Notes under the pieces: generated by a model | Told to the model about the DNA's origin: nothing | Databases searched by the model: none | What the model saw: only the letters and a program-made list of their open reading frames with translations | Translations under genes and position numbers: made by a program | Sequence record: KY705409 | DNA: 41,289 nucleotides | Source of the DNA: Escherichia phage vB_EcoM_ECOO78 | Direction: 5' to 3' (one strand) | Shown here: one piece after another, positions 1 to 41,289 of the stretch | Position numbering within the stretch: the first letter of the stretch is position 1 | Layout: every line of letters begins with the position of its first letter

Positions 1-13
1 GGACCAATGCCCC
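1..13. repeat. Terminal direct repeat GGACCAATGCCCC (left copy); cos / terminal-redundancy candidate
   Basis: First 13 nt identical to last 13 nt of window (41277-41289). Confidence 0.6.
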
Positions 14-101
14 CGCAGGCTGTACCCCCTCCGGAAGTACCTTCGATTTTTGAAAAATCGAGATTGTCAAGCATTTTTTTTCGCAATTTGTGAAAATATT
101 T

Positions 102-332
102 TCATTGTTGTGATGTCGCTCTCACTGCGTCGTAAGCCCTTTCACACGTCAGCCCTGCGGCTCTTGCCCTGTCAGCCTCTGCTGCATAGATGCCCGCTGC
201 TGTGTCAATTTCTCTGAACAACTCGGCAAGCAGGCTGCTGGTGCTGGCCCTTGTCTTGCTGCTGATGGCTGGTGATGGCGTCTGCGATACCGTCTTGCAG
301 GCGCTTAGACTCAGCAGCAGCAATGGCAGCAT
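102..332 (-). CDS. Rz1-like o-spanin (outer-membrane lipoprotein), overlapping Rz in another frame
   Basis: Internal start within Rz frame-shifted ORF; N-terminus MLPLLLLSLSAC = signal peptide with lipobox; extends past Rz stop (overlapped architecture). Confidence 0.55.
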   Translation of the reverse strand: MLPLLLLSLSACKTVSQTPSPAISSKTRASTSSLLAELFREIDTAAGIYAAEADRARAAGLTCERAYDAVRATSQQ

Positions 333-591
333 TACGCTGCGCTGTAGCAATGTCTTGCTGTGCTTGTTCCTGAATTGCATCAATAGCCCCCTGCCGCTCT
401 TGTTCAATGCGGCGCTGTTTGTCTGCGAATTGGATTGCGGCCTGTGCGTCTGCCAGGTCACGTGCCTGCCACTTGGCTGACCATTCCTTATGCTCAGTGG
501 TGCGGCCCTTCTGGTAGCTCCAGAAACACGCCAGGAAGATTGCAGCCGATATGGCCACAACCTTCACTATCATCATTTGGGTACTGTTCAT
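205..591 (-). CDS. Rz-like i-spanin
   Basis: Start MNSTQMMIVKVVAISAAIFLACFW (N-terminal TM) followed by Q/A/E-rich coiled-coil; located after endolysin. Confidence 0.6.
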   Translation of the reverse strand: MNSTQMMIVKVVAISAAIFLACFWSYQKGRTTEHKEWSAKWQARDLADAQAAIQFADKQRRIEQERQGAIDAIQEQAQQDIATAQRNAAIAAAESKRLQDGIADAITSHQQQDKGQHQQPACRVVQRN

Positions 592-749
592 GGTTGCACC
601 TTGTCGCGCTCTGCCAGCAACCGATCTGCCCGGATAAGCGCCCAGCACTTCCGCGCCAGCAATGACCGGCGCAGGAAACGCATTTGTGGGAACGCATACC
701 AGTCAGCAAGTGCCCTGACGGCGTGCCAGTTATCCAGTGGCTTAATCAT
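588..749 (-). CDS. Small hypothetical protein (53 aa) between endolysin and Rz
   Basis: ORF MIKPLDNWHAVRAL... overlapping endolysin stop; no recognisable domain. Confidence 0.2.
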   Translation of the reverse strand: MIKPLDNWHAVRALADWYAFPQMRFLRRSLLARKCWALIRADRLLAERDKVQP

Positions 750-1234
750 GCTGCCACCGTTCCACCGGCGTTTCGATACGCTGCCAGCAGGTTGGCAATC
801 TTCTGTTCGTGCTGCCCATAACCAGCACCAGGCAGGGAAGCCCAAATGTTTCGAACCTGGCGCACGGCCTGTTCAAACTGACCGGCCTGAATAAGCGGCA
901 AGGCGCGTCGTTCACGGATTTGCTGAATTGCAATCAAATCCTGTGACAGCGGGCTGAAATCTTTCAGGCCTAATTGCTTTTTGTAGGCGTCATAATAGCG
1001 GCTCAAAAGCTGATAACGGCCAGCAGCCGTGGATTTGATGCCCAACTTAGGCAGTGCAACCAGCTTGCGCGGATGGTCTGCAAAACCGGTGAACAGGCCG
1101 CCACCAACCAGCACGTCATAACCATTGTGATTGGTTCGCTGTCTGCCGTTGTCGGTGCCTTCGCTGTAGGCGATCATATCCAGGAAAGCGCAAACGTTTT
1201 TGCCACCTGCCTGTTGTGGAGTAATAACAGCCAT
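746..1234 (-). CDS. Endolysin, phage lambda R-like lytic transglycosylase
   Basis: Translation contains FLDMIAYSEGTDNGRQ...GYDVLVGGGLF...KSTAAGRYQLL...NIWASLPGAGYGQ, closely matching lambda R from memory. Confidence 0.9.
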   Translation of the reverse strand: MAVITPQQAGGKNVCAFLDMIAYSEGTDNGRQRTNHNGYDVLVGGGLFTGFADHPRKLVALPKLGIKSTAAGRYQLLSRYYDAYKKQLGLKDFSPLSQDLIAIQQIRERRALPLIQAGQFEQAVRQVRNIWASLPGAGYGQHEQKIANLLAAYRNAGGTVAA

Positions 1235-1236
1235 TG

Positions 1237-1512
1237 TTAATACCTCTCATGTGCGGCTTTGAAATGCTTAAGCCATGATAAAAAAACGTGACGAGCGCCA
1301 ACCAGTGCAATGCTGACGTTCATGGTGACAAATGGCCGTTGTGAGTAATGGCCAGTGATGGTGTGAATGATGATTGCCAGTGCTGATATTGCCACCAGCG
1401 AAAAGAACAGTTTTCCAACAACGCCGTCTTTTACTCCGCTGTACACCACGCACCATGATGCCCAGATGAAGATGAAACAGACGGCGATAAAGTTAATGGC
1501 AAAAGTTGTCAT
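1237..1512 (-). CDS. Small membrane protein of lysis cassette (holin/antiholin-like)
   Basis: 91 aa, highly hydrophobic with 2-3 predicted TM segments; stop overlaps endolysin start. Confidence 0.5.
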   Translation of the reverse strand: MTTFAINFIAVCFIFIWASWCVVYSGVKDGVVGKLFFSLVAISALAIIIHTITGHYSQRPFVTMNVSIALVGARHVFLSWLKHFKAAHERY

Positions 1513-1832
1513 GCGTTACCACCGAATTTGCTTTTGATAGCCTCAATTAAGGTCGCAATGTCGGCGTTCTGAATCTTCCTGATAACAGCCACCACCATCG
1601 AACCGCCAAATGATCCCAGCAGGAAACCAATAGCCGAAGTGTATTGCTGCGGGATGCTGTAAAACCATGACGTCCAGCCAGTAAGAAAGTAAGAACATGC
1701 AAGCCCGCTACAAACAAACCACAGACGGCCTTTGATGCTCTTATCATCGTGAAAAGGAACAGCAATCAACGCACCCATTAAACCAGCGATTGCCCATCCA
1801 ATGTTATCCAGAAACTTCTCAAAAATATTCAT
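1509..1832 (-). CDS. Holin-like membrane protein
   Basis: 107 aa, multiple TM segments (GWAIAGLMGALIAV, FLLGSFGGSMVVAVI), charged C-terminus; first gene of lysis cassette. Confidence 0.6.
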   Translation of the reverse strand: MNIFEKFLDNIGWAIAGLMGALIAVPFHDDKSIKGRLWFVCSGLACSYFLTGWTSWFYSIPQQYTSAIGFLLGSFGGSMVVAVIRKIQNADIATLIEAIKSKFGGNA

Positions 1833-1837
1833 GCCAG

Positions 1838-2272
1838 TTATTGCCCCGTAGTCATTAGTAGTCGGTGCTGATGGTTGTCATTTGCAGGTGATGTGTCTTT
1901 GTGGGGTTTGTCAGTGCAGTGCCGCTTCACTGTGCGTTCTGAAACTTCCAGCAGTTCCGCAATGGCTTTTGCGTCCATTCCTTCGCCGTGCATCCGCTTG
2001 ATGCTGCGGTGAATGAAATGGCGGTAAATGTATTCACAATTAGCCGGGTGAAGCATTTCACCACCGAAGTGCTGCACCATCTTGCTGGCGTCACTCCATC
2101 CAAGAATTTTCACCAGGTGGTCATTAGGACGGATCCGCTTTGGCACATACAAAATGACTTTGTGGTACTGCTGCGATGGCACCCACAGCTTTGGTAGTTG
2201 TCCGATAAGATATAGCGCACGTTCACGGCCAATAACGTCAGCTATTTCCTGCACAGTGCGCGGTAATTCCAT
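1838..2272 (-). CDS. Mor-family (Mu Mor/C-like) transcriptional activator, candidate late-gene activator
   Basis: 144 aa; C-terminal HTH (AKAIAELLEVSERTVKRH) and overall Mor-like pattern; sits directly upstream of lysis/late genes. Confidence 0.45.
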   Translation of the reverse strand: MELPRTVQEIADVIGRERALYLIGQLPKLWVPSQQYHKVILYVPKRIRPNDHLVKILGWSDASKMVQHFGGEMLHPANCEYIYRHFIHRSIKRMHGEGMDAKAIAELLEVSERTVKRHCTDKPHKDTSPANDNHQHRLLMTTGQ

Positions 2273-2329
2273 GTAACCCCCAATAATTATAAATAAAAGT
2301 CAATATGGGGATTGTAGCCGAAAAGATGA

Positions 2330-2660
2330 ACGGTGACCAGAAAAGGGTGACAAGGTGGCAAAGAGTTGGTCACCCGCTTGTCACCCGTCAATCATCTTGA
2401 TTTATAAAGAGAAAGTGCGCGTTTTTGGCGTTCGGGTGACTAAGGTGACAACAATTTCCTATATTAATGTATTTCTACCCTCTGTGCGCACTATTGATAG
2501 GCTATTCCTATCGTCTGTATTTACCCCTATCTAAACTTTATAAATCCTTGTCACCCTTAGTCACCTTTAGTCATTTATATAGTCATATCAGTGGTTTAAG
2601 TGGTGACTAACTAGGTGACCAACTAGGTGACAAGGTGACCAACTTTTGTCACCCAATAAA
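2330..2660. repeat. Iteron-like array: about 12 copies of GGTGAC(A/C)A in both orientations flanking an AT-rich core (candidate origin or regulator-binding array)
   Basis: Read directly: acggtgaccag, agggtgacaagg, ttggtcaccc, ttgtcacccg, gggtgactaaggtgacaa, ttgtcaccctt, tagtcaccttt, ggtgactaactaggtgaccaactaggtgacaaggtgaccaa, ttgtcaccc. Confidence 0.6.
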
Positions 2661-2678
2661 AAACCGCCCGAAGGCGGT
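2656..2678 (-). terminator. Intrinsic terminator (UUCG-loop hairpin plus U-tract on minus strand)
   Basis: Plus-strand taaaaaaccgcccgaaggcggt; minus strand gives accgcc-UUCG-ggcggu followed by UUUUUUA, downstream of the 2685-3017 gene. Confidence 0.6.
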
Positions 2679-2684
2679 TAGTGT

Positions 2685-3017
2685 TCAAGCGCGGTTTGGT
2701 CCGGTTGGGATGTCGGTAAATCCTCTGCGCTTCCACAGGTGCCAAAGTCGCCATGCTATGCGTGCGCGTGGCATTGTTTTGAAGGTTCCCAGTTTGTGTT
2801 TCTGCTTGCCATCAATGCACGTCACCTGCCAACCACAAGCCAGCCGCTGACAGCCAGGGATGCGTGCCAGGTGCAGGTTGCGGTTGCTGATTGCCGTGAC
2901 CTCCGGTTTTGGTTTAGCCTCCACTGGTGCTGGTTTTGGCTTCTGCTTCTGTTTCGCCTGCTTAACAAAAGCGCGCCACAGAATATCTGTTGCCAGGCTC
3001 ATGGCTTGCCGCTTCAC
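2685..3017 (-). CDS. Hypothetical protein with Lys/Pro-rich linker
   Basis: 110 aa ORF; ATGA overlap with upstream DUF551 gene; no domain recognised. Confidence 0.45.
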   Translation of the reverse strand: MKRQAMSLATDILWRAFVKQAKQKQKPKPAPVEAKPKPEVTAISNRNLHLARIPGCQRLACGWQVTCIDGKQKHKLGTFKTMPRARIAWRLWHLWKRRGFTDIPTGPNRA

Positions 3018-3841
3018 TCGCTGGTGGGATTAGGCGTGTCGAACCACATAACAACGTCGCCTGTATATTGGTGCTTTGTATGGTGGTAACTGGCAATCAG
3101 CCAGGTATCTTTATGATTGATGCGCCCAACTCGCTGGGAACCATCAGAAAGCATCACAGGAACGTCACGGAAGCGATCTGGAAGCCTTTCGCTGCAATTC
3201 ACCCACTGGTCATGATGTTTGTTCGCATTGATGCCAGCCAACGATTCGAACTGCTGCGCGGTGTTGTCTGTTTCATCACTGATGGCAGACGAACGCAGAC
3301 ACTGGACAGCCAGGCGATACGCCTTAAGGCTGATTTCCTGATGCGTGCTCAATGCGCCTTTGCGTTCACCGATTTCCAGGCTTTTGATGCGCGTTTCAAG
3401 GTTTTCCAGCAGCCTATCATCAGTTACCACCGGCGCTGGCTTTTCACGCACATCCGCCAGCAGGATTCTGAAAGCTGCCAGCATGGCACGTTCCGGCACA
3501 TAGTCATCAGCATAGAACGCATCAAGCGCACGCATCATGGCGTTTAGTGATGGGTCAGCATCGCTTACCACCGGCACTGGCTGCACGTCCCCAACCAGGC
3601 GGGTTATTTCGCTTTCCAGGCGCTGGCCAAGCTCTGTTTTAGTGCAGTGCTCGGCCCATTCGTTGTTTTCCAGCAGGGCCACCACGTTGCGCACGTCATC
3701 ATCAACGCCGCCCATTGAATCGGCCAGCATCCGCAAACACGCCAGTTCAAATTCGCCGCGCAGTGACAGTTCACCGTGGCTGTTGACCATTTCCAGTTCC
3801 GCTATGCGCTCGCGCACGTTGTCAATCGTTACTTGTTTCAT
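3014..3841 (-). CDS. Ea22-like protein with C-terminal DUF551 domain
   Basis: C-terminal WVNCSERLPDRFRDVPVMLSDGS...WLIASYHH resembles DUF551; acidic coiled-coil N-terminal region. Confidence 0.55.
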   Translation of the reverse strand: MKQVTIDNVRERIAELEMVNSHGELSLRGEFELACLRMLADSMGGVDDDVRNVVALLENNEWAEHCTKTELGQRLESEITRLVGDVQPVPVVSDADPSLNAMMRALDAFYADDYVPERAMLAAFRILLADVREKPAPVVTDDRLLENLETRIKSLEIGERKGALSTHQEISLKAYRLAVQCLRSSAISDETDNTAQQFESLAGINANKHHDQWVNCSERLPDRFRDVPVMLSDGSQRVGRINHKDTWLIASYHHTKHQYTGDVVMWFDTPNPTSE

Positions 3842-3875
3842 CGGGTGTTACCTCGTTTTTATTGGCCCACACTGG
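3842..3875 (-). promoter_or_regulatory. Conserved translation-initiation cassette: hairpin, CCAATAA, AACGAGGTAACACCC, ATG (copy 1)
   Basis: Minus strand ccccaccagtgtgggCCAATAAaaACGAGGTAACACCCgATG; 17-mer GGGTGTTACCTCGTTTT also at 9945-9961. Confidence 0.5.
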
Positions 3876-3888
3876 TGGGGAATGGTGG

Positions 3889-4866
3889 TTATGCTACAAC
3901 AGAATTGCTACTTGCCTGGTTATCGTTTGCGGCTGCTGCTTCCATTATGCGCCCCTGCGCTGTCTGGAAATAGGTTTCATCAAGTTCAATTCCTATGAAG
4001 TTACGGCCTTCATTGATGCAGGCGACTCCTGTTGACCCGCTCCCCATAGTGAAATCTAGAACCGTTTCGCCAGGGTTTGAATATGTCCTGATGATGTCAG
4101 CCAGCAGTGCTACCGGCTTCTGTGTTTGGTGAAGGCCGGTATAATCCTTTTTGTACTGAAGAACGTTAGATTTGTATTTTGCACCATCCGCCAGGTTAAA
4201 CCTGCGGGCAAACCTGCGGTCAATTTCTAACATTTCAGCATAAGTCATAAGCCAGTCACACACACTAAGCCCATAGTGCGCAATAATCTGGTTGTATGTC
4301 TTTTCAGTACACAGCCCGAACTGCGTTGATTCAACATAAAAAAAGTGTTCCGCGCGCCTGTGACCTAAATCAGTGTTTATCTGCTTTATATTTCTGCCAA
4401 TGTATTCCATGATTTTTTTGGCATAATCCCTTAGCGGATGCTGTGCCAGCGTGTCATATTTCTTGAAGAACACCACTAAATCTTCAAAGTATGAAACAGG
4501 CGCTTTATTTACCAACAGCGAGTTAGAGAAATGGTCTTTCAGCCACATTAGTCGATAACTGAAAGGCAGATTTCCATGCGCCGCTGTGATTAACTTGCTG
4601 GTGTAAGGTTCCTGGCTGAACAGAATAAGAGCGCCGTTAGTTCGCAAAACGCGGTTGCATTCTTCAAAAATGGCCTGCGGAGAAATAGCGTTATCCCATT
4701 CAGCGTTCGCAATTCGTGAATAGCGTTCTTCACCCTTTCCCATTCCGCCAGCGGTGCCATACGGCGGATCACACAGAACCAAATCAACGCTACCGGCTGG
4801 AATAGACTTCATAACTTCCAGGCAATCACCTAAATGCAATTCGTATTTATTCACAATGCTACCCAT
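3889..4866 (-). CDS. DNA methyltransferase (N6-adenine/N4-cytosine type, beta-class motif order)
   Basis: DPPY catalytic motif near N-terminus (LVLCDPPYG) and SAM-binding FTMGSGSTGVAC near C-terminus; AT-richer than surroundings. Confidence 0.85.
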   Translation of the reverse strand: MGSIVNKYELHLGDCLEVMKSIPAGSVDLVLCDPPYGTAGGMGKGEERYSRIANAEWDNAISPQAIFEECNRVLRTNGALILFSQEPYTSKLITAAHGNLPFSYRLMWLKDHFSNSLLVNKAPVSYFEDLVVFFKKYDTLAQHPLRDYAKKIMEYIGRNIKQINTDLGHRRAEHFFYVESTQFGLCTEKTYNQIIAHYGLSVCDWLMTYAEMLEIDRRFARRFNLADGAKYKSNVLQYKKDYTGLHQTQKPVALLADIIRTYSNPGETVLDFTMGSGSTGVACINEGRNFIGIELDETYFQTAQGRIMEAAAANDNQASSNSVVA

Positions 4867-4918
4867 TACTTTGTTTGGTTTGTTTGGTTTGTCTCGTTTT
4901 CGATAGATGAATTCTATA

Positions 4919-4959
4919 TTTACTTATGTAAATGATATAATCGTTTATACCTATCAATA
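4919..4959 (-). promoter_or_regulatory. Conserved bipartite upstream element TATTGATAGGT-N15-ATTTACATAAGTAAA (copy 1, upstream of methyltransferase)
   Basis: Minus-strand sequence read directly; near-identical element at 10001-10042. Confidence 0.5.
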
Positions 4960-4990
4960 AAAACAAAACCCGCCGAAGCGGGTTATTATT
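4958..4990. terminator. Bidirectional intrinsic terminator (UUCG/CGAA-loop hairpin)
   Basis: aaaaacaaaacccgccgaagcgggttattatt: 5-bp GC stem, 4-nt loop, A/T-rich tracts on both sides; immediately after primase-helicase stop. Confidence 0.6.
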
Positions 4991-7299
4991 CAAAACGGTG
5001 AATTGTCATCTGGTCGCCGGTAATCCGGCTGCAACACCTTCGGCGGCAGGTTGAAGAACCGCCCGTTTTTCGTCTTGCGCGGTTCCTGCCCGGTCAGCTT
5101 GCGCAGCACGTTACTGCAATGCGTGGCCTGTGACTTGTTCGGCTTATCAAATCCGATTTCCTGCAACACCTGGCTGGCGGTATGTTCGCGGTAGGCGCTG
5201 ATGCGTTCGCTGCCCCACTCAAAGCGCGCCAGTATCATTTCCTCTACCGGGTCAATGGATTCGTGTTCCTTGTTGACGCCTTCCAGCATGGCTTCTTCAT
5301 CACGATCCAGCCACCAGCGTTCGCCGTCACGGTACAGTTGCGCCACTTCTGCCCATAACTGTTGCGTGTCGATGTCGTGGGCGTAGTTCACGCCGGTCAC
5401 CGGAATGGTCCACCAGCGAACGTTCCCGGTGTCATCGGCCAGGAAGTGTTTGGGGTTCACTGACGCAAAAAACACCGTTCGGCGCTGGTACTTCGATTCA
5501 AGCCGGTCATAAGGGCGGCGCAGCATGTCCACGTCAGAACTGATGAAGGATTTCAGCCTGGCAATGTCAGCCTTGCGGAACGTTGCATCTAGTTCGCCCA
5601 GCTCAACCATCCAGTGGCCAATCGCGGTGGTCACGCTGTCTTTGTTGCTAGGGTCGATGGTCGCGCCATCTTTCACCAGGTCGCGCATGGTAGGCGGCAG
5701 CAGTGCTTTGAACCAGGACGTTTTCCCCAATGACTGGTCACCCTGTAACACCAGCACGCCTTTGGACCAGAACCCTGTTGGCTTCATGACGGCAGCCACG
5801 GCAGAAATCAGCCAGCGGCGCACCATCATCAGCACCAGGCCACGGTCAAAGCCTTGCGGCGTGGTCAGGGTGTCAACCAGGTCATAAATGCGGCTGACGC
5901 CATCCCAGGGCCGTGACGTGATGAATTCAGCAGCCGGGTTGTAACGATTGGCCACGCCAATCAGCTTGATGTAATCGCCCACGTCACCTTTTGGCATACC
6001 GTTGCGGGCACACAGGCTGGAAACTTCCGCCAGTGAACAGTTGGCCGCAGCGTCAACGCCGTAGTCACGCCCTGGAATGGTCACCACCACATCTTTGCTG
6101 ATTTCGTTATAACGCGCCGTGATGCCGTACTGGTCCAGCAGCCATTCCAGGTTTTCCCAGGTGCTTAATGGCTTTTGCTGGTGGCTCATGTGCGGGTACA
6201 TGAACGGGTTGACCGTGGCATCCAGCGGCAGAAAGTTGTCATTTGCCGGTTCAGGTATCGCGTCGTTAATCTGGCGCTTAACTTCTGCCAGCCCTTGCAT
6301 ATTGTGCAGGTCGTTAAAGTCGGTCGGCTTGTCGCTCAGTGCTGCGAACTTCGGAACCACCAGCAGGCCACCGCATGTGGTTGCGGCCTGGCGCGCGTAG
6401 TGAACGCCATCGTTCTGCTTGCCATCTTCGTGCCACTGGTCGTTATCGGCTGCCACAACAATTGTTGCGCGTCCGAACTGCTGGCGCATCAGCTTGGCCA
6501 CGGTCGGCACGTTACCGGCATCGAACGCCACTACAACGCAGTAGCCTGTTGCCTGGTGGATTGACGCGCCGGTTGAATAGCCTTCACAGATGACAATGAC
6601 CGGGTTTGCGCCAATCGGCTTGCCGCCGATGACGTGGAAGCATCCACGCTTCTGGCCGCCAGGCAAATAATCACGGTCACGCCCTAGCTGTGGGTTTTCG
6701 TTCGGGAAGATGGCCTGCAAACTGGTGATCTGCCCGTCAATGTTACGCACAGGAACCAGCAGCGCGCCATCAATGCTGCGCTTTTCTGTCCAGAACCGCC
6801 CAACACGCAGGCCAAACGCCTGCACCTTCTTGCGCTGCAAATAGGGGTGTTCATCGCCGTCCAGTTCGGTGGCTGATTCCCATATGTTGCGCGCCTGTTC
6901 GGCTGCCTGCGCCATACGTTCGGCACGGCGCTGCTGCTCTGCCTTTTCTTCGGCTTCGCGCTTGCGCTTGCGTGCTTCGATTTCTTCCGCTGACAGCGGG
7001 GTGCGTTCTGCGTCGTTCAGGGAAAAGCCGAACTGCTGCGCCTCACCAATCAGGGTGCCAATGCCAATGCCGCCGTGACGCTTCACTGATTTCCAGGTGT
7101 CGCGTGCGTCTTTGCTGTTGTACTTGTCAGACTGGCGTGACCAGTCATTCCAGACGGTGAAACCGCCGTCGCCTAATTCCGATTTGACCGCCATCGCCAT
7201 GCGCACCCATGTTTCACGGTCGCAACCGGCGTCGATGTAGGAAAGTGCTTCTGCAATTTCCTGTTCGGTCAAATCCTTATAGTTTTGTTGTGCACTCAT
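4990..7299 (-). CDS. Primase-helicase (P4 alpha-like: primase C-terminal-like region, TOPRIM, D5/SF3-type P-loop NTPase)
   Basis: TOPRIM-like VIVICEGYSTGASI...VAADND; Walker A LVLQGDQSLGKTSW; 769 aa. Confidence 0.8.
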   Translation of the reverse strand: MSAQQNYKDLTEQEIAEALSYIDAGCDRETWVRMAMAVKSELGDGGFTVWNDWSRQSDKYNSKDARDTWKSVKRHGGIGIGTLIGEAQQFGFSLNDAERTPLSAEEIEARKRKREAEEKAEQQRRAERMAQAAEQARNIWESATELDGDEHPYLQRKKVQAFGLRVGRFWTEKRSIDGALLVPVRNIDGQITSLQAIFPNENPQLGRDRDYLPGGQKRGCFHVIGGKPIGANPVIVICEGYSTGASIHQATGYCVVVAFDAGNVPTVAKLMRQQFGRATIVVAADNDQWHEDGKQNDGVHYARQAATTCGGLLVVPKFAALSDKPTDFNDLHNMQGLAEVKRQINDAIPEPANDNFLPLDATVNPFMYPHMSHQQKPLSTWENLEWLLDQYGITARYNEISKDVVVTIPGRDYGVDAAANCSLAEVSSLCARNGMPKGDVGDYIKLIGVANRYNPAAEFITSRPWDGVSRIYDLVDTLTTPQGFDRGLVLMMVRRWLISAVAAVMKPTGFWSKGVLVLQGDQSLGKTSWFKALLPPTMRDLVKDGATIDPSNKDSVTTAIGHWMVELGELDATFRKADIARLKSFISSDVDMLRRPYDRLESKYQRRTVFFASVNPKHFLADDTGNVRWWTIPVTGVNYAHDIDTQQLWAEVAQLYRDGERWWLDRDEEAMLEGVNKEHESIDPVEEMILARFEWGSERISAYREHTASQVLQEIGFDKPNKSQATHCSNVLRKLTGQEPRKTKNGRFFNLPPKVLQPDYRRPDDNSPF

Positions 7300-7311
7300 A
7301 GAACCCCGATT

Positions 7312-7542
7312 TTATGGCCTGTTAGCGCGCCATATGGCCAGTGCGCGTTGTTCTAGTTCTTCGCGGGCTGTTGCGCCGCGCCGTTTTTCTATCGCTGCCA
7401 GCAGGGTGCGCCGTGCTTCAATGGTTGGCTGTTTCAGGACGTATTTGGCTTCGCATTCCAGCAACCATTCCCGGCTATCGCTCAACACATCGCGCCCATC
7501 GTGCAGCGTCACTGTGGTGGGCTGCCAGGTACAGGCGTTCAT
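7312..7542 (-). CDS. Hypothetical protein
   Basis: 76 aa ORF in operon context, overlapping neighbour. Confidence 0.4.
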   Translation of the reverse strand: MNACTWQPTTVTLHDGRDVLSDSREWLLECEAKYVLKQPTIEARRTLLAAIEKRRGATAREELEQRALAIWRANRP

Positions 7543-7727
7543 TTTGCTGCCTGCGCGTTCAGTTTCAGTTCAAGCAATTCAAGCTGGTGGGTCGGAATGA
7601 CTTTCCCGCCCTTACACCGCCAGATAAGCACCGTTTGTTCAGTGCGCCCAAGTAAACGGCCAACGTCGCGGCAGGTTAAGCCATGTTCAGCCATAATGTT
7701 GTGAAGTCGTTCGGTCCTTTCGTCCAT
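7539..7727 (-). CDS. Small HTH DNA-binding protein (Cro/XRE-like regulator candidate)
   Basis: Start MDERTERL with GAGG RBS 6-9 nt upstream; HTH-like LTCRDVGRLLGRTEQTVLIWR. Confidence 0.45.
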   Translation of the reverse strand: MDERTERLHNIMAEHGLTCRDVGRLLGRTEQTVLIWRCKGGKVIPTHQLELLELKLNAQAAK

Positions 7728-7807
7728 AGTAATAGCCTCGTAATAACAATGCGCCCATAGTACAGGGCGCATTTCCGAAAGTAAATATCTTTTGAAATAA
7801 TCTTACT

Positions 7808-8032
7808 TCACCGCGAAGCGCGCGGCATCACGAAACGGAAACCGGCCTGGTGCTTCATGGCCATTGCGCCTGCCAGGCGTATCAGTTCAGCGAACGGGTC
7901 TTTGCCGATGGCTGACGTGGTGCGGTACTGTTGCGCCGCGTAGTCAGCCGCGTGCTGTGCTGTGCCAGGTGATGCGCCTTGCTTCACCAGTTCGGCCATG
8001 ACTTGTTTTTTGATGAAGTCTACCGGGTTCAT
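7808..8032 (-). CDS. Hypothetical protein
   Basis: 74 aa ORF, same-strand operon context. Confidence 0.4.
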   Translation of the reverse strand: MNPVDFIKKQVMAELVKQGASPGTAQHAADYAAQQYRTTSAIGKDPFAELIRLAGAMAMKHQAGFRFVMPRASR

Positions 8033-8035
8033 GGT

Positions 8036-8335
8036 TCACGCCCCGCGCTGTTTGAGAAAAACCCAACTCAGCCAGTGTTCATATTGGCCCATCCAGTGCC
8101 GCAGACGAAAGCGCCTGTTGTTTATGGCGGCCATGCCTTCACCGTCATTTTTGTGCTTATGAACACGGTGCAAAACGCGGTCATACTTTTCATCGGATGA
8201 ATCACTATGGCCACGCAGCATTACTGCGGTTTCTTCTTCATTGATGAAGATAGTGAATTTACTGAATCCAAGCTGCTGGCCAGCCTCGACAACAATTTTT
8301 AGCCACTCATGCTTTGGCAGTGGTTTACCTGTCAT
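8036..8335 (-). CDS. Hypothetical protein
   Basis: 99 aa ORF, same-strand operon context. Confidence 0.4.
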   Translation of the reverse strand: MTGKPLPKHEWLKIVVEAGQQLGFSKFTIFINEEETAVMLRGHSDSSDEKYDRVLHRVHKHKNDGEGMAAINNRRFRLRHWMGQYEHWLSWVFLKQRGA

Positions 8336-8568
8336 TTTGCGGCCCTCCGGTTGCGCTGGTGACGTGCTTCACGGCGCATGGCTGCAATGCCGGTGAATCG
8401 TGATTTTCGCGGCCCTGGCTTCGGATAGTCCAGCACCACTTGCATTGACCGCACCTTTGGACGCCAGCCAGCGCGCACCAGCGCCATTTGAAAACCCAGG
8501 CTGATTTCCCTGGCTGATAACTTCCAGGCGTCAACCAACCGCTGCATTGCTACTTTGAGAATATTCAT
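8332..8568 (-). CDS. Hypothetical protein
   Basis: 78 aa ORF; ATGA overlap with upstream small ORF. Confidence 0.4.
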   Translation of the reverse strand: MNILKVAMQRLVDAWKLSAREISLGFQMALVRAGWRPKVRSMQVVLDYPKPGPRKSRFTGIAAMRREARHQRNRRAAK

Positions 8569-8729
8569 TCAACACCCCACGTTCTTTTCAGGTTTTCCAC
8601 TTCAAGCGCCGTCAACATGCCGTAACGGTTCAGATTCCACATTGCCGTTTTGGCCGCCAGGAACGTGATGTGGTTCCTGGTCGCCAGTGCTTCTGAAAAC
8701 AGTCTGCGAATGCTTTCTATTGTCATCAT
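8565..8729 (-). CDS. Small hypothetical protein (54 aa, MMTIESIRRLFSEALATRNH...), below ORF-track size cutoff
   Basis: Read manually; stop overlaps downstream start (ATGA); GGAG upstream; conflicts in part with alternative-frame ORF 8602-8808, which is ATGA-coupled to the VRR-NUC stop. Confidence 0.3.
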   Translation of the reverse strand: MMTIESIRRLFSEALATRNHITFLAAKTAMWNLNRYGMLTALEVENLKRTWGVE

Positions 8730-8804
8730 GGTTTATCCACTCCATCATTGATTGCCCGGTTTGTTCGCTGTAGCGCAGCGCTTCTGCTGCTACGTGTTTT
8801 ATGC

Positions 8805-9215
8805 TCATTTTCCGAACACCAGTTTTTCAGCGTCATCCACTGACCGCACAACACCGGCGCGGCCCCCGTTGTCGTTCACCGCGTTGATGAAGTTTCGCTG
8901 CAACGGTGACACGCGGGCACCGTCTTTGACTTCCAGGCCGGTGAAGATGGCCACTTTCTGCCCCACCATGTCAGGCGTGATTTCCACGCTTACCAGGCCG
9001 AACAGATCGGAAAACCCTGGCGGCAGCCCGGTGTCAAACGGCCTGGCGTTTTTCAGCAGCACGTCACGCGGCCCCATCACAACCGGCATCTGGCGCGGCA
9101 CCTTCACAATGTCATTACTGGTGTACGCCTTGCCCACGTTGGCGCGAAACAGCAGGCAGCGGCCTGCCAGTGCGTTGCGGATTGCATTCTGCAACGCGTG
9201 TTCTTTGTTAGCCAT
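8805..9215 (-). CDS. VRR-NUC domain nuclease (PD-(D/E)xK fold)
   Basis: Pattern LLFRANVGKAY...GLPPGFSDLFGLV...LEVKDGARVSPLQRNFINAVNDNGGRAGVVRSVDDA typical of phage VRR-NUC proteins. Confidence 0.7.
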   Translation of the reverse strand: MANKEHALQNAIRNALAGRCLLFRANVGKAYTSNDIVKVPRQMPVVMGPRDVLLKNARPFDTGLPPGFSDLFGLVSVEITPDMVGQKVAIFTGLEVKDGARVSPLQRNFINAVNDNGGRAGVVRSVDDAEKLVFGK

Positions 9216-9607
9216 TAGAAATTCGCCCCCGGATATTCACCAGAATTGCAGCGCATCCACACACGCAGGCCGATTTGTTCAGGGCGAAGGCTTGCCGATT
9301 GCGGCCAGAACACCTGGCGCGCCACCCAAATAATGCGGTTCTGGTTGTTGTTGGCCAGCAGGGTGACCACGCCCTGTTCGCCTGCGCCTTTGTCGCGCAG
9401 TTCAGCGATTTTGACGGCGATTTTTTGCAGTTCCAGGCAGTAGTAAGTCTGGTCAATGTCCTGCAATTCCGGCTGTGGTGCCGGTTCCTGTTCTTCCGTC
9501 ACCTGGCAGTTGTCCTTTGCAGGGTCCATGCCTGGCAGGCATTCGCGTGCCTGTGCAGTGACGCTGGTGGCCGCCAGGATGAAAGCGGCGATGATAAGTT
9601 TTTTCAT
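9215..9607 (-). CDS. Secreted/periplasmic protein with signal peptide and four Cys
   Basis: N-terminus MKKLIIAAFILAATSVTAQA (SPI-type signal, AQA cleavage); no lipobox. Confidence 0.55.
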   Translation of the reverse strand: MKKLIIAAFILAATSVTAQARECLPGMDPAKDNCQVTEEQEPAPQPELQDIDQTYYCLELQKIAVKIAELRDKGAGEQGVVTLLANNNQNRIIWVARQVFWPQSASLRPEQIGLRVWMRCNSGEYPGANF

Positions 9608-9651
9608 GGTTCCACCTGTGAGAAATGCCCGGCGAACCGGGCAGGGAATGT

Positions 9652-9942
9652 TTACTGCTGTTCGAACCAGTCAGCCAGTTCTCGCAACTGCGCAGCAATG
9701 GTTTTCTTGTCATCGTTAGACGAAAACACCAGGCCGTCACTGCAATGTTCACCGTCATTTTTCATGCTGTCAGGTCCAAATGCGATGATCACGCCGTGTT
9801 CTTGTTCGCTGTCAACGGTCAGCTTGAAATCACTGGTTGTTGCAATGAAAAACTTGCAGCCATCTGCGTCATGAATCGTGCCTTCAAAAGCGACTGGCAG
9901 TTCGTTAAAACCAAAACCATTGCGGATATTTACAGTAGTCAT
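9652..9942 (-). CDS. Hypothetical protein
   Basis: 96 aa ORF preceded by conserved AACGAGGTAACACCC cassette. Confidence 0.5.
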   Translation of the reverse strand: MTTVNIRNGFGFNELPVAFEGTIHDADGCKFFIATTSDFKLTVDSEQEHGVIIAFGPDSMKNDGEHCSDGLVFSSNDDKKTIAAQLRELADWFEQQ

Positions 9943-9980
9943 TTGGGTGTTACCTCGTTTTGTTATTGGGCACCATCTGT
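9943..9980 (-). promoter_or_regulatory. Conserved translation-initiation cassette: hairpin, CCAATAA, AACGAGGTAACACCC, ATG (copy 2)
   Basis: Minus strand ccggcacagatggtgccCCAATAAcaaaACGAGGTAACACCCaaATG; hairpin arms differ from copy 1 but stay complementary. Confidence 0.5.
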
Positions 9981-10000
9981 GCCGGTGAAATAATAATACC

Positions 10001-10042
10001 TTTACTTATGGAAATATCGCCAATGGTTTAAACCTATCAATA
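10001..10042 (-). promoter_or_regulatory. Conserved bipartite upstream element TATTGATAGGT-N16-ATTTCCATAAGTAAA (copy 2)
   Basis: Minus-strand sequence read directly; matches element upstream of methyltransferase. Confidence 0.5.
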
Positions 10043-10051
10043 CTTCACTAT

Positions 10052-11467
10052 TCATCGCTTAAACCTTCTTCCGCCCATCTTCGCTATGGCCCAACCTGAT
10101 GGGTTCGGCAGCCCGCGTTTCATCGCCAGGGCGGTCAGTGCGCCAATATCCTTGCAAGCGTCCTCCTCGCGTTTCATTTTGGCGCGCAGGCTTTCTTTGG
10201 CGCGTTCGTCCATCTCTTTCAGTTCGCCTTCCGCCACTTCAATTTCTTTGGCTTCGGCCTGTAGTTCCTTCTGGCAGTGCGGGCACTTCGGCGGCAGTGG
10301 TCGGCGGATGGCGTTGAAACAGCCTTTGCAGATGACTGGCGGCGGTGGACCACCAGCACTGCTGGACTTGCTGCCGCTATCATCGCCAGACAGTGACCAT
10401 TCCCGTTCATCGTCAGGGAAGCCATGACGCAGCGCATTGCCTGCATGGTCCAGGATGATGGCGGTTTTGCCTTTGGACGGTCGCAACACGCGGCCATCTT
10501 TCTGCAAAACCAGCGACAATGATTGTGTGGGCTGCGCGTCAATCAGGCAGTCAATCGTCACGTCAGTCTGTGCGATAGCTGACAGGTCGAAACCTTCACC
10601 GAACAGCGACACGTTGAAAATCACATCCAGGTTGTCGTTGGCATAGTCCTGAATGATGCGCTTGCGTTCCGCCTTATCGGTGCCGCCATCCAGGTGCGCG
10701 GCGCGGATGCCTGAATCAATGAATGCCTGCGTTAAGTGGCGGCTGTGCGCGATGTTGACCGCAAAGCCAACCGTTTTCATGCCCCTGGCGTATTTCAGCC
10801 AGTGGCTGATGATGTTGCCGGTTAGTTTCGGCTTATCCATCTTCTCGGCGGTTTCTCCTTTTGAGAAATCGCCCATCTGTTTGCGTACACCCTTCATGTC
10901 AGGGATGTCCGGGCAGAACATGCGATAATCAGACAGGTGGCCGTTATCCATCAGCCAGCGCACCGATGGCCCCAACACGATGTCATCAAAGTGGTCATCC
11001 AGGCCGGTGCCGTCCAGGCGCTTTGGCGTGGCTGACAGGCCGATTACATACGCGCCATTCTCGAACAGCCAGGCGTTGACGCGCGCCCATCCAGCCGCGC
11101 CACAGTGGTGCGCTTCGTCCATGATGGCCAGCTTAGGAGCTGGCAGGGTGTGCAGGCGGTTTTTCAGGGTGTCGATGCTGCACACCTGCACCCCGGCGCG
11201 CAGGTTCATGGGATAGCCTGCGGCAATAAAGCCGTGGTCAATGCCGAACTTCCTGAATGTCAAACTGGTCTGTAATACCAGTTCAGCGCGGTGGCAAATA
11301 AACCACACCTGCTGGCCTTTGGCCGATGTTTCCCCAGCCATGTATGACGCCAGCGCAGTTTTGCCCGCGCCTGTTGGTGCCTGCAATAACACGCGGCGGT
11401 TGCGCCGCATAGAAAGGCGCGCCTTATTGATAATGTCGGATTGATAGTCCCTAAGTATTACGCCCAT
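10052..11467 (-). CDS. Superfamily-2 DEAD/DEAH-box DNA helicase
   Basis: Walker A LLQAPTGAGKT, DEAH box MDEAHHC, motif III GLSATP; C-terminal CxxC...CxxC zinc-finger-like segment. Confidence 0.85.
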   Translation of the reverse strand: MGVILRDYQSDIINKARLSMRRNRRVLLQAPTGAGKTALASYMAGETSAKGQQVWFICHRAELVLQTSLTFRKFGIDHGFIAAGYPMNLRAGVQVCSIDTLKNRLHTLPAPKLAIMDEAHHCGAAGWARVNAWLFENGAYVIGLSATPKRLDGTGLDDHFDDIVLGPSVRWLMDNGHLSDYRMFCPDIPDMKGVRKQMGDFSKGETAEKMDKPKLTGNIISHWLKYARGMKTVGFAVNIAHSRHLTQAFIDSGIRAAHLDGGTDKAERKRIIQDYANDNLDVIFNVSLFGEGFDLSAIAQTDVTIDCLIDAQPTQSLSLVLQKDGRVLRPSKGKTAIILDHAGNALRHGFPDDEREWSLSGDDSGSKSSSAGGPPPPVICKGCFNAIRRPLPPKCPHCQKELQAEAKEIEVAEGELKEMDERAKESLRAKMKREEDACKDIGALTALAMKRGLPNPSGWAIAKMGGRRFKR

Positions 11468-11504
11468 AATTATCGTTCATTCGCCATCATTTAAAGTATT
11501 CGCA

Positions 11505-11534
11505 ATTGTATGTTACTACATGGCGACGTTGCAA
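11505..11534 (-). promoter_or_regulatory. Candidate sigma70-type leftward early promoter (-35 TTGCAA, 18-nt spacer, -10 TACAAT)
   Basis: Hexamers read on minus strand; inverted repeat TTACTAC/GTAGTAA overlaps spacer and -35. Confidence 0.4.
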
Positions 11535-11548
11535 CCAGTAGTAATGTT

Positions 11549-11560
11549 CATTGACGTCAA
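11549..11560. promoter_or_regulatory. Perfect 12-bp palindrome ATTGACGTCAAT (candidate operator)
   Basis: Self-complementary 12-mer in the divergent intergenic region. Confidence 0.4.
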
Positions 11561-11659
11561 TCAAGCCGCGATGTGCAAAAAACGCATAGCTGATGTACAG
11601 CTAAGGTTTGTTGATTAGCGAGCGTGACGCTGATCTAAACAATGTTAGTTACAAATAAG

Positions 11660-11689
11660 TTGACAGTATAACAACACGTCAGCCATAAT
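11660..11689 (+). promoter_or_regulatory. Candidate sigma70-type rightward early promoter (-35 TTGACA, 18-nt spacer, -10 CATAAT)
   Basis: ttgacagtataacaacacgtcagccataat, about 50 nt upstream of the exonuclease start. Confidence 0.45.
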
Positions 11690-11740
11690 TCACCGCAGTT
11701 AATCCGAATTCATGTTAAATAATAATTGCGAGGTAACATA

Positions 11741-12883
11741 ATGAAACCAGGAGTTTACGAAGGTATTCCCAACGCTGAATACCACGGCGGACCAGGCATC
11801 AGTAAATCTGGCCTGGATTTGGTGCACCGCAGCCCGATGCACTACAACGCTGTTGTGACTGCTGCTAATGACCGCACGCCAACACCAGCGCAGGAAATCG
11901 GCACGGCTGTGCATATGGCAATTCTTGAACCGGAAGAATTCGCAAAAACCTATTGCCTGGCGCTGCGCCGTCCTGATGTGCCTGATGCTATTGATGACCG
12001 TGAAGTGCTGGTGGAAATGGTCAACAAGCTGAACGAAGGCCGCCTGCCTAAGCTGCTGACTGGTGGCAACAAAGACGAACTGGTTGAACGCATCCTGGAA
12101 AACCAGCCTGTTGAAACCTGGACTACTGAACAGCTTAACGCGATGAAAGCGCCAGACCTGAAAGAAATCATCAACCAGTTGAATATTGACCGTCCTGGCA
12201 AACTATCCACCAGCGGCAGTCGTCATGAGCTGGCCAACCTGCTGCGCGCCAACGGCGTTGAAGTCACACTGTGGTCAGATGTGCTGGAAGAATGGCAGCG
12301 CAATAACAGCGAACGCAAAGTGCTATCACCGGAAGCGTTTGAACAAATTTTTGCCATGCGTGACGCGGTAATGAATCATCCGGCAGCGTTCGCTATCCTG
12401 CACCACGTCAAAGACATCATTGGTGACTTGAAAACCACCGAAGATGCCAGCCCGGAAGGGTTCGCAAAATCAATCGCCAACTGGCGCTATGACGTGCAAC
12501 ACGCATACTACATGGACGGCACGCGTCTGGCTCTGGAACAGGGCAAGTGCACGCCTCCGCACGAAGGCAAAGCAGAATTATCAGTTTACTGGACTGATCC
12601 GGTGACCGGTGTTCTGTGCCGCTGCCGCCCTGATTTCTGGCGTGGTTATCCTAAACACTTTGCGTTTATCGCCGTTGAGAAAAAACCGCCTTACGCAGTT
12701 GGTGTTTATGTACTGGATAGCGAAGGCGTAGAAATTGGCCGCGCACAATACCAGCATGATTTGCGTGTCTACGCTGAATGCGTGCGCACAGGTGTTTGGC
12801 CTGGATACGGCGATAAAATCCAGACCATCAGCCTGCCAGCGTGGCACGCCAACAAAAACGCCCACCTGGTTGGTGCGGCTTAA
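11741..12883 (+). CDS. PD-(D/E)xK recombination exonuclease (RecE/exonuclease VIII-like) with inserted SAP/HeH-like motifs
   Basis: Start MKPGVYEG with GAGG RBS 8 nt upstream; N-terminal YHGGPGISKSGL...RSPMHY motif; precedes Sak4-like gene. Confidence 0.6.
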   Translation: MKPGVYEGIPNAEYHGGPGISKSGLDLVHRSPMHYNAVVTAANDRTPTPAQEIGTAVHMAILEPEEFAKTYCLALRRPDVPDAIDDREVLVEMVNKLNEGRLPKLLTGGNKDELVERILENQPVETWTTEQLNAMKAPDLKEIINQLNIDRPGKLSTSGSRHELANLLRANGVEVTLWSDVLEEWQRNNSERKVLSPEAFEQIFAMRDAVMNHPAAFAILHHVKDIIGDLKTTEDASPEGFAKSIANWRYDVQHAYYMDGTRLALEQGKCTPPHEGKAELSVYWTDPVTGVLCRCRPDFWRGYPKHFAFIAVEKKPPYAVGVYVLDSEGVEIGRAQYQHDLRVYAECVRTGVWPGYGDKIQTISLPAWHANKNAHLVGAA

Positions 12884-12910
12884 TTTTCATCACCTAAGAG
12901 ACTAAAAACA

Positions 12911-13900
12911 ATGGCAGTAATTAATATTCGTAAGGCAGAACGTGAAGGCGCGCGCCTGGTCATCGGCCTGGCAGGTATCAGCGGCAGCGGCAAAACCCTG
13001 TCAGCACTTATGCTGGCATATGGCCTGGCCAACGGTGACGGCACAAAGGTTGGCTTTCTCGATACTGAAAACCGCCGCGGCTCACTGTATGCCAGTGATG
13101 ACACTTATGAAAAAATCCAGGAATCACTTGGACTGAAAGAACGCCCTGACGCGTTTTGGATTGGCGATTTAGAACCGCCTTTCAGCCCGCAGCGGTACAT
13201 TGACGCCATCCGCGAATTTGAACAGGCAGGCGTTGAAGTGCTGGTGATTGATAGCATTTCGCACGAATGGGAAGGAACAGGCGGATGCGAAGAAATCGCC
13301 ACCCTGGCCAACCCGATGAAGCCGCAGTGGAACCGTGCGAAGGCTGAACACAAGCGATTCATGAACGCGTTGCTGCAATCCAACATGCACATCATCTGCT
13401 GCATCCGCGCACGTGAAAAAGTGAAACTGGTGAAGGTCAACGGTAAAACGGAATATGAACCGCAAGGCATCATGCCGGTGACGGAAAAGAACGTGATGTT
13501 TGAAATGACCGCCAGCCTGATGATGTGGGATTCTGGCAGCGCGCAGCAGGTCATGAAGTGCCCGGAAGAATTGCGCGGCATCTTAGGCCGTGAAACTGGC
13601 TACATCAGCGCACAGGACGGTTTATCGCTGCGTCAGTGGGTTCAGGGTGGCAACAAGTTAGATCCGAAGGTGGAAGCCTACCGCAACAAGCTGCGCGGCG
13701 TTACCGAACAGGGTGAGCAGTACACGCAGGAATGCTGGGACAAAACCCCACCAGCAATTCGCAAAAAGCTGGGCGATGAATTCAAACAATCATTGTTGCA
13801 AGCCGCCCGCGCATATGACGAACAGCGCGCCAACGCAAACGGCGATGCGCAGGACGTTGATGATTTAAACAGCCAGGTGATGGGCACCGGCGCACAGTAA
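12911..13900 (+). CDS. Sak4-like RecA-fold ATPase (AAA_24 family single-strand annealing/recombination protein)
   Basis: Walker A GLAGISGSGKT; Walker B-like VLVIDSISHEWEG; adjacent to exonuclease and SSB. Confidence 0.65.
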   Translation: MAVINIRKAEREGARLVIGLAGISGSGKTLSALMLAYGLANGDGTKVGFLDTENRRGSLYASDDTYEKIQESLGLKERPDAFWIGDLEPPFSPQRYIDAIREFEQAGVEVLVIDSISHEWEGTGGCEEIATLANPMKPQWNRAKAEHKRFMNALLQSNMHIICCIRAREKVKLVKVNGKTEYEPQGIMPVTEKNVMFEMTASLMMWDSGSAQQVMKCPEELRGILGRETGYISAQDGLSLRQWVQGGNKLDPKVEAYRNKLRGVTEQGEQYTQECWDKTPPAIRKKLGDEFKQSLLQAARAYDEQRANANGDAQDVDDLNSQVMGTGAQ

Positions 13901-13913
13901 GAAAGGGTAAAAA

Positions 13914-14141
13914 ATGGCACAACCGGCACAGAAACAAAGCACGTATCTGACGCCACAGGAACTGGTGCTGCGCTGGAATGGCGCAGTTACCACCGGAACC
14001 CTGGCGAACTGGCGCAACAAAGGCAAAGGGCCAGCCTATACGAAATTTGGCTCACGCGTTCGCTACTCCATCACCAGCGTGGAAGCGTATGAAGCAAAAC
14101 ACATGATTGGAGCAAACGACAATGACACGACCACCGGCTAA
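13914..14141 (+). CDS. Small HTH DNA-binding protein (AlpA/excisionase-like family)
   Basis: YLTPQELVLRW...TLANWRNKGKGPAYTKFGSRVRY pattern. Confidence 0.45.
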   Translation: MAQPAQKQSTYLTPQELVLRWNGAVTTGTLANWRNKGKGPAYTKFGSRVRYSITSVEAYEAKHMIGANDNDTTTG

Positions 14142-14517
14142 CGGATATGAATCACTGCGCGATGTACTTGACCGGGCATTTGCGCAGGCTGCCAGTGGCA
14201 AAGGCCACGAACGTCACGCGGTAAACAAGCCGTTTGACCAGCAGCCCATGCAAAAACTGATTGACCTTTACGGGCCAGGGTTCGCACTCGGCCAGGCAGC
14301 GAAGAAAGCGCAGGAATCACAGCGCCTTCCAGCGGGCCGCGATGTGGCGGAACTGTTAGGCGCAATAAACTACCTGGCTGGAGCGGTCATCGCGCTGGAA
14401 CGTGGCCGCCAGCCGGTAGCTGGTAACGACAACGAACAGCCGCGCGATTGCTGCCCTGTGTGCCAGCACCAGGACGGCTTCCACCATCCAAAATGCACGG
14501 TGGCAGAACATGGCTGA
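14122..14517 (+). CDS. Hypothetical protein
   Basis: Start MTRPPANG with GGAG 9 nt upstream; 131 aa; C-terminal CCPVCQH...H motif. Confidence 0.45.
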   Translation: MTRPPANGYESLRDVLDRAFAQAASGKGHERHAVNKPFDQQPMQKLIDLYGPGFALGQAAKKAQESQRLPAGRDVAELLGAINYLAGAVIALERGRQPVAGNDNEQPRDCCPVCQHQDGFHHPKCTVAEHG

Positions 14518-14719
14518 TGATATTGACCGCGCTTGCGAGCGTGAAGAACGGGAACGCGCGGCGATGATTGCCGCGCACTTGCAGAAGGCACCAGCGGTTA
14601 AAGCTGTTGCGCTGTGTTACTGCCTGAACTGTGGTGAAGATTTCCCGGAAGGCAGCAAGAAAATTTATTGCGATGCGGATTGTGCCAACGACCACGCCGC
14701 ACACTTAAAACGTAAATAG
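14510..14719 (+). CDS. Small zinc-finger protein (C4-type, DksA/TraR-like candidate)
   Basis: [10 protein letters not shown]...YCDADC cysteine pairs. Confidence 0.4.
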
Positions 14720-14727
14720 GGGCAATT

Positions 14728-15225
14728 ATGGCTTCCCGTAACAAAGTAGAACTGATTGGCCGCTTAGGCCAAGATCCAGAAGTACGCACCACCACCAACG
14801 GCACCAAAGTGGCAAGCCTTAGCGTGGCCACATCAGAACGCTGGCGCGATAAGACAACCGGCGAACAGAAGGAAGCCACAGAATGGCATCGCGTTGTTCT
14901 GTGGGATAAGCTGGCAGAACTGGCAGAACAGTATTTGTTCAAAGGTAGCGAAGTGCTGCTAGTAGGCAAACTGCAAACGCGTAAATGGCAGGACCAATCT
15001 GGCCAGGACCGCTACACAACTGAAGTTGTTTTGCAGGGTCCGCGTGCTGAAATGCAGTTCTTAGGCAAGCCAGTAAACGACAACAGCCAGGGTGGTGGCC
15101 AGCAGCAACAGCGCCAGCAGTACAGTGGCGGCGGTCAGCAGCAGCGACAGGCTACAGGGCAGCAGCAGAAACCATCTGGCAACGAACACCCGACGGATTT
15201 TGACGACGATATACCTTTTAATTAA
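14728..15225 (+). CDS. ssb: Single-stranded DNA-binding protein
   Basis: OB-fold region closely matching bacterial SSB (LGQDPEVR...TEWHRVVLW...[16 protein letters not shown]), Gly/Gln-rich tail, C-terminal DFDDDIPF. Confidence 0.9.
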
Positions 15226-15293
15226 GTCCGTTGTAAGTAACTTGAAATAGAGTTACACTATCCCCCGGACATAAAACATAGGGGGTAGTAAAA

Positions 15294-15719
15294 GTGGAAA
15301 GTAAAAAGTGCTTTAAGTGCGGGGAGGTTAAAAGCCTCTCCGATTTTTATAAGCATAAAGGGATGGCTGATGGCCATCTTAACAAGTGCAAAGATTGCAC
15401 CAGAAGTGATGCCAAGTCACACCGACTTGAAAATATTGACCAGATACGCGCTTACGACCGTAAACGCGGAAACCGTCAAGATCAATCATACGTCAAAAAT
15501 TACCGCCAGCAGTATCCAAACAAATACCGCGCACATACGATGGTAAACAACCATTTGCGATATGGGAATATCACAAAGAAACCATGCGAAATCTGCGGCA
15601 GTGAGCAATCAGTTGCCCATCACGACGATTACTTAAAGCCGCTTGATGTTCGTTGGTTGTGTCAGGCGCATCACAAGCAATGGCACGCTGCAAACGGTGA
15701 AGGAAAGAACGCAGTTTGA
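15294..15719 (+). CDS. HNH endonuclease family protein
   Basis: Cys pairs CFKCG...CKDC and C-terminal CEICG...AHHDDY...HH motif; GTG start with GGGGG RBS; AT-richer than flanks. Confidence 0.6.
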   Translation: MESKKCFKCGEVKSLSDFYKHKGMADGHLNKCKDCTRSDAKSHRLENIDQIRAYDRKRGNRQDQSYVKNYRQQYPNKYRAHTMVNNHLRYGNITKKPCEICGSEQSVAHHDDYLKPLDVRWLCQAHHKQWHAANGEGKNAV

Positions 15720-15725
15720 CCAAAG

Positions 15726-15751
15726 AAAAACCCCGCCGAAGCGGGGTTTTG
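15726..15751. terminator. Intrinsic terminator after rightward early operon
   Basis: aaaaaccccgccgaagcggggttttgtg: 6-bp GC stem, 4-nt loop, T-tract. Confidence 0.65.
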
Positions 15752-16228
15752 TGTCACGTGACGCTGTGATGCGAGATACAGATCACCTGCCTTATTGGAA
15801 TCACTTGTCGGGTAAGTTCCAGTCTGTGCGAATGTCGCACTGGGATGCGCTTTCACGTTGCGAGGTAACACCCTGGGGGTTGGAAGTGTTCGCAAAAGCG
15901 CATCACGGTGCGTTGTGGTGCTGTGCATCAGCGCTTCCTTCGTCGCCTTGGTGAGCTGCAACCACACCAACTAGCATTTGGATTTACCACAACGTAAAGA
16001 GCACTTTCATCGCTGCAACATGACGGTAAATAGGATTCACTGCATCACGTACAAAATGCTCTTAACTGTTGCGTGCCGTCCTTTCACGGCGGTCATCGTG
16101 TATCGCTCGACAGCGTGACTCTCTATAACTGACAATATAATCCTATATCACTCCAGTGCATTCTGCAACCATATTTACCATTTATTCATCTCCTCGATCA
16201 TCTTCTGTAGGTAGTCCACTCTGTAGGT

Positions 16229-16257
16229 TACAGGTTCGATTCCTGTAGGGGTCGCCA
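16229..16257 (+). other. tRNA 3'-end-like fragment (T-arm, acceptor 3' strand, CCA); attP-core or tRNA-like RNA candidate
   Basis: acagg-TTCGATT-cctgt T-arm, then aggggtc, g, CCA; no complementary 5' acceptor strand or D/anticodon arms upstream. Confidence 0.4.
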
Positions 16258-16261
16258 CCCA

Positions 16262-16288
16262 ATAGAAAGCCCGCCAGGTGGCGGGCTG
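16262..16288. terminator. Hairpin agcccgcc-aggt-ggcgggct; terminator for end of late operon and/or for the tRNA-like unit
   Basis: 8-bp GC-rich stem; U-rich stretch on minus strand (uuucuauu) after the hairpin. Confidence 0.45.
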
Positions 16289-16291
16289 TGG

Positions 16292-16636
16292 TTAGTTTCT
16301 GAATTGCAGGTAACGCATGTGGATTAGGTGATCCACAAAGGTGGAATCATAGCCAGGCACGCAATTTAGTTCATGGTGGAACCTCTCCGCATCGGTGGCT
16401 GGACGAACTGCATTGATTCCGCGCATATTCACTTCCGGGCAACCTTCGCCCTTACCTTCCGCAATCCTCACGTGTAACCGGCAACCGTTATCACCAGGCT
16501 CGTCATCCAAAGATTGCCACACCTGATAGCCACAGCAGTAGCCAACAACGTCACCACGGCTGGCAGTTTTGTACACGATACAATCACCAATTTCCGGCAC
16601 ATATGGCATGTTATTTTCTTGCTTGAATGCTTTCAC
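16292..16636 (-). CDS. Hypothetical Cys-rich protein
   Basis: 114 aa ORF, GTG start with GGGGAG RBS; last gene before terminator. Confidence 0.45.
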   Translation of the reverse strand: MKAFKQENNMPYVPEIGDCIVYKTASRGDVVGYCCGYQVWQSLDDEPGDNGCRLHVRIAEGKGEGCPEVNMRGINAVRPATDAERFHHELNCVPGYDSTFVDHLIHMRYLQFRN

Positions 16637-16645
16637 AATCTCCCC

Positions 16646-16936
16646 TTACGCCGTCAGTTCGGCGGGTTTGTCTTTGGTTAGTTGTTCCTGTTCATGGTCC
16701 GGGTCGCCGTCGATTGGCAGCAGGTTTTGCGCCCGTACCTGCGCAACTTCATTACCAGGCAGCAGGCCATAAACCCGCCACCAGCGTTCGACTGGTTCAC
16801 CTAGCGCCATAGCCAGCAATTCTGACTCCCGATAGCTGGCAAGCCCAATCAGGCGCACGCACTTGCCGTTCCCTTCCGGTCTGGCGCGCAAACCGTAAAC
16901 CAGCGCCAGGCCACCGGCTTTCAGTTCGCCTTTCAT
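16646..16936 (-). CDS. Hypothetical protein
   Basis: Start MKGELKAGG with GGTGA RBS; ATGA overlap with upstream gene stop. Confidence 0.45.
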   Translation of the reverse strand: MKGELKAGGLALVYGLRARPEGNGKCVRLIGLASYRESELLAMALGEPVERWWRVYGLLPGNEVAQVRAQNLLPIDGDPDHEQEQLTKDKPAELTA

Positions 16937-17175
16937 ACGATCACCTTTGCGCTCAGGTATCCGCAACGTAGTTTCAGCTTTACTGTTTTGCTTTGGTTCT
17001 TGTACGGGTAATCACCGCCAGCTTTTATTGAAGCATAACCACCGCTGGAAAATTCAGGCGAGCGGGTTAAAGCCTTCACATCCTTGTAAAAAAGTTCTCG
17101 CAGCTTGGCTTTTTCCATCACCTTTTCGGTGTGCATCCTGGTACGTAGTGTGTTGAATTCGTTATTTGTCATCAT
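16933..17175 (-). CDS. Hypothetical protein
   Basis: 80 aa ORF overlapping ParB-like gene end. Confidence 0.4.
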   Translation of the reverse strand: MMTNNEFNTLRTRMHTEKVMEKAKLRELFYKDVKALTRSPEFSSGGYASIKAGGDYPYKNQSKTVKLKLRCGYLSAKVIV

Positions 17176-18043
17176 TCACCCCACCAACGTAGTCAGCCAC
17201 CAGCGCCATGAATTCACGCACCACGCCAGCAGGTGCGCGCAGGGTCATGGATTCGTCAGGCTCGGCATCTTCCAGCCGGTCATCGCTGTGGACCAGTTCG
17301 ATTTGCACAGCCAGGTCAGCCAGGCGCGTCAGCTTGTCTTTGCCGAACGGTGGCTGGATGGCTTCCGTCTTGGACTTAGGCGCTTTCGGTGCCTTCGGTT
17401 CGGTGAATTTCTTTGTTACTTTATCCTTGCCAGCGGCTTTGGCTTCTTCCAGCGCCTGTGCGGCCACGGCTTCGGCTTCGGTGCCGTGCTGGCGGGTTAG
17501 TTCAGTGGCGGTCACGTAGGACATCTGGCCACCGCGTACCATGTCTTTGATTGGTTCCGGGCACTCAGCCAGGGCCAGCATGTTGGCCACGTCTGACGGG
17601 CTGCGCTTCACCTTCTTGGCTATCTCGTCATTGGTCCAGCCCTGCGCTTTCAGGCGCGCATAGGCTTTGGCGCGTTCCAGCGGTTCCAGCGGCTTGCCCT
17701 GGCTGCTGGTGACCATCAGCGCGATTTTGTCAGCCTCACTGGTGCCGGTGATGTCGTTCACTTCCAGGCGCAGTTCCAGGCCGGTTTCTGCGGCCATCTT
17801 GGCACCAGCAAAGCGGTGGTGGCCGTCAATCACCTTGATGCCCTGCTGCGTCACTTCCACGGTCAGCGGCGGCACATATTCACCGGCCAGGTACGCATCG
17901 CGGAATTCTTCAACGTGCGCCTGGTCCACGTCGCGAATGTTGTAGCCATCTTCCACATACAGTTCAGCCAGCGGCACCCAAAACACCTTGCGCGGCGTTG
18001 CTGCGGTTTGTTTTGATTTATAAAGTTGCCCGATAGTAGCCAT
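17162..18043 (-). CDS. ParB-like nuclease-domain protein (ParB/Srx fold N-terminal domain)
   Basis: Motif KVIDGHHRFAGAKMAA; Lys/Ala/Pro-rich central linker; no ParA partner in window. Confidence 0.65.
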   Translation of the reverse strand: MATIGQLYKSKQTAATPRKVFWVPLAELYVEDGYNIRDVDQAHVEEFRDAYLAGEYVPPLTVEVTQQGIKVIDGHHRFAGAKMAAETGLELRLEVNDITGTSEADKIALMVTSSQGKPLEPLERAKAYARLKAQGWTNDEIAKKVKRSPSDVANMLALAECPEPIKDMVRGGQMSYVTATELTRQHGTEAEAVAAQALEEAKAAGKDKVTKKFTEPKAPKAPKSKTEAIQPPFGKDKLTRLADLAVQIELVHSDDRLEDAEPDESMTLRAPAGVVREFMALVADYVGGVNDDK

Positions 18044-18123
18044 TTACATAACCCCCAATACAAATGAAGTGATTAGAAATTAAGCCCATACAATAATGAT
18101 GGGCAGATCGCGTTTTTTAACAA

Positions 18124-18825
18124 TCATTGTTTACGGTAACCTTTGCCAGAAAGCCAAATTGAAATTTCTGTGGCAACACCAATGTCAAGACTGGTTTTTG
18201 TAGTGGCCGCAAAGTTAGCCAGTTCGTAAAGTATTTCATCACGCGCTTCACATTCATTCAGGTCGGCTTCTAACTGCGCATCGCTGGGTTTGACAGCATC
18301 GCGCTTCACATCAATGCAAGCGGTTTCTAATTCATTCTTATCCACCAGGCGGTAAGCAATGATGTCACCGCTACTTCCATGATGCGACCATACAAAATCG
18401 CCTGCTCTGTCATTACTGAAATGAAGCGGGCTAGGTTTCCGGAATTTGACTTCAACAATTGTGTCACTATCCACCGGACATTCACCACCATGCCAATCAA
18501 TCCAGCCGTTATTGCCAAGCACGGCTTGACTGGCTGCCATCGCGGATTCGTATTTTTCGCGAGTTACAATTGATATGTTCCAGTCATTAGCAGTAATGTA
18601 ATGGCGGAAGTTTCCTTCAAATGGTCTGTCGCCATAAATCCAGTCATCACCATCTTTATTACTGCACCATTCGCCTGCTTTAATATGCAAAAAATTGATT
18701 GATTTTGAAAATTTTACAGTTCCGTCAGAATCCTGCACTGCATAGTTAGCCGCTTTAGGCCACCCGCCAACTTTAGGAAGTGTTTCGACCAGTATTTGCA
18801 GCAGGGTTTTATTTGATGTGTTCAT
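18124..18825 (-). CDS. Hypothetical protein (AT-rich moron candidate)
   Basis: 233 aa ORF; lower GC than flanks; own upstream AT-rich promoter-like region plus hairpin and GAGGTAA RBS. Confidence 0.5.
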   Translation of the reverse strand: MNTSNKTLLQILVETLPKVGGWPKAANYAVQDSDGTVKFSKSINFLHIKAGEWCSNKDGDDWIYGDRPFEGNFRHYITANDWNISIVTREKYESAMAASQAVLGNNGWIDWHGGECPVDSDTIVEVKFRKPSPLHFSNDRAGDFVWSHHGSSGDIIAYRLVDKNELETACIDVKRDAVKPSDAQLEADLNECEARDEILYELANFAATTKTSLDIGVATEISIWLSGKGYRKQ

Positions 18826-18919
18826 GTGGGCATTACCTCGTTATTTATCCGGGCAGGTCATCCGCCCGGTTAAGGTAATGATATACGATGATGTAGAATG
18901 ATTGCAACAATGTTTGTTG

Positions 18920-20074
18920 TTATTTTTCTTCGATGACGTGACCAGGGCCGTCATCGCCTTCGTTAATGTCCTTTTCTTCTATCACGTGACCAGGGCCATC
19001 ATCGTCTGGCGGGTCGCTTTCTTGCGGCTTCTTGCGCTCGATGATTTGCACATGCGGTTCTTCTTCGCTGTTTGGCTTCGTTGCTTCCACGTCGCAAGAA
19101 TAACCGTTGTCATCCATCCGGTGATCTGCGCGGGTAATCAGCCATTCGCCATCAATGCCATCGCGGAACCCCACCAGCACCAGCTTGCATTCAGCGGCAA
19201 TGGTCGGGTCACCCGGCAGCGTCACGGCAACAGTCACCTGGTTGCGCTGACGCTTCGACAGTTCGGCTTTGGCTGCGTCCAGTGCCATTGCCTGCGTTGG
19301 GTAGTATTTTCCAATGCGTTTTACCGGCTCACCTTCTCCCACCTTCACTTCGTTGCGCGCGGCCTTCTTCGTCACCTGGTAGTAAGCCACCACCGTGCCT
19401 GCGTTTTCGCGCTTCTGGCTGGTTAGCCGGAATGCGGTGCAATCCTGCGCCGTCAGCGTTATGGTTGGCAGTTCTTCGCCGCTGGCCGTCTTACCTTCGC
19501 CGCGCTTCGTGACCGTGATTTTGCCGCCTGATGGTTTCACTACGCCGTCATATTTCTTGGCCAGTCGCAGCAACAGGTTCAGGTCAGATTCATCGGCCTG
19601 GTCGGTGTGGGGTAGGGTGATTTTGGCCATGCTCTCTGACACGGCTGATTCCATGCCGTGTTCTTCGGCAATCTTCTTCACCATGTCGCCAAACTTCGTG
19701 CCTTTGGTCCAGCTACGTGATTTCTGTGTTTGCAGGTCGGTTTTGCCGCCATTCGATTTGTCATAGGTGGCAGCACGCGCCCTGATGGTCATGGTGCCTG
19801 GCCAGCCAGCTAATTCCACTTCGTCACAGATGAACAGGCCCATGCGTTGGGTCCAGTTGTCATAACCCAGGAACAGTTCCAGTTCTGCGCCTGTTTCCGG
19901 CATCTGGATTGGGTTGGCCGGTTCATCATCAGCCAGGCTGATTTCCAGCGTGTCAGATTCCAGCCCCACGCCATCAGACAGGCTAAGGCTTATCAGACGT
20001 TCATTGATTTTGGCTGTGATGTCATCGCCGTTGGCCAGTACGCGAAACGCTGGCGCAATTCCAGTCAATCCCAT
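18920..20074 (-). CDS. Tail protein D (P2 gpD-like late control/tail protein) with C-terminal tandem repeat
   Basis: 384 aa; position after U and X in P2-type order; C-terminus DDGPGHVIEEK repeated twice. Confidence 0.75.
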   Translation of the reverse strand: MGLTGIAPAFRVLANGDDITAKINERLISLSLSDGVGLESDTLEISLADDEPANPIQMPETGAELELFLGYDNWTQRMGLFICDEVELAGWPGTMTIRARAATYDKSNGGKTDLQTQKSRSWTKGTKFGDMVKKIAEEHGMESAVSESMAKITLPHTDQADESDLNLLLRLAKKYDGVVKPSGGKITVTKRGEGKTASGEELPTITLTAQDCTAFRLTSQKRENAGTVVAYYQVTKKAARNEVKVGEGEPVKRIGKYYPTQAMALDAAKAELSKRQRNQVTVAVTLPGDPTIAAECKLVLVGFRDGIDGEWLITRADHRMDDNGYSCDVEATKPNSEEEPHVQIIERKKPQESDPPDDDGPGHVIEEKDINEGDDGPGHVIEEK

Positions 20075-20274
20075 AATTTGATGCCTTGCGTTGTCACTGG
20101 TGTCGTGATTTCCGGCAGGTTGATAACCAGGCCAGCAGGCAGCACAGGCCCACGGTCAGCCAGCCCCTTGTTGGCTTCCACCAGTGCTTCCACGGTGCCC
20201 GCGTCCTGGTTGCCGTAGTATTTCCAGGCGATGTAATCCGCCGTGTCACCGTCTTTGGTAATATAAGTTTGCAT
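20065..20274 (-). CDS. Tail protein X (P2 gpX-like)
   Basis: 69 aa MQTYITKDGDTADYIAWKYYG... pattern and position. Confidence 0.7.
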   Translation of the reverse strand: MQTYITKDGDTADYIAWKYYGNQDAGTVEALVEANKGLADRGPVLPAGLVINLPEITTPVTTQGIKLWD

Positions 20275-20684
20275 CAGTTGAACCGCCGAAGTTGCAAATT
20301 GAATTCCTGTTTTCGTGGCGCACCGAACGCCGCAAACAATGATTGTTTTTCGTCAATAGCTTCAATCACCCAACGGCCCCACAGTTTACCCAGGCCATCA
20401 ACCAGCAGCAGCGGATGACCACGGCCAGCCATGCTGCGCATTTGCTCAACCTGCTGAAACCCGCCACGGTATTCAGGGTAAATGATGCCTGCCAGGGTTA
20501 TGGTTTCCTCTCCGATGCCCACGAATTGAGAAGATGGGCGCTGGCCAAAGCGGTGCTGCGATGGCCACTTATATTCGCTGTGGCGGTTCAGTTCCTGATA
20601 TGCCGCAGTAAGGATGCAGAACTGGAAGCTGCCCAACATCATCATGATGTTGGTCTGCCCGGTTAAAATCGTGAAACTGGTCAT
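20274..20684 (-). CDS. Tail protein U (P2 gpU-like)
   Basis: 136 aa; position immediately after tape measure gene. Confidence 0.7.
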   Translation of the reverse strand: MTSFTILTGQTNIMMMLGSFQFCILTAAYQELNRHSEYKWPSQHRFGQRPSSQFVGIGEETITLAGIIYPEYRGGFQQVEQMRSMAGRGHPLLLVDGLGKLWGRWVIEAIDEKQSLFAAFGAPRKQEFNLQLRRFN

Positions 20685-23026
20685 GGTGCCGTCACTCCGT
20701 CATTCATCATGCTGCGCTGGCGCACCTGTCGGCGGCGCTCCTGTTCGTCGGCAATCCGCTTGGCCAGGTCTGCGTTGTTCTCACCAGGGCGCTGGGTCAC
20801 CTGAATGGTGGTTGTGCTGCTGTCGGTGTACGTACTGCCGCCACGGTTCGCCAGGGAAGGTGCTGGCAATGCGTTGTTCGGTGTCAACGGTGTGGCCAGC
20901 GTGTTGCCTTCTGGCACGTCATCACTGCCAAACGGGTTGCTGAAAAAGTCTTTCGTTTTCTGCCAGGCACCACCAGCCATGTCAGAAACGCTGTTTTTGA
21001 ACTCAACGGCTTTTTGCGTCAGCGCGCCAATGTTGTCAGAAACCCAAATGATCTTATCAATCAGGAACTGAATCGGCCCCAACACAAAATCAATGCCTGC
21101 CGCCAGCGCCTTGCCGAACTGTTGGCCAGCGTCACCGGCTTTTTTCAGTTCTTCGCCGCTGTAGTTTACCGGCTCGGCCAGTTTGGTGAACCAATCCCAC
21201 ACCTTGCCAGCAACGTCAGCCACCCACTGGAACGCGGTTTTGACTGGTCCTAACTTATCCCACAACGCCTGGAATTTCTCCGTTACTGGCTGCAACCCTT
21301 GCTGGATGCCCTGCAATGTGCCGGTCATGAACGCTTTGACGCCAGCCCAATTTCGGTAAATCCACAGGCCGCCAAGCGCCAGGCCGGTAATCAGGGCACC
21401 AATGCCGGTGGAAATGAACGCTGCACCTATGGCGCGCACACCAGTGACAACAGCAGGGATTCCACGCGATGCCATGCCAAACAGGCCGCCATTGGCAACG
21501 GCAGCTGCGGCACCAACTGCACGCGCGGAAACCGCTGTCAGTGCCATCTGAGCGCGGGCACCAGCAAGAGCACCTACAACACGCAGCGCACCACCGCGCA
21601 GGTACGTGAACGCGAAGCCAGCCGCAAACGTGGCAATGCGCATGGTGATCAGCGCGCCAGCCGTGGCCACAATGGCTTTGGTGACAACCGGGTGCGCTTG
21701 CGCTAGTTCTGTAACCTTGCCAATCCACGGACTAATGGTTTTCAGAACGCTGTTGACTGCTGGAAGCAGCACGCTGCCAATAGTGATACCAAGTGCGGTG
21801 ATCTGGTTTCGGAATATTACCAGCGCGTTTGCCGTTGTTGCGGCGCGTGCCTGGTATTCTTTTTCCATCGAACCGGCATATTTCATTTTGTCCGCTACAG
21901 CGTCAAAATTCTTTTCCAGTTCCTTGATGTTCGTCAGCAATGGCGCGATTGAACCAACAACCTCTTTGCCAAAAAGCTGCGTCAGAACCGCTGATTGTTC
22001 GTGTTTCCGCAGTTTCGCAACCTGCTTGAGAATGACAAGCATGGTTTTTTTGGAGTCAAGTTGCATGGATTTTGCAACTGCTGTTGAGGAATAGCCAAGC
22101 CGTGCGAATGCTTCGCGCTGCGATTTGGTCGCAGCTTTACCAGCTGTCAGTGACAGCATCAGGTTTTTGATACCAGTGGCGGCAATCTCGTTTTGCACGC
22201 CCATGCCGCGCAGGGTTGCGCCAAGTGCGGCAATCTCTCCGGAAGCAGTACCGGCAACCTCACCAAGTGGCCCGATGCGCTGCACAATCTCCATGATGTC
22301 TTTGGCTGATGCGGCAGTGTTGTTGCCAAGGTAGTTGATCTTGTCAGCCAGGACGACAACCTGTTGCTGGTTCATCTTGAACGCAGAGCGCATCTCTGCC
22401 ATCGCCTGGCCTGCCTGGTCAGCGGTGATGTCGAACGCCACGCCCATTTTGATGGCTGATTCCGCAAACGTCATCAGTTCTTTGGCTGCAATGCCAGACT
22501 GACCACCAGCGGCAACGATCTTGCCAATGTCGTTGGCTGTCATCGGCAGAACTTTTGACATGTTGATAATGTCCTGCCCCATCTTTTTGAATCCGTCAGG
22601 CGTGTCGAAATCAACAACCTTTTTTACGTCAGCCATCGTGGATTCAAAATCAATCGCTGCCTTGACCGGTGCGGCGATAGTGGCACCCAGGGCAACGGTG
22701 CCCATGATGCCGCTTTTGTATTCTTCGCGCTTATCAAGATTTCGCTGGCGGGCATCCTCTACGCGTTTCAGGCGTTCTGTAGCCGTGCGCAGTTTGTCCA
22801 CCGCAGCAACGTTGGCGGCGTATTTGGCGCGCAGTGAATCAACGTTTTTGCCCTGGCGGCCAAACGTCTGGATGGCGTTGGTTAGTGTGCGTTGCTCGCG
22901 TTCCAGTTTGGCCATTGCTGCGCCAACCTGTTCCACGGATGATTTGACGGTGCCAAATGCGCCTTTAAGGCTACTTGATACGGCACCGCCGATGGTAATT
23001 GTTGCGTTTAGTTTCTTATTTGCCAT
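20681..23026 (-). CDS. Tail tape measure protein
   Basis: 781 aa, Ala/Gly-rich with coiled-coil N-terminus and hydrophobic central segments; follows chaperone gene. Confidence 0.9.
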   Translation of the reverse strand: MANKKLNATITIGGAVSSSLKGAFGTVKSSVEQVGAAMAKLEREQRTLTNAIQTFGRQGKNVDSLRAKYAANVAAVDKLRTATERLKRVEDARQRNLDKREEYKSGIMGTVALGATIAAPVKAAIDFESTMADVKKVVDFDTPDGFKKMGQDIINMSKVLPMTANDIGKIVAAGGQSGIAAKELMTFAESAIKMGVAFDITADQAGQAMAEMRSAFKMNQQQVVVLADKINYLGNNTAASAKDIMEIVQRIGPLGEVAGTASGEIAALGATLRGMGVQNEIAATGIKNLMLSLTAGKAATKSQREAFARLGYSSTAVAKSMQLDSKKTMLVILKQVAKLRKHEQSAVLTQLFGKEVVGSIAPLLTNIKELEKNFDAVADKMKYAGSMEKEYQARAATTANALVIFRNQITALGITIGSVLLPAVNSVLKTISPWIGKVTELAQAHPVVTKAIVATAGALITMRIATFAAGFAFTYLRGGALRVVGALAGARAQMALTAVSARAVGAAAAVANGGLFGMASRGIPAVVTGVRAIGAAFISTGIGALITGLALGGLWIYRNWAGVKAFMTGTLQGIQQGLQPVTEKFQALWDKLGPVKTAFQWVADVAGKVWDWFTKLAEPVNYSGEELKKAGDAGQQFGKALAAGIDFVLGPIQFLIDKIIWVSDNIGALTQKAVEFKNSVSDMAGGAWQKTKDFFSNPFGSDDVPEGNTLATPLTPNNALPAPSLANRGGSTYTDSSTTTIQVTQRPGENNADLAKRIADEQERRRQVRQRSMMNDGVTAP

Positions 23027-23173
23027 TTAGTTTTGCTTCTTGGGTAGACCATCAAGCCACCAGACAAAGCGGGAAACCCGCAACCGTTGAATCTCTGACA
23101 GTTGCCAGCCGGTGTGGCTGGCAAGTGCCAAAGCGCCCGCGCGGATGTATTCCGGGCTTAGTCGATAAAATTT
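23027..23173 (-). other. Predicted -1 frameshift extension of tail assembly chaperone (E'-like), slippery site A_AAU_UUU at 23167-23173
   Basis: -1 frame open for 48 codons from the heptamer to a TAA immediately before the tape measure ATG; -1 frame closed by TAA just upstream of the site. Confidence 0.5.
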
Positions 23174-23442
23174 ACGTAGGCAGCCTGTAGGCGCTTATAG
23201 TCTTTCAGCGGCAGGCGGCGGATGTCATCAGGTGCCTGTTCACACAGGTTGGCAAACGTCTGGATTTCGCGCGCAGCATCGCTGCCGCCCATGTCGCTTG
23301 CAATTTCCTGGTCAGCCACGGTGGGTTCACGCATACGCAGCACGGAAACGTCAACGCCTGCGATTTTCAGCGGTCGTGACAGGGTGATGTCACAGTGGCC
23401 GGTTTCGTGGTTGAATTTCAGGTAATCAGGTAATTTAGCCAT
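23158..23442 (-). CDS. Tail assembly chaperone (P2 gpE-like)
   Basis: 94 aa ORF between tube and tape measure genes, the conserved chaperone position. Confidence 0.7.
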   Translation of the reverse strand: MAKLPDYLKFNHETGHCDITLSRPLKIAGVDVSVLRMREPTVADQEIASDMGGSDAAREIQTFANLCEQAPDDIRRLPLKDYKRLQAAYVNFID

Positions 23443-23502
23443 TTCTTATCGCCTCAAACAATGATTGTTGAAAATGGCCAGCCAAATGACTGGCCGTAAA
23501 AA

Positions 23503-24009
23503 TTACATCGCCAGCGCAGAACGGATGGCTGCCAGGGTGTCTACACCGTTGATGATTCGCACCATGTTTTCCACGTCGATTTCGTGGATGGTCTTTCCGT
23601 TATGCTGCTGCTTGAAATAGTTCAGGCTGACAGTGACGTTAAGGGAACTTAGTTCCCCAGGCGTCCAGGTGCCTGGCTCCATGCTGGTGATTTTGCCGCG
23701 CATGTTCATGACAACAGCTTTCACGCTGCCGTCATAGGATTCCAGAGCACCGCGAAACGTCAGAGGAACGCTTGCACCTTCTGACAGGCCAAACAGCGCC
23801 AGCACGTCAGAATCATAGGCACGCAGCGCAAAGCTGGCTTCCAACTTTTCCATGCCCAACGTCACATCAATGGGCGCGTCCATGCCACCAGCGCGGAATT
23901 CTTCGGTTTGCAGGGTTAAGGTGGGAGGCGTGACGCTCTCCACCTGGCCCGCGTAACCACGGCCATCAACAAACAAGTTGATGTTTTTCAAAACGTCACG
24001 TGCGGCCAT
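23503..24009 (-). CDS. Tail tube protein (P2 FII-like)
   Basis: 168 aa; immediately downstream of sheath gene. Confidence 0.8.
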   Translation of the reverse strand: MAARDVLKNINLFVDGRGYAGQVESVTPPTLTLQTEEFRAGGMDAPIDVTLGMEKLEASFALRAYDSDVLALFGLSEGASVPLTFRGALESYDGSVKAVVMNMRGKITSMEPGTWTPGELSSLNVTVSLNYFKQQHNGKTIHEIDVENMVRIINGVDTLAAIRSALAM

Positions 24010-25436
24010 TATTCGAATACCTCACTAATATAATCGTTGGTCAACTGGCTGCGGAAGATAATGTGTTCAGCCGGATAAACAGGCGTGAAATCAAAATCAA
24101 AGTATACCTTACCGTCAGCAATTTGGTCAGCAGTATTTAAGTCAGGGTCAGCCCAACACGTGCCGCCAAGAATTGCGCCCAGGCTCACCAGGTTGCGCAG
24201 GTACGCGTTCACGCCTTCAATCACGTCATTGACGTATTGTTTAGTGATGCCACGGTCTACGGCCCACAAGTGTGCACGCAACAGGCTGTCATTGATGATG
24301 TCAGCCGTGCGAACAACGCACAGAAACGCCCATTTCGGATCGCTGGAAGTGGTGCGGTTGCCCCACAGGCGGAAACCGTCCTGGCGAATGATGGTGGTGA
24401 CTTCGTTTTCGTTCAGCAGGTTTGCACGGCTGGACGTGTCACCCAGGGTGAAATCAATGGTTCGGGCCGTGCCCTGGATGCCATAGATTTCCTGGTTTGA
24501 CGGTGACCACCAGAAACCGCGCTCGTTGTCGATGCGGGCAATCAGGCCAGCCACGCGCGGCGATGCCCAGTCAGTAATCGTGGTGCCATCATCGTCAAGC
24601 ACCAGCACTTTTGGGTCAACCACATACACGCGTTTGCTTCCAAAGTCTTTGCGGTAAGCGATGGCGTCAGCGTCGTTGGTGTTCGGTCCGTCAGCGATGA
24701 TGACCGCGCGCAGGCGGTTTGCAATGCCAAGCAGTTCAGAAACCACCGCGTTTGCCGCTACGCCAACGGATGCGGTTGCAGTTGCGCCGGTTCCGTTACC
24801 GCCAGCGATGGCTACGGTTGGCGCGCTGGTGTAACCCATGCCTGAATTGGTGACGGTGATTTTGGTGATGACGCCGCCAACCACAGTTGCTTCCGCAGTT
24901 GCGCCAGAACCGCCGCCACCGCCAGACAGCGTGACTGTTGGCGCTTCGGTGTATCCGCTTCCGCCGTTTCCGATAGTGATAGCTGTGACGCCATCCTGAA
25001 CGCGGGTGTGCGTGAAGCCAGGCACGCACAGAATGCGCGGCGAGTAGCCCACAGCGGATTCAGCGCCAAGCAGTGCGTGGACGCCTTCATATTTGCCGGT
25101 TGAAGCGTTTACGCCGCCCATGATGTTGGCCAGCGTTGCGGCTTCGTTCTCGCCTTCTTCAACACGCACAACGATGACCACAGCGCCGATCTGGTCCAGG
25201 ATGGCATCCAGTGCTTTAGGTAGGGTGCCTTCACCGGTGCCAAGCATGTCCAGTTTAGCCGCCTCTCGCTGGCTGCCAGCAATCAGGGTTGGGGTATTAA
25301 TCGGGAATGCGTCAGGGTCAGCATTTGGCGCAGTTCCGACAATGCCAATGACGCTGGATTTAACGGTTTGAATGACGCGTGAACCGGAATCAATTTCCAG
25401 CACCTCCACGCCATGCAGAAAGTCAGTTGCTGCCAT
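24009..25436 (-). CDS. Contractile tail sheath protein (P2 FI-like) with internal duplicated Gly-rich module
   Basis: 475 aa with conserved sheath C-terminal region; aa ~150-232 contain two copies of G-GYT-APTV---GG-G-GATA. Confidence 0.85.
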
Positions 25437-25508
25437 TCTTTAGGTTCCTATTATCTGTGCACACAGTGAAAATTCGCAGTGTGATGGTCGCAGGAACCGT
25501 GCGTGGCT

Positions 25509-25525
25509 TCTTCTTGGGGTTTGTC
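25509..25525 (-). repeat. Copy 1 of exact 17-bp motif (minus strand GACAAACCCCAAGAAGA), intergenic upstream of sheath gene
   Basis: Plus strand TCTTCTTGGGGTTTGTC, immediately after terminator hairpin. Confidence 0.9.
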
Positions 25526-25528
25526 CGT

Positions 25529-25550
25529 AAAAAAGCCCGCCGAAGCGGGT
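25529..25550 (-). terminator. Intrinsic terminator/attenuator (UUCG-loop hairpin plus U6)
   Basis: Minus strand acccgc-UUCG-gcgggc followed by UUUUUUA. Confidence 0.6.
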
Positions 25551-25562
25551 AAAGGCGACAAA

Positions 25563-25889
25563 TCAATAACCGATAGCGAACCAGTCAACGGTTAGTGTTG
25601 TGGTTCCTGGCACCGTTCCTTCGTTCTGGACGCCGCCAAGAATGCTTGAAAATGTGGTTAGCGTCCGACCACTGATATTGGCATATTCAAGAATAATGTT
25701 TGCGTTGTCTCTTGGCGTAGCCTGAATGCTTACCACAGCCGTAGGGAACGGTTTTGGAAACGTGACACTATGCGTGCCCTGGTACATACGTGTATCGGTT
25801 GTGCCTGCACCAGATGTAACGGTGCTGGTGAAACTACCCCACTGAATAATCAGTGCCGCCAGGTAATTCCTGGTATCCTTGCGCTGCAA
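25563..25889 (-). CDS. Hypothetical protein downstream of tail-fibre assembly gene
   Basis: 108 aa ORF, Thr/Gly-rich. Confidence 0.45.
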   Translation of the reverse strand: MQRKDTRNYLAALIIQWGSFTSTVTSGAGTTDTRMYQGTHSVTFPKPFPTAVVSIQATPRDNANIILEYANISGRTLTTFSSILGGVQNEGTVPGTTTLTVDWFAIGY

Positions 25890-25922
25890 GGTTTTTGTTA
25901 GTGATGCCCCTTAAGACTTCGC

Positions 25923-26252
25923 TCATACATTGGTTGCCTCATTCGTTGCGCCAATCAGCGCGGCCACGTCAGGGTTTGCGTTCAGGAATTCTCGCAGTTT
26001 ATCAACCGGGCTTGCCGGTTGGTTATCGTTAGCTGGCGATACGCTAATCAGTTCCCACTTTGCGCCGTTCCAGCGTGGCCATTGGTCACCTGAAAATTCA
26101 GGCGGTGCCACCTCTACGCAGCGTGCAGGAATTAGAAAAACACCAGGTTCAAGCGGTGATTCATCAGCATCTGTCTGGCCAACAAAAAGGCCAGCGACGT
26201 CATATTGATAAACTGGTTTTGTCTTCATGATTCGCCTCAAAATTTGATGCAC
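25923..26252 (-). CDS. Tail fibre assembly protein (Tfa/gpG-like chaperone)
   Basis: 109 aa; position after fibre gene; start may be the internal MKTKPVY. Confidence 0.6.
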   Translation of the reverse strand: MHQILRRIMKTKPVYQYDVAGLFVGQTDADESPLEPGVFLIPARCVEVAPPEFSGDQWPRWNGAKWELISVSPANDNQPASPVDKLREFLNANPDVAALIGATNEATNV

Positions 26253-27574
26253 GCCAGTAGAGCGATGTTTCGCGGTCTGGTTTCTGTACCGCCTGTGGAT
26301 CCAGTGCCAATTCCTTCTGGATAATTGCCGCTAGTGCCCTGGTTCCAGGCGTCAGCAATAAGGTTTGCAGCTCCGTTTGCTACAAATTCACTCCCCAATC
26401 TGTGATAGTGGCTTTTTATTTCATCGGCCTGATAGCTACCTAGTGACCGTGAAGCGTCTACACCTCTACCGTCATCATATCCTCTGATGAATTCTCCGCG
26501 CAGATCTGGCAAATTGAACGTGTTAACACCGTCACCATTGCCAAATATTGTTCCTATTACAGAAAAAAGATTTGCATAAGCCGTTCTACTGATCGCAGCC
26601 CCATTGGCTTTCAACCATCCTGTCGGTGCCGTAGAGCGTGGAAAATAAACAATTCCACCTGTCGGCATCTTTTGGTCAGTTTCCGTTTTGCTGTAAACTT
26701 CAAGGTTGCTCCGTGACTCGGATTTACTTGCAACATCTGAAAGGTTTTTACTTCTTTCCAGTGGAGCATGTGCGCTTCCTGCTGGTTCATTGTTCACAGC
26801 CTGCAAAATCGACCCATCTGGGTAAGGCTTCCCAAGTGTAAATTTCGACGAGTCAGTTGCATCAGGCTGCCACTCATCAACACCAGAACCTTGCGGCAGC
26901 CTGATGCCTTCGATATACACCGCCAGGCCGCGTGTTATGGTTGTTGTCAGCATCACTACAGTCTGGTTGGCTGCCAATGTTTGTTTTTCGGTGATGGTAT
27001 CAACCACAACGTTTGCTTGTGTAGGGTCAACCCAATGGACGTCACCGTCAGCGTTTGACTGCTTTGCAAGAACCTGCCCGGTTGTGCCACCAGGGATGAT
27101 GGTTCCTGCTGTCACGTTGTTAGAAATCCACTGCTGTGTGACAACCACAACATTTGGGTCAACTTGTAGGGTGATAGTGCTGGCGTTGCTTACCATGAAG
27201 TCAAGCCGCACAACCGTGTCAGAGTAGGCACCTTCTGTATCAACCGGCTTGTAAGTAGATGGAAGATCGCCAACAGCAAACAGAGAACCATCAGCGTCAA
27301 AAACACCAACCTCACGCATAGTAAAACCACCAACGCTGGCCGGGATAACCAATTCAGCAGTGAAGCGCAGCGGGTTATTTGCATCCTGATAAACGCGGTT
27401 GATGGTTGCGCGGAAACGTTCACGCACCAACTGCGTCTGATTTGGATTAGGCGGCGCAGCATTTCCGTTGCCGTCGCCAACTGCCATATGCGTCAACCGG
27501 ATTTGCGTTCCTGTTGATTCAGCCTGCGCAAGCTTTTGCAGACCATAGTTAGTATGAATTGTAAGAAATGGCAT
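26237..27574 (-). CDS. Tail fibre protein with C-terminal tail-collar domain
   Basis: Start MPFLTIHTNYGLQ with GAGG RBS; C-terminal FNLPDLRGEFIRGYDDGRGVD collar-like segment. Confidence 0.8.
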   Translation of the reverse strand: MPFLTIHTNYGLQKLAQAESTGTQIRLTHMAVGDGNGNAAPPNPNQTQLVRERFRATINRVYQDANNPLRFTAELVIPASVGGFTMREVGVFDADGSLFAVGDLPSTYKPVDTEGAYSDTVVRLDFMVSNASTITLQVDPNVVVVTQQWISNNVTAGTIIPGGTTGQVLAKQSNADGDVHWVDPTQANVVVDTITEKQTLAANQTVVMLTTTITRGLAVYIEGIRLPQGSGVDEWQPDATDSSKFTLGKPYPDGSILQAVNNEPAGSAHAPLERSKNLSDVASKSESRSNLEVYSKTETDQKMPTGGIVYFPRSTAPTGWLKANGAAISRTAYANLFSVIGTIFGNGDGVNTFNLPDLRGEFIRGYDDGRGVDASRSLGSYQADEIKSHYHRLGSEFVANGAANLIADAWNQGTSGNYPEGIGTGSTGGTETRPRNIALLACIKF

Positions 27575-27627
27575 TGTGTTTGGCCTCAATTTTAAAATTT
27601 GCTACCCCACCGAAGTGGGGTTGTTTG

Positions 27628-29871
27628 TTAAATCAAGCCATAAATAGCGTTATGAATATGCAGTGTACCTACTTCACCAGAAACTGCAAAGTTAACCCTT
27701 GCTTTACTTGCACCAGGCGGAACAATGTCTACGAGCGCATAGAATCCCCAAGCATTCACAGAAGGTATATTAAAAGGTATTTTCCCTTGAACGCTGTTGC
27801 CCTCTTTATCAAAGAATTCAATTGATGCCAGTGATGTCACAGCGTTCTTTGCCCAAAACCCAAGTTGAAAATAGCGGCCAGGTGAACAGTCAAGGCAGTC
27901 TTGGTAGAAATCTGCTGTCGCACCAACGGAAGGGACAGTTACGTATAGCGATCTTGAAAACATGATTGTATTTGGTACGTCAGTATCAGTACCTGCCGTA
28001 ACAACACCGCTTCCGGTTTGCATTAAACTCCAGTTTGAATAGTTTGAAAATTGTCCACTGCCATTCGACAATGAGTTTATGTAAGCACTAACAATGTTAC
28101 CTTTATCCCAATTTGCTGTTATAAAACCAGCCCTGGGATAACAACCATAAGACATTACTTTCTTACTGTTCCCACCAATAATTTGACGCGCAGCAGCACC
28201 AGCGGCAATCTCTGTTTGCTCATATAGAGGAAGCGAACAGTTTGTTAGCGAGACGACCGCATCATCATTTGCAACGATTGGTATAGCTGAATATCCAGAT
28301 GGAGTTAGCAGCGTTGAATCTTTAATACTCAATCTGGAACTGCCGCCAACCACAAATGCAACAAAACTTTGACCTGGTTGAAATTCAATGTTGCCATTTG
28401 CGTAAACAACTGTTGCGTTGTCCTCCAATATTATGTTTGGGTCAAAATATCCTGCCTTCTTCCCGGCAGGCATTGAGCAACCATTAAATATAAACTGCCC
28501 ATTTTTGAATTTTAATGGCCCGCCATTGTCTACCATCCAGCAATGATTGAAGTTAATCACTTCTCCTGAGTTCGCAGGTGAATTAAATATGAGTGTGTCA
28601 TTAAAGCTGCGTGAAATAGCGCCTTTATCGAAAATAATCCGGTAAGAGTTGTCAAGAAACTCTAATCCAGCAGAAGATATGAAACCAAAGTTACTTATCC
28701 GCAATTCAGATAGTTCACCCGTTCCCGCTCCGCCAAGCGCAATTTTTTTTGTTCCAGAAAACTGAAATGCGACCCCATCCAATATGGCGTTTGCGTTAAT
28801 TGAATCTCGGTCAGCATAATCGGTGTTTGAGTTGAAAAGCTTCAACGCATAATCACCTGGAATTCCTTCAATTTCTGTAAGTGTGCATTTGTTTGCGCCT
28901 CTTACACTTCCTTTGCTGAAATCAATTTCTATTGCGGAAGAAAACGCGCCGGAACATGGAATAAAACAATCGTATCCTGCGGAATTCACTTTATTGATGT
29001 AAACAGCAATGTCGCCGCTTCCCGTATATCCGGCGTCAAATACATTTACCTCACCAGCAAAGAAAAGTCTCCGCCATTTAACACCTACGCCGTCAAATAC
29101 TACCACGCCATCAGGCGTTTCAGTGTTTTCAACTGCAACAAATGTGCCACCACCTTTATTAGAACCGGCGATGTATGATCTGACAAGTATCTTATCGCCA
29201 ACAGATGCGCCAGAAACAGATGCTAACTGAGCTACAGAATCAACGTCACCGATTAGATTCATTCCCTTGTTTGATGCCAGGATTTGGCTAAAGGATTTAT
29301 TACCAACGCTAGTCCAGGCTCCAGGGGAAACGCCACCTGTTTCGGAAGGTGTTGAACCTTCTGTTACTACTTTCGGCATCACTCCGCCCCAGGTGTAGCA
29401 CTGACCACCAGCAATATGCCAGACAGCTTCAGAAGCGTTACTGACTGTCGCCCCCGCCTCAAAGCTACCGTTAACAAGCGTTATTCCTGCATCTGCCAGC
29501 GATCTGCGCCATTGTTCACGGCTGTTTGATTCGATGTTAGCGGACTGCGATTCTATGGATTCAGCCGCAGCCTCTGCGCGATCTGCGGCGCTGCTTGCTT
29601 CGCTAAGTTGCTGTTGAACATCGATACATTGAAACGTAACTTTAACTCCGTCAACGCTGCCTAGTGATACCTGCATGTCATAAATTCCGTCTGGCGCGTA
29701 AAACTGTATTTTACCGTCAGAACCTGCGGTGAAAGGATTGGTAAGATTAGCGCCGCTAACGGTCTTTAATCCTGTGGCTAAGGTTGATGTGCCAGACAAA
29801 AAAATTGACACTGTAGCAGATGGAATAAGGTTTCCGTTTCTGTCTTGGGCGAAGTATGTTTTCAGTTCCAC
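27628..29871 (-). CDS. Tail spike/fibre with beta-helix (pectate-lyase-like) receptor-binding or depolymerase domain
   Basis: 747 aa; conserved N-terminal anchor then long Gly/Asn/Ser-rich repetitive central region; AT-richer than flanks. Confidence 0.7.
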   Translation of the reverse strand: MELKTYFAQDRNGNLIPSATVSIFLSGTSTLATGLKTVSGANLTNPFTAGSDGKIQFYAPDGIYDMQVSLGSVDGVKVTFQCIDVQQQLSEASSAADRAEAAAESIESQSANIESNSREQWRRSLADAGITLVNGSFEAGATVSNASEAVWHIAGGQCYTWGGVMPKVVTEGSTPSETGGVSPGAWTSVGNKSFSQILASNKGMNLIGDVDSVAQLASVSGASVGDKILVRSYIAGSNKGGGTFVAVENTETPDGVVVFDGVGVKWRRLFFAGEVNVFDAGYTGSGDIAVYINKVNSAGYDCFIPCSGAFSSAIEIDFSKGSVRGANKCTLTEIEGIPGDYALKLFNSNTDYADRDSINANAILDGVAFQFSGTKKIALGGAGTGELSELRISNFGFISSAGLEFLDNSYRIIFDKGAISRSFNDTLIFNSPANSGEVINFNHCWMVDNGGPLKFKNGQFIFNGCSMPAGKKAGYFDPNIILEDNATVVYANGNIEFQPGQSFVAFVVGGSSRLSIKDSTLLTPSGYSAIPIVANDDAVVSLTNCSLPLYEQTEIAAGAAARQIIGGNSKKVMSYGCYPRAGFITANWDKGNIVSAYINSLSNGSGQFSNYSNWSLMQTGSGVVTAGTDTDVPNTIMFSRSLYVTVPSVGATADFYQDCLDCSPGRYFQLGFWAKNAVTSLASIEFFDKEGNSVQGKIPFNIPSVNAWGFYALVDIVPPGASKARVNFAVSGEVGTLHIHNAIYGLI

Positions 29872-30474
29872 TTAAGCACCTATAGATATATTTGGTTGCA
29901 CCATAACATAGTCATTCAAAGCACCAACAAATCTGGTGTAGTTCGTCAGACTAATTTCATTTCCTGTGCCACAGACAATGGCAGCAGTCGTTTTACTTTC
30001 TGACTTAACAATCAACTGCGTTTCATCCAGGTGCGAACGCAGGTTTTTGTTAGTGTCAATCACTTGTAGTATTTTTTTAAAATCTTCTTGAGTTAACGGA
30101 TATTGATTAGCAGTAATGTAAACATCAAATGTGTACGGCTGGCCAATCGGGCTTTGTTTAAACCACTCAAGGATCTGAATCTGGTAGCCCAAAGCAACAA
30201 GCTGACGCGTAACAGCCCCGATAGTGCCTTTTATGCGCTGCGAATAAACCGACTCTTTAATTACCTTGCGTTTCTGCTCGTCTGACCAGGTAGTATCCCA
30301 ATCGTCAACGCTGAACGCCCAAGCCAGCCAGGGCAGAACGCTTGATGGGCAGGTGTCAGGGTTCCAGACTTCACGCACGACAACCGGAACGTCACTAATC
30401 CTGGCTATTGTTTCAGCCAGTGCGCGTTCCTGTTCTGTTGAATTATATGGCAATAAGTCAGACATCAGTATCAC
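29872..30474 (-). CDS. Baseplate protein (P2 gpI-like)
   Basis: 200 aa; position after J. Confidence 0.7.
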   Translation of the reverse strand: MILMSDLLPYNSTEQERALAETIARISDVPVVVREVWNPDTCPSSVLPWLAWAFSVDDWDTTWSDEQKRKVIKESVYSQRIKGTIGAVTRQLVALGYQIQILEWFKQSPIGQPYTFDVYITANQYPLTQEDFKKILQVIDTNKNLRSHLDETQLIVKSESKTTAAIVCGTGNEISLTNYTRFVGALNDYVMVQPNISIGA

Positions 30475-31360
30475 CCGCCACGGTTACATTGATTGCTGTG
30501 CAATAGCTGGCCTGACCATCGCCAAGCACCAGTGATGCTGTTGGGCTGGTCAGGTTGACGTTCTGCACGCCAGGCTGATGCAATGCGTGATACAGACCAG
30601 ACAGCGTGACATCATAGCCAATGCGGCGCTGAGATTCTGCAAACGCTGTTACGGCATCAATGGCAGACTGGAGAACCACAGTGGAGTCAGGGCCAGGGAA
30701 CAGCGTTAGTTCAGCATTAATGGTGTAACTCACGATGTTTGCTGACAGCACTGTGACTTCATCGGTCATTGGCCTGATGGTTTCGCCGTTTAGGGTGTTG
30801 GCAACCGCAGTAATGGTTTCAGCAGGTGCGGTGCCGTCGCCGGTGCGTGACAGCACGTAAACGGTGACTTTTCCTGGCTCCGGGCTTATGGCCTGGATGT
30901 CTTTCACGTCAGCGTCAGCACCCAATCCGTGGAACACATAACTGCCTTCTGAACCCGCTGTTGTGTAGCCTTCCGGTGACAACTGAATACGCGCGCGGAA
31001 ATCTTCATCTGATTCCATTTCGGCAGGTGTTGGCGGCACAGTTGTGTCATCAGCAGGCGTAATCACCTGGCGCTTAACACCAACGTTCGCGCCTAACTGG
31101 TCAAGATCTGCACCAGACGCGTAAGCCAGCATAACTGCTTTGGCCGCTTCATTAACTCGCTGACGCAGCAGTAACTCCCGGTAAGCGCAGACCTCCAGGA
31201 TTTTATAAGCGGGGTCAGATTCCACCAATGCGGTGAATGTGGGGTCACGATCCTGCAAATCGGCGATCATGGCCGCCAGAATCGTTTCAAAGTCCAGCGG
31301 CACAACAACGTTTGGCGCTGGTAATTGAGATAAGTTTACAACTGTGAAGGCACCCGCCAT
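30458..31360 (-). CDS. Baseplate assembly protein J (P2 gpJ-like)
   Basis: 300 aa; position between W and I. Confidence 0.75.
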   Translation of the reverse strand: MAGAFTVVNLSQLPAPNVVVPLDFETILAAMIADLQDRDPTFTALVESDPAYKILEVCAYRELLLRQRVNEAAKAVMLAYASGADLDQLGANVGVKRQVITPADDTTVPPTPAEMESDEDFRARIQLSPEGYTTAGSEGSYVFHGLGADADVKDIQAISPEPGKVTVYVLSRTGDGTAPAETITAVANTLNGETIRPMTDEVTVLSANIVSYTINAELTLFPGPDSTVVLQSAIDAVTAFAESQRRIGYDVTLSGLYHALHQPGVQNVNLTSPTASLVLGDGQASYCTAINVTVAGDTDV

Positions 31361-31699
31361 TTATGTCACCACTATGCCGTCAATTGTTATTTGTTTGCCG
31401 TCTGGCAGGTATTCGCCGGTAATGGACAATTCCACGCGTCCTGGTTCTGCTGATGTTGCTGTCACCTGCTGCACGCTGATGCGTGGTTCCCAGGCTTCCA
31501 GTGCTTCCGCAGTTGCTGCGTACAGGTCCAGCAGCGTGCTGCGGTTCATCGGTGCATCAACCAGGTAGGGCAACCGGCTGCCGTAGTCGCGGCGCATCAC
31601 TCGCGTGCCAATTGGCGTCGTGAGTATGTCTCTTATGGATTGGCGCAGATGGTCTAAACCATCCAGCGGCGCGCCTGTGGCCGCGTTTGTTCCTTTCAT
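31361..31699 (-). CDS. Baseplate assembly protein W (gp25-like)
   Basis: 112 aa with IRDILTTPIGTRVMRRDYGSRL motif typical of gpW/gp25. Confidence 0.8.
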   Translation of the reverse strand: MKGTNAATGAPLDGLDHLRQSIRDILTTPIGTRVMRRDYGSRLPYLVDAPMNRSTLLDLYAATAEALEAWEPRISVQQVTATSAEPGRVELSITGEYLPDGKQITIDGIVVT

Positions 31700-31732
31700 G
31701 CGGGCAATGATGCCCGCATGGGTGATGGTTTA

Positions 31733-31749
31733 TCTTCTTGGGGTTTGTC
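31733..31749 (-). repeat. Copy 2 of exact 17-bp motif, intergenic between V stop and W start
   Basis: Plus strand TCTTCTTGGGGTTTGTC. Confidence 0.9.
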
Positions 31750-31752
31750 AGG

Positions 31753-32406
31753 TCACACCGGTGCGCCGGTGTTGCTGCCACCAGACTGCACGCCGCTGTG
31801 AGCATGGTTGCTGCCAATGTTTTTGCCGTTGTGTGTCAGGCTTCCGCCTTCAATCGCCACGTTACCCGTCATCGTAGCCGTTCCGCCTTCGCTTCCCATC
31901 TGGAAACTTTTGGCCACGGTCAGGTTGCCGGTGCAAAACGTGTCAGGCGTGTCCAGAGTGACGCTTGTTGATGCCGTCACGGTGGCCGTTTCAGTGTTCA
32001 CGTTGGCCTGTTTGCAGTTAATGATGACATTACCTGCACCAGCCACGGTGATGGTCAGCGTGTTGCTTGCGCTGTTGTAGTCCACCGTTGTGCCGTCAGG
32101 GTAAACGGTTGTTTCCTGGTCCGCGCTTGCCGCTGGTGCCGCGTGGTCATCCTGGAAGATTGACGGCCCAATGACTGCCTGGCCTAAGTCGCCGTAAGGC
32201 GCAAACAAAACTACCTGTTCGCCGATGACAGGCGGTGACCAGTCGCGGCGCTTCCCGGCACGGTTGGTTCCCCAGGGAAGCCAGTCAGTGGTGCAGCCAG
32301 CAACGGAAACTTTAGCACGCGCGTTGGCCAGGTCCAGTTGTTTGATGGTGCCGATGCGCACAACGTTGTTTAGCTGGCGGTTCAGTTCGCTAACTTCTGC
32401 GCTCAT
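31753..32406 (-). CDS. Baseplate spike protein V (P2 gpV-like)
   Basis: 217 aa with Gly/Thr-rich C-terminal region; precedes W. Confidence 0.75.
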   Translation of the reverse strand: MSAEVSELNRQLNNVVRIGTIKQLDLANARAKVSVAGCTTDWLPWGTNRAGKRRDWSPPVIGEQVVLFAPYGDLGQAVIGPSIFQDDHAAPAASADQETTVYPDGTTVDYNSASNTLTITVAGAGNVIINCKQANVNTETATVTASTSVTLDTPDTFCTGNLTVAKSFQMGSEGGTATMTGNVAIEGGSLTHNGKNIGSNHAHSGVQSGGSNTGAPV

Positions 32407-32975
32407 GGGTTCACCTTCTCGTAATCTTCTTCGTTGCCGGTGCCAATTTCAGGCAACCAACTGAAATAAACCTCTGATGGGGTTATGCCTTCATCGTTCC
32501 ACACGCTTTCGCCCAGGTGGATGACTTGCTGCCACTCCACGCGCCACACCTCGAATTTGTCCAGTTCCGGGGTGAAGTCGTCAGGGAAGCCGCCAACCAC
32601 GTTGGCTGGCCCTGTTGGCAGCTTCCTGGCGGGGTATGCCGGGTTGGTCCAGCGGCGCTTGCGCAGCCAGGCCATGAAGGCAGCGGCCAGCGTCCTGATG
32701 GCCAGGGCGGCGCGGGGTGTCCTGATGCTGTTAATGATGAAATGCGCCTCAAACGTCGCCACAACGGCCAACTGTTCCGTGCCGGGGTCAATCTCGTTGT
32801 CTGCCTCCAGTTCGCTGATGGTCAGCAGGCAGGCGGGAATTGGCAGCGTTTTGCGCGCTTCCGGGTCATCCTGGTAAAACTCCACGGTGACCAGTTGCGG
32901 GAATGCTGCTTTGATGTCGGCCACAATGGCATCGTGAAGTGTTGACAGGTCTACTTCTGTGTTTGCATTCGCCAT
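32403..32975 (-). CDS. Putative tail completion / virion protein
   Basis: 190 aa ORF in structural operon between connector genes and baseplate. Confidence 0.45.
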   Translation of the reverse strand: MANANTEVDLSTLHDAIVADIKAAFPQLVTVEFYQDDPEARKTLPIPACLLTISELEADNEIDPGTEQLAVVATFEAHFIINSIRTPRAALAIRTLAAAFMAWLRKRRWTNPAYPARKLPTGPANVVGGFPDDFTPELDKFEVWRVEWQQVIHLGESVWNDEGITPSEVYFSWLPEIGTGNEEDYEKVNP

Positions 32976-33514
32976 TTTAGATCCGCCTCAAAGGTTTTAT
33001 AAAACTGTTCTTCAAATCCTTTAAATACATCATCGTTGAGAACCTTTTCTACTTCTTTGGCTATGTCATAGCCAACGCGCTCAATAGGGTTTCTCTTTTT
33101 TCCTTTTCGAATAAATGCGCCGCCACGTAATTTGCTGGATTTTATGCCTGGTTTCGGCCCCATAAACGCTTTATCAAAGTATTTCACAGCGCCTTCACCC
33201 TGCCCAGCCACTACGCCAATTTCATCCTGCGCGGCATAAGGTAATCGGCTAATGTCAATGGGGTTATAACCAATCCATACGCCGCCAGTGGCTTCATCTT
33301 TTTTGGTCTTAAACTTCATGTTCTTTAGGCGTCTGCGGAGAACATCTGCTTTCAGTTTTGTTTCTTTCCTGATTGCTCGTCCTGCTCGCACTCGCAGCCA
33401 ACCAGCCATTCTTCTGATTGTTCGCCTCATGGCCAGGCGCACTGCCTTTTCAGTAGCGTCTAACTCATGTGTGATTACGTCCAGTTGTGTCTGGTCGATG
33501 TCGAATTTAATCAT
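32951..33514 (-). CDS. Putative virion morphogenesis / tail completion protein
   Basis: 187 aa basic protein in structural operon. Confidence 0.45.
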   Translation of the reverse strand: MIKFDIDQTQLDVITHELDATEKAVRLAMRRTIRRMAGWLRVRAGRAIRKETKLKADVLRRRLKNMKFKTKKDEATGGVWIGYNPIDISRLPYAAQDEIGVVAGQGEGAVKYFDKAFMGPKPGIKSSKLRGGAFIRKGKKRNPIERVGYDIAKEVEKVLNDDVFKGFEEQFYKTFEADLKWRMQTQK

Positions 33515-33843
33515 AAGATACCATCTTGGCGCGTCATCCTCACCACGGCAGTGCCTGTGCCATCCTGTTCCGGGGATGCCAGCACGTCGAAGGTTTCACC
33601 GGCCACAATGATTGTGTCACCACGCAGGATGCCAGCCAGGTCAGATTCCTTTGCCGTGATGCGCGGGCTGCTGGTGTCCGCTTCATACTCGCCAATTTGC
33701 GCGTTGAAGTACGGATCATCAAAGATGGCGTTAATTGTTCTGGTCCAACCTTTTTGCGAATGAATAACGGCGGGAAATGCAAACCCGCCGTTGGTGTCAA
33801 GGTCAAAAAAGTCGTCCAGGTTTTCCCAGGACGGCGCGGGCAT
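33511..33843 (-). CDS. Putative head-tail connector/adaptor protein
   Basis: 110 aa ORF downstream of capsid genes. Confidence 0.45.
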   Translation of the reverse strand: MPAPSWENLDDFFDLDTNGGFAFPAVIHSQKGWTRTINAIFDDPYFNAQIGEYEADTSSPRITAKESDLAGILRGDTIIVAGETFDVLASPEQDGTGTAVVRMTRQDGIL

Positions 33844-34199
33844 TACTGTGATTCCCGCTTATTGCCAACCAGCACAACGCTGCGGATTGCCGAACCGGAA
33901 CTGGCGGAAACATCCTTCACACGAACAAATTTTTTGAATCGGTCAGCATTAAACAGGATCGTGTCAGCCTTAGCTGCGGTGCCGATCTGCGCAAAAGTGG
34001 TATTGGGTACGTCAGCCCAATTGGTTGAACCGTCATCACTGTGTTGCAGGCTTACAGTGGTGGTGCCAGCAGTGCCGATGCCGTTAAGGTGAAGCAGGCA
34101 CAGGCCATGATAATCACCAACGTTGACGGCTGAACCGTTGCCGCTGGCTGTGATTGTTGCTGGTGCGGCCAGAACCGTTACAGATGTGCCGTGTTGCAT
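33843..34199 (-). CDS. Putative head-associated protein
   Basis: 118 aa Thr/Gly/Ser-rich beta-type sequence directly after capsid region. Confidence 0.4.
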   Translation of the reverse strand: MQHGTSVTVLAAPATITASGNGSAVNVGDYHGLCLLHLNGIGTAGTTTVSLQHSDDGSTNWADVPNTTFAQIGTAAKADTILFNADRFKKFVRVKDVSASSGSAIRSVVLVGNKRESQ

Positions 34200-34501
34200 T
34201 ATTCGTCACCCTCTTTGATTTCGCCTGCGGCTTCGATGGCTTCAATCAACTGCGCTTTGGTCATCTTGTCAGCGCCTTCAATTTCCATCTGCTCTGCAAT
34301 GGCGATAAGCTGATCTTTGTTCATTTTCGTGATTTCAACATCGTCATCACGCGCTGGTTGTTCGTCGTGCATCTCGGCCTTGCCGCGTGACAACAGATTT
34401 TTGGCCTCAAGCTCTGAAACCTCAACCAGTGAACCTGCTTTCATGACTTCGCCGCTGATAGCAATGGCGGAAGTCAATTTCAGTACGTAAGTACCAGGCA
34501 T
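34199..34501 (-). CDS. Hypothetical protein with tandem HeH/Rho-N-like motifs
   Basis: Start MPGTYVLKL with GGAG RBS 7 nt upstream; motifs MNKDQLIAIAEQMEI and MTKAQLIEAIEAAGE. Confidence 0.45.
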   Translation of the reverse strand: MPGTYVLKLTSAIAISGEVMKAGSLVEVSELEAKNLLSRGKAEMHDEQPARDDDVEITKMNKDQLIAIAEQMEIEGADKMTKAQLIEAIEAAGEIKEGDE

Positions 34502-34526
34502 AAACTGTCTCCTGTTTGATAAGACT

Positions 34527-34546
34527 ATGGCCGCCGAAGCGGCCAT
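34527..34546 (-). other. Perfect 8-bp stem hairpin with UUCG loop, no U-tract (attenuator or RNA-stability element after capsid gene)
   Basis: Minus strand AUGGCCGC-UUCG-GCGGCCAU between capsid stop and next RBS. Confidence 0.5.
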
Positions 34547-34554
34547 TGTTCTGG

Positions 34555-36600
34555 TTACGCGTTGCGGCCTAGGCAGAAGGATTCAACGCGGCGCACCGCA
34601 AAATCCACGTCCTGGAATACCACGATGCGCAGGCCACCGGATTTGCTCAGGCTGTACGGGTCAACAGTCATATCCAGGCCACCCCACATACCAACCACCA
34701 GGTCAGCGAAGTTGCCAAAGAACACGTCACCATCCTGCACCTGGTTGGTAACTTCGGCGCGGTAACCGTTCAGGGTGTTGCCCGGCTCCCAAATCACGCC
34801 AGCGTCAGCAACGGAAGAACCACTGGCAAACTTCGGCGTGGTTTTCGCAGCGCCACGGCCACGCGCGTTAAGCACATATGCCATGTTGTTCACGTCAGCG
34901 TTGTCAGCCGCGATTTCGGTTTCCATCTGCACCAGTTCCGCATAAGTCGGATTGGCTGCTGCGAAGTCTACCGCGTTAATGCCGGTGTAGTTCGCCAGGC
35001 CAAGCGGCTGGTTGCTGGTGCCTGTGCCGTAGTAACCAGCGTAATCAATCGCCTGCGCGATAGCTGCCACCAGGTCACCACGCACGATGGCTTCCGCATC
35101 CGGGGTGGATTGCATCAGCAGGCGGCGTGTAATGTCGGTGTATGCCGCAACAGTTTTCGGTGACAAGCCAAGCTGGCCGATGGTCGGCGTGGTTTCGGTT
35201 GCGTCATCACCTTCACCAATCCAGTAGGCAGTAGCACCGCCAGTCTGTTTTGGGATTTCGACGTTGCCAACCAGGCCGCCCATAGTACGCGCCAGGCGCA
35301 TGATGGTGGTGCGCGGGCGCAGCAGGTCGATGAACGAACCGGCCATAAAGTCAGTGCCAACCAGGTTAGAACCGGTTTGAGCGCCTGCCGGGGTGTTCGG
35401 TGCGCCACCAGCGTTGAATGCACGCAGAACATCGTCAGGGATCAGGATGCCTTTTGCACTGCGGCCATACTGCTGTTGCGCTGCGTGGCTGCATTCGATT
35501 TCAAACGCTGCGGCACGCTGTGCGGCTGCATCGTTCGGGTTAGCCAGAGCGCGAACCACGTTGAAAATGCTGTAGCGGCGGATGTCTTTGTCAGACATAC
35601 CAATCACGCTGGACGGCATTTCTGACAGCGGCTTGCTGCCTGAACGGGTGCCATCAGCCGGTTGTGCCGGGTCTTTCGGCTTGTTCAGGTGGTCCAGCAA
35701 GGAACGCTGGAAATCTTCGGCGGTGGTGCCTTCGCCAATCGCTTTCAAAGCCAGGTCACGTGCGTTGTACTTCTCGCCCATCTCAGTGATGGAACGCACG
35801 CGCGCTTTTTCAGCTTCACGGCCACGCTGTTCAGCGTTGCGCGTATCATCGCCAGCACGTTCCAGCATTTCCAGAACCTGCGTGATGTTGCCTTTTTCGT
35901 CTACCATTGCGCGCACCAGGTTACCGGCTGCGTCGCGCAGAATTTTTTCCATTCTAATGCCCTCAGATGCAATATTTGTTGGTGCTGGAACCTCTACGGT
36001 GCCCGCAGTATCGGATTTGCCGACGCGTTGTTCTTCTTGGGGTTTGTCAAACGCACGCCCAATGCCAACGCTGGTGTCAGCGGGAACGCTCACAATTGAA
36101 ATTTCGAACGGTTCCCATTCAGTGATGCGGTAGACATCCTGCCACTCGTCACGCGTTTCCTGTAGCTTGGCCGCTAACACGCGGTAGCCAACGGAAACAT
36201 GCTTGCGAATGCCGTCAACGATGTCCTGGAAAATCTCGTCAGCGCGTGCACTTCGGCCAAAGCGCACCACAGCCCGCCCCCGGCGGTCAGCGTCAATGCT
36301 GACTGATTCAACAACGCCCACCTGGTCAGTCCAATCGTGGTCAACCAGCAGCGCCCCACCGTCACGCAGACGGTCCAGGCGCACGCTTTCCGGCGAATGG
36401 TCCAGAATTTCGATACCGTACCAGCGTTCAACCTCGATTTCGGATGAAAACGCCAGTTCTACGGTGCGTTTTTCGGTGTCAAACTTGCGCACTTCCATAG
36501 TGCGCACCAGCCCGCCTTTGTTGAAATCAGGCAGCGTTTTGCTGTCTGATTTGCGGGTAAATTCGGCCCCAATGATGCTATTCAGCAGGTTTTTCTGCAT
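34555..36600 (-). CDS. Fused prohead protease, scaffold-like linker and HK97-fold major capsid protein
   Basis: 681 aa: N-terminal HK97-type prohead protease-like region, charged coiled-coil linker, C-terminal capsid-like domain; possible internal in-frame start at 35952 (GAGGG RBS). Confidence 0.75.
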   Translation of the reverse strand: MQKNLLNSIIGAEFTRKSDSKTLPDFNKGGLVRTMEVRKFDTEKRTVELAFSSEIEVERWYGIEILDHSPESVRLDRLRDGGALLVDHDWTDQVGVVESVSIDADRRGRAVVRFGRSARADEIFQDIVDGIRKHVSVGYRVLAAKLQETRDEWQDVYRITEWEPFEISIVSVPADTSVGIGRAFDKPQEEQRVGKSDTAGTVEVPAPTNIASEGIRMEKILRDAAGNLVRAMVDEKGNITQVLEMLERAGDDTRNAEQRGREAEKARVRSITEMGEKYNARDLALKAIGEGTTAEDFQRSLLDHLNKPKDPAQPADGTRSGSKPLSEMPSSVIGMSDKDIRRYSIFNVVRALANPNDAAAQRAAAFEIECSHAAQQQYGRSAKGILIPDDVLRAFNAGGAPNTPAGAQTGSNLVGTDFMAGSFIDLLRPRTTIMRLARTMGGLVGNVEIPKQTGGATAYWIGEGDDATETTPTIGQLGLSPKTVAAYTDITRRLLMQSTPDAEAIVRGDLVAAIAQAIDYAGYYGTGTSNQPLGLANYTGINAVDFAAANPTYAELVQMETEIAADNADVNNMAYVLNARGRGAAKTTPKFASGSSVADAGVIWEPGNTLNGYRAEVTNQVQDGDVFFGNFADLVVGMWGGLDMTVDPYSLSKSGGLRIVVFQDVDFAVRRVESFCLGRNA
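36032..36048 (-). repeat. Copy 3 of exact 17-bp motif, inside protease-capsid gene (encodes DKPQEE)
   Basis: Plus strand TCTTCTTGGGGTTTGTC. Confidence 0.9.
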
Positions 36601-38134
36601 TTTGCTGCCCCATTAACAGTGTTTTGTCCATGCCCATGCTTTGCATGACCAGTTTTTCCGCCATTTCTCGGCTGATACCGTGCTGCGTGTACGCCTCAAT
36701 CATGCGTGCCACGTCGCTAGCGGTTTCCTTCCAAACGGTGTCAGGGTCGCTGCCACCTTCACGGATGATGCGGCCAGGCGATTGCAGCATGTTGTTTTTT
36801 GATTTTTCAGCCGCTGCCACGTCAGATGACGGGTCAATCCAGGCCCAACGGCGTGGCTGCCATTCAATATTGCTGTAACGGTCTATGCGTTCCGGTTTCA
36901 GGCTGCGGCCCTTCACCGTGATGCGTCCAGACAGCAGGGCGCGCGGCAGCCAGGCGTCAAAAACAGGCTGGTGCAGGTTTTCGATTAGCCATTCCTGTAA
37001 TTCCTTCCAGCTTTCGCGCTCGTCAAGCGTGCCCTGGCGGATAGAACTGAAATTGACGCCTTCCAGGTCGTTGGCCAGGTTGTTGTAAGCAACACCCATG
37101 CCCGAAGCCATGCCGCGCAGCATTTGTTTGGTGAACACGGCAAATTCGCCGTTGGGGTATTGCGGTGACCAGTCTTTGACGCGTGCGCCCTGTGGCAGCA
37201 CCTGGAATTCACCCGGTTCACTGTCAATAATCAGTTCGTCATCATCTTCAAATTCAGGGCCAGCGGAATTTTCATCCCATTCAATGAACCCCATTTTGTT
37301 GGCACCGGCGCGCGCGTTGACCAGTGCGGCTTCTTCCATGCCGCCCAGGTGGCGCATACGAAACAGGCTGGTGGCCATCCAGGGCAGGCCGCGTTTCTGG
37401 CCCACCATGTCATCAAAAAAGCCGTGCAGGATTTCTTCCGCAGGCACGCGCACGAAGTCACGCCCGGACCAGCGGTAGTTTTCATCCGATTCATCAACGG
37501 TGCTGAAATAGTACGCGATAGGCCGCCCGTAGCGGTTAAATTCGATGCCCTGGCGGATGAAATTTCCGTTTGGCATCCGATCTTCAACCATGTCCACCGG
37601 GCAGCGTTGCGGGTCCAGCAGTTGCAGCGAGAAGCCCCACGGCCCTGCGTCAGCCCCGAACACCAGGCGCACGAAGAATTCACCGTCTTTGGCCACGCTG
37701 TTGACGCAGGCGGCCTGGATGGCGCGCCATGACAACTTCCCGGTCACGTCACAGTTAGTCTTTTTGCCCCATGCGTCAAACGCCAGTTCAATGGCTTCAT
37801 TCGCCAGGGTGTCCAGTTTTCCGGTGTTATCCTGGCTTTTTGCCTGCAACAGAACGCCTTTTGGCCCCACAATGTTTGTGCGGCACAGACGCAGGAACTT
37901 TTTGGCATAATCATTGTTGGCGGCCTGTTCGCGGGAACGGGCCACCAGGATGCGTTGATTTTTGGTAATGACTTCATCAGCCGTCAGCGGCTGCGTGCCC
38001 CACGCGGTGCCAAAACGGTCAACGCTGGCCCCGGTAAACATACGGGACGCCAGGCGGTTAAGCGGTAAACGCCGCGTGCGCGGCTGTTGTGCCTGTTCGG
38101 CAGGCTTATTTCTGGTAAATGGCCACAGTTTCAT
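36578..38134 (-). CDS. Portal protein (lambda gpB family)
   Basis: 518 aa; lies between terminase and protease-capsid genes; family call from memory of lambda-type portals. Confidence 0.8.
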   Translation of the reverse strand: MKLWPFTRNKPAEQAQQPRTRRLPLNRLASRMFTGASVDRFGTAWGTQPLTADEVITKNQRILVARSREQAANNDYAKKFLRLCRTNIVGPKGVLLQAKSQDNTGKLDTLANEAIELAFDAWGKKTNCDVTGKLSWRAIQAACVNSVAKDGEFFVRLVFGADAGPWGFSLQLLDPQRCPVDMVEDRMPNGNFIRQGIEFNRYGRPIAYYFSTVDESDENYRWSGRDFVRVPAEEILHGFFDDMVGQKRGLPWMATSLFRMRHLGGMEEAALVNARAGANKMGFIEWDENSAGPEFEDDDELIIDSEPGEFQVLPQGARVKDWSPQYPNGEFAVFTKQMLRGMASGMGVAYNNLANDLEGVNFSSIRQGTLDERESWKELQEWLIENLHQPVFDAWLPRALLSGRITVKGRSLKPERIDRYSNIEWQPRRWAWIDPSSDVAAAEKSKNNMLQSPGRIIREGGSDPDTVWKETASDVARMIEAYTQHGISREMAEKLVMQSMGMDKTLLMGQQNAEKPAE

Positions 38135-38673
38135 CAGCGAAGGCTCACCCGAACTTTACGCCCGAACGGGTTTTTGCCGCACTGCGCCTGCTTTTCGCGT
38201 GCTACTTCCAGGCGGTACAAGTCGCGCAGTTTCAGCAAATCCGCAATCGGGGTGCGATATAACTCGCGGTTATTGATGCGGTAGCGTTCCTGGTCCATCG
38301 TCGCGCGCTTCTCTATGACCGCTTCAATGGCTTCCAGGGTGCGTTGCGCGTGAGTTTTCCCGTTAAATCCATCACTGGCGCTGGCCAGGTCTGGCAGGAT
38401 GGTAATCTGGCCGTTTCCGGCCTCCATAACGTCATCGCCTTTGGTCGCGCGCAGCGAATACCAGTAATCGCCTGCTGGCCACGTTGCAGTGACGCCAGCG
38501 GCTGCGCGGATGACGTGATCGTTACCATCAGCGACGGCGTTGATGTTAATTGACTGCGGGCCGCGCAGCAGTAGCTGAACGGCCCATTCAGTTGCAGGAT
38601 AGCCGGGAAGCGTCAGGCGCGTCTCAAATGTCAATCCAGCAGTAATTTTCTGCGGTACTTGGCAGTTTTTCAC
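38134..38673 (-). CDS. Hypothetical protein between terminase and portal (head-tail joining / packaging accessory candidate)
   Basis: 179 aa ORF in the lambda W-equivalent position. Confidence 0.4.
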   Translation of the reverse strand: MKNCQVPQKITAGLTFETRLTLPGYPATEWAVQLLLRGPQSININAVADGNDHVIRAAAGVTATWPAGDYWYSLRATKGDDVMEAGNGQITILPDLASASDGFNGKTHAQRTLEAIEAVIEKRATMDQERYRINNRELYRTPIADLLKLRDLYRLEVAREKQAQCGKNPFGRKVRVSLR

Positions 38674-38679
38674 TATTTA

Positions 38680-40728
38680 TCACCAGCGGCTAACCCATCC
38701 ACCGCCACGGCGTTTGGATGCCCTGGCGGAACGTTTAATGGGCTTAGTCTCTGTGACTTGCTGTTTTTCTTCTTCTTGGGGTTTGTCATTGGCCGGTTGC
38801 GGCACTTCCACCGGTTTCACGATGGGTTTGACGTTCGGCAGCCGCTTGCGCCGTTCCGGTGGCGCGTTGTCGTTCGCTACGCCAAACTTTTCAGCCAGGC
38901 GGCGGAATGACGGCTGCATGATTTTAAGCGCGGCCAGCGCATAGTTGCGGCAGTCCAGTGCTTCGTTGCGCGCCCGGTCGGGTTTCTTCCACTCGCGGAT
39001 TGGCTGGCCCTTCACGTAACGCATGGTCAGCTTTTCAGCGGTGATTTGCTTAAACCATTCTTCATCGCGGTCAGCAGGGAAGTGGCAGAAACCTGGCCCC
39101 GGTGCCGTCTTGTTTAAACGCCGTGCGGTAATCAGCTTGGCTTCATCGGTGCCCACCAGGAATAAATCCACTTTGCGGGCATCCTTCCCGGATTGCTTGC
39201 GCTGCGGCTTCTCCACGATAGGACGGCCCCAACCGCCCACGCCTTTGATGGCAAACAGGCGGCGGCCTGTGCGCCCTCTGGCGTAGTCATAGGCGGCCTG
39301 CGTGTAACCGCTGGTGCCCCCGGTATCGAGACAGGCGGCCATAATCGGCATGATGGCCCCGGTTTCGTGCTGGTAGGTTTCCGCCAGCAGGTCATCCAGG
39401 GCATCCCAGGGGTCAGGCGTCAGCGGGTCACCCCACAGAACGTGGTAACCCAATGACCAGGATTCTTCACCCACGCCCCAGGCCACCACTTCGCATTCCA
39501 GGCGGTCAACCTGCATGTCTATGCCTGCGGTGATATACAGCCCACCAGCAGGCACCTGCGCTGCGTATTCCTCGCGGCGCGCCATCAGTGAATCCGGGTC
39601 AACCTTGTCGCCTTCTTCTTCCCAGGTGCGCGCCAGGCTGACGTTGGTGAAGGTTTGCAGGTCGTCAGTTTTCAGCTTGTCCAGGTAGTCACGCACGATG
39701 GCCGGAACTTTGCGGAATGTGCTGTATAGTTCGTTCAGGTGGTAGCTGGCGTGCCCTTCAAACGGCCTGGACGCCTTCCAGCCTGCGCCCTTTTCTTCGG
39801 CCTGGCGGATAGCCGCTATCCGTTCGCCGTCATTCCACTGCGCGCCGCACGATGGGCAGTACAGGTGCGCGGTTTCCGGCCTCTGTTCGTCGATGGCCGC
39901 CAGCGTTTCCGCGTCAGTTTCGCGCTGGCCATCCCATTTGACGTATTCCCATTCAAGCGTAACGTGATCGTCACAGTGCGGGCAGCAAACGAAGAAATGC
40001 CGCTGGTCGCCCATTTCATATGCTTTTTCGATGTAGGATTCCCCTTTAAGGGTAGGGGTGCTGATTTCCAGCAAAAACCGCTGGTCACCGAAGGTGGCAG
40101 AACGCTGCCACAGCAGGCCAACCGGGTGCCCTTCGCTGGTTCGTTCATATCCGTCTACCTCGTCACATACAATCAGCGGCGCTGAACGCCCGCGCATGGT
40201 CTTTGGCGAACCGGACCAGGCGAACATCAGGAACCCGCCAGGGTATGATTTCATTTTCTGGTTGTTCACCCCGTCGCGGCCACGCGGTTTGGCAATAGCG
40301 TTGTTTACCGGCGCGCATTCTTCCGCCAGCGGGTTGAATTTCGTTTCCAGCCAGGTGCGCAAGTCATCCTGGCTTGGCTGCATCATCATCTGGCTGCGCG
40401 GTTCAGCGGCTACGCTGTACGCCTGCACGCACAGTGCCAGCATGGTTTTGCCCACCTGCGCGCCCCACATCAGCGTTACGCGGTAGCAATCAGGGTCAAC
40501 CAGCATGTCCATTGGTTCGCGTTGGTATGGCGCGTTATCCAGGCGCAGCGGTCCTGGCACGGCGTTGCCAGACGGAATGCGGATGTTTGCCTGCGCCCAC
40601 TCTGACGGCTTCATGTCTGGCGGCGGCAACAATTGTTGTTGTGCGCGCCGGATGGCCTGGTCAATGCCTTCGATATTGGCAAACGGGTTATTCTTCGCTG
40701 TCACCGTCGCCCCCTTCGTCATAGCCAT
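38680..40728 (-). CDS. Terminase large subunit (lambda gpA family)
   Basis: 682 aa; Walker A-like GAQVGKT, Walker B LIVCDEVD; C-terminal basic tail. Confidence 0.85.
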   Translation of the reverse strand: MAMTKGATVTAKNNPFANIEGIDQAIRRAQQQLLPPPDMKPSEWAQANIRIPSGNAVPGPLRLDNAPYQREPMDMLVDPDCYRVTLMWGAQVGKTMLALCVQAYSVAAEPRSQMMMQPSQDDLRTWLETKFNPLAEECAPVNNAIAKPRGRDGVNNQKMKSYPGGFLMFAWSGSPKTMRGRSAPLIVCDEVDGYERTSEGHPVGLLWQRSATFGDQRFLLEISTPTLKGESYIEKAYEMGDQRHFFVCCPHCDDHVTLEWEYVKWDGQRETDAETLAAIDEQRPETAHLYCPSCGAQWNDGERIAAIRQAEEKGAGWKASRPFEGHASYHLNELYSTFRKVPAIVRDYLDKLKTDDLQTFTNVSLARTWEEEGDKVDPDSLMARREEYAAQVPAGGLYITAGIDMQVDRLECEVVAWGVGEESWSLGYHVLWGDPLTPDPWDALDDLLAETYQHETGAIMPIMAACLDTGGTSGYTQAAYDYARGRTGRRLFAIKGVGGWGRPIVEKPQRKQSGKDARKVDLFLVGTDEAKLITARRLNKTAPGPGFCHFPADRDEEWFKQITAEKLTMRYVKGQPIREWKKPDRARNEALDCRNYALAALKIMQPSFRRLAEKFGVANDNAPPERRKRLPNVKPIVKPVEVPQPANDKPQEEEKQQVTETKPIKRSARASKRRGGGWVSRW
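38771..38787 (-). repeat. Copy 4 of exact 17-bp motif, inside 3' end of terminase large-subunit gene (encodes DKPQEEE)
   Basis: Plus strand TCTTCTTGGGGTTTGTC. Confidence 0.9.
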
Positions 40729-41212
40729 CCAGCAGGGAAGCGGTCACCAGTGATTTCAGCACTTCGTCAATTTCGGCCATCATCACCGATTTGAACCGGC
40801 GTTCATCGGTTTCACCGATAAGCATTGAAACGGTGCGCTGTGGCAGGTTGCGCATACCGGCGCGCACTTCCGCGAAGGCGCGGGCAACGGCGCGTTCAAC
40901 CTGGTCCAATGGTGCCACTTCGCCTTTGGCTTTGGCCAGTTCCAGTTCTGCTTTTTCGGTTTCGGCTGCCAGCTTGCGGCGCTTCAATTCCGTTTCATCG
41001 GCCATCACGTCGCCGGTAGCCGCCTTCACGTCACGTTCACGCAACCAGGCCGCCACCTGCGCGGTGTCGTACTCCCATTCTTTACCGCGCCCGCCAAGTG
41101 TTACATAGGGCGCTCCGTCTTTTCGCCACTGGTCAACTGTTGGCGGTGCTACCCCGAAAACTTCCGCCAGGCCGCTGCGGTTTACTGTTCGGCCTTTTAT
41201 TGCTTTTGCCAA
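40688..41212 (-). CDS. Terminase small subunit (Nu1-like N-terminal HTH)
   Basis: N-terminal GLAEVFGVAPPTVDQWRKDGAP HTH; coiled-coil middle; acidic C-terminus; adjacent to genome end. Confidence 0.65.
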   Translation of the reverse strand: MAKAIKGRTVNRSGLAEVFGVAPPTVDQWRKDGAPYVTLGGRGKEWEYDTAQVAAWLRERDVKAATGDVMADETELKRRKLAAETEKAELELAKAKGEVAPLDQVERAVARAFAEVRAGMRNLPQRTVSMLIGETDERRFKSVMMAEIDEVLKSLVTASLLDGYDEGGDGDSEE

Positions 41213-41276
41213 TTAATGCCGCCTTATCTAATGCTAAAAACGATTTTGATTATCCACGCACAACGCGAATTATGCG

Positions 41277-41289
41277 GGACCAATGCCCC
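41277..41289. repeat. Terminal direct repeat GGACCAATGCCCC (right copy)
   Basis: Identical to nt 1-13. Confidence 0.6.

Follow-up and report, generated by a model that had tools for sequence, protein, structure and literature searches.

Probable lambda-type cohesive ends in the Jilinvirus-type myophage vB_EcoM_ECOO78, and a cos core shared with putative phage satellites

Results

Gene layout at the ends of the ECOO78 genome

The window analysed here (41,289 nt) is the whole record of Escherichia phage vB_EcoM_ECOO78 (KY705409, hereafter ECOO78), and coordinates are given on the strand of that record. ECOO78 is a Jilinvirus myophage, and belongs to a group that has been called poorly characterised (PMC11990801). 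As stated in a preliminary description, the terminase genes abut the right end and the lysis cassette abuts the left end, all on the minus strand, and the gene coordinates (Table 1) agree with the lambda-like order that it had proposed, i.e. activator, lysis, cos, terminase, head and tail. Between the spanin gene and terS, ECOO78 shows no site resembling a terminator or a promoter, and read-through of the late transcript across cos may occur, a view that the sequence does not contradict. The qualification of the activator as “Mor-like” was not supported: no Mor-family Pfam match was obtained even at E≤1, and the protein gave only generic C-terminal HTH matches, below the curated Pfam cut-offs. 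In relatives, PHROGs-based annotation gives “late transcriptional activator”.

Table 1. Features of the ECOO78 genome relevant to its ends, in order of position.
Feature	Position	Strand	Remarks
Left terminal 13-mer GGACCAATGCCCC, putative cohesive end	1..13	+	exact match; homologous terminal 13-mers in KA2-1 and PPpW-3
CGCA, lysis-side arm of the cosN dyad	14..17		CGC invariant in 15/15 cos cores
Conserved box GGCTGTACCCCCTCCGGAAGTACC, lysis side	18..41		GGAAG(T/G)ACC retained in phages as distant as Mano and PPpW-3, and in a Pseudomonas satellite
Perfect palindrome TCGATTTTT-G-AAAAATCGA	43..61		specific to ECOO78
Lysis cassette and activator	102..2272	-	same strand as terS; precedes cos and terS once the genome is circular
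Spanin	102..560	-	
Endolysin	746..1234	-	
Holin	1237..1512	-	first of two
Holin	1509..1832	-	second of two
HTH late-activator candidate	1838..2272	-	
Primase/helicase (PriCT-2, Toprim, VapE-like)	4990..7299	-	C-terminal part 65% identical to VapE replication protein of the fis island
Collapsed integrase locus	15913..16221		~300 nt, versus 1.6 kb with integrase in Bas97
Tape measure protein, 781 aa	20681..23026	-	59-60% identity, full length, to tape measure gene of cos-bearing ~9 kb elements
Prohead protease-major capsid protein fusion	34555..36600	-	PF04586 and PF05065
Portal protein, lambda family	36578..38134	-	PF05136 E=2.3e-92
Terminase large subunit (TerL), lambda gpA type, ATPase and endonuclease domains	38680..40728	-	PF05876 E=1.5e-74; PF20454 E=5.9e-98
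Terminase small subunit (TerS), Nu1-like N-terminal DNA-binding domain	40688..41212	-	PF07471 E=2.3e-11, above curated cut-off
Remainder of the 64-nt spacer between cosN and terS start	41213..41254		includes an A/T-rich element
Conserved box CACGCACAACGCGAATTA, terS side	41255..41272		CACGCA unchanged, at a constant distance, in every phage and satellite
TGCG, terS-side arm of the cosN dyad	41273..41276		GCG invariant in 15/15 aligned cos cores
Right copy of the 13-mer GGACCAATGCCCC	41277..41289	+	exact match

The terminal 13-mer and the anatomy of the cos site

The identity of the two terminal 13-mers, which had been noticed earlier, was confirmed, and the motif is found nowhere else: when both strands were searched with at most one mismatch, GGACCAATGCCCC had only two copies in ECOO78, both terminal. 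Shuffled ECOO78 sequence gave a mean of 0.11 matches at the same threshold, and the chance identity of two fixed 13-base ends is about 4^-13, or 1.5e-8. A circular or concatemeric form of ECOO78 would thus contain a single 13-mer, for a unique genome of 41,276 bp. The start of terS, directly downstream of cos, is 64 nt from the 13-mer.

The 13-mer is at the centre of a dyad, which reads TGCGGG-ACCAATGCC-CCCGCA when complete. Eight of its 10 pairs match, a score equalled at only 32 of the 41,276 positions (top 0.08%). When 15 cos cores, from 7 phages and 8 putative satellites ranging from Escherichia to Pseudomonas, were aligned without gaps, the arms GCG-N13-CGC were constant in 15/15 and always spaced by 13 nt, while the interior was variable. 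The inferred nick sites are 41276/41277 on the top strand and 13/14 on the bottom strand. In virion DNA, the top strand would then protrude at its 5' end by the left copy of GGACCAATGCCCC, single-stranded, and the bottom strand likewise by GGGGCATTGGTCC, the complement of the right-end 13-mer.

Putative roles can be proposed for the conserved boxes flanking cosN. On the terS side, the CACGCACAACGCGAATTA box is a candidate proximal recognition element for TerS or terminase (cosB-like), and the rest of the spacer, where the A/T-rich TAATGCTAAAAACGATTTTG (41229-41248) is partly retained in the satellites, is a candidate distal cosB. On the lysis side, the GGCTGTACCCCCTCCGGAAGTACC box is a candidate cosQ-like termination element. 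The left half of the neighbouring palindrome, CCTTCGATTTTTGA, matches the plasmid-type satellites and not the other phages. No IHF consensus (at most one mismatch) was found in the ECOO78 cos region, and no repeated R-like elements, of the type of the R repeats bound by TerS, were identified there.

Junctions and ends in related phages

When joined through a single 13-mer, the two ECOO78 ends align without interruption over 417 nt (91-93% identity) with Alux-21, ep3, ECO1230-10 and PT1, four virion-derived genomes whose records are permuted, i.e. opened elsewhere. Alux-21 has 4 nt missing at the edge of the cos core, which may be an assembly error.

Three other phages have their ends at the position homologous to that of ECOO78. 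In KA2-1 (PQ571296; ~80% identity), a different 13-mer, GGGGCAGTGCCAC, is present at 1-13 and 43598-43610, and the Pseudomonas phage PPpW-3 (NC_023006, a linear record) has GGGGCATAGACTC at both termini. These two records resemble ECOO78 in their 13-nt terminal duplication, whereas Mano (NC_054147) differs by a 7-nt annotation: a feature of its record at 1-7, CAAGGCC, is described as “cohesive end predicted by PhageTerm”. It is contained in the homologous 13-mer, ~80 nt upstream of terS and one base off the dyad centre, so that the overhang may not have the same length in all members of the group. On the ECOO78 strand, the 13-mers have different sequences, GAGTCTATGCCCC in PPpW-3, GTGGCACTGCCCC in KA2-1 and GCGGCCTTGCCCC in Mano. 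In KA2-1, the 57 nt past the terminal 13-mer are an exact copy of the internal segment 33110-33166 and form a chimeric tail. Overall, public Jilinvirus records are opened at no fewer than four different places, several relatives being deposited as circular or opened elsewhere; one has a chimeric tail and another a likely cos deletion.

The presence of the 13-mer at both ends of the record is the expected result if 5' overhangs were filled in during library preparation. The terminal duplication, together with the terminase family, points to 5' polarity, and the overhang would be of exactly 13 nt. A cos site cut differently, with a shorter overhang (for instance the central 7 nt of Mano) or a 3' one, and with a duplication created by the finishing of the records, is improbable. 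The PhageTerm feature of Mano, which lies within the homologous 13-mer, speaks for it. However, exactly 13 nt bounded by GCG and CGC are found in three independent records, from different laboratories and hosts, and a 13-nt stagger is symmetric on the dyad, which the 7 nt of Mano are not. As to 3' overhangs, they are removed by end repair in library preparation and would leave no terminal duplication.

Even less probable is a headful phage with a circularly permuted genome, in which the 13-mer would be a chance or assembler overlap at the opening of a circular assembly. Circular permutation was claimed for a close relative in the Arya paper, on PCR and digestion alone, and the relatives deposited as circular or opened elsewhere would be in keeping with it. 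Against this, the terminase is of the gpA/Nu1 and not of the headful type, 13 nt is an unusual length for an assembler overlap, and three different phages have records that end at identical base positions although their 13-mers differ. Moreover, PhageTerm called cos in Mano, and the site sits on a conserved dyad.

Integration genes and the remaining readings of the repeat

The preliminary description had kept as an alternative a duplicated att core flanking a prophage, which here would have been excised or only predicted. Short direct repeats do flank prophages, and some Jilinviruses retain an integrase next to tRNA-Arg. ECOO78, however, contains no homologue of the Bas97 integrase, no integrase among its large ORFs, and neither cI nor a tRNA. 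Its integrase locus is reduced to ~300 nt, and the cI locus is also missing, between 11383 and 11724. In Bas97 itself, the integrase is located mid-genome, ~17 kb from the homologous junction. The ECOO78 sequence stops at the repeats. In 5426 E. coli genomes, the 13-mer region was present only inside the ~9 kb elements described below, never as an empty attB, and no complete E. coli genome had the junction with its phage flanks. With no integration genes in ECOO78 and an unbroken junction in virion-derived relatives, attL and attR flanking a prophage were rejected as far as sequence permits, and we give this reading almost no credit.

The preliminary description had also left the choice between a cohesive end and a terminal repeat. 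The first term is favoured by the terminase type, by the junctions and ends of the relatives, and by the dyad. Duplex and single-stranded ends cannot be told apart from a sequence present at both record ends, but a short double-stranded direct repeat of T7 type is scarcely believable with a gpA/Nu1 terminase: known direct terminal repeats usually reach at least ~100 bp and are produced by other terminase types, staggered nicks by a gpA-type nuclease give cohesive ends directly, and PhageTerm called cos in Mano.

The cos core in ~9 kb elements

A cos core of ~75 bp is the sole DNA common to ECOO78 and a set of ~9 kb elements, of which we found no published description. These elements are widespread, with hosts in Escherichia, Salmonella, Proteus, Enterobacter, Cronobacter and Pseudomonas, and come in two forms. 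The first is inserted as an island at the 3' end of fis and was detected in 66 of the 5426 E. coli genomes; there the core is 90-99% conserved amid unrelated flanks, which indicates selection on the cos site itself. The other form, found in several genera, consists of integrase-less plasmids scored “non-mobilizable”, with the same cargo as the island.

Their gene products include a primase, a capsid protein of the HK97 fold and a homologue of the tape measure protein; the possession of an own tape measure protein is unusual. The fis island (~9.35 kb, with a 17-bp att repeat at the 3' end of fis) contains int, AlpA (PF05930 E=3.5e-13), a VapE primase and the cos core. It has the gene content of a PICI, for a size slightly under the usual ~10-15 kb. 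Terminase, portal and lysis genes were not found in the island, nor was an Rpp-, Ppi- or TerS-like gene recognised there. Across the ~9 kb elements, neither portal, protease nor terminase was found, and the Sid, Psu and Delta families were not detectable. A capsid-forming PICI (cf-PICI) was considered for these elements and rejected, as they have no portal, protease or terminase of their own, the capsid-fold protein being the only such component.

Devoid of terminase and portal, the elements would depend on ECOO78-like phages for packaging and tails. They are probable satellites of Jilinviruses, and probably hijack phages of the ECOO78 type; their HK97-fold protein probably builds or resizes capsids for a genome ~22% the size of that of the helper. 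We lean towards the broader proposal that the cos core of Jilinviruses is the signature of a so far undescribed family of ~9-10 kb tailed-phage satellites, comprising the fis island and the plasmids, which would have their own capsid and tape measure proteins and take packaging and tails from ECOO78-like phages.

Discussion

ECOO78 has a gpA-type TerL, a Nu1-like TerS, a fixed single-copy end site and a two-fold dyad, as expected for a lambda-type cos. We therefore consider it highly likely that the record corresponds to the complete virion chromosome of a virulent myophage of Jilinvirus type, and that the 13-mer represents the cohesive ends of such a site. The 7-nt end annotated in Mano, the absence of an IHF consensus and the 4-nt gap of Alux-21 are points against this cohesive-end model.

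Packaging could proceed as follows. The replicating genome would be circular or concatemeric, with one 13-mer within cos, between the spanin gene and terS. The Nu1-like TerS would place the gpA-type TerL on cos, where two nicks 13 nt apart, symmetric on the dyad TGCG/GGACCAATGCCCC/CGCA, followed by strand separation, would generate 13-nt complementary single-stranded ends. Packaging would run from cos toward terS. After injection, the ends would anneal and be ligated, which would restore a minus-strand late region from the activator through lysis, cos and terminase to head and tail.

Lambda-type cohesive ends, and a cos site as such, are ordinary. ECOO78 shares with lambda the type of both terminase subunits and the portal family, a cos that separates Rz/spanin from the small terminase gene and has the orientation of the late genes, a partial two-fold symmetry at the nick region, and conserved boxes on both sides. 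It differs by an inferred overhang of 13 nt instead of 12, of unrelated sequence, by a spacer to terS of 64 nt where lambda has ~190, by the IHF sites and R repeats that were not recognised, and by its contractile tail and protease-capsid fusion.

The association with the ~9 kb elements recalls P2 and P4, which have 19-nt ends and ~55 bp in common: here too, an otherwise unrelated DNA, integrated or plasmid, carries a stretch nearly identical to the cos of the helper, of ~75 bp. P4 remodels the P2 capsid with Sid and not with a capsid homologue, whereas the present elements have a protein of capsid fold, a tape measure gene and no detectable Sid, Psu or Delta. Among cos-type PICIs (EcCICFT073, SaPIbov5, PmCI172), the fis island has the PICI order int, alpA, pri-rep, cos. 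Like SaPIbov5, with its capsid homologue Ccm, and PmCI172, it encodes a homologue of a capsid protein, and PmCI172 also has a myovirus helper. In contrast to these PICIs, the island encodes a tape measure homologue of full length, is accompanied by plasmid relatives that share its cargo but have no integrase, and has a largely virulent Jilinvirus as presumed helper.

If the ends are as proposed, the true genome length of ECOO78 would be fixed at 41,276 bp, a packaging strategy could be assigned to the Jilinvirus group, cos would provide the correct opening point for these genomes and their comparison, and the published claim of circular permutation would be called into question. The cos core also serves as a search handle, tying ECOO78 to ~9 kb islands and plasmids that plasmid typing calls non-mobilizable. 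It thereby offers a concrete and testable helper-satellite pair in E. coli, for which Bas97, a relative of the presumed helper, is culturable and available in a public collection.

Probable cohesive ends in a Jilinvirus phage

The window belongs to a Jilinvirus myophage (subfamily Iiscvirinae), which shares approximately 93% identity with Salmonella phage PT1 and 92% with Escherichia phage HeidiAbel/Bas97; other relatives are ep3, ECO1230-10, Alux-21, Arya and KA2-1. A sequence search located GGACCAATGCCCC (hereafter the 13-mer) at 1-13 and 41277-41289, as the preliminary description had reported, and no further copy with at most one mismatch was found on either strand of the window (mean in shuffled sequences, 0.11 matches). 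Two fixed 13-base ends agree by chance in about 1 in 4^13 trials. The terminal repeat is real, and not due to chance. It had been read preferably as a cohesive-end or terminal-repeat sequence, or else as the core of an att site duplicated around a prophage. We hold with high confidence that the cohesive-end reading is correct: it is borne out by the junction (right end joined to left end), which relatives carry with a single 13-mer, by the homologous ends that recur among them, and by the conservation of the surrounding core.

The late genes follow one another on one strand across the joined ends, in the order already described: activator, lysis, junction, terS, terL, head and tail. The left end encodes, on the minus strand, a spanin, an endolysin, two holins and a small HTH protein; the portal is of the lambda family, and the head protein is a protease-capsid fusion. 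The label "Mor-like" given to the activator was not confirmed, as no Mor-family Pfam match was obtained at E<=1, and the generic HTH matches all remained under cut-offs. Simple scans of the window ends and of the intact ECO1230-10 junction detected neither terminator-like sites on the late strand nor promoter-like sites ahead of terS, so that a possible late read-through across the joined ends is not contradicted. The left 2.4 kb contains a single sigma-70-like promoter match (2311-2339, minus strand), immediately ahead of the candidate gene for the late activator, a count no higher than expected by chance.

Main features of the cos region, of related phage ends and of cos-bearing elements
Feature	Sequence or record	Position	Strand	Remarks
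TerS	window	40688-41212	minus	Nu1-type N-terminus
TerL	window	38680-40728	minus	gpA ATPase and gpA nuclease domains
CACGCA box	window	41255-41260		terS side, fixed distance from 13-mer
GGAAG(T/G)ACC box	window	within 18-41		lysis side, kept as far as Mano and PPpW-3
Cos core elements (GCG/CGC arms, CACGCA box, GGAAGTACC box)	window	within 41255-41289 and 14-58		~75 bp matched in E. coli genomes
Terminal 13-mer	KA2-1 (Klebsiella, ~80% identical)	1-13 and 43598-43610		own 13-mer, GGGGCAGTGCCAC
Record ends	PPpW-3 (Pseudomonas, linear record)	start and end		start GGGGCATAGACTC; end ...CCTGCG-GGGGCATAGACTC
Cohesive end	Mano (Achromobacter, NC_054147)	1-7		feature "cohesive end predicted by PhageTerm"
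Record break	Arya (NC_031048, linear record)			4 nt outside 13-mer
N gap	ET-SD-TH			begins 6 nt ahead of 13-mer
fis island	E. coli 0-4 (L002, NZ_CP076262)	7205-16551		
Cos core of fis island	E. coli 0-4 (L002, NZ_CP076262)	12001-12073		
Cos-bearing elements, ~9-10 kb	L001 (pM121-3, NZ_CP083588), L013, L019, L020, L021, L022			without integrase
Further plasmids of the same kind	CP054330, NZ_CP104987, NZ_CP100673, CP077066			

Genome ends in related phages

The records of Alux-21, ep3, ECO1230-10 and PT1 are opened elsewhere than at the junction, where each contains one copy of the 13-mer; the window junction, with its single 13-mer, aligns to them over all 417 nt (91-93% identity). A 13-nt terminal duplication is found at the same position, but with different sequences, in three records that come from different laboratories. 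In KA2-1 (PQ571296), the final 57 nt of the record (43612-43668) copy the internal segment 33110-33166 exactly, and hence are evidently an assembly chimera appended past the true right end. Scans of viral contigs for the cos pattern returned only Arya and two satellite contigs (see below), none ending at the 13-mer.

Cos termini have been stated for Mano (PMC7849712), and its end falls inside the homologous 13-mer (TGCG-GGGG/CAAGGCC-GC-CGCG, the slash marking the end, versus TGCG-GGGGCATTGGTCC-CGCA in the window); terS starts at 82 in Mano, versus 78 in the reversed window and in KA2-1. The overhang length annotated in Mano is 7 nt, versus a 13-nt duplication in the three records above. This annotated end (CAAGGCC) is one base off the local dyad centre, and from the dyad and the relatives a 13-nt overhang, GGGGCAAGGCCGC, is predicted for Mano. 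The Arya genome was called circularly permuted (PMC5754474). Its contig has a terminal redundancy, and the linear record starts at a distance of 4 nt from the nick predicted here; cos ends have probably been misread as permutation. Alux-21 lacks four bases at the edge of the cos core, homologous to window 12-15 (GGACCAATGCC----CAGGC), probably because the junction was sequenced or assembled wrongly, the alternative being a real cos variant.

Most likely, TerS and TerL would nick the top strand between 41276 and 41277, and the bottom strand between 13 and 14. Such staggered nicks would generate 13-nt complementary ends, re-annealing after injection. When a library is prepared by ligation, filling-in of 5' overhangs means that both ends are read with the overhang, and 3' overhangs are trimmed, which is the logic used by PhageTerm. 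For this reason, the terminal duplication points to overhangs of 5' polarity in the window, with which the terminase family fits.

Organization of the probable cos site

In the circular form, the 13-mer is embedded in TGCGGG-ACCAATGCC-CCCGCA, with 8 of 10 pairs symmetric around the central base, a dyad score equalled at only 32 of the 41,276 genome positions. No indels were seen when 15 cos cores, 7 from phages and 8 from satellite elements, were aligned without gaps, and GCG and CGC are invariant directly before and after the 13-mer. Within the 13-mer, the first G and the last CC are invariant and the interior is variable, the variants on the window strand being GGACCAATGCCCC, GTGGCACTGCCCC, GAGTCAATGCCCC, GGTCATTGCAGCC and GGACCCATGCCCC, together with GAGTCTATGCCCC in PPpW-3 and GCGGCCTTGCCCC in Mano. 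This arrangement may be read as a cosN-like nicking site accompanied by candidate elements of the cosB and cosQ types. Neither an IHF consensus nor repeated R-type elements were found at cos. An inverted repeat flanking cos in ECO1230-10 (CACGCAC...) was considered as a second repeat element, and dropped because it is conserved neither in the window nor in the satellites. Overall, the window adds one more ordinary cos site to the lambda type.

Just past the cos core, the window contains a perfect 19-nt palindrome, TCGATTTTTGAAAAATCGA (43-61), which the other phages lack. The left half of this palindrome and the preceding CCT are identical to the plasmid-type satellites, so that the cos flank of the window is closer to satellites than to its phage relatives. 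Immediately past the stop codon of the spanin gene lies an A/T-rich near-palindrome, GTGAAAATATTTTCAT (80-96), whose sequence is conserved in the phages of E. coli and Salmonella.

The att alternative

If the repeat were an att core, it would represent attL and attR. The window contains no homologue of the Bas97 integrase and cI repressor, no integrase among its large ORFs, and no tRNA gene. Where the genus has an integrase, it sits mid-genome beside tRNA-Arg, distant from the junction. To the extent that sequence can decide, we therefore reject this reading. [quoted passage not shown] These deletions suggest that the phage is probably obligately virulent. According to the BASEL paper (PMC11990801), few members of the group have kept integrase and cI intact.

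The cos core in bacterial genomes and plasmids

Of 5426 complete E. coli genomes, 66 contain a match to the cos core (90-99% identity), in unannotated DNA with unrelated flanks. It lies there in an island of approximately 9.35 kb, with a repeat of 17 bp at its boundaries, AATACGGCATGAACTAA, corresponding to the 3' end of fis. At least 80% of the island is present in 47 genomes, and nearly all others have an empty site; strains 0-4 and WCHEC035148 carry the island. In order, the island contains genes for an integrase and AlpA, a small ORF, the VapE primase gene, another small ORF and the cos core, beyond which are the gene of a 294-aa protein, four small ORFs and the gene of a tape measure protein of 757 aa. 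VapE shares 65% identity with the C-terminal part of the window primase; apart from it and the tape measure, no island gene has a homologue in the window. When compared to 50,697 phage records, the 2.5 kb module specific to the island matched Jilinvirus phages only, and over the cos core only. Exact and degenerate scans of species-representative bacterial genomes found no cos pattern, likely because each species is represented by one genome.

The same cargo and cos core, without integrase, are found on circular plasmids of approximately 9 kb in E. coli, Salmonella and Proteus, and cargo and cos also occur on whole contigs from Enterobacter, Cronobacter, Pseudomonas fluorescens and an unidentified sample. 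The plasmids keep the capsid-like gene (see below), the tape measure and cos, their primase genes vary, and they are scored as non-mobilizable in PLSDB. Plasmid pM121-3 was considered as an excised fis island; this was rejected, as it differs in replication gene and tape measure type and has no integrase. A reading of the islands as decayed Jilinvirus prophages was rejected as well, since the phages share only the cos core with them at the DNA level, and the gene set recurs across genera on autonomous replicons. Because terminase, portal and lysis genes are absent, these elements look like satellites that would use the packaging and tails of Jilinvirus. Conservation of the ~75-bp block by independent selection is strong evidence that it acts as a packaging signal. 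Our literature search found no published description of these elements, and the fis island is probably an undescribed phage satellite. According to a 2025 review, a single plasmid satellite is known, that of an inovirus (PMC12282955).

Capsid-like and tape measure proteins of the probable satellites

The family of the 294-aa protein has 102 members, found across Enterobacterales and Pseudomonas, and the contigs that carry them mostly measure 8.9-9.6 kb; some relatives are fused to a prohead protease, like the head protein of the helper. The 294-aa protein gave no Pfam or PHROG match. Its predicted fold is that of an HK97-type capsid protein (pLDDT 77, pTM 0.75), all top structure matches being capsids or encapsulins, including the procapsids of P4 and of SaPIbov5 with Ccm. 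In a first hhalign comparison of the family with the head protein of the window, the match was confined to the protease parts of three fusion proteins. Without them, a weak C-terminal match was left (E=0.0019, probability 14%), and a profile search of solved structures with the family returned nothing. The protein is thus predicted to be HK97-type capsid-like on the basis of its modelled fold rather than its sequence.

The island tape measure protein is 59-60% identical to that of the window (20681-23026) over its full length. Satellite tape measure proteins (757-763 aa) form two mosaic types, with N- and C-terminal parts common to satellites. In one type, the central part reaches 78-88% identity to the window protein, which suggests that helper and satellite may have recombined within this gene. 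Beyond an ordinary cos site, the notable part is the probable satellite family that its core exposes.

What the first reader, a model, noticed from the sequence alone, without database searches (positions are those of the whole stretch)
2330..2660. Iteron-like array of about 12 GGTGAC(A/C)A octamers around an AT-rich core
Roughly twelve copies of GGTGAC(A/C)A in both orientations cluster in 330 bp, flanking a ~100-bp AT-rich segment (2450-2560), between the early-left operon terminator and the Mor-like gene. The octamer resembles the TGTTCACC-type iterons of the P4 ori/crr elements (recalled from memory), and this genome encodes a P4-alpha-like primase-helicase 2.3 kb away. Candidate origin of replication; alternatively a binding array for the Mor-like activator or the ParB-like protein.
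Basis: partly seen in the sequence, partly recalled or inferred. Interest (0 to 1): 0.65.

Follow-up and report, generated by a model that had tools for sequence, protein, structure and literature searches.

The report
Iteron-flanked replication origin of a Jilinvirus
The repeat cluster is real and is most likely the phage's replication origin: short sites for the phage's own primase-helicase flank an easily melted AT-rich stretch, as in the origins of staphylococcal pathogenicity islands and phage P4.

Summary
Window 2332-2653 holds 13 exact GGTGAC(C/A/T)A sites and 3 degenerate ones. This is the densest 6-mer cluster in the 41-kb genome (P about 3e-16). The sites sit in three modules around a 96-bp core of 33% GC.

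The window is a Jilinvirus myophage, 99.6% identical to Salmonella phage PT1 over the 561-bp query around the array. The same layout lies upstream of the Mor-like gene in the relatives examined that show a detectable repeat: terminator, outer module, two sites, AT-rich core, two inverted sites, outer module, promoter.

The repeat word differs between relatives: GGTGAC, GGGAC, GGTAAC, GTGTA and others. It tracks only the 15-residue wing of a predicted C-terminal winged helix in the 769-aa primase-helicase (AUC 0.96). The helicase core (0.495) and the Mor-like, HTH and DUF7696 proteins (0.48-0.50) do not track it. The ParB-like protein and small terminase are 96% and 98% identical between two phages with different words. 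A blind prediction of the phiRSP repeat from its wing sequence was correct.

The helicase is VapE-like and matches SaPI Rep1 (PDB 7PDS). It shares only the Toprim domain with P4 alpha.

Verdict: a replication origin of the SaPI/PICI Rep-ori kind, not previously described for this phage group in the literature I could search. It is a new member of a known kind. Origin function itself is inferred, not shown.

The parts
2332..2385 (.). Promoter-proximal iteron module. Sites: GGTGACCA 2332-2339 (+), GGTGACAA 2346-2353 (+), degenerate GGTGGCAA 2354-2361 (+), GGTGACCA 2367-2374 (-), GGTGACAA 2378-2385 (-).
   Evidence: An equivalent outer module is present in most relatives.
2435..2451 (+). Inner left iteron pair, GGTGACTA and GGTGACAA, 9 bp start to start, pointing towards the core.
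   Evidence: (inverted repeats I5 and I10). The pair-core-inverted-pair pattern recurs in most of the 31 loci mapped.
2452..2547 (.). AT-rich core, 96 bp, 33% GC. Proposed DNA-unwinding element. On the minus strand (primase sense) it carries features shared by relatives of every iteron class: an AAGGATTTATAAAG..ATAGGGG tract next to one pair and ATATAGGAAAT next to the other.
   Evidence: (second least stable 100-bp duplex). No DnaA box, IHF site or GATC. No Rfam family.
2548..2587 (-). Inner right iterons. GGTGACAA 2548-2555 and GGTGACTA 2558-2565, inverted relative to the left pair. Then two degenerate copies, ATGACTAA 2568-2575 and ATGACTAT 2580-2587.
2602..2653 (.). Terminator-proximal iteron module. 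Sites: GGTGACTA 2602, GGTGACCA 2614, GGTGACAA 2626 and GGTGACCA 2634 (all +; spacing 12, 12, 8), and GGTGACAA 2646-2653 (-).
   Evidence: (direct-repeat family D1).
2662..2679 (-). Intrinsic terminator of the leftward early operon. It bounds the array.
   Evidence: Conserved in relatives.
2311..2339 (-). Promoter-like site for the Mor-like gene: -10 TACAAT at 2316-2311 and -35 TGGTCA at 2339-2334. The -35 lies inside the first iteron.
   Evidence: TACAATCC is present upstream of the Mor-like gene in 15 of 32 relatives, and TACAATC in 17. Function not tested.
4990..7299 (-). Primase-helicase, 769 aa: PriCT_2 (16-86), Toprim_3 (235-336), VapE-like helicase (462-680), C-terminal winged helix. Proposed initiator.
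   Evidence: (PDB 7PDS, E 2e-18).
5038..5250 (-). Codons for residues 684-754, the predicted winged helix. The recognition helix is residues 722-736. The wing hairpin is residues 741-751 (nt 5047-5079), and the 15-residue segment 737-751 used for the covariation test is nt 5047-5091. Wing-tip residue 744 is the only column that separates GTGAC phages from GGGAC phages.
   Evidence: (pLDDT 79-94).

Best explanation
The region 2332-2653 is the phage's origin of replication.

Proposed mechanism: the C-terminal winged helix of the phage's own 769-aa primase-helicase binds the GGTGAC(N)A iterons. The two inner pairs (2435-2451 and 2548-2565) point towards each other across a 96-bp AT-rich core. They would position two helicase rings, one on each side. 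The core melts, the VapE-like helicase loads itself without a separate loader, and its Toprim primase domain lays down the first primers. The outer modules (2332-2385 and 2602-2653) would raise the local concentration of initiator or act as auxiliary cis elements.

Within the iteron, the conserved recognition helix probably reads the conserved GAC(N)A part. The variable wing probably reads the variable 5' bases (GGT in this phage, TGG in ECO1230-10).

Shown here: the array and its layout, its conservation across genera, the covariation of repeat word and wing, the predicted winged-helix fold, and the homology of the helicase to SaPI Rep.

Inferred: actual binding, melting at the core, loading of two hexamers, and origin activity.
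For: 1. The array is highly non-random and is the densest 6-mer cluster in the genome.
2. The same layout lies upstream of the Mor-like gene in Escherichia, Salmonella, Enterobacter, Klebsiella, Serratia, Pseudomonas, Burkholderia, Ralstonia and Achromobacter phages and in IMG/VR contigs: terminator, outer module, two sites, AT-rich core of about 70-110 bp, two inverted sites, outer module, promoter.
3. The repeat word differs between relatives while the layout stays. GGTGAC: window, Arya, KA2-1, Mica. GGGAC: ECO1230-10, PPpW-3, phiRSP and others. GGTAAC: MQ-4. GTGTA: Mano-like.
4. Among 24 phages of the two main classes, identity in the 15-residue wing predicts a shared word with AUC 0.96; the helicase core gives 0.495. 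The word changes 7 times on the core tree and once on the wing tree.
5. Residue 744 at the wing tip is the only perfectly discriminating column in the last 230 residues. The Mor-like, HTH-repressor and DUF7696 proteins have none and give AUC 0.48-0.50.
6. A prediction written down beforehand, that the phiRSP wing RKSGS implies GGGAC repeats, was confirmed.
8. The helicase domain matches SaPI Rep1 (7PDS, E 2e-18). The origin of that protein is described as 6-12 short iterons in two sets around an AT-rich centre, with at least two on each side pointing in opposite directions (PMC9371898). Gram-negative PICIs are described the same way (PMC6092414).
9. The core is the second least stable 100-bp duplex in the genome.
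10. The region has no DnaA box, IHF site or GATC, which fits an initiator that does not depend on the host one.
Against: There is no experimental evidence of binding or origin firing for any member of this group. GC skew follows the direction of transcription and says nothing about an origin.

The array is not immediately downstream of the initiator gene as in SaPIs. It is 2.3 kb away, at the end of the operon.

The covariation shows which protein most probably reads the repeats. It does not show that the site is an origin rather than, for example, a regulatory or cis-helper element like P4 crr.

FoX3, a more distant relative, shows no clear array at the equivalent place.

The phage also encodes a DnaB-like helicase, a DEAD-box helicase, SSB and a RecE-like exonuclease. 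Another origin, or recombination-driven replication, cannot be excluded.
Confidence: 0.78

Rival explanations
1. The array is mainly a transcriptional control region for the Mor-like late activator gene. The repeats would be operators for a phage regulator, or for the primase-helicase acting as a regulator. Occupancy would set the timing of late gene expression.
For: The array lies directly upstream of the Mor-like gene. A promoter-like site has its -35 (TGGTCA, 2339-2334) inside the first iteron. A TACAATCC element is widely conserved next to the promoter-proximal module.
Against: None of the dedicated DNA-binding proteins tested tracks the repeat word. The Mor-like, HTH-repressor and DUF7696 proteins give AUC 0.48-0.50 with no discriminating column. 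The AP2-like 110-aa neighbour is highly diverged in Arya and KA2-1, which keep GGTGAC. The CI-like repressor is absent from ECO1230-10, which keeps an array (PMC11990801). In ECO1230-10 the site over the -35 is not a GGGAC iteron. An AT-rich core flanked by inverted site pairs is not needed for an operator. As a second function on top of origin activity, this rival is not excluded.
Confidence: 0.12
2. The array is an auxiliary cis element bound by the initiator, like P4 crr, and DNA synthesis actually starts elsewhere in the genome.
For: P4 crr is an iteron cluster placed right after the alpha gene terminator, and it is required in cis although the annotated origin lies 4.5 kb away. The covariation shows binding specificity, not where synthesis initiates.
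Against: There is no second cluster of the iteron anywhere in the window. The central module has every feature of a melting site. Minimal versions in phiRSP and PPpW-3 consist only of pair, core and inverted pair.
Confidence: 0.06
3. The array is a partition site (parS) for the ParB-like protein, or a packaging recognition site for the small terminase.
For: Repeated short sites occur in centromere-like and pac/cos regions. The phage encodes a ParB-like protein (17162-18043, minus strand) with a ParB HTH domain.
Against: ParB-like is 96% and TerS 98% identical between the window and ECO1230-10, although their repeat words differ. ParB-like is only 56% identical to Arya, which has the same word. 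The sequence records of the window, Arya and HeidiAbel start or end between the spanin and small-terminase genes, not at the array.
Confidence: 0.03

Closest known systems
SaPI / PICI Rep-ori replicons (Staphylococcus aureus pathogenicity islands and Gram-negative PICIs)
   Same: The initiator is a self-loading helicase of the VapE-like family with a C-terminal winged helix, fused or adjacent to a primase. The window protein matches Rep1 (PDB 7PDS) at E 2e-18. The origin is made of short penta- to octanucleotide iterons in two sets around an AT-rich centre, with at least two sites per side in opposite orientation (PMC9371898; PMC6092414). Each element has its own iteron word, matched to its own Rep.
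   Different: This is a complete 41-kb myophage, not a satellite. The origin is 2.3 kb downstream of the initiator gene, at the end of the early operon, not immediately after it. There are two extra outer iteron modules. The primase part carries a PriCT_2 domain. Sequence identity is low and confined to the helicase domain.
Phage P4 alpha protein with ori and crr
   Same: One polypeptide carries a Toprim primase, a helicase and a C-terminal winged helix that recognises octamer iterons. The Toprim domains are homologous (31% identity over 245 aa, E 2e-19). The P4 type-1 repeat GGTGAACA shares 6 of 8 bases with GGTGACAA. P4 crr lies right after the alpha terminator.
   Different: P4 alpha has Zn_Ribbon_Prim, D5_N, DUF5906 (SF3 helicase) and Pox_D5 domains. 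The window protein has PriCT_2 and VapE-like domains instead. P4 needs two separate elements, ori and crr; the window has one cluster. In P4 crr the GGTG ends of the sites face the spacer, whereas here they face away from the core.
Origins of SV40 and papillomavirus (large T antigen, E1)
   Same: As an analogy only: initiator-helicases bind inverted short sites beside an AT-rich stretch and assemble as two hexamers (PMC9371898 discussion; PMC9894130 is listed).
   Different: The origin-binding domains are unrelated and the systems are eukaryotic viruses. No homology is claimed or tested.
Iteron plasmids and phage lambda (Rep or O protein with DnaA/DnaB/DnaC)
   Same: Repeated initiator sites lie next to an AT-rich unwinding element.
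   Different: Those iterons are about 17-22 bp, mostly direct repeats on one side of the AT-rich element. The initiator is not a helicase and must recruit host DnaB. The region here has no DnaA box or IHF site.

Membership tests
SaPI/PICI-type Rep-ori replicon | The initiator contains a VapE-like (Rep-type) helicase domain. | tested here: met
   Pfam PF05272 at E 5e-51. phmmer hit to SaPI Rep1 7PDS at E 2e-18.
SaPI/PICI-type Rep-ori replicon | A C-terminal winged-helix domain carries the origin specificity. | tested here: met
SaPI/PICI-type Rep-ori replicon | [quoted passage not shown] | tested here: met
   definition from PMC9371898.
SaPI/PICI-type Rep-ori replicon | The origin lies immediately downstream of the rep gene. 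| tested here: not met
   The array is 2.3 kb from the stop codon, with three ORFs and a terminator in between. In relatives the distance from the initiator stop codon to the start of the Mor-like gene, just beyond the array, ranges from 0.27 to 7.8 kb.
SaPI/PICI-type Rep-ori replicon | Rep binds and melts its own origin and supports replication of an ori plasmid. | not testable with these tools
   This needs EMSA, KMnO4 footprinting and plasmid replication assays.
Phage P4 alpha / ori-crr system | The alpha-type domain set: Zn ribbon, Toprim, D5_N/SF3 helicase, Pox_D5 winged helix. | tested here: not met
   Only Toprim_3 is shared.
Phage P4 alpha / ori-crr system | The type-1 iteron TGTTCACC. 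| tested here: not met
   The window iteron is TTGTCACC / TGGTCACC / TAGTCACC, 6 of 8 bases shared.
Phage P4 alpha / ori-crr system | Two separated cis elements, ori and crr. | tested here: not met
   There is a single cluster. Other matches in the window are scattered single copies.
ParB-parS partition site | The site specificity follows the ParB-like protein. | tested here: not met
   ParB-like is 96% identical between phages with different repeat words and 56% identical between phages with the same word.
Mor/C activator binding site | The site specificity follows the Mor-like protein. | tested here: not met
   AUC 0.504 and no discriminating column in 24 sequences. The window and ECO1230-10 proteins are 95% identical although their words differ.

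The most novel reading that the evidence does not exclude
The origin may also act as a replication-coupled switch for late genes. Initiator bound to the promoter-proximal module, whose first iteron covers the -35 of the Mor-like gene promoter, would hold late-activator transcription until replication forks clear the site.

Separately, a single wing-tip position of the winged helix (residue 744: K/A for GTGAC, G for GGGAC) together with its neighbours may act as a simple, repeatedly exchanged recognition code. That would let related phages keep incompatible origins.
Probability: 0.2. Interest if true: 0.6.

Novelty: new member of a known kind. Interest (0 to 1): 0.45.

Why it matters
It gives a concrete, testable origin and initiator for a poorly studied group of small myophages (Jilinvirus/Iiscvirinae and related genera). 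One member, HeidiAbel (Bas97), is in the BASEL reference collection. No origin for this group turned up in the literature I could search.

The comparative data also provide a natural specificity series. The same protein scaffold and origin layout carry at least four different iteron words, with about seven independent switches between two of them. All of these map to a 15-residue wing. That makes wing-swap experiments straightforward and could help define how self-loading helicases read their origins. It also shows that the Rep-ori design of phage satellites is used by complete phages.

Tried and rejected
- GC skew over the whole window follows gene orientation only and gives no origin signal.
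- Rfam on 1800-3100 gave only a chance-level miRNA match.
- A sequence profile of the C-terminal domain against PDB gave no significant hit; the best was MBP1 at E 0.62.
- Foldseek against PDB gave nothing below E 0.1.
- The genome-contig scan with the close-relative alignment returned only distant N-terminal matches that were of no use here.
- The full-text search for TGTTCACC returned only unrelated primer sequences. I read the P4 record directly instead.
- The AT-rich stretch at 4864-4963, directly after the primase-helicase gene where a SaPI-style origin would sit, is the least stable duplex in the genome. It has no iterons and looks like the terminator and promoter boundary of an inserted methyltransferase gene.
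- The genome-wide excess of GGTGAC (48 copies outside the array) is matched in ECO1230-10 (54 copies), which uses GGGAC iterons. It is therefore a composition or codon effect, not dispersed iterons.
- The Mor-like, ParB-like, small terminase, HTH repressor, DUF7696, AP2-like 110-aa and CI-like proteins were each considered as the binder and rejected on covariation or presence/absence.
- FoX3 shows no clear array at the equivalent place.

Full report
**What is in the sequence.** The 412-bp gap between the Mor-like gene (1838-2272, minus strand) and the last early-operon ORF (2685-3017, minus strand) is non-coding. It ends at a minus-strand intrinsic terminator at 2679-2662. Inside it, GGTGAC occurs 13 times between 2332 and 2653. 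Three degenerate copies bring the total to 16 sites. From the density elsewhere in the genome, 0.38 copies are expected in this span (P about 3e-16). A scan of every 6-mer in 350-bp windows ranks this as the densest cluster in the 41-kb window.

The sites form three modules:
- A promoter-proximal module at 2332-2385, with two or three forward and two reverse sites.
- A central module: GGTGACTAAGGTGACAA (2435-2451), a 96-bp core of 33% GC (2452-2547), and the inverted TTGTCACCCTTAGTCACC (2548-2565) followed by two decayed copies.
- A terminator-proximal module at 2602-2653, with four forward sites and one reverse site.

The 100-bp stretch starting at 2491 is the second least stable duplex in the genome. 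The region has no DnaA box, IHF consensus or GATC, and no Rfam family matches it.

**What the genome is.** A 561-bp query spanning the array (2200-2760) is 99.6% identical to Salmonella phage PT1. Close relatives include Escherichia phages Alux-21, HeidiAbel (Bas97), ep3 and ECO1230-10, all in genus Jilinvirus, subfamily Iiscvirinae. The group is described as little characterised, with an unclear lifestyle (PMC11990801). I found no description of a replication origin for it. The gene order is: CI-like repressor, then a leftward early operon (DEAD-box helicase, resolvase, small HTH protein, DUF7696 protein, 769-aa 'DNA primase', accessory genes), then the terminator, the array, the Mor-like late activator, the lysis genes and the terminase.

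**The layout is conserved and the repeat word is not.** The same architecture sits upstream of the Mor-like gene in Arya, KA2-1 and ep3 (GGTGAC), Mica (GGTGAC) and Persinger (GTGAC). It is also there in ECO1230-10 and ET-SD-TH ((T)GGGAC), PPpW-3 (GGGAC), MQ-4 (GGTAAC) and Mano (a GTGTA/GGGTGCAC-like word). Maps of 31 loci show the recurring pattern: two sites, an AT-rich core of about 70-110 bp, two inverted sites, usually with outer modules. The minimal form, in phiRSP and PPpW-3, is just this central module. The core carries strand-specific features shared across iteron classes. In the primase sense these are an AAGnnAATAAAAGAAATAGG-like tract beside one pair and a TTTAGGAAT-like tract beside the other. 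Phages of one host, E. coli, use different words, so a host protein is an unlikely reader.

**Which protein reads the repeats.** Between the window (GGTGAC) and ECO1230-10 (GGGAC), most candidates are nearly identical: Mor-like 95%, HTH 'repressor' 93%, DUF7696 97%, ParB-like 96%, small terminase 98%, DEAD-box helicase 98%. Arya keeps the window's word, yet its Mor-like, HTH and ParB-like proteins are only 56-59% identical to the window's.

The 769-aa primase-helicase behaves the opposite way in residues 721-760. Arya is 95% identical there, KA2-1 92% and ECO1230-10 60%, although all three are 81-89% identical overall.

I then collected 80 IMG/VR loci with relatives of this protein. For the 58 that also carry a downstream Mor-like gene, I compared the C-terminal sequence with the commonest k-mer upstream of that gene:
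- Wings of the form RK(S/T)GS.R(L/V)F go with GGGAC.
- Wings of the form (K/R)(K/R)TK(N/A)GRF(F/Y) go with GGTGAC.
- KRSNGR wings go with GTGTA-type words.
- Other wings have other words.

For the 24 sequences of the two main classes, identity in the 15-residue wing predicts a shared word with AUC 0.96. The helicase core gives 0.495. The word changes 7 times on the core tree, twice on the winged-helix tree and once on the wing tree. The closest different-word pairs are 94-96% identical in the core but 40% in the wing.

In the last 230 residues, the only column that separates the classes perfectly is residue 744 (K/A against G). The Mor-like, HTH and DUF7696 proteins have no such column and give AUC 0.48-0.50. 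Before reading the phiRSP intergenic region, I recorded the prediction that its RKSGS wing implies GGGAC repeats. The region reads GGGACCAAGGGACAA, core, TTGTCCCTGTCCCGTGGTCCC.

The recognition helix is conserved across iteron classes, as is the GAC(N)A part of the iteron. The wing varies, as do the 5' bases (GGT against TGG). The inference is that the helix reads the constant half-site and the wing reads the variable one.

**Comparison with known systems.** SaPI Reps are described as self-loading helicases. Their C-terminal winged helix recognises penta- or hexanucleotide iterons, 6-12 per origin, split around an AT-rich centre with at least two per side pointing in opposite directions (PMC9371898). 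Gram-negative PICI origins likewise have two iteron sets flanking an AT-rich region (PMC6092414). The window meets these criteria except position: the origin is 2.3 kb from the initiator gene, not adjacent to it.

The P4 record annotates type-1 repeats that read GGTGAACA/TGTTCACC in ori and crr. However, P4 alpha shares only the Toprim domain with the window protein (31% over 245 aa). It has Zn-ribbon, D5_N, DUF5906 and Pox_D5 domains in place of PriCT_2 and VapE-like. P4 uses two separate cis elements, whereas the window has one cluster. The site orientation relative to the spacer is also reversed. So this works like P4 and SaPI origins, and by its helicase it belongs with the SaPI/PICI Rep type rather than the P4 alpha type.

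**Rivals.**
- *A pure transcriptional operator for the Mor-like promoter.* This is weakened by the lack of covariation with any regulator, and by the AT-rich core with its inverted pairs. The -35 of a promoter-like site (TGGTCA-17-TACAAT, 2339-2311) does overlap the first iteron, and a TACAATCC element is conserved in relatives, so a second, regulatory role remains open. In ECO1230-10 the site at that position is not a GGGAC iteron, which argues against a conserved coupling.
- *A crr-like helper without initiation.* This cannot be excluded by sequence, but there is no other cluster.
- *parS or pac functions.* These are contradicted.

**Limits.** Everything about binding, melting and initiation is inferred. 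GC skew is uninformative. A more distant relative, FoX3, lacks a clear array. The phage carries further replication and recombination genes.

**Verdict.** The feature is a new member of a known kind of origin, with a useful natural series of specificity swaps. Interest is moderate.

Noticed in passing
window 4993-5013 (minus strand); alignment A3: The primase-helicase ends in an acidic tail with a terminal aromatic residue (PDDNSPF). Across relatives the tail is DDDxRPF, DDDLKPY or similar, with a nearly invariant final P-F. From my own knowledge it resembles the C-terminal tip of E. coli SSB (DDDIPF), which docks many replication proteins, so it may recruit host factors.
   Followed up: partly
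window 2290-2316 (minus strand); relatives: A conserved element TACAATCCC(N5-6)TTGAC(A/T) lies 40-50 nt upstream of the Mor-like start codon in phages of many genera. TACAATCC is present in 15 of 32 upstream regions. It is probably the promoter and leader of the late-activator gene.
   Followed up: partly
window 2452-2547 and the cores of relatives: Read in the primase sense, the AT-rich cores share an A-rich tract (AAGnnAATAAAAGAAATAGG) next to one iteron pair and a TTTAGGAAT-like tract next to the other. ATAGG(G/A) recurs about four times in the window core. These features do not depend on the iteron class. They might mark primer start or helicase loading sites.
   Followed up: partly
L026 6998-9691 and 11330-11640 (Serratia phage MQ-4): The MQ-4 replication protein (897 aa) keeps PriCT_2 and Toprim but has an unrelated C-terminal part of about 550 aa with no Pfam match. 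Its array in the same position uses GGTAAC/GTTACC. The helicase and DNA-binding part and the origin seem to have been replaced together.
   Followed up: partly
window 4864-4990: This is the least stable duplex in the genome. It lies between the terminator after the primase-helicase gene and a DNA methyltransferase gene (3889-4866). It has no iterons and looks like the boundary of an inserted accessory gene. The genes between the primase-helicase and the array differ in every relative.
   Followed up: partly
L004 6420-6790 (phage ep3): ep3 has an extra insert of about 370 bp between its array and the early-operon terminator. The insert carries its own terminator-like hairpin and an unannotated minus-strand reading frame, followed by TTGTCAT repeats.
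   Followed up: no
window 1-3030 against relatives: There is a mosaic junction at the array. The window's holins and Mor-like gene are 95-100% identical at the protein level to ECO1230-10 but only 54-59% (holins) to ep3 and HeidiAbel. From about 2640 onwards the window is 98% identical in DNA to ep3. The origin region therefore marks a recombination breakpoint.
   Followed up: partly
window 2685-3017 (minus strand): The 110-aa protein encoded next to the array has a C-terminal motif (WQ..(6-8 aa)..LG.F....RA.IA..L..LW..RGF.DIPTG) that looks like an AP2-type DNA-binding domain to me. Pfam found nothing. It does not track the iteron word.
   Followed up: partly
whole window and L027 (ECO1230-10): GGTGAC is about 2.5 times over-represented across the genome outside the array: 48 copies against about 18 expected genome-wide. 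ECO1230-10 shows the same excess (54 copies) although it uses GGGAC iterons. This is a composition or codon effect, not dispersed iterons.
   Followed up: yes

Follow-up and report, generated by a model that had tools for sequence, protein, structure and literature searches.

A hairpin, linker and ribosome-binding-site module recurs at three gene junctions of Escherichia phage vB_EcoM_ECOO78 and related Jilinvirus-type phages

In the Cluster K mycobacteriophages, the start-associated sequence (SAS) is 13 bp long (GGGATAGGAGCCC); each genome has 11-19 copies, placed 3-8 bp ahead of start codons, and the extended SAS (ESAS), located upstream of SAS, consists of 17-bp imperfect inverted repeats with a subcluster-specific consensus (Pope et al. 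2011, PMC3203893). In the T4-type phages, a stem-loop that is a working terminator and, downstream of it, a consensus sigma-70 early promoter make up the PeSL (promoter-early stem-loop; Arbiol et al. 2010, PMC2839356; PMC4122927). The module described here has likenesses to both. Like SAS/ESAS, it is a short asymmetric repeat that contains a ribosome-binding site (RBS) and lies in one orientation near the starts of some non-structural genes, with an inverted repeat and a variable spacer ahead of a subset, and for both a role in translation initiation is suspected. Like the PeSL, it is a small conserved composite with a GC-rich stem-loop that may offer a homology patch for modular gene shuffling. 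A third likeness is to the T7 gene 10 leader and the ompA 5' UTR, in which a stable hairpin at or near the 5' end is followed by an A-rich unpaired stretch, a strong SD sequence and about 8 nt of spacer. The parts of the module come in this order too, and by analogy these leaders may be a working model for two of its copies, sites A and B.

A repeated 17-mer and the module around it

We analysed the 41,289-nt DNA of Escherichia phage vB_EcoM_ECOO78 (KY705409; this whole stretch is called the window), a Jilinvirus genome with 97.7% identity to Escherichia phage ep3. A search of the window returned two exact copies of the 17-mer AAAACGAGGTAACACCC, both on the minus strand, at 3843-3859 and 9945-9961. 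A previous sequence-only reading had placed this 17-mer 1-2 nt before start codons and behind CCAATAA and a short hairpin, and both statements were borne out: the copies end 1 nt from the ATG at 3841 and 2 nt from the ATG at 9942, and CCAATAA and a perfect 5-bp stem, with arms that differ between the two places, stand ahead of each. A copy with 3 mismatches, ATAACGAGGTAATGCCC, lies at 18828-18844 on the same strand. With up to 3 mismatches allowed, AAAACGAGGTAACACCC thus has 3 matches in the window where 0.05 would be expected, a number not attained in any of 100 shuffles.

At site B, in the variable region after the primase gene, the module (3842..3888, minus strand) is the whole 47-nt spacer from the stop codon of a methyltransferase gene (3889-3891) to the ATG at 3841. 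After a CCACCATT flank come the hairpin CCCAC-cagt-GTGGG (3879-3866), the CCAATAA linker and the 17-mer (3859-3843) with the SD sequence GAGGT at 3854-3850, and 1 nt then remains before the ATG. The gene downstream had been labelled DUF551, an assignment that turned out to be weak, as its score of 17.2 bits (E = 0.0094) is below the cut-off of 22. At site A, the module (9943..9992, minus strand) stands after the helicase gene and ahead of the gene at 9652-9942; the hairpin GGCAC-agatg-GTGCC (9983-9969) is followed by a CAATAAC linker and the 17-mer (9961-9945), with GAGG at 9956-9953, then by AA and the ATG at 9942. At site C, the module (18826..18929, minus strand) follows tail gene D, the last tail gene (stop codon 18920-18922), and ends before the ATG at 18825; the hairpin CCGGGC-ggatgacct-GCCCGG (18869-18849) and a ATAAATAAC linker are followed by the 17-mer-like ATAACGAGGTAATGCCC (18844-18828), which holds the SD side, AGGTAATG, at 18838-18831.

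Related GAGGTAA-type starts had been reported for the exonuclease gene and for the gene at 18124-18825. Both exist, but only the latter has the full arrangement, with the complete cassette order and a hairpin of 6-8 bp. The exonuclease start (TTGCGAGGTAACATA-ATG, 11726..11743, plus strand; gene start 11741) has GCGAGGTAACA in common with the cassette and neither a hairpin nor CAATAA or CCAATAA, and lies within the 5' UTR of a leftward early promoter, TTGACA-18-CATAAT (11660-11689). A fourth near-copy, GTTGCGAGGTAACACCC (15857-15873, plus strand), has 14/14 identity over GCGAGGTAACACCC except the first base. It is kept in relatives, has no start codon at the proper distance and apparently lies inside a homologue of the small ORF Bas97_0031.

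In the mRNA, the general order of the module is hairpin, CAAYAA linker, GAGG, 8-10 nt and ATG. The parts are a GC-rich hairpin of 5-8 bp, an unpaired A/C-rich linker of 6-15 nt (typically CCAAYAA plus A's), a strong SD sequence (GAGGT or GAGGA), an 8-10 nt spacer with AAYRCCC, and the start codon. The distance from hairpin to SD is constrained (6-15 nt, median about 11). The 17-mer is just one of the forms taken by the 3' half of a hairpin module that is more general. This general module and the promoter/operator-like elements upstream of it at sites A and C had been overlooked in the sequence-only reading.

The linker is conserved though it is predicted to be unpaired (P_unpaired 0.8-0.97), and the AAYRCCC spacer is conserved beyond what an SD requires. 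Both facts would suit a translational operator, in which an RNA-binding factor (Hfq through its distal face, or ribosomal protein S1 as an enhancer) reads a CCAAYAA or (ARN)n linker. The distal face of Hfq recognises repeats of the type ARN or AAYAAYAA. The linkers have 2-4 A-R-N triplets in a row, and AAUAACAA at site A and AACAACAA at site A of ep3 fit AAYAAYAA. However, such triplets arise by chance in A-rich linkers, and just two are in register at site C and at site B of Alux-21. The loops and stems are too variable for a structure-specific protein to be likely, and the window yielded no candidate for an RNA-binding protein. A CsrA site was rejected, as the CsrA-type GGA is confined to the loop of site C and occurs neither in the SD nor in other copies. 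We consider a translational operator improbable.

Hairpin pairing across variants and exchange of cargo genes

The comparison covered about a dozen closely related genomes, and many of the variants are paralogues with uncertain arm homology. Pairs were counted on a hand-registered table of 20 variants, MAFFT having lost the register of the differing arms, and alignment-based covariation tools were applied to site C alone. At least 5 contiguous pairs are present in 19 of the 20 variants, which have 12 distinct inner stems, and when partners are swapped between variants the mean falls to 1.4 pairs. The suggestion that the arms differ yet stay complementary is upheld by these 12 stems in 20 variants and by compensatory changes at orthologous sites; the hairpin covariation sought across relatives was found as a compensatory G-C to C-G change at site C (IMG56, IMG58, KA2-1). 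The site A orthologues have G.U pairs in the stem. Taken singly, the two short hairpins next to the exact 17-mer copies are weak: they have -6.8 and -7.8 kcal/mol (z -1.5 and -1.9), and the fold of 13-14 of 200 shuffles is as good. They are individually not above chance and gain significance only through comparison with relatives.

Across the hairpins there are 3 G.U and 2 A.C pairs, counts that do not settle the strand or the molecule. They are one argument for an element that would act at the DNA level, with the inverted repeats as sites of protein binding or of recombination (integron-attC-like or PeSL-like) or as parts of promoters. The modules lie exactly on mosaic junctions, promoter-like hexamers overlap sites A and C, and GC-rich stem-loops at T4-type ORFan boundaries have been proposed as recombination targets (PMC2839356). 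Nevertheless, no single DNA-binding protein fits 12 different stems, and the stems are just 5-8 bp, frequently with loops of the stable RNA tetraloop types UNCG or GNRA (ttcg, tacg, gcaa). A -10 ending in T is absent from the B-type copies, and the pairing of anti-SD with SD at site C, described below, is sensible only as RNA. An element of this kind seems very improbable to us.

The cassette hairpins share with intrinsic terminators the GC-rich stem, the often UUCG-type loop and the position in intergenic spacers on the coding strand. Unlike the terminators of the window, which have stems of 7-10 bp, they have stems of 5-8 bp followed by CCAAUAAAAAC-like sequence. Among the 20 variants none was scored as having a U-tract (the window's cassette stems are followed by CCAATAAAAAC, CAATAACAAAAC and ATAAATAAC), which rules out an intrinsic terminator, and the terminator scan of the minus strand lists 4984-4967 and 2679-2662 and no cassette hairpin. 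True terminators with T-runs are present elsewhere in the same operon, and similar hairpins with partial U-runs are found after late genes, at 34546-34527, 27621-27604 and 23495-23476. We also rejected an RNase III site, since RNase III sites need stems much longer than 5-8 bp, and a tRNA-like minihelix (hairpin plus NCCA), since the base after the stem varies between copies. A scan with Rfam 15 gave zero matches at gathering score across the whole window and only chance-level matches at the three sites (at most 15 bits, E at least 0.68).

The same module occupies three orthologous junctions, one that follows the helicase gene, one in the variable stretch beyond the primase gene and one behind the last tail gene, in 11 relatives: ep3, HeidiAbel, ECO1230-10, Arya, PT1, Alux-21, KA2-1, ET-SD-TH, MQ-4 and two IMG/VR contigs. 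The cassette forms an island of 83-98% identity next to an unrelated downstream gene (sites A and C) or between two unrelated flanks (site B). At site A, the orthologues in 7 relatives have three unrelated cargo genes downstream (phrog_28115, phrog_1965 and phrog_19244), with 84-95% identity in the helicase end, 83-90% in the cassette and background identity in the downstream CDS. In Arya, IMG58 and Alux-21, site B is conserved although the genes on its two sides are unrelated; between the window and Arya or IMG58 the cassette has 83-84% identity, with a background of 56-60% on both sides. At site C, the cassette has 90-98% identity and precedes three kinds of cargo N-terminus. In addition, Klebsiella phage LASTA, of the unrelated genus Lastavirus, has one copy of the module with a non-homologous cargo gene, which has no homology to the site A gene of the window. 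The idea of a portable module is thus well supported, both by the conserved island beside swapped genes and by the copy in an unrelated phage genus.

Outside this group, 5,426 complete E. coli genomes contained no copy of the module, a scan of GTDB genomes with the helicase returned distant relatives only, and the arrangement after the helicase gene is not kept in more distant Iiscvirinae contigs. Pattern scans of viral and metagenome sequences returned mostly chance matches, the genuine ones being Arya itself, LASTA-like phages, one IMG58-like contig and one CRISPR spacer. GAGGTAACACCC-ATG occurs without a hairpin in the unrelated viral contigs L013, L015, L025 and L037. These contigs and the mostly random metagenome matches are what could be said for chance, or for a mere strong SD context with no modular significance. 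The excess of 3 copies over the expected 0.05 and the full 45-nt architecture kept across relatives and between non-homologous flanks make it extremely improbable.

Upstream elements at sites A and C

A further element, P, is present in two copies on the minus strand. Copy 1 (9993..10041), just past the helicase stop codon (10052-10054), contains ATTGATAGGTTTAAACCATT, a degenerate palindrome ATTTCC-ATAA-GTAAAG (10015-10000), a promoter-scan match TTGATA-16-GATATT (10040-10013) and a -10-like hexamer TATTAT (9998-9993), with 9 nt from its end to the hairpin. Copy 2 shares the stretch 4905..4984 with the intrinsic terminator of the primase gene (4984-4967, with a T-run), which it follows directly, and consists of ATTGATAGGTATAAACGATT (4958-4939), the palindrome ATTTAC-ATAA-GTAAAT (4933-4918), which is perfect, and TAGAAT. 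Downstream of this copy is the methyltransferase gene, and the leader of that gene holds AAAACGAGACAAACC, a degenerate echo of the 17-mer. A repressor-like protein of 77 aa, a candidate for binding the ATTTAC-N4-GTAAAT palindrome, is encoded at 7539-7772. The element has a TAnnnT hexamer at a fixed offset whose sequence varies between copies, and the GC hairpin or other cargo starts about 7-9 nt 3' of this hexamer. We infer from these parts that P is promoter/operator-like and may have promoter activity. In the promoter scan, sites A and C each have 9/12 predicted hexamer matches to a sigma-70 promoter; promoter-like hexamers are absent from site B. With no ORF end nearby, the hairpin stands between the P element and the SD at site A in 7 phages and at the post-primase site in ECO1230-10, KA2-1 and IMG58, and at the latter site the distance from hairpin to SD is kept even without an upstream ORF.

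Site C contains a palindrome, CAACAA..TTGTTG (18929-18895), a -35-like TTGCAA (18907-18902), a -10-like TATCAT (18883-18878) and, overlapping the latter, the anti-SD CATTACCT (18880-18873), all on the minus strand. CATTACCT is a perfect 8-nt complement of AGGTAATG. The fold has -23.5 kcal/mol with z = -4.0, and 0 of 200 shuffles were as stable; in KA2-1 and Arya z is -3.9 to -4.9. The SD is predicted to be paired (P_unpaired 0.00-0.10), and 98% of the cells of the site C alignment are paired, helix 1 being without two-sided covariation. Among relatives the hexamers are conserved and the spacer between them is variable. In LASTA, the hairpin is also enclosed by an anti-SD:SD helix, with a poor -35, while in Serratia phage MQ-4 TTTTT follows the same hexamers and hairpin, giving the look of a plain terminator.

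A conserved helix with an upstream anti-SD and above-chance stability was found at site C only, and in the folding model this copy looks translationally closed. The SD is predicted to be open at site A and of average openness at site B; in predicted RBS openness, sites A, B and C rank 5, 29 and 46 among 50 genes of the window, so that insulation leading to an open RBS is unsupported as a general property. For the two exact copies, these predictions give no support to the proposal of a regulated translation-initiation region; the conserved SD-sequestering structure of site C agrees with it.

It could be argued that two adjacent, unrelated features have been read as one: a hairpin that serves the upstream gene as a 3'-end element (stabiliser, attenuator or decayed terminator) and an RBS that belongs to the downstream gene, with no joint function and with the identical 17-mer explained by recent recombination or gene conversion. 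Indeed, B-type spacers have a fixed order from stop codon to hairpin (TAA, CCAMC, 1-4 nt, hairpin). In HeidiAbel, the hairpin differs and only the linker and SD have moved together with the cargo gene, which would fit a hairpin that is part of the upstream unit; in HeidiAbel and PT1, a CCCCAC hairpin is present without the GAGG cassette. The U-run at the MQ-4 orthologue of site C and the intercistronic hairpins after several late genes point the same way, and site A of Arya bears the AATGCCC spacer of the site C type, as conversion between copies predicts. On the other hand, a hairpin between the P element and the SD is far from any ORF end, the hairpin-to-SD distance is constrained, and at site C and in LASTA the hairpin inside the anti-SD:SD helix is structurally part of the initiation region. 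On balance, we think it somewhat unlikely that the two features are unrelated.

Proposed role and likeness to known systems

The reading we prefer, to which we give even chances, is that phages of the Jilinvirus type have a reusable intergenic expression module specific to their lineage, and that it is both a portable translation-initiation and 5'-UTR module and a recombination joint. It would mark the 5' boundary of accessory genes at the three junctions. The linker and SD would form a self-contained RBS, from which a new ORF could be translated independently of the upstream gene. As RNA, the hairpin would border the ribosome footprint on its upstream side (-38 to -25) and there be a barrier to decay and a structural insulator: after a P element it would be a 5'-terminal stem-loop like those of T7 gene 10 and ompA, and inside operons it would separate adjacent cistrons. 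Since about 45 nt of module are conserved while the cargo changes, the module could provide a homology patch for gene exchange by homologous recombination. The sequence and its conservation, the co-varying hairpin arms, the mosaic junctions, the lack of a U-tract and the predicted folds are observations; that the hairpin works as RNA and that genes are exchanged by recombination is inferred. At site C, the upstream anti-SD would close the RBS in every transcript that contains it.

A more elaborate proposal, which we hold to be unlikely, is that site C is a promoter-embedded fold-back switch whose -10 doubles as the anti-SD, in a unit of about 65 nt mobile between Jilinvirus and Lastavirus, and that the P element and the hairpin-RBS module form a plug-in system. 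On read-through transcripts of the late operon the accessory gene would then stay untranslated; those made from the module's own operator-controlled promoter would start just past the anti-SD, carry a 5'-protective hairpin and be translated. The early region would be built of the two interchangeable parts, serving orphan genes. Fold-back inhibition of IS10/Tn10 transposase translation, said to have been described by Davis, Simons and Kleckner in 1985, offers an analogy: likewise, the RBS of site C and that of LASTA may pair with sequence that lies ahead of the likely start of transcription, so that read-in transcripts would be closed and those from the module's own -10 would be without the anti-SD. 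The differences are that the promoter at site C is putative, the -35 in LASTA is poor, the MQ-4 hairpin is terminator-like and two-sided covariation is absent.

The module, which a small group of enterobacterial phages uses again and again ahead of exchangeable accessory genes, is a real but fairly ordinary phage regulatory and recombination joint, and it introduces no new regulatory principle. If the proposed role is true, a small phage would give fresh orphan genes immediate, context-independent expression, and the gene-swap points of the lineage would be located, which would aid annotation (start codons and operon boundaries) and phage engineering. The 45-nt hairpin-linker-RBS and the closed form at site C could serve E. 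coli synthetic biology as a natural insulated or read-through-proof RBS.

The leaders of T7 gene 10 and ompA, the model for sites A and B, have no sequence relationship to the module, and the intercistronic B-type copies would come to a 5' end only through RNA processing. Like PeSLs, the module lies in variable regions, beside ORFs of unknown function and at mosaic breakpoints. Unlike the PeSL terminator, its hairpin is without a U-tract and lies downstream of a promoter-like element or of none, and a conserved RBS, a part missing from PeSLs, goes with it. As to the consensus promoter of the PeSL, sites A and C have their 9/12 hexamer matches and a conserved TAnnnT at a fixed offset, and site B has none; the PeSL order of stem-loop then promoter is matched only by the primase terminator and P element (4984-4905). 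The SAS differs in copy number, as AAAACGAGGTAACACCC is present in 2 exact and 1-2 degenerate copies, and SAS/ESAS and the module differ in host, phage lineage and motif. The 17-bp consensus arms of ESAS suggest recognition by a protein, whereas the variable, GC-rich 5-8 bp arms of the module suggest that only the structure matters. If its proposed role holds, the mycobacteriophage SAS/ESAS repeats, themselves still unexplained, would have in the module a counterpart from Gram-negative hosts.

The hairpin module and its copies

The window (41.3 kb) is essentially a complete Jilinvirus-type myovirus genome. Positions 3000-11000 align in reverse orientation with Escherichia phage vB_EcoM-ep3 (97.7% identity, 92% query coverage), and further relatives are HeidiAbel_Bas97, Salmonella PT1, Alux-21, ECO1230-10, ET-SD-TH, Klebsiella KA2-1, Enterobacter Arya and Serratia MQ-4. 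The 17-mer AAAACGAGGTAACACCC that the sequence-only reading had placed before two start codons is exact at 3843-3859 and 9945-9961 on the minus strand, ending 1 nt before the ATG of ORF 3841-3014 and 2 nt before the ATG of ORF 9942-9652, and a third copy with 3 mismatches is at 18828-18844 (-). Since 3 matches were found against 0.05 expected, and 0 of 100 shuffles reached 3, chance is a very improbable explanation. Both exact copies follow CCAATAA and a perfect 5-bp hairpin, as had also been described: GGCAC-agatg-GTGCC at 9983-9969 (-) in site A (module 9943-9992) and CCCAC-cagt-GTGGG at 3879-3866 (-) in site B (module 3842-3888). Taken singly, these hairpins are not beyond chance (z -1.5 and -1.9, respectively). 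The DUF551 label of the gene at 3841-3014 is weak, with a match under the Pfam threshold, and the exonuclease gene start listed as related has GCGAGGTAACA in common with the cassette but lacks the hairpin.

Sites A and B are within the rightward early operon on the minus strand, which runs from the helicase gene (11467-10052) through small genes, the primase gene (7299-4990) and a variable region to the late activator and lysis genes. Site A is behind the helicase gene and site B in the variable region behind the primase gene, while site C (18826-18929(-)) is behind tail gene D, ahead of a 233-aa ORF and a ParB-like gene. The group is little studied, and no transcript data for Jilinvirus-type phages were found in the literature.

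Sites A, B and C are organised alike in all close relatives: a GC hairpin, an A+C-rich (C)CAAYAA linker, GAGG(T/A)AA(C/T)(A/G)CCC, 0-2 nt and ATG. The variable region has a general 45-50-nt intergenic unit consisting of a stop codon, CCAMC, hairpin, CCA-rich linker, Shine-Dalgarno sequence (SD) and ATG, with an SD half of GGAAAGGAGT in ECO1230-10, GGGAAATAACC in KA2-1 and GGGGCGAAACC in MQ-4. Because the SD half differs among phages, the 17-mer represents one of several forms that the 3' half of a wider hairpin module can take. Outside the Jilinvirus lineage, the exact cassette is scarce: it was absent from the 5,426 complete E. coli genomes scanned, and the scans of viral and metagenome sequences located it only in Arya, one contig like the IMG/VR contig IMG58, one CRISPR spacer and Lastavirus phages (Klebsiella phages LASTA and SopranoGao, of a genus unrelated to Jilinvirus). 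Metagenome contig L131 (OKVX01005984.1) carries at 397-700 a type I-E-like CRISPR array with at least 5 copies of a 29-nt repeat (starting GGTTTATCCCCGCTCACGCGGGGAACAC) at a 61-nt period; one 32-nt spacer matches site C at 31 of 32 positions (protospacer 18827-18858(-)), so the site C cassette itself has been targeted by some host.

A fourth near-copy of the core, GTTGCGAGGTAACACCC, at 15857-15873(+), is kept in ep3, HeidiAbel, ECO1230-10, IMG56 (also an IMG/VR contig) and IMG58. The near-copy lacks a suitably spaced start codon, is apparently inside a small ORF homologous to Bas97_0031, and has a terminator upstream (15727-15750). Either it is possibly what remains of a cassette, or the surrounding ORF may be mis-called.

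Hairpin and upstream promoter-like element

The claim that the hairpin arms differ yet stay complementary was borne out among 20 distinct module variants, of which 19 have at least 5 contiguous pairs and which together show 12 different inner stems; when arms are combined across variants, the 5' arm from one and the 3' arm from another, only 1.4 pairs form on average. The proposed check for covariation across relatives found a compensatory change at orthologous site C (CCGGGC/GCCCGG to CCCGGC/GCCGGG) in three genomes, and at site A a 3' arm change from GTGCC to GTGCT that preserves a G.U pair. Loops are often of the UNCG or GNRA type. An Rfam search returned no family matching the module. An Hfq- or S1-type operator appears unlikely. 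Stem pair counts, 3 G.U versus 2 A.C, favour neither an RNA nor a DNA level of action; a DNA-level site is given little credence overall. That the hairpin merely keeps the ribosome-binding site open lacks general support in the openness ranking among 50 window genes.

The main rival explanation is that the hairpin is a 3' stabiliser or decayed terminator of the upstream unit, with the likeness of the ribosome-binding sites due to shared ancestry by recombination. None of the module stems is followed by a U-tract, though the terminator scan found true intrinsic terminators with T-runs in the same operon at 4984-4967 and 2679-2662 (-). The distance from hairpin end to GAGG is 6-15 nt (median ~11) and is kept even where a promoter-like element, and no ORF, stands upstream; the hairpin therefore goes more closely with the initiation region that follows it than with the gene ahead of it, and we consider the rival possible but rather doubtful.

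That promoter-like element (P element; copy 1 at 9993-10041(-), copy 2 within 4905-4984(-)) begins with ATTGATAGGTWTAAACSATT, present at 10041-10022 and 4958-4939 (-) versus 0 copies expected, and exactly twice in each relative, behind the helicase gene and directly behind the primase terminator. Copy 1 immediately precedes site A; the sequence-only reading had not mentioned this second repeat. The element extends ~50 nt downstream of ATTGATAGGTWTAAACSATT, with a palindrome ATTTAC-N4-GTAAAT and, two bases on, a variable hexamer that is nearly always TAnnnT (TATTAT, TAGAAT, TAGTAT, TATAGT or TAATAT); ~7-9 nt past the hexamer starts the GC hairpin, which some phages replace by a non-coding stretch rich in G. 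This layout suggests an operator-controlled promoter of varying cargo genes with a weak -35 and a putative transcript start at the hairpin. The palindrome (up to 2 mismatches) has 5 matches in the window versus 1.0 expected, including 4918-4933 and 10000-10015 in the P elements, 7786-7771 at the start of a small repressor-like gene (7772) and 11688-11703 at the leftward early promoter; the set may represent candidate operators of a phage repressor.

The G-rich stretch (~100 nt, ATAGGGCGGCGGCAGGATGCAGCCGGAGAGGAGCAACGCAGGGGCTTG..GTGTCAGGATTCCCAACCGTGAGGCCGAACATTGGACACTCGCCG) is conserved behind the P element, away from any ORF start. It occurs in KA2-1 (L007, ~5560-5700), in sequence L058 (~11480-11600), behind the primase gene in Arya, PT1, HeidiAbel and Alux-21 and behind the helicase gene in MQ-4; the window has no copy. 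No Rfam family matched the stretch (E up to 1), which is possibly a structured RNA.

Two other features of the operons were observed. The ~370 nt of non-coding sequence (~2290-2660) that separate the terminator at 2679-2662 from the late activator gene (start 2272) hold ~12 copies of GTCACC/GGTGAC (such as TTGGTCACC, TTGTCACC, TAGTTGGTCACC and TAGTTAGTCACC), also present in relatives, which look like iterons or binding sites for origin or late-gene control. UUCG-type stable hairpins with partial U-runs at 34546-34527, 27621-27604 and 23495-23476 (-) are directly behind the major capsid gene, a tail-fibre-region gene and the tail tube gene, with the next start codon 20-30 nt on. Within the late operon, they probably serve as attenuators or stabilise the mRNA.

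Exchange of cargo genes behind the module

Under the identity scoring used, unrelated sequences give a background of ~56-60%. At site B, Arya and IMG58 compared with the window are at background upstream (56-60%) and in the downstream CDS (58%), while the cassette is 83-84% identical. At site A, six relatives (HeidiAbel excluded) have 84-95% identity upstream (helicase 3' end), 83-90% in the cassette and 59-62% in the CDS, except for Arya (97%), whose cargo gene is common to the window. At site C, the values for nine relatives are 50-92% upstream (gene D 3' end), 90-98% in the cassette and 59-68% in the CDS. Site A cargo genes belong to three PHROG families (phrog_28115, phrog_1965 and phrog_19244), the site C cassette precedes three kinds of cargo N-terminus, and LASTA carries a cargo gene unrelated to that of window site A. 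In Arya, the site A copy has AATGCCC, the spacer form usual at site C, which would fit an exchange of sequence between copies. HeidiAbel has the same linker, SD and cargo but a different hairpin behind an extra ORF; therefore, at least some breakpoints are between hairpin and linker.

Thus, the 'portable 5' UTR module' stands as a pattern, a cassette 83-98% identical beside mostly background-level cargo, while its role is an interpretation with about an even chance of being right. The best-supported reading, to which we give the same balanced weight, is a portable 5'-UTR module for translation initiation, with a second role as a homology patch. The linker and SD would confer autonomous translation initiation; the hairpin, 5'-terminal behind the P element and intercistronic elsewhere, would most likely be an RNA-level decay barrier or insulator; and accessory genes would swap at the module.

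Site C and comparison with known systems

Regulated initiation, as the sequence-only reading had suggested, finds agreement at site C, where the SD is predicted closed (probability unpaired 0.00-0.10), but not at sites A and B (0.3-0.7). At site C, the conserved upstream ATCATTACCT is perfectly complementary to AGGTAATG in the SD region, and the 8-nt arms (18880-18873 and 18838-18831) form a helix surrounding the GC hairpin; in predicted ribosome-binding-site openness, site C ranks 46 among 50 window genes. The 70-nt window RNA has a predicted -23.5 kcal/mol (z -4.0, 0/200 shuffles as stable), compared with -34.4 in KA2-1 (z -3.9, 1/200), -36.0 in Arya (z -4.9, 0/200) and -14.9 for the LASTA copy (z -3.8, 0/200). 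The SD helix is preserved differently in three lineages, with 10 bp in IMG56 and KA2-1 via CTTCG:CGAGG and a shift to UUACCUUGU:ACGAGGUAA in LASTA; the formal count indicates conservation, not two-sided covariation.

Overlapping the anti-SD is a -10-like TATCAT, and TTGCAA stands 18 nt upstream of it; both hexamers are conserved with a variable spacer between them, and a palindrome CAACAA/TTGTTG adjoins the -35. A transcript begun at these hexamers would lack the anti-SD and is predicted to fold with the SD open, so own-promoter transcripts would escape closing, an arrangement that resembles the fold-back inhibition of IS10. Against this reading, the -35 is poor in LASTA, and MQ-4 has the same hexamers followed by a terminator-like hairpin. 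The MQ-4 (L106) equivalent of site C (1790-1915) keeps TTGCAT-17-TATCAT, then has a hairpin CCCGGC..GCCGGG and TTTTT, with the 233-aa cargo gene absent, a hint that the late-operon terminator gave rise to the site C hairpin. Site C is the more interesting, testable special case of the module.

In its proposed working, the module most resembles leaders of the T7 gene 10 and ompA type. It shares positional logic with the SAS/ESAS repeats of Cluster K mycobacteriophages, but departs from them in the features that define those repeats, namely the motif, the copy number and the arms, which in ESAS are 17 bp long and share a conserved consensus. Like the T4-type PeSLs, it is a conserved regulatory joint at variable ORFs, although the order of parts is different, the stem-loop is not a terminator, and the ribosome-binding site is included. 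The module is thus a variation on already known phage regulatory joints, of moderate interest.

What the first reader, a model, noticed from the sequence alone, without database searches (positions are those of the whole stretch)
4919..10042. Conserved bipartite upstream element shared by two early/moron genes
On the minus strand, TATTGATAGGT-N15/16-ATTT(A/C)CATAAGTAAA occurs upstream of the methyltransferase gene (4919-4959) and upstream of the 9652-9942 gene (10001-10042), each directly after a terminator or gene end. Spacing from the TTGATA hexamer to the TAAGTA block does not fit a standard sigma70 -35/-10 pair, so it may be a specialised promoter or a regulator-binding module that came with the morons.
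Basis: seen in the sequence. Interest (0 to 1): 0.6.

Follow-up and report, generated by a model that had tools for sequence, protein, structure and literature searches.

The report
Repressor-controlled internal phage promoters, cargo slots
The two repeated sequences are conserved internal promoters of a small E. coli phage. They probably carry the binding site of a small phage repressor and mark the fixed points behind which related phages swap accessory genes, which makes this a tidy but fairly ordinary piece of phage gene control.

Summary
The window is a Jilinvirus genome about 98% identical to phage vB_EcoM-ep3. The bipartite element occurs exactly twice, at 4919-4959 and 10001-10042 on the minus strand.

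I found it at the same two positions (after the helicase stop, after the primase terminator) in all 16 related genomes or contigs examined: 30 instances.

It is a TAnnnT hexamer 2-4 bp downstream of the second block (A2 and T6 in 30/30 instances, T1 in 29/30). A weak TTR -35 lies 18-19 bp upstream of it.

The second block is a 14-bp palindrome, TTTAC-N4-GTAAA, inside the spacer. A third copy sits on the -35 of the promoter of a 62-aa Cro/XRE-like HTH gene (7539-7727). The half-site changes together at all these promoters in Aryavirus, Burkholderia and Pseudomonas relatives, as does the HTH recognition helix. I infer it is that protein's operator, acting in repression and autoregulation.

The first block (GATAGG...AAAC) keeps a fixed 38-40 bp distance to the -10 across lineages. 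What binds it is unknown.

Homology between phages breaks just downstream of the element. The element therefore belongs to the backbone, and the cargo behind it is what gets swapped. No transcription data exist for this phage group.

The parts
4967..4984 (-). Intrinsic terminator after the primase gene (AACCCGCTTCGGCGGGTT followed by a T-run), immediately upstream of copy 1
   Evidence: (terminator scan). The same hairpin precedes copy 1 in all relatives.
4939..4959 (-). Box A of copy 1: TATTGATAGGTATAAACGATT. The GATAGG core is about -51 to -46 from the predicted start.
   Evidence: 37.6 bits. 12 of the first 21 columns were invariant in the 19 instances tabulated.
4935..4940 (-). Weak -35-like hexamer TTATAT, 18 bp upstream of the -10
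   Evidence: a TTR... hexamer at 18-19 bp in 18 of 19 tabulated instances (Arya copy 2 has CTGGAA). Inference.
4919..4933 (-). Box B of copy 1: ATTTACATAAGTAAA, a 14-bp palindrome TTTAC-N4-GTAAA inside the promoter spacer. Inferred operator of the 62-aa HTH protein.
   Evidence: 26.1 bits. Lineage covariation.
4911..4916 (-). -10 hexamer TAGAAT. Predicted transcription start near 4904.
   Evidence: TAnnnT 2-4 bp after box B (A2 and T6 in 30/30, T1 in 29/30).
3889..4866 (-). Cargo behind copy 1: N6/N4 DNA methyltransferase gene, shared only with ep3
   Evidence: PF01555, E 6.6e-30; no homology in other relatives between 3842 and about 4905.
10022..10042 (-). Box A of copy 2: TATTGATAGGTTTAAACCATT, starting 10 nt after the helicase stop codon
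   Evidence: 35.3 bits
10018..10023 (-). Weak -35-like hexamer TTGGCG, 19 bp upstream of the -10
10001..10015 (-). Box B of copy 2: ATTTCCATAAGTAAA (left half-site imperfect)
   Evidence: 22.5 bits
9993..9998 (-). -10 hexamer TATTAT. Predicted start near 9986.
9969..9983 (-). 5'-leader hairpin GGCAC-AGATG-GTGCC, followed by the ribosome-binding region. Part of the cassette leader shared with several relatives.
9652..9942 (-). Cargo behind copy 2: 96-aa protein of unknown function (phrog_28115). Among the relatives compared it is shared only with Enterobacter phage Arya.
7772..7786 (-). Third box B (ATTTACTTTCGGAAA), upstream of the HTH gene. Its left half, TTTACT (7785-7780), is the -35 of that gene's promoter. 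There is no box A here.
   Evidence: (20.9 bits on the + strand read, 13.6 on the - strand). Conserved with lineage-specific half-sites in all lineages examined.
7757..7762 (-). -10 hexamer TACTAT of the HTH gene promoter (TTTACT-17 bp-TACTAT). Predicted start near 7750.
7749..7772 (-). Inverted repeat ATGCGCCC...GGGCGCAT that encloses the -10 hexamer. The arms differ in sequence but stay complementary in other lineages. Role unknown (hairpin or terminator for read-through RNA, or a second operator).
   Evidence: (RNA fold -18.2 kcal/mol, z = -4.1)
7539..7727 (-). Gene for the 62-aa Cro/XRE-like HTH protein (phrog_14341 'transcriptional repressor'), the inferred box-B binder. The 77-aa start annotated in ep3 (7772) lies inside the operator and is probably wrong.
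2492..2545 (+). Degenerate third copy in the opposite orientation: TATTGATAGGC-N16-ATTTACC. It has no right half-site and no properly spaced -10. It contains the palindrome GATAGG-N5-CCTATC.
   Evidence: It lies in a roughly 60-bp insertion present only in a subset of relatives.

Best explanation
The two copies are internal sigma-70-type promoters of the phage's rightward early (replication) operon. One lies just after the helicase gene. The other lies just after the primase terminator.

Each promoter has four parts: (i) a conserved -10 hexamer; (ii) a weak -35 at a long 18-19 bp spacing; (iii) a 14-bp palindromic operator (box B, TTTAC-N4-GTAAA) filling the spacer; and (iv) an upstream box A (GATAGG...AAAC) held 38-40 bp from the -10.

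Box B is most likely bound by a dimer of the 62-aa Cro/XRE-like HTH protein encoded between the two copies. The same operator covers the -35 of that gene's own promoter. As the protein accumulates it would shut down its own promoter and both internal promoters. That is negative feedback on the replication genes and on the accessory genes downstream.

Box A probably recruits or positions RNA polymerase at these -35-poor promoters, through an unidentified conserved factor or the polymerase alpha subunit.

Because the 40-60 bp element is identical or nearly so in different phages and at two places in one genome, it also acts as a homologous-recombination joint. Behind it, cargo cassettes (methyltransferase, the 96-aa gene and many others) are exchanged.

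What is shown by sequence: the anatomy, the conservation, the covariation and the mosaic junctions. What is inferred: transcription starts, protein binding, and whether the regulation is repression or activation.
For: Promoter core:
- A -10 hexamer lies 2-4 bp after box B, with A2 and T6 in 30/30 instances and T1 in 29/30, although the DNA downstream belongs to at least four unrelated leader types.
- The TTGATA-to-(-10) distance is always 35-36 bp, even where the box A-to-B and box B-to-(-10) distances vary in compensating ways (for, after re-registering five instances by eye).
- The orientation always matches the downstream genes. The position is always intergenic, after a terminator or a stop codon.

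Operator:
- Box B is a palindrome. A perfect version, TTTACTTAAGTAAA, occurs in L154 and L169.
- A PWM scan finds only one further box B in the window, directly upstream of the HTH gene.
- The half-site co-varies by lineage at all these promoters, including the HTH gene's own. Jilinvirus has TTTAC/GTAAA with helix RTEQTVLIWRC (window, 7 phages, 18 database homologues). Arya has TTTAA/TTAAA with RTVSTVRVWRC. Mica and L162 have TTCAC/GTGAA with RT(A/P)QTVRVWCC.
- The recognition helices of the two other HTH proteins (HTH_17, late activator) do not change in Arya.
- The AF2 model (pLDDT 89.5) has a Cro/XRE fold. The nearest structures include HipB, Aca1 bound to a 14-bp palindrome, R-M controller proteins and 434 Cro.

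Box A:
- A GATAG-N2-3-AAA motif lies 38-39 bp from the -10 in the Burkholderia and Pseudomonas relatives too.

Recombination joint:
- Homology to all relatives except ep3 stops at 4906-4919 and resumes at 3841. At copy 2 it stops at 9940-9989 and resumes at 9643-9652.
- The same leader and cargo cassette is found at the helicase site in one phage and the primase site in another: Bas97 copy 2 matches L155 copy 1, and the 'CACATAGGGCGG' leader is at either site.
Against: - No transcription start, binding or reporter data exist for any member of this phage group.
- The -35 is poor and the spacer long, so basal activity could be very low.
- The HTH-operator link rests on about four specificity classes. 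It is imperfect: Persinger has a different helix (RKPQTVRIW) but TTTAC half-sites.
- In L158 the position of box B relative to the -10 is uncertain.
- The sign of regulation is inferred only from operator position.
- Nothing identifies what binds box A.
Confidence: 0.7

Rival explanations
1. Same promoters, but the HTH protein (or another factor at box B) activates rather than represses. A dimer bound to the palindrome in an over-long 18-19 bp spacer would realign weak -35 and -10 elements, as MerR-type regulators do. On this reading these are delayed-early or middle promoters.
For: The spacers are 18-19 bp and the dyad is centred within them. The -35 is weak. In Mica the palindrome overlaps the -35 region, where class II activators also sit.
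Against: The 62-aa protein has a Cro/XRE fold, not a MerR fold. At its own promoter the operator covers a good -35 (TTTACT-17-TACTAT), the classical autorepression layout. The distance from box B to the -10 varies from 2 to about 7 bp, and possibly 10-14 bp, between lineages. Repressors tolerate that; face-of-helix-dependent activators do not.
Confidence: 0.15
2. Box A, or the whole element, is a loading site for a processive antiterminator (Q/AlpA-like). Polymerases starting there would then read through the primase terminator (4967-4984) and the terminator at 2662-2679 to reach the late activator gene.
For: Each promoter is followed, several genes downstream, by an intrinsic terminator. Q-type and AlpA binding elements lie in or next to the core promoter; the AlpA element lies between -35 and -10 (PMC9371919). 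Box A keeps a fixed distance to the -10.
Against: No Q/AlpA-like protein was identified. The 144-aa late activator shows no sequence similarity to AlpA or Q chains in the PDB. No conserved -10-like pause element is seen in the varied initial transcribed regions. Box A lies upstream of the -35, unlike the AlpA element and, to my knowledge, the lambda Q element.
Confidence: 0.07
3. The element is not a promoter. It is a DNA recombination site, or an RNA signal (processing site or hairpin) in the read-through operon transcript.
For: It coincides with mosaic junctions. Copy 2 has no terminator upstream, so it is transcribed as part of the helicase mRNA.
Against: RNA folding of either copy is no better than shuffled sequence (z = -1.56 and +0.60). 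There is no Rfam match. A pure recombination or RNA signal would not explain the invariant TAnnnT hexamer at a fixed distance, the strict orientation, or the placement before genes. No site-specific recombinase is associated with it.
Confidence: 0.05

Closest known systems
PeSLs (promoter-early stem-loops) of T4-type phages (PMC2839356, PMC4122927)
   Same: A short conserved composite of a terminator hairpin plus a sigma-70-like promoter, repeated within a genome. It lies in front of variable non-essential ORFs and serves as the homologous-recombination joint for cassette shuffling. Copy 1 here is exactly terminator plus promoter.
   Different: PeSLs are described as abundant in the hyperplastic regions of T4-type genomes and as strong sigma-70-like promoters; no dedicated operator is described in the abstracts read. 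Here there are only two copies, in a 41-kb Jilinvirus. The -35 is weak, a phage-specific palindromic operator and an upstream box are present, and copy 2 has no stem-loop.
Cro-type and other small XRE-family repressors with 14-18 bp palindromic operators over early promoters (434 Cro; Aca1 on anti-CRISPR promoters; R-M controller C proteins)
   Same: A dimer-sized (62-aa) lambda-repressor-like fold. A 14-bp palindrome lies inside the core promoter. There is an operator on the regulator's own promoter (autoregulation). It controls promoters that drive accessory genes, one of them a DNA methyltransferase.
   Different: There is no detectable sequence similarity to any of them. The gene is not at the immunity region. 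In Jilinvirus its operator is distinct from the cI operators (ACGGTTA-type repeats at the divergent early region). No restriction enzyme or known anti-CRISPR gene is present.
MerR-type promoters (dyad operator centred in a 19-20 bp spacer)
   Same: An over-long spacer (18-19 bp) with a centred dyad.
   Different: The candidate regulator is not a MerR-family protein. The 'MerR-like' HTH_17 protein of the phage does not co-vary with box B.
UP elements and class I activator sites upstream of -35
   Same: Box A lies at about -55 to -36, has an A-rich 3' part at about -44 to -39, and keeps a fixed distance to the -10.
   Different: Box A has invariant G/C positions (GATAGG, C17). It is conserved from E. 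coli to Burkholderia phages, which suggests a specific protein rather than a generic A/T tract. That protein was not identified.

Membership tests
Sigma-70-dependent promoter | -10 hexamer with A at position 2 and T at positions 1 and 6 (TAnnnT), about 7 nt upstream of the start | tested here: met
   A2 and T6 in 30/30 instances; T1 in 29/30, the exception being CATTAT in L163. Window hexamers: TAGAAT 4916-4911, TATTAT 9998-9993.
Sigma-70-dependent promoter | -35 hexamer resembling TTGACA, 16-18 bp upstream of the -10 | tested here: inconclusive
   Only TTR-type hexamers (TTATAT, TTGGCG, TTAGAA, TTGGAA, TTGGCA) at 18-19 bp. The consensus scan finds nothing conserved.
Sigma-70-dependent promoter | Mapped transcription start or promoter activity | not testable with these tools
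   No transcriptome or reporter data were found for this phage group.
PeSL-like recombination cassette | Terminator stem-loop joined to an early promoter | tested here: inconclusive
   Copy 1: yes (terminator 4984-4967 directly upstream). Copy 2: no stem-loop; it follows the helicase stop codon.
PeSL-like recombination cassette | Indel and replacement junctions between related genomes coincide with the motif | tested here: met
   Homology ends at 4906-4919 and at 9940-9989. The same cassettes are found at either site in different phages.
PeSL-like recombination cassette | Many copies in the hyperplastic regions of T4-type genomes | tested here: not met
   Two full copies per genome, in Jilinvirus and Aryavirus.
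Cro/XRE-type repressor operator | Palindromic site of about 14-18 bp overlapping the core promoter | tested here: met
   TTTAC-N4-GTAAA between -35 and -10, and over the -35 of the HTH gene's own promoter.
Cro/XRE-type repressor operator | A cognate small HTH protein whose specificity tracks the operator | tested here: inconclusive
   Covariation across Jilinvirus, Arya and Mica/L162 supports it. Persinger and L158 fit only partly. The fold is XRE/Cro-like. Binding itself was not tested.
MerR-type promoter | Regulator of the MerR family | tested here: not met
   The 62-aa protein hits only HTH_23 weakly and has a Cro/XRE fold. The HTH_17 'MerR-like' protein does not co-vary with box B.
Q/AlpA-type antiterminator loading site | A Q/AlpA-like protein and a -10-like pause element in the initial transcribed region | tested here: not met
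   No PDB sequence match of the late activator to AlpA or Q. No conserved pause element in the varied leaders.

The most novel reading that the evidence does not exclude
The two elements are dedicated 'cargo slots'. They would be fixed promoters, repressed in an Aca-like manner, whose conserved 40-60 bp sequence lets Jilinvirus-type phages exchange accessory genes, between phages and between the two slots. The cargo seen includes a methyltransferase, nucleotide-modification genes and nucleotide-hydrolase genes, and may be anti-defence in function. Expression would be an early burst that the 62-aa HTH protein then shuts off. Box A would be the site of a so far unknown phage factor, conserved from E. 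coli to Burkholderia phages, that brings RNA polymerase to promoters lacking a good -35.
Probability: 0.3. Interest if true: 0.6.

Novelty: new member of a known kind. Interest (0 to 1): 0.4.

Why it matters
Jilinvirus and its relatives are barely studied. The BASEL paper calls their lifestyle enigmatic (PMC11990801), and I found no description of their promoters or regulators.

This analysis gives three things:
- A concrete, testable regulatory map: three promoters with predicted starts, one operator and one candidate repressor.
- An explanation of why accessory genes vary at exactly two places in these genomes.
- A pointer to an unidentified factor that acts through box A.

For phage engineering, the two slots are natural insertion points with built-in regulated expression. 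In concept it remains an ordinary promoter-operator system.

Tried and rejected
Only L070 was a real relative.
- The genome-contig scan gave only chance matches in unrelated bacteria.
- The metagenome scan gave two further contigs.
- E. coli chromosomes hold a VapE-type gene similar to part of the primase, but the match does not reach the element.
- BLAST of the element against phages outside the group matched only the terminator plus TTATTGATA part.
- Reading TTGATA as a -35 was rejected. The hexamer 16-18 bp downstream is not conserved and lacks TAnnnT; the single scan hit, TTGATA-16-GATATT, exists only in window copy 2.
- Reading TTTACC as a -35 was rejected because it is only 10 bp from the -10.
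- IHF, FNR/CRP, Fis and DnaA consensus sites were compared with box A by eye, from memory. None fits. G5 of TTGAT is A in 4 of the 19 instances tabulated, which argues against FNR.
- Rfam gave nothing at gathering thresholds in the window. It gave nothing meaningful for the long conserved leader of relatives, whose fold is no better than shuffles.
- Box A is not a disguised box B. It does not change in Arya or Mica when box B does.
- The cI-like repressor was rejected as the box B binder. ep3 and the window lack the cI-like gene, and the early region of phages that have it carries different repeats.
- The late activator was checked against AlpA and Q chains by sequence: no match.
- Correction of my own error: the Mica site at L161 1467, which I first took for the main early promoter, is in fact the post-helicase position.

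Full report
**What the window is.**
The 41,289-bp window is an almost complete Jilinvirus genome (subfamily Iiscvirinae). It is about 98% identical to Escherichia phage vB_EcoM-ep3 over the region compared.

The finding lies in the rightward early operon, read on the minus strand. The gene order is:
- helicase (10052-11467)
- a 96-aa gene (9652-9942)
- small genes
- a small HTH gene (7539-7727)
- a DUF7696 gene
- primase (4990-7299)
- terminator
- N6/N4 DNA methyltransferase (3889-4866)
- two conserved genes
- terminator
- a 412-bp non-coding region
- late activator (1838-2272)
- lysis genes

**Observation.**
- Copy 1: TATTGATAGGT (4959-4949), N15, ATTTACATAAGTAAA (4933-4919). It starts 7 nt after the primase terminator stem (4984-4967).
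- Copy 2: the same 11-mer (10042-10032), N16, ATTTCCATAAGTAAA (10015-10001). It starts 10 nt after the helicase stop codon.

The 11-mer occurs nowhere else in the window. A weight matrix for the 21-nt first block scores 37.6 and 35.3 bits at the two sites and below 8 bits everywhere else. Shuffled sequence reached at most 12.1 bits. Chance is excluded.

**Conservation.**
I examined seven named relatives: ep3, HeidiAbel/Bas97, ECO1230-10, Arya, Alux-21, PT1 and KA2-1. I also examined two viral contigs, two metagenome contigs and five further genomes reached through homologues of the HTH protein.

The element is present at both syntenic positions wherever the sequence covers them (PT1's post-helicase copy escaped the pattern and was not looked at further). 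That gives 30 full instances, 27 of them distinct. Outside this group, BLAST and pattern scans found only chance matches or the terminator part.

**Anatomy of the promoter.**

- The -10 hexamer. Two to four bp downstream of the second block there is always a hexamer of the form TAnnnT: TAGAAT, TATTAT, TAGTAT, TAATAT or TATAGT. A2 and T6 are present in 30/30 instances and T1 in 29/30. This holds although the DNA further downstream belongs to at least four unrelated leader types. These are the three positions that define a sigma-70 -10 element (established knowledge).
- The -35. A weak hexamer (TTATAT, TTGGCG, TTAGAA, TTGGAA, TTGGCA) lies 18-19 bp upstream of the -10.
- The fixed distance. The distance from TTGATA to the -10 is 35-36 bp in every instance. 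This holds even where the box A-to-B distance is one shorter and the box B-to-(-10) gap is correspondingly longer. In five instances the script picked the alternative register TATAGT/TATATT, and the register two bases on gives 35 (my reading). The -10 is thus tied to the upstream part, as expected if RNA polymerase contacts both.
- Predicted starts. These are near 4904 and 9986 (inference).
- Rejected pairings. TTGATA with TAAGTA is indeed not a promoter pair. TTTACC lies only 10 bp from the -10 and cannot serve as its -35.

**Box B is an operator.**
The second block is a 14-bp palindrome, TTTAC-N4-GTAAA. It is a perfect palindrome (TTTACTTAAGTAAA) in L154 and L169.

A matrix scan of the window finds one further site, ATTTACTTTCGGAAA, at 7786-7772. 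It lies directly upstream of the small HTH gene. There its left half, TTTACT, forms a good promoter with TACTAT (7762-7757) at 17 bp.

The same arrangement exists upstream of the orthologous gene in every lineage examined, each with its own half-site:

| Lineage | Half-sites | Recognition helix |
|---|---|---|
| Jilinvirus | TTTAC / G(T/G)AAA | RTEQTVLIWRC |
| Arya | TTTAA / TTAAA | RTVSTVRVWRC |
| Burkholderia phage Mica and contig L162 | TTCAC / (G/A)TGAA | RT(A/P)QTVRVWCC |
| Pseudomonas phage Persinger | TTTAC / TGAAA | RKPQTVRIWRC |

The internal promoters of each lineage carry the same lineage-specific half-sites:
- Both copies of Arya have TTTAAG..TTAAA.
- Mica has TTCA(C/T)-N4-GTGAA after the helicase, in mid-operon and after the primase.
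- Persinger has TTTAC-GTGC-GTAAA after the primase terminator.

The Jilinvirus helix is identical in the window, in seven phages and in all 18 database homologues. The five homologue genomes I fetched all have TTTAC-type box B.

The recognition helices of the other two HTH proteins (the HTH_17 'MerR-like' protein and the late activator) are unchanged in Arya. The cI-type operators of relatives that have a cI gene are different repeats.

The AlphaFold model of the 62-aa protein (pLDDT 89.5) is a four-helix Cro/XRE fold. Its nearest solved structures include HipB, Aca1 bound to a 14-bp palindrome, R-M controller proteins, P2 C and 434 Cro. TM-scores are 0.6-0.75, but the E-values are weak because the protein is so small.

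I therefore infer that box B is the operator of this protein. Because it fills the spacer of the two internal promoters and covers the -35 of its own promoter, I infer that it represses. The covariation rests on few independent lineages and Persinger fits imperfectly, so this remains an inference.

**Box A.**
The first block extends to TATTGATAGGTATAAACGATT. It has invariant G/C positions.

It does not change when box B changes. A related motif, GATAG-N2-3-AAA(A/C)(T)C, sits 38-39 bp from the -10 in Mica, L162 and Persinger, against 39-40 bp in Jilinvirus. It is absent from the HTH gene's own promoter, which has a good -35.

A fixed distance to the -10 at promoters with poor -35 elements suggests a polymerase-recruiting site. 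That could be a site for a conserved phage protein, or an UP-like element for the alpha subunit, since the A-rich part lies at about -44 to -39.

The HTH_17 protein is 60% identical between the E. coli and Pseudomonas phages, and its HTH region is almost invariant. That makes it a candidate, but nothing tests this.

A degenerate third copy on the opposite strand (2492-2545) contains GATAGG-N5-CCTATC. It occurs only in a subset of genomes, within a roughly 60-bp insertion. It may be a recombination remnant, or a palindromic site for the same unknown factor.

**Relation to the cargo genes.**
The element did not arrive with the morons.

Homology between the window and all relatives except ep3 stops at 4906-4919 and resumes at 3841. 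The methyltransferase gene is therefore a replaceable cassette behind a fixed promoter.

At copy 2, homology stops at 9940-9989 and resumes at 9643-9652. Among the relatives compared, the 96-aa gene is shared only with Arya.

Other phages carry quite different genes in the same two slots. Examples are Nmad5-domain proteins, dATP/dGTP pyrophosphohydrolase-domain proteins, Ead/Ea22-like proteins, DUF551 and many small ORFs.

The same leader-plus-gene cassette can sit at the helicase slot in one phage and at the primase slot in another. The conserved element is therefore the recombination joint.

This is the behaviour described for the promoter-early stem-loops (PeSLs) of T4-type phages (PMC2839356, PMC4122927). 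Here it occurs with two copies, a weak -35 and a dedicated operator.

**Rivals.**
- An activator role for the box B protein (a MerR-like spacer mechanism) is not excluded. It is disfavoured by the fold, by the autoregulatory layout, and by the variable position of the operator between lineages.
- An antiterminator-loading role for box A is conceivable because terminators follow both transcription units. I found no Q/AlpA-like protein and no conserved pause element.
- An RNA-level role is not supported.
- No experimental data on transcription of these phages were found.

**Verdict.**
The finding is a real, strongly conserved regulatory element. It is best explained as a pair of repressor-controlled internal promoters that also serve as cassette-exchange points.

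It is a new member of known kinds (phage promoter-operator, PeSL-like joint). The interest is moderate. Two things lift it above routine: the unidentified box A factor, and the possible role of the two sites as slots for anti-defence cargo.

Noticed in passing
window 2273-2684, mainly 2332-2648: The 412-bp non-coding region upstream of the late activator gene holds 13 copies of GTCACC/GGTGAC in 317 bp, against about 48 in the other 41 kb. In ECO1230-10 the same region carries GGGAC/GTCCC repeats instead, so the repeat co-varies between phages. These are likely iterons or sites of a regulator of the conserved GCTACAAT promoter. Mica has GTCACC repeats at the equivalent place.
   Followed up: partly
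window 7749-7772 (minus strand): The inverted repeat ATGCGCCC...GGGCGCAT encloses the -10 hexamer of the HTH gene promoter. The RNA fold is -18.2 kcal/mol (z = -4.1), followed by TTGTTATT. The arms differ but stay complementary in Arya (GGTCCT/AGGACC), L162 (GGCCGA/TCGGCC), Mica (GCGCGG/CCGCGC) and Persinger. It could be a terminator or attenuator for read-through transcripts, or a second palindromic operator. This is undecided.
   Followed up: partly
window 7727 versus 7772 (minus strand): The 77-aa start annotated for the HTH gene in ep3, Bas97 and Alux-21 lies inside the operator. The 62-aa start at 7727 has a GAGG ribosome-binding site and matches the length in ECO1230-10, KA2-1, PT1, Arya and 18 database homologues.
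   Followed up: yes
window 2492-2545 (+ strand): A degenerate, inverted third copy of the element (TATTGATAGGC-N16-ATTTACC) containing the palindrome GATAGG-N5-CCTATC. It lies within a roughly 60-bp insertion present in the window, Bas97, Alux-21, PT1 and L165, and absent from ep3, ECO1230-10, Arya and KA2-1.
   Followed up: partly
L163 8800-8997; also Bas97 (L002 about 36770-36820), Arya, PT1, KA2-1, L127, L168. Not in the window.: In many relatives the same promoter is followed by a conserved leader starting CACATAGGGCGGCGGCAGGATGCAGCCGGAGAGG, about 200 nt before the first called gene in L163. There is no Rfam match and its fold is no better than shuffled sequence. It may hold tiny ORFs.
   Followed up: partly
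window 4867-4904 (minus strand): The predicted 5' leader of the methyltransferase mRNA is a CA-rich tract (CAAAC repeats) with no recognisable Shine-Dalgarno sequence before the ATG at 4866.
   Followed up: no
window 9943-9990 and 18826-18919 (minus strand): A similar leader module (a short GC hairpin followed by AATAA(C)AAAACGAGGTAA..CCCA and the start codon) precedes both the 96-aa cargo gene and a gene in the late region. It recurs in relatives in front of different genes.
   Followed up: no
hits H32-H61 (phAPEC8-like phages): The terminator plus the first bases of box A (AACCCGCTTCGGCGGGTTTTGTTTTTATTGATA) matches annotated terminators in about 150-kb phAPEC8-type phages at 86-89% identity over 44 nt. 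It could be a shared terminator/-35 module or a convergent sequence.
   Followed up: no
cargo slots in L163, L165, L168, L169: The cargo behind the two promoters in relatives includes PF04447 dATP/dGTP pyrophosphohydrolase-domain proteins, Nmad5 (nucleotide-modification associated) proteins and, within the operon just downstream of the HTH gene in L168, a C5 DNA methylase. This hints that the variable genes of this operon collect DNA-modification or anti-restriction functions.
   Followed up: no

What the first reader, a model, noticed from the sequence alone, without database searches (positions are those of the whole stretch)
11468..11725. Divergent early control region with a 12-bp perfect palindrome but no nearby repressor gene
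The 258-bp region between the leftward helicase gene and the rightward exonuclease gene holds candidate divergent promoters (leftward -35 TTGCAA / -10 TACAAT; rightward -35 TTGACA / -10 CATAAT), a 7-bp inverted repeat TTACTAC-N18-GTAGTAA overlapping the leftward promoter, and a perfect palindrome ATTGACGTCAAT (11549-11560). Unlike lambdoid immunity regions, no CI/Cro pair sits here and no integrase is present, so lifestyle (virulent, phage-plasmid or temperate with unusual control) is unresolved.
Basis: partly seen in the sequence, partly recalled or inferred. Interest (0 to 1): 0.45.

Follow-up and report, generated by a model that had tools for sequence, protein, structure and literature searches.

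The report
Phage early promoters; repressor cassette missing
This is the ordinary back-to-back early promoter region of a known group of E. coli phages (Jilinvirus, ep3-like), at the spot where temperate-looking relatives keep their cI-like repressor gene; this phage has an unrelated repressor-free stretch there and only a stump of its integrase, so it is a lytic descendant of a temperate line, and the palindrome is probably chance.

Summary
The motifs exist, but the palindrome is at 11550-11561, not 11549-11560. The true intergenic region is 11468-11740, because exoVIII starts at ATG 11741.

Only the rightward promoter stands out. TTGACA-18-CATAAT is the single 11/12 sigma-70 match in the 41-kb window (0.17 expected) and is invariant in all relatives. 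The 12-bp palindrome and the 7-bp inverted repeat are at chance level. The palindrome is degenerate in two relatives and deleted in two others.

The window is a Jilinvirus. The region is 100% identical to phage vB_EcoM-ep3.

Relatives HeidiAbel, PT1 and Arya carry a 765-bp cassette at exactly this locus. It holds four ACGGTTA operator-like repeats and a 180-aa HTH+S24 cI-like repressor. The window has about 160-244 bp of unrelated DNA there instead, with its own leftward promoter.

The window keeps only the last 23 codons of the integrase, fused to the 3' part of a tRNA-Arg. No related prophage was found in 5,426 complete E. coli genomes.

The lifestyle question is therefore largely answered: an obligately lytic, ex-temperate phage with unrepressed early promoters. 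Published work (PMC11990801) already notes the loss of cI and integrase in this genus.

Low interest. A 9/10 FNR-box match over the palindrome is an untested lead.

The parts
10052..11467 (-). First gene of the leftward early operon: SF2 DNA helicase (471 aa).
   Evidence: PHROG 16 at E 1e-98. Pfam ResIII, DEAD and Helicase_C. Annotated as helicase in ep3, HeidiAbel and others.
11468..11740 (.). True helicase-exoVIII intergenic region (273 bp). It is the only divergent early control region in the window.
   Evidence: It is 100% identical to vB_EcoM-ep3 over 11480-11723.
11494..11655 (.). Core of the 'type A' module. This DNA is unrelated to the cI cassette that occupies the same place in HeidiAbel, PT1 and Arya. 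BLAST-defined limits are 11480-11723.
   Evidence: Alignment. BLAST breakpoints at w11479 and w11724. Smith-Waterman scores against the 765-bp cassette are no better than shuffles. Found only in ep3, Alux-21, ECO1230-10, KA2-1 and two IMG/VR contigs. No match in E. coli genomes, plasmids or JGI metagenomes.
11660..11689 (+). Rightward early promoter for the exoVIII operon: TTGACA, 18-bp spacer, CATAAT. An AT-rich stretch lies upstream at 11637-11659. The transcription start is predicted near 11696.
   Evidence: 11/12 match. It is the only such match in the whole window, against 0.17 expected. Both hexamers are invariant in all six type A sequences and the spacer nearly so. Type B phages have TTGACA-18-TATACT at the same position. 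Distant Iiscvirinae also have a TTGAC(A) promoter upstream of exo.
11505..11534 (-). Candidate leftward promoter for the helicase operon: -35 TTGCAA (11534-11529), 18-bp spacer, -10 TACAAT (11510-11505). The transcription start is predicted near 11498.
   Evidence: 9/12 match. The -10 is invariant in type A. The -35 varies: GTGCAA in ECO1230-10 and L026, ATTCAA in KA2-1 and L024. It lies inside the type A-specific DNA, so this module must supply the helicase promoter (inference).
11513..11544 (.). 7-bp inverted repeat TTACTAC-N18-GTAGTAA bracketing the leftward -35.
   Evidence: Present. Chance-level, P about 0.45. In register it keeps 6/7 pairs in KA2-1 and L024 and 5/7 in ECO1230-10 and L026, with no compensatory pairs.
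11550..11564 (.). 12-bp perfect palindrome ATTGACGTCAAT (11550-11561). It overlaps a 9/10 match to the FNR-box consensus TTGAT-N4-ATCAA (TTGACGTCAATCAA, 11551-11564), centred about 60 bp upstream of the predicted leftward start.
   Evidence: Unique in the window. Not above chance. Not conserved as a palindrome. FNR-like matches with at most one mismatch: 3 in the window against 1.26 expected. ECO1230-10 and L026 keep a different 9/10 version, TTGATGTTCAGCAA. KA2-1 and L024 lack the site.
11577..11620 (.). Best-conserved non-promoter block of the module: AAAAAACGCATAGCTGATGTACAGCTAAGGTTTGTTGATTAG. It includes a 6-bp hairpin at 11587-11603. Function unknown.
   Evidence: Nearly invariant in six type A sequences. 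The hairpin is flagged as terminator-like on both strands, but one stem pair is broken without compensation in ECO1230-10, KA2-1 and L026. No significant RNA structure: z -1.1 and -0.8, covariation term +0.59. No credible Rfam match: one hit, snoRNA sR35, 13.6 bits against a gathering score of 60, E 0.93.
11741..12883 (+). First gene of the rightward early operon: exonuclease VIII-like PD-(D/E)XK nuclease (380 aa). RBS GAGG at 11730-11733.
   Evidence: PHROG 412 at E 4e-92. Pfam DUF3799. The ep3 annotation starts at the equivalent ATG.
16154..16222 (-). Integrase remnant: the last 23 codons only, with an internal stop.
   Evidence: tblastn with the HeidiAbel and KA2-1 integrases: residues 380-402, 65% identity, E 5e-5 to 7e-5. 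blastn to the integrase 3' end. The internal stop was read from the sequence. ep3 shares the same junction.
16221..16254 (+). 3' part of a tRNA-Arg gene (the likely attP core), joined to the integrase stump 4 bp away. About 1.49 kb present in HeidiAbel is missing. A short CTGTAGGT repeat sits at the junction.
   Evidence: Window 16221-16294 matches HeidiAbel L001 14464-14538 at 97%. The HeidiAbel tRNA-Arg is at L001 14424-14497. ARAGORN finds no tRNA in the window. Junction sequence.
7539..7772 (-). Small HTH protein in the leftward operon (77 aa, or 62 aa from the conserved internal ATG). It is a candidate feedback regulator and is present in relatives both with and without cI.
   Evidence: PHROG 14341 'transcriptional repressor' at E 1e-18. 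Weak Pfam HTH_23. No PDB or NCBIfam relative.
13914..14141 (+). Small HTH_17 (MerR/excisionase-like) protein in the rightward operon (75 aa).
   Evidence: Pfam HTH_17 at E 1.4e-5. PHROG 66 'excisionase and transcriptional regulator' at E 4e-5.

Best explanation
The region is the back-to-back early promoter region of an ep3-like Jilinvirus, at the locus where cI-bearing relatives keep their immunity cassette.

How it works. Host sigma-70 RNA polymerase starts the rightward exoVIII / AAA_24 / HTH_17 / DksA-like / SSB operon from a near-consensus promoter (TTGACA-18-CATAAT, 11660-11689). It starts the leftward helicase / resolvase / HTH / primase operon from a weaker promoter (TTGCAA-18-TACAAT, 11534-11505).

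What is missing. In HeidiAbel, PT1 and Arya a 765-bp cassette sits between the same two genes. It holds four ACGGTTA/TAACCGT operator-like repeats and a 180-aa HTH_3 + Peptidase_S24 cI-like repressor. In this phage that cassette is absent. About 160-244 bp of unrelated DNA stands in its place and supplies its own leftward promoter. There is no repressor gene, no repressor operators and no conserved small ORF.

Consequence. Together with the 1.49-kb deletion that left only 23 integrase codons fused to a tRNA-Arg 3' fragment, the early promoters are expected to fire unrepressed on entry, and the phage is obligately lytic. It is a descendant of a temperate lineage.

The palindrome and the 7-bp inverted repeat are most likely chance features of one sub-allele, not operators.

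Shown: sequence anatomy, conservation, module replacement, integrase remnant, and absence of prophages in complete E. coli genomes. Inferred: promoter activity, lack of repression, and the direction of evolution.
For: - Identity: 98.9% to ep3 over 10000-14500, and 100% over 11480-11723.
- The cI-like gene lies exactly between helicase and exoVIII in HeidiAbel, Arya and PT1. HeidiAbel and PT1 also carry an integrase and tRNA-Arg.
- The cI-like protein is HTH_3 + Peptidase_S24.
- ACGGTTA repeats occur in type B and are absent from the window's region.
- Module breakpoints and lack of homology between the two modules.
- The rightward promoter is the only 11/12 match in the window and is invariant; an equivalent promoter exists in type B and in distant relatives.
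- Integrase stump, tRNA fragment, and the junction shared with ep3.
- No hit for the helicase-exo-AAA region in 5,426 complete E. coli genomes.
- An independent cI frameshift in other members shows that this module decays repeatedly.
- Literature: ep3 and ECO1230-10 are reported as lytic and lacking lysogeny genes (PMC5754474). cI and integrase are described as 'deteriorated or absent' in several Jilinvirus phages, and no temperate behaviour has been observed (PMC11990801).
Against: - No transcription data. The leftward promoter is only 9/12 and its -35 is not conserved.
- Three relatives (KA2-1, L024, L026) combine the repressor-free module with a full-length integrase. The module alone therefore does not prove a lytic lifestyle.
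- Two small HTH proteins of unknown target are conserved and could regulate these promoters.
- A 44-bp block (11577-11620) is conserved without explanation.
- The direction of the module swap (loss versus gain of cI) is not proven. The two types are interleaved on the helicase tree.
Confidence: 0.8

Rival explanations
1. The palindrome and/or the inverted repeat are operators for a repressor encoded elsewhere, such as the 62-77 aa HTH protein at 7539-7772 or the HTH_17 protein at 13914-14141. The phage would then be temperate, or a phage-plasmid, with unusual control.
For: - The inverted repeat brackets the leftward -35.
- Small HTH proteins are conserved in both operons.
- KA2-1, L024 and L026 have this module together with an intact integrase.
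- A ParB-HTH protein is present.
Against: - The palindrome and the inverted repeat are at chance level.
- The palindrome is degenerate or deleted in 4 of 7 type A genomes.
- The inverted repeat shows no compensatory change.
- The integrase in this window is reduced to 23 codons and the tRNA/attP is truncated.
- No Pfam match in the two ORFs scanned beside the ParB-HTH gene, so no ParA was identified there.
- No prophage in 5,426 E. coli genomes.
- Isolates of this genus form clear plaques.
Confidence: 0.07
2. Host-factor control. The site TTGACGTCAATCAA (11551-11564) is an FNR/CRP-family box in a class I position (about -60) that boosts the weak leftward promoter, for example under anaerobic gut conditions.
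For: - 9/10 match to TTGAT-N4-ATCAA.
- ECO1230-10 and L026 differ at four positions of the 14-bp site yet keep a 9/10 match, TTGATGTTCAGCAA.
- The leftward -35 is poor and variable, as is usual for activator-dependent promoters (the general point is inference).
Against: - Three such matches occur in the window against 1.26 expected by chance, and 15 of 100 shuffles do as well.
- The site was found after the fact, against one of many possible consensus sequences.
- An 11-bp deletion removes it in KA2-1 and L024, which keep the same -10.
- The predicted transcription start is uncertain by a few bases.
Confidence: 0.08
3. The region is simply a deletion scar, meaning decayed leftovers of the cI gene itself.
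For: - The published description calls cI 'deteriorated or absent'.
- The left flank of KA2-1, L024 and L026 keeps TCGGTTAT, which resembles the first ACGGTTA repeat of type B.
- MAFFT places the palindrome opposite ATTGATGGCAAT inside cI.
Against: - Local alignment of four type A sequences against three cI cassettes, both strands, scores no better than shuffles.
- tblastn with three cI proteins finds nothing at this locus.
- The module carries its own conserved -10 and a conserved 44-bp block, and it exists as three sub-alleles in different lineages.
Confidence: 0.04
4. The conserved centre (11577-11620) encodes a small RNA or a terminator, or acts as a replication origin.
For: - A terminator-like hairpin at 11587-11603 has a T-run on the minus strand.
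- A 10/12 plus-strand promoter-like site at 11441-11470 could drive a roughly 135-nt transcript.
- The block is strongly conserved.
Against: - Fold z-scores are -1.1 and -0.8.
- The alifold covariation term is positive, and only one pair shows a double change.
- A stem pair is broken in three sub-allele members.
- No credible Rfam match: one sub-threshold hit, E 0.93.
- The direct repeats GCTGATGTA and GCTGATCTA are not conserved in ECO1230-10.
- The 11441 site lies in helicase codons 1-9, so its conservation is explained by coding.
Confidence: 0.03

Closest known systems
The same intergenic region in Escherichia phage vB_EcoM-ep3 (Jilinvirus ep3), and its variants in Alux-21, ECO1230-10 and KA2-1
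   Same: 100% identical over 11480-11723 to ep3. 93%, 80% and 81.5% identical to the other three. Same flanking genes, promoters and organisation.
   Different: Nothing relative to ep3 in this region. Elsewhere the window differs from ep3: only 30% of 15230-17170 is shared, and the window carries an HNH endonuclease gene there.
cI-like repressor locus of Jilinvirus HeidiAbel (Bas97), Salmonella phage PT1 and Enterobacter phage Arya, described in PMC11990801 (S5 Fig)
   Same: Same position between helicase and exoVIII. Homologous flanks on both sides (about 92% over the helicase side and about 82% over the start of exoVIII against HeidiAbel). The same TTGACA-18-xATAxT promoter lies in front of exoVIII.
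   Different: Those phages have a 765-bp cassette with four ACGGTTA repeats and a 180-aa HTH+S24 repressor. The window has unrelated DNA with no gene and no such repeats.
Lambdoid immunity region (PL/OL - cI - PRM/OR/PR - cro)
   Same: It works like the early-promoter part of that region. It is the single divergent region from which both early operons leave, it uses host sigma-70 promoters, and it sits where relatives carry a LexA-like cleavable repressor.
   Different: No cI, no cro-like first gene (the first rightward gene is a nuclease), no repeated operators, no integrase. It is not a member of this family.
Lytic derivatives of temperate phages that lost the repressor, such as mycobacteriophage D29 relative to L5, or lambda vir and clear-plaque deletion mutants (own knowledge, not checked here)
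   Same: A virulent lifestyle through loss of repressor function in an otherwise temperate-type genome. Remnants of lysogeny genes are still detectable.
   Different: Here the operators went together with the repressor and were replaced by unrelated DNA. The integrase is also deleted. The repressor-free allele circulates among several natural lineages rather than being a single mutant.

Membership tests
Jilinvirus repressor-free ('type A') helicase-exoVIII control region | Lies between the divergent SF2 helicase and exoVIII genes of an Iiscvirinae/Jilinvirus genome. | tested here: met
Jilinvirus repressor-free ('type A') helicase-exoVIII control region | Sequence homology to the ep3 / ECO1230-10 / KA2-1 intergenic module. 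| tested here: met
   100% to ep3 and 80-93% to the others.
Lambdoid-type immunity region | A repressor gene (cI-like, HTH + S24 or equivalent) adjacent to the divergent promoters. | tested here: not met
   No conserved ORF of 20 aa or more in 11468-11740. tblastn with three cI proteins finds nothing at the locus.
Lambdoid-type immunity region | Repeated operator sites overlapping the early promoters. | tested here: not met
   No repeated motif. The ACGGTTA repeats of cI-bearing relatives are absent. The single palindrome and the inverted repeat are at chance level and not conserved.
Lambdoid-type immunity region | A Cro-like small HTH gene as the first gene of one early operon. | tested here: not met
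   The first genes are helicase (leftward) and exoVIII (rightward).
Temperate phage (integrative) | An intact integrase and attP. | tested here: not met
   Only codons 380-402 remain, with an internal stop. The tRNA-Arg is truncated to its 3' 34 nt. ARAGORN finds no tRNA.
Temperate phage (integrative) | Matching prophages in host genomes. | tested here: not met
   No hit in 5,426 complete E. coli genomes. The only prophage-like relatives among species-representative genomes are in Cupriavidus, Caballeronia and a few MAGs. Draft genomes were not searched. PMC11990801 cites one E. coli draft contig.
Phage-plasmid | A partition system (ParA plus ParB) and a plasmid replication module. | tested here: inconclusive
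   A ParB-HTH domain protein lies at 17162-18043, and the two adjacent ORFs scanned gave no Pfam match, so no ParA was identified beside it. The same gene is present in all Jilinvirus phages. The window was not scanned exhaustively for ParA, and no experimental test was possible.
Sigma-70 promoter (rightward, 11660-11689) | -35 and -10 hexamers near consensus with a 16-18 bp spacer, correctly placed upstream of an operon, and conserved. | tested here: met
   11/12 match, unique in the window, invariant, with positional equivalents in type B and in distant relatives.
Sigma-70 promoter (rightward and leftward) | An experimentally mapped transcription start. | not testable with these tools
   No transcript data available.
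FNR/CRP-family binding site | A match to TTGAT-N4-ATCAA at an activating position, conserved, and enriched over chance. | tested here: inconclusive
   9/10 match centred near -60. Kept at 9/10 in ECO1230-10 and L026, deleted in KA2-1 and L024. Not enriched genome-wide.
Structured RNA / Rfam family | Significant fold stability, covariation, or a covariance-model match. | tested here: not met

The most novel reading that the evidence does not exclude
The repressor-free module is not just a vacancy. It could be an alternative, horizontally exchanged control cassette that puts the early-left operon under a host regulator (the FNR-like box) or under one of the conserved small HTH proteins. Relatives that combine it with an intact integrase (KA2-1, L024, L026) might then still be temperate by a cI-independent route.
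Probability: 0.07. Interest if true: 0.45.

Novelty: already known. Interest (0 to 1): 0.15.

Why it matters
The result mainly settles a question. The puzzling 'control region without a repressor' is explained by comparison with sister phages that still carry the repressor cassette at the same place, and by the integrase stump. This supports treating ep3-like Jilinvirus phages as obligately lytic, which is relevant to their proposed therapeutic use.

It also makes one testable prediction. Because the ACGGTTA repeats are gone, these phages should ignore the cI of HeidiAbel or PT1 supplied in trans, and so behave like natural 'vir' variants.

More broadly, the genus shows stepwise and repeated decay and exchange of lysogeny modules: cI replaced, cI frameshifted, integrase deleted at different breakpoints. 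The published BASEL phage-collection paper (PMC11990801) has already outlined this picture.

Tried and rejected
- Remnants of cI in the window. tblastn with three cI proteins, and Smith-Waterman of four type A sequences against three cassettes with shuffles, found nothing.
- Source of the type A DNA. No match in phages beyond the six known carriers, nor in E. coli genomes, plasmids, IMG/VR beyond L026, or JGI metagenomes.
- Small ORFs. The 32-aa (11520-11618, plus strand) and 25-aa (minus strand) ORFs are disrupted by indels in ECO1230-10, KA2-1 and L024.
- Structured RNA or a terminator. Not supported.
- Iterons or an origin. The direct repeats are not conserved.
- A repeated genome-wide motif. 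The conserved block GGTTTGTTGATTAG occurs once, even allowing 3 mismatches.
- Identity of the 62-77 aa HTH protein. No PDB or NCBIfam relative.
- LexA-box and CRP-box readings of the region, by eye only. Spacing or half-sites do not fit, and this was not pursued.
- Two 8-mers (11500-11507 with 11724-11731, and 11509-11516 with 11733-11740) are each inverted at the same 216-nt offset. This looked non-random, but the pairs are not co-conserved in ECO1230-10 or KA2-1 and cannot form a hairpin, so it was set aside.
Full report
**1. What is in the sequence**

The palindrome ATTGACGTCAAT lies at 11550-11561, one base to the right of the stated coordinates.
- The inverted repeat is TTACTAC (11513-11519) and GTAGTAA (11538-11544), 18 bp apart.
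- The leftward promoter candidate is TTGCAA (11534-11529), 18 bp, TACAAT (11510-11505).
- The rightward candidate is TTGACA (11660-11665), 18 bp, CATAAT (11684-11689).
- The helicase ORF begins at 11467 on the minus strand. The exonuclease is annotated in relatives from the ATG at 11741, behind GAGG at 11730-11733, not from the TTG at 11726. The intergenic region is therefore 273 bp.

**2. Is it more than chance?**

- The rightward promoter is. It is the only 11/12 match to the sigma-70 consensus on either strand of the 41,289-bp window, where a first-order Markov model expects 0.17.
- The leftward promoter is 9/12, which is unremarkable.
- The window has nine 12-bp perfect palindromes against 13 +/- 3 expected. 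The chance of at least one in 258 bp of this composition is about 0.12. A 7-bp inverted repeat with a spacer of up to 30 bp is expected in 45% of such regions.
- On statistics alone, neither dyad is notable.

**3. What the phage is**

- Window 10000-14500 is 98.9% identical to Escherichia phage vB_EcoM-ep3 (Jilinvirus, Iiscvirinae). It is 80-92% identical to ECO1230-10, Alux-21, HeidiAbel (Bas97), PT1, KA2-1 and Arya.
- 11480-11723 is 100% identical to ep3.
- The flanking genes are an SF2 helicase and an exonuclease VIII-like PD-(D/E)XK nuclease.
- Leftward genes: helicase, Holliday-junction resolvase, small proteins including a 62-77 aa HTH protein (PHROG 14341), a Toprim/VapE-type primase, and a methylase.
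- Rightward genes: nuclease, an AAA_24 protein, an HTH_17 protein, a DksA-like protein and SSB.
- This is the one divergent junction between the two early/replication operons.

**4. The key comparison**

- In HeidiAbel, PT1 and Arya a 543-bp gene lies exactly between helicase and exoVIII, on the rightward strand. Its 180-aa product has HTH_3 and Peptidase_S24 domains, so it is a LexA/cI-type cleavable repressor.
- Upstream of that gene are four copies of ACGGTTA/TAACCGT, in two opposed pairs.
- HeidiAbel and PT1 also carry a 403-aa integrase next to a tRNA-Arg, downstream of SSB.
- Aligning the loci shows that homology with the window stops about 12-25 bp beyond the helicase start codon (w11479-11493). 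It resumes at the -35 TTGACAG of the exoVIII promoter, and clearly at w11724.
- Between these points HeidiAbel has 765 bp (operators plus cI). The window has 244 bp by BLAST, with a core of 11494-11655.
- The two inserts share no detectable similarity. Local alignment scores for four repressor-free sequences against three cassettes, on both strands, fall within the shuffle distribution. tblastn with three cI proteins finds nothing at the locus. ACGGTTA does not occur in the region.
- The region is therefore an alternative, repressor-free module ('type A'), not a decayed cI.

**5. Conservation within type A**

- Seven genomes carry type A: the window, ep3, Alux-21, ECO1230-10, KA2-1 and two IMG/VR contigs, L024 and L026.
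- Invariant or nearly so: the whole rightward promoter and its leader; the leftward -10 with its flanks; and a 44-bp central block (11577-11620).
- The leftward -35 varies: TTGCAA, GTGCAA or ATTCAA.
- The 12-bp palindrome is intact only in the window, ep3 and Alux-21. It reads ATTGATGTTCAG in ECO1230-10 and L026, and an 11-bp deletion removes it in KA2-1 and L024.
- In register, the inverted repeat keeps 6/7 pairs in KA2-1 and L024 and 5/7 in ECO1230-10 and L026, with no compensatory change.
- The two small ORFs in the region are broken by these indels.
- RNA folding of either strand is not unusual (z -1.1 and -0.8). The alignment fold has a positive covariation term. Rfam gives only one sub-threshold hit, sR35, at E 0.93.

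**6. The exoVIII promoter is older than either module**

- Type B phages have TTGACA-18-TATACT (11/12) at the same distance from the exoVIII RBS, overlapping the end of cI.
- Distant Iiscvirinae from metagenomes also show a TTGAC(A) promoter in front of the nuclease gene.
- At the same locus, Pseudomonas/Burkholderia-type relatives carry yet another gene. It is 133-157 aa, with a winged-helix match of the IclR/MarR kind, and usually comes with an integrase. Others have short empty gaps.
- The locus is thus a general slot for exchangeable regulator cassettes in this subfamily.

**7. Lifestyle**

- The window keeps the last 23 codons of the integrase (16154-16222, minus strand; 65% identical to HeidiAbel residues 380-402, with an internal stop).
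- Four base pairs away (16217-16220 match neither partner) begins the 3' 34 nt of the tRNA-Arg and its downstream flank (16221-16294, 97% to HeidiAbel).
- About 1.49 kb present in HeidiAbel is missing, and a short CTGTAGGT repeat sits at the junction.
- ARAGORN finds no tRNA in the window.
- ep3 shares this junction. Arya has a different, larger integrase remnant.
- Three further contigs have a cI split by a frameshift next to an intact integrase.
- Neither the control region nor the 3.9-kb helicase-exo-AAA segment matches any of 5,426 complete E. coli genomes. A species-representative genome scan found prophage-like relatives only in Cupriavidus, Caballeronia and a few MAGs.
- Published work agrees. 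ep3 and ECO1230-10 are described as lytic and without lysogeny genes (PMC5754474). The BASEL paper states that integrase and cI-like genes are intact in HeidiAbel and PT1 but 'deteriorated or absent' in other Jilinvirus phages, that no temperate behaviour has been seen, and that the temperate lifestyle appears to be lost in different representatives (PMC11990801).

**8. How the region most likely works**

- Host RNA polymerase fires both promoters on entry. With no repressor and no operators, nothing holds them off, and the phage grows lytically.
- Promoter activity and the absence of regulation are inferences.
- The two small HTH proteins are present in relatives with and without cI. They could give Cro-like feedback, but their targets are unknown. 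Neither has a PDB or NCBIfam relative.

**9. Module history**

- On helicase nucleotide identity, the E. coli type A phages (window, ep3, Alux-21, ECO1230-10) are closer to the cI-bearing HeidiAbel, PT1 and L077 (92-93%) than to the type A phages KA2-1, L024 and L026 (84-86%).
- Within type A the sub-alleles also cross the flank phylogeny. ECO1230-10 shares its variant with L026. KA2-1 shares the 11-bp deletion with L024. Yet the L024 and L026 helicases are 97% identical.
- This points to exchange of the module by recombination in the conserved flanks. It does not show which state came first.

**10. A lead that remains open**

- The palindrome overlaps TTGACGTCAATCAA (11551-11564), a 9/10 match to the FNR box TTGAT-N4-ATCAA. 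It is centred about 60 bp upstream of the predicted leftward start.
- ECO1230-10 and L026 differ at four positions of the 14-bp site yet keep a 9/10 match, TTGATGTTCAGCAA.
- Against it: such matches occur three times in the window where 1.26 are expected, which is not significant. The site is deleted in KA2-1 and L024. The comparison was made after the fact. I give it about 8%.

**11. Verdict**

- The palindrome-operator idea is not supported.
- The 'missing repressor' is explained by comparison with sister phages and is already in the literature.
- The region itself is identical to that of a phage published in 2015. Low interest. Novelty: already known.

Noticed in passing
window 15294-15719 (+): A 141-aa HNH / endonuclease VII-like gene (PHROG 2340, E 1e-40) sits after SSB, where HeidiAbel has a 227-aa protein (its KA2-1 counterpart is annotated SprT-like) and ep3 has a 672-bp gene. 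Its closest DNA relatives are a copy at a different genome position in Alux-21 (87%) and endonuclease genes of Vibrio phages (about 68%). It looks like a mobile homing endonuclease.
   Followed up: partly
window 1-13 and 41277-41289: The same 13 bases (GGACCAATGCCCC) occur at both ends of the window. This suggests an assembly overlap of a circular or circularly permuted genome.
   Followed up: no
window 11500-11516 and 11724-11740: Two adjacent 8-mers (TCGCAATT, TATGTTAC) each have an exact reverse complement at the same 216-nt offset (AATTGCGA, GTAACATA). One pair falls at the leftward -10 and the other at the exoVIII RBS. The order is swapped, so no hairpin can form. The pairs are not co-conserved in ECO1230-10 or KA2-1.
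   Followed up: partly
window 11441-11470 (+): A 10/12 promoter-like site (TTGATA-18-CATAAT) on the plus strand overlaps helicase codons 1-9. The same site exists in HeidiAbel (L001 7441-7470), where it would point towards cI. Its conservation may be due only to coding.
   Followed up: no
L076, L077, L078 (Logan contigs), locus 5774-6315: Jilinvirus genomes from three samples have the cI-like gene split into a 75-aa HTH ORF and a 104-aa S24 ORF, next to an intact 403-aa integrase. This is an independent route of repressor inactivation.
   Followed up: partly
L010, L019, L020, L022, L025, L029, L031, L032, L042: between helicase and exoVIII: More distant Iiscvirinae, including Burkholderia phage Mica, carry an unrelated 133-157 aa gene at the same locus. 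The L010 protein matches HTH_IclR/MarR. Most of these genomes also have an integrase. This is a third kind of regulator cassette in the same slot.
   Followed up: partly
proteins P0001-P0049: All 49 clusters of the cI-like repressor family have longest contigs of 44.9 kb or less, and many are 40-45 kb. Even cI-bearing members are sampled as phage-sized contigs and not inside chromosomal contigs.
   Followed up: no
L013, L018, L023: helicase-exo gaps: Distant relatives with short, gene-free gaps and no integrase still show CGGTnAnTATnACCG-like dyads near the helicase start. These are reminiscent of the ACGGTTA repeats of the cI-bearing Jilinvirus phages.
   Followed up: no
L004 (Klebsiella phage KA2-1), L024, L026: These genomes combine the repressor-free module with a full-length integrase (413 aa in KA2-1; 83% identity to HeidiAbel in L024 and L026). 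No additional repressor candidate is evident in the KA2-1 annotation.
   Followed up: partly

What the first reader, a model, noticed from the sequence alone, without database searches (positions are those of the whole stretch)
16100..16290. tRNA 3'-end-like fragment followed by hairpin, in a ~540-bp non-coding region of a genome with no integrase
16229-16257 reads as a canonical tRNA T-arm (acagg-TTCGATT-cctgt), a 7-nt acceptor 3' strand, discriminator and CCA, with no matching 5' half. It is followed by a GC hairpin (16268-16287), preceded by three CTGTAGG direct repeats (16205, 16221, 16242) and a TATAAT-like box near 16135. This is the classic layout of an attP core taken from a host tRNA gene, yet no tyrosine or serine recombinase is visible. 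Alternatives: a remnant attP in an integrase-less derivative, or a transcribed tRNA-like RNA acting as a decoy or anti-defence element.
Basis: partly seen in the sequence, partly recalled or inferred. Interest (0 to 1): 0.7.

Follow-up and report, generated by a model that had tools for sequence, protein, structure and literature searches.

The report
Leftover of a deleted phage integration module
The tRNA-like piece is real, but it is only the last 37 bases of a phage arginine-tRNA gene, left behind when a 1.5-kb deletion removed the integrase gene, the attachment site and the rest of the tRNA; this decay is already documented in this phage group, so the finding is ordinary.

Summary
Window 16221-16257 matches nt 41-77 of the tRNA-Arg(UCU) gene of related Jilinvirus phages (HeidiAbel, PT1, Alux-21) at 37 of 37 bases. 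The same terminator hairpin follows at 16268-16287.

Just upstream, on the minus strand, 16154-16222 encodes the last 23 codons of the relatives' tyrosine integrase, with an internal stop.

In intact relatives these two pieces lie about 1.49 kb apart. Between them sit the integrase, an attP site and the 5' part of the tRNA. The attP has arm-type repeats on both sides of a free-standing anticodon-arm mimic.

The window has lost all of that, and also the CI-like repressor. It is a virulent, ep3-like derivative. ep3 and ECO1230-10 carry the same junction, and there the tRNA stub has stem-breaking mutations.

The details are wrong:
- The fragment is not the attP core.
- It is not a copy of an E. 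coli tRNA.
- The CTGTAGG repeats are not arm sites.

A decoy-RNA role has no support. Loss of int and cI in Jilinvirus is already published (Humolli 2025; Tikhe 2018).

Side result: this integrase clade splits the host tRNA-Arg at the anticodon loop and carries a replacement tRNA. The deletions end in that loop motif, which suggests the integrase caused them.

The parts
16221..16257 (+). 3' 37 nt (nt 41-77) of a phage tRNA-Arg(UCU) gene. It covers the anticodon-stem 3' strand, variable loop, T-arm, acceptor 3' strand, discriminator and CCA. It is a pseudogene stub.
   Evidence: 37/37 identical to the tRNA of HeidiAbel, PT1 and Alux-21. ARAGORN and Rfam find no tRNA here, but they find the full gene in relatives.
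16217..16220 (.). Deletion junction. HeidiAbel L002 3323-4809 (1,487 bp) is missing here. That stretch holds the integrase, P arm, attP core, P' arm and the first 40 nt of the tRNA.
   Evidence: blastn: window 16134-16216 = L002 3240-3322 and window 16221-16294 = L002 4810-4884. ep3 and ECO1230-10 are collinear across the junction with the same length.
16148..16222 (-). Integrase pseudogene stub: the last 23 codons plus the stop codon (TGA at 16150-16148), with an internal stop and changes at residues that are invariant in relatives.
   Evidence: tblastn with the HeidiAbel integrase: aa 380-402 match window 16222-16154, 65% identity, E 7.5e-5. The translation is RVDYLQKMIEEMNKW*IWLQNALE*. Invariant columns come from alignment A2.
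16268..16287 (.). GC-rich hairpin, a probable bidirectional intrinsic terminator. It ends the convergent minus-strand operon and formerly ended the tRNA.
   Evidence: Terminator scan hit on the minus strand with tail TTCTATTGGG. The stem is conserved in HeidiAbel, PT1, Alux-21, MQ-4, ep3 and ECO1230-10 while the loop varies.
15921..16147 (.). Variable non-coding filler between the conserved block and the integrase stub. It holds the TATAAT-like box.
   Evidence: Absent from HeidiAbel. 16055-16140 is shared with ep3 at 93%, and other parts have only patchy matches. No ORF longer than 46 aa.
15751..15920 (.). Highly conserved non-coding block with a long hairpin, function unknown. In intact relatives it lies just downstream of the integrase stop codon.
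   Evidence: 97-99% identical in ep3, HeidiAbel, PT1, ECO1230-10 and Alux-21, and 87.6% in Arya. RNAalifold finds no covarying pairs.
15727..15750 (.). Bidirectional intrinsic terminator that closes the rightward gene 15294-15719.
   Evidence: Terminator scan. Partial Rfam matches to terminator hairpins.
16292..16609 (-). Convergent small ORF (105 aa from the ATG, 114 aa from the GTG at 16636) whose stop abuts the hairpin. This gene slot is variable among relatives.
   Evidence: ORF list. No Pfam or PHROG hit. Different genes occupy this slot in HeidiAbel and ep3.
11468..11725 (.). Intergenic stretch where relatives carry the CI-like repressor gene. That gene is absent here, so this is the second half of the lost lysogeny module.
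   Evidence: tblastn with the HeidiAbel CI-like repressor finds no hit in the window. Window 11479/11724 correspond to HeidiAbel 29840/29074. Sequence.
13914..14126 (+). Retained excisionase/regulator-like gene.
   Evidence: tblastn: 98.6% identity to HeidiAbel Bas97_0036 over 71 aa.

Best explanation
The window is a complete genome of about 41 kb from an ep3-like Jilinvirus (Iiscvirinae) coliphage. The tRNA-like fragment is a dead stub, the last 37 nt of the phage's own tRNA-Arg(UCU) gene.

In intact relatives the locus reads, in order:
- integrase (minus strand)
- P-arm repeats
- a free-standing anticodon-arm mimic, which is the likely attP core
- P'-arm repeats
- a complete tRNA-Arg(UCU)
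- a terminator hairpin

One deletion of about 1.49 kb joined the last 23 codons of the integrase to position 41 of the tRNA. It removed the integrase, all of attP, the tRNA's upstream region and the tRNA's 5' half. The CI-like repressor is also gone, so the phage is obligately lytic.

Shown: the homology, the breakpoints and the absence of int, attP and cI.

Inferred:
- The stub has no function.
- Only the hairpin still works, as a terminator for the convergent leftward operon.
- In intact phages the tRNA is a replacement for a host tRNA-Arg gene that integration would split.
- The deletion may have been made by the integrase itself, acting on the tRNA's anticodon loop as a secondary core site.
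For: Synteny and homology:
- HeidiAbel has integrase, attP spacer, tRNA-Arg(TCT) and hairpin at the syntenic place.
- The window aligns to both edges and lacks the middle 1,487 bp.
- The window is collinear with HeidiAbel genome-wide and is closest to ep3, with 89% aligned at 95.7% identity.

Integrase stub: tblastn E 7.5e-5, with an internal stop.

The full tRNA is a real gene in relatives. In 7 distinct sequences, 100% of 147 pair cells are paired and 7 pairs show compensatory changes. None of 500 shuffles reaches that. Rfam scores it at 70 bits.

Stubs in ep3 and ECO1230-10 keep only 3/5 and 4/5 T-stem pairs.

attP anatomy:
- Arm repeats lie on both sides of the mimic, and both sets change together in Persinger.
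- The mimic is nearly invariant from E. coli phages to Pseudomonas phages.
- The tRNA's own anticodon stem varies.

An integrated island with a 55%-identical integrase splits a host tRNA-Arg(UCU) at the anticodon loop. It carries a complete tRNA-Arg 136 nt inside the junction. The two joined halves fold as a perfect tRNA.

Literature:
- Jilinvirus int and cI are 'deteriorated or absent' in some members (PMC11990801).
- Arya has an integrase pseudogene next to tRNA-Arg, and ep3 and ECO1230-10 lack lysogeny genes (PMC5754474).
Against: - The window's stub has no substitutions in 37 nt, while its integrase stub differs from HeidiAbel at 17 of 83 nt and has lost invariant residues. Neutral decay would predict a few changes in the tRNA stub. 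A recent event, recombination with an int+ phage, or weak selection cannot be told apart.
- The four bases at the junction (CACT) differ at 3 of 4 positions from the predicted in-register join (TAAG). ep3 and ECO1230-10 differ from that join at one other base. A single origin with them is therefore likely but not proven.
- No transcript data exist.
- No close relative was seen integrated, so the attB of the Jilinvirus module is inferred from a 55%-identical integrase.
Confidence: 0.9

Rival explanations
1. The stub is transcribed and works as a tRNA-like RNA, for example as a decoy for a tRNA-targeting defence nuclease, a CCA-adding or RNase substrate, or an anti-defence element.
For: The window copy is unmutated over 37 nt, and the T-arm can still form. 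A weak promoter-like site lies at 16107-16136 and a hairpin lies downstream.
Against: - There is no 5' acceptor strand, D-arm or anticodon arm, and no ARAGORN or Rfam hit.
- The tRNA's own upstream region is deleted.
- The same stub in ep3 and ECO1230-10 has stem-breaking substitutions, so the fragment is not conserved as a structure.
- The TATAAT box is not conserved in ep3, which reads TTTAAT.
- The predicted fold pairs the integrase stub with the T-stem instead of forming a tRNA-like shape, with a modest z of -2.1.
Confidence: 0.04
2. The fragment is a still-usable minimal attP core that a helper integrase supplied in trans could use to integrate the phage at a host tRNA-Arg gene.
For: It derives from a tRNA-associated integration module.
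Against: - The crossover motif GCCTTCTAAGC is absent from the whole window even with one mismatch allowed.
- Arm-type repeats are absent.
- The fragment starts after the anticodon loop.
- No E. coli tRNA matches it.
- The repressor is also missing.
Confidence: 0.02
3. The fragment was picked up independently from a bacterial tRNA by illegitimate recombination, or it is a chance resemblance unrelated to any integration module.
Against: It sits at the exact syntenic position, is identical to the relatives' phage tRNA, has the same downstream hairpin, and abuts an integrase C-terminal stub.
Confidence: 0.01

Closest known systems
The same locus in Escherichia phages vB_EcoM-ep3 (KM360178) and vB_EcoM_ECO1230-10 (GU903191)
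   Same: Same position. Same integrase 3' stub fused to the tRNA-Arg 3' part, with the same junction length. Same hairpin. No int and no cI.
   Different: The junction bases differ: GGTAGTATAAGC there and GGTAGTCCACTC here. Their tRNA stubs are mutated, with the T-stem partly broken, while the window's is intact. Neither record annotates the remnant.
Enterobacter phage Arya integrase pseudogene next to tRNA-Arg (Tikhe et al. 2018, PMC5754474)
   Same: A lytic Jilinvirus with a decayed integrase at the same locus, next to the arginine tRNA.
   Different: Arya's deletion is smaller, about 1.17 kb, and independent. It runs from inside int to the attP core mimic and keeps the P' arm and a complete tRNA-Arg.
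Intact int-attP-tRNA-Arg(UCU) module of HeidiAbel (Bas97), PT1, Alux-21, MQ-4, Persinger and PPpW-3 (Humolli et al. 2025, PMC11990801)
   Same: This is the ancestral state of the window's locus. The flanks, tRNA 3' end and terminator are the same.
   Different: These phages keep a 403-414 aa tyrosine integrase (PF13356 + PF00589), arm repeats, the core mimic and the full tRNA. The window keeps none of these.
Int-promoted deletions of phage lambda that end at the attP core (b2-type; Parkinson 1971, cited from my own knowledge, not checked here)
   Same: Two deletion alleles, the Arya type and the ep3/window type, each end inside a CTTCTAA core-like loop. Each is an in-register join with a partly similar site.
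   Different: Here the deletion removes the integrase gene itself. Integrase involvement is inferred from breakpoints only.
'Gene replacement' by integrative elements (Mageeney et al. 2020, PMC7192596, section 30; a tmRNA element in Rhodobacter)
   Same: In an integrated relative (L017) the target gene is split and not rebuilt, and the element carries its own complete copy.
   Different: That case concerns tmRNA. Here the gene is tRNA-Arg(UCU), split at the anticodon loop. In the window itself the replacement gene is destroyed.

Membership tests
tRNA gene (Rfam RF00005 / ARAGORN cloverleaf) | A complete cloverleaf: acceptor stem with both strands, D-arm, anticodon arm and T-arm. | tested here: not met
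   ARAGORN finds 0 genes in the window. Rfam gives no tRNA hit at E<=10 in 15500-16700. Only nt 41-77 are present.
attP site of an arm-binding (heterobivalent) tyrosine integrase | An adjacent functional integrase gene. | tested here: not met
   Only a 23-codon C-terminal stub with an internal stop is present. No recombinase domains are found elsewhere.
attP site of an arm-binding (heterobivalent) tyrosine integrase | Arm-type direct repeats flanking the core. | tested here: not met
   GGTTTAGGGTAYGG has 0 matches in the window with up to 2 mismatches. Intact relatives have 1-3 copies each.
attP site of an arm-binding (heterobivalent) tyrosine integrase | A core or overlap sequence shared with the host attB. 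| tested here: not met
   GCCTTCTAAGC is absent from the window with up to 1 mismatch. The fragment begins 3' of the anticodon loop. No E. coli tRNA matches it.
Decayed lysogeny module of Jilinvirus (integrase pseudogene plus tRNA-Arg locus) | Syntenic position between the ssb-side operon terminator and the ParB-side operon terminator. | tested here: met
   Collinearity with HeidiAbel, ep3, ECO1230-10 and PT1.
Decayed lysogeny module of Jilinvirus (integrase pseudogene plus tRNA-Arg locus) | Sequence homology to both the family integrase and the family tRNA-Arg(UCU). | tested here: met
   Integrase C-terminus E 7.5e-5. tRNA 3' part plus hairpin 97-98.6% identical.
Decayed lysogeny module of Jilinvirus (integrase pseudogene plus tRNA-Arg locus) | Loss of the cI-like repressor alongside the integrase, as reported for ep3 and ECO1230-10. 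| tested here: met
   No tblastn hit for the HeidiAbel CI-like repressor, and the intergenic gap is shortened. Literature.
Rho-independent (intrinsic) terminator | A GC-rich stem-loop followed by a T-rich tail at the end of a transcription unit. | tested here: met
   Pattern scan hit on the minus strand at 16287-16268, directly after the stop of ORF 16292-16609. Termination itself was not tested.

The most novel reading that the evidence does not exclude
The stub marks a deletion made by the integrase itself.

In this phage group the attP core is an anticodon-arm mimic. Integration splits the host tRNA-Arg(UCU) at the anticodon loop, and the phage supplies a complete replacement tRNA. That replacement tRNA's own anticodon loop carries the same 11-nt GCCTTCTAAGC, so it is a second core-like site. 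Integrase-promoted in-register recombination between such a loop and a weakly similar site inside int would delete int and attP.

The module would then have a built-in, recurrent route from temperate to obligately lytic life. Arya would show this at the core, and ep3, ECO1230-10 and the window at the tRNA loop.
Probability: 0.35. Interest if true: 0.5.

Novelty: new member of a known kind. Interest (0 to 1): 0.2.

Why it matters
For this window it matters little. It explains a puzzling non-coding stretch as genomic debris, and it confirms the phage is obligately lytic because int, attP and cI are all gone. That is useful for annotation and for judging suitability for phage therapy.

The comparative by-products are of more interest:
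- A clear attP anatomy for the Iiscvirinae.
- Direct evidence that this integrase clade splits a host tRNA-Arg(UCU) gene and brings a replacement.
- Breakpoint evidence that the integrase may cause its own loss.

Together these could help explain why the lifestyle of these phages has been called enigmatic.

Tried and rejected
- I looked for integrated prophages of close relatives to read attL and attR directly. Two genome-contig scans gave only distant integrases with no tRNA nearby.
- No complete E. coli genome out of 5,426 carries the integrase.
- Every close integrase homologue examined sits between phage genes on a phage-sized or shorter contig, which is the free attP configuration. This includes the E. 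coli USECESBL382 contig cited as a prophage.
- Exact-pattern scans of IMG/VR and JGI metagenomes for the tRNA 3' end and for the deletion junction found nothing.
- Exact-protein look-ups of the flanking window ORFs gave nothing, or only contigs under 1 kb.
- I tested the idea that the phage tRNA itself is the attP core. I rejected it in favour of the mimic, because the arm repeats flank the mimic and the mimic stays constant while the tRNA anticodon stem varies.
- I considered a deletion between the CTGTAGG direct repeats. Both copies survive, so I rejected it.
- RNAalifold on the conserved block 15751-15920 gave no covariation on either strand.
- A literature search for Int-promoted deletions in lambda found no usable paper in the library.

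Full report
**1. The observation**

- The T-arm is ACAGG-TTCGATT-CCTGT at 16230-16246.
- The acceptor 3' strand AGGGGTC is at 16247-16253, the discriminator G at 16254 and CCA at 16255-16257.
- A GC hairpin lies at 16268-16287.
- CTGTAGG occurs at 16205, 16221 and 16243.
- TATAAT is at 16136-16141.

The ORF-free stretch is 15720-16291, which is 572 bp. ARAGORN finds no tRNA in the window. Rfam finds no tRNA match in 15500-16700 even at E<=10. The terminator scan calls the hairpin on the minus strand, directly after the stop of ORF 16292-16609.

**2. What the window is**

The region matches Jilinvirus (Iiscvirinae) myophages of enterobacteria: vB_EcoM-ep3, ECO1230-10, Salmonella PT1, HeidiAbel_Bas97, Alux-21 and Enterobacter Arya. 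The window is collinear with the whole HeidiAbel genome. It is closest to ep3, with 89% aligned at 95.7% identity. It is therefore a complete ep3-like phage genome.

**3. What sits at this place in relatives**

HeidiAbel has the following at the syntenic position:
- a 403-aa tyrosine integrase on the opposite strand
- a spacer of about 300 nt
- a complete tRNA-Arg(TCT)
- the same hairpin

PT1, Alux-21, Serratia MQ-4 and Pseudomonas phages Persinger and PPpW-3 show the same layout.

Window 16134-16216 aligns to the last 83 nt of the HeidiAbel integrase region (L002 3240-3322, 79.5%). Window 16221-16294 aligns to L002 4810-4884 at 97.3%, and to PT1 at 98.6%. The 1,487 bp in between are missing.

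A tblastn with the integrase finds only residues 380-402, at window 16222-16154. The match is 65% identical with E 7.5e-5. It carries an internal stop and changes at residues that are invariant in the six intact integrases.

The tRNA part, 16221-16257, corresponds to nt 41-77 and is identical to the intact gene.

**4. The intact tRNA is a real gene and the stubs decay**

Across 7 distinct phage tRNA-Arg sequences, all 147 pair cells of the cloverleaf are paired. Seven pairs show compensatory changes in all four helices, and 0 of 500 shuffles reach this. Rfam scores the HeidiAbel gene at 70 bits.

ep3 and ECO1230-10 carry the same integrase-stub-to-tRNA-stub fusion. Their T-stems retain only 3/5 and 4/5 pairs. 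That is what neutral decay predicts, and it argues against a conserved tRNA-like RNA.

**5. The attP anatomy, and why the fragment is not the core**

In the HeidiAbel spacer, a pair of arm-type repeats (GGGTACGGTTTAGGGTACGG) lies near the integrase. A second pair (GGTTTAGGGTATGG x2) lies near the tRNA. Between them is an isolated anticodon-arm mimic, ACCGC-CTTCTAA-GCGGA.

Across seven phages the mimic (TGTAAC[C/T]GCCTTCTAAGC[G/A]G) is the best conserved island of the spacer. PPpW-3 has a compensatory stem change. Persinger has a different repeat (GGGTGCAC) on both sides.

In a relative with an 84%-identical integrase, the tRNA's own anticodon stem differs (ACTGA/TCAGT) while the mimic is unchanged. 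So the mimic, not the tRNA, is the likely core.

The window has neither the arm repeat nor the core motif.

**6. What the module does when it integrates**

No close relative was found integrated. A metagenomic island with a 55%-identical integrase was.

There the host tRNA-Arg(UCU) is split at the anticodon loop. Its 3' half lies next to the integrase (L017 9826-9782). Its 5' half lies 9.6 kb away (L017 19484-19446). Joined together, the halves are called a perfect tRNA-Arg(tct).

The island's own complete tRNA-Arg(UCU) sits 136 nt inside the junction. The corresponding distance in HeidiAbel is 127 nt.

By inference, the phage tRNA is a replacement for a host gene that integration would break. 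An analogous 'gene replacement' has been noted for a tmRNA element (PMC7192596).

E. coli argU shares only CCTTCTAAG with the HeidiAbel mimic. No E. coli tRNA matches the window fragment.

**7. How the deletion may have arisen (inference)**

Arya carries an independent deletion. It joins GCCT|TCTAAGCGG in register. The two partners are a site inside int (GCCTGCCATGCGG, L002 3461-3473) and the core (GCCTTCTAAGCGG, L002 4634-4646), which are 10/13 identical.

In ep3 and ECO1230-10 the right breakpoint falls inside the tRNA's anticodon loop, and in the window it falls just 3' of it. That loop repeats the 11-nt centre of the core.
- An in-register join of the integrase 3' site GGTAGTCAAACC with CCTTCTAAGCTGT predicts GGTAGTCTAAGCTGT.
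- ep3 and ECO1230-10 read GGTAGTATAAGC(T/G)GT.
- The window reads GGTAGTCCACTCTGT.
- All have the same length.

Two independent deletions that both end in a CTTCTAA loop suggest integrase-promoted events. This resembles the lambda deletions that end at att, which I cite from my own knowledge without checking. Microhomology slippage is the alternative explanation.

**8. The rest of the lysogeny module**

The CI-like repressor has no match in the window, and its slot is shortened to the 11468-11725 intergenic stretch. The excisionase-like gene is retained. No recombinase domain occurs in the ORFs not syntenic with HeidiAbel.

**9. Literature**

Humolli et al. 2025 state that Jilinvirus integrase and cI-like genes are 'deteriorated or absent' in several members. 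They report these genes as intact only in two Pseudomonas phages, PT1 and HeidiAbel, and that lysogeny has never been observed.

Tikhe et al. 2018 describe Arya's integrase pseudogene next to tRNA-Arg. They state that ep3 and ECO1230-10 lack lysogeny genes.

So the phenomenon is already known. The unannotated tRNA and integrase stubs are a small added detail.

**10. Caveats**

- The window's tRNA stub has no substitutions, while its integrase stub has many. A recent event, recombination or weak selection cannot be separated.
- No expression data exist.
- The attB of the Jilinvirus module is inferred from a distant relative.

**11. Verdict**

This is a new instance of a known kind of decay. Interest is low for the window itself and moderate for the comparative side results.

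Noticed in passing
L002 4480-4846 (HeidiAbel); also L005, L006, L007, L008, L009, L016, L026: The attP of the Iiscvirinae integration module has P-arm repeats, a free-standing anticodon-arm mimic (TGTAACCGCCTTCTAAGCGG), P'-arm repeats and then a complete tRNA-Arg(UCU). The arm repeats change together on both sides in Persinger. I did not find this anatomy described in the papers I read.
   Followed up: yes
L017 9782-9826 and 19446-19484; island tRNA at 19235-19310: In a metagenomic island with a 55%-identical integrase, the host tRNA-Arg(UCU) is split at the anticodon loop into halves 9.6 kb apart and is not rebuilt. The island carries its own complete tRNA-Arg(UCU) just inside the junction, as a replacement rather than a reconstitution.
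   Followed up: yes
L004 1738-1793 (Arya) compared with L002 3461-3473 and 4634-4646: Arya's integrase deletion is an in-register join between a pseudo-core inside int (GCCTGCCATGCGG) and the attP core (GCCTTCTAAGCGG). It looks as if the integrase deleted its own gene.
   Followed up: partly
L016 (E. coli USECESBL382 contig AATBGZ010000031, 42,429 bp); L015, L026-L029: The contig cited in the literature as an E. coli prophage of this group is phage-sized. Its integrase and tRNA lie between phage genes, so the phage is not integrated at this att site. Nearly all close integrase homologues (identity 56% or more) sit on contigs of at most about 44 kb. This suggests episomal or carrier-state presence rather than integration.
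   Followed up: partly
window 11468-11725: The CI-like repressor gene of HeidiAbel and PT1 is missing. Only a divergent-promoter-type intergenic stretch of about 260 bp remains between the helicase and exonuclease genes.
   Followed up: partly
window 15294-15719 (+): A 141-aa HNH/endonuclease VII-like protein (phrog_2340, E 1.4e-40) replaces the 227-aa hypothetical gene (Bas97_0032 / ep3_0060) that relatives have here, right next to the decayed module. It may be a homing endonuclease.
   Followed up: partly
window 15751-15920: A non-coding block of about 170 nt is 97-99% identical among E. coli and Salmonella relatives, including those without an integrase. It is more conserved than the neighbouring genes and contains a long hairpin at about 15836-15916. 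It lies just downstream of the integrase stop codon in intact phages. No covariation could be measured, and its function is unexplained.
   Followed up: partly
window 16292-16609 (-): A small ORF next to the hairpin has no Pfam or PHROG match and no exact copy in the protein collection. Relatives carry different small genes in this slot, so it is a variable cargo position.
   Followed up: partly
window 3889-4866 (-): An N6/N4 DNA methylase gene (PF01555, E 6.6e-30) is present here and in ep3. It lies in a stretch that does not align to HeidiAbel, which was reported as very sensitive to restriction-modification systems.
   Followed up: no
L063-L065, L076 (IMG/VR): More distant members of the same integrase clade (44-49% identity) have a complete tRNA-Lys(UUU) divergently placed upstream of int. 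This hints that the arrangement of an integrase with a full tRNA recurs with other tRNA targets.
   Followed up: no
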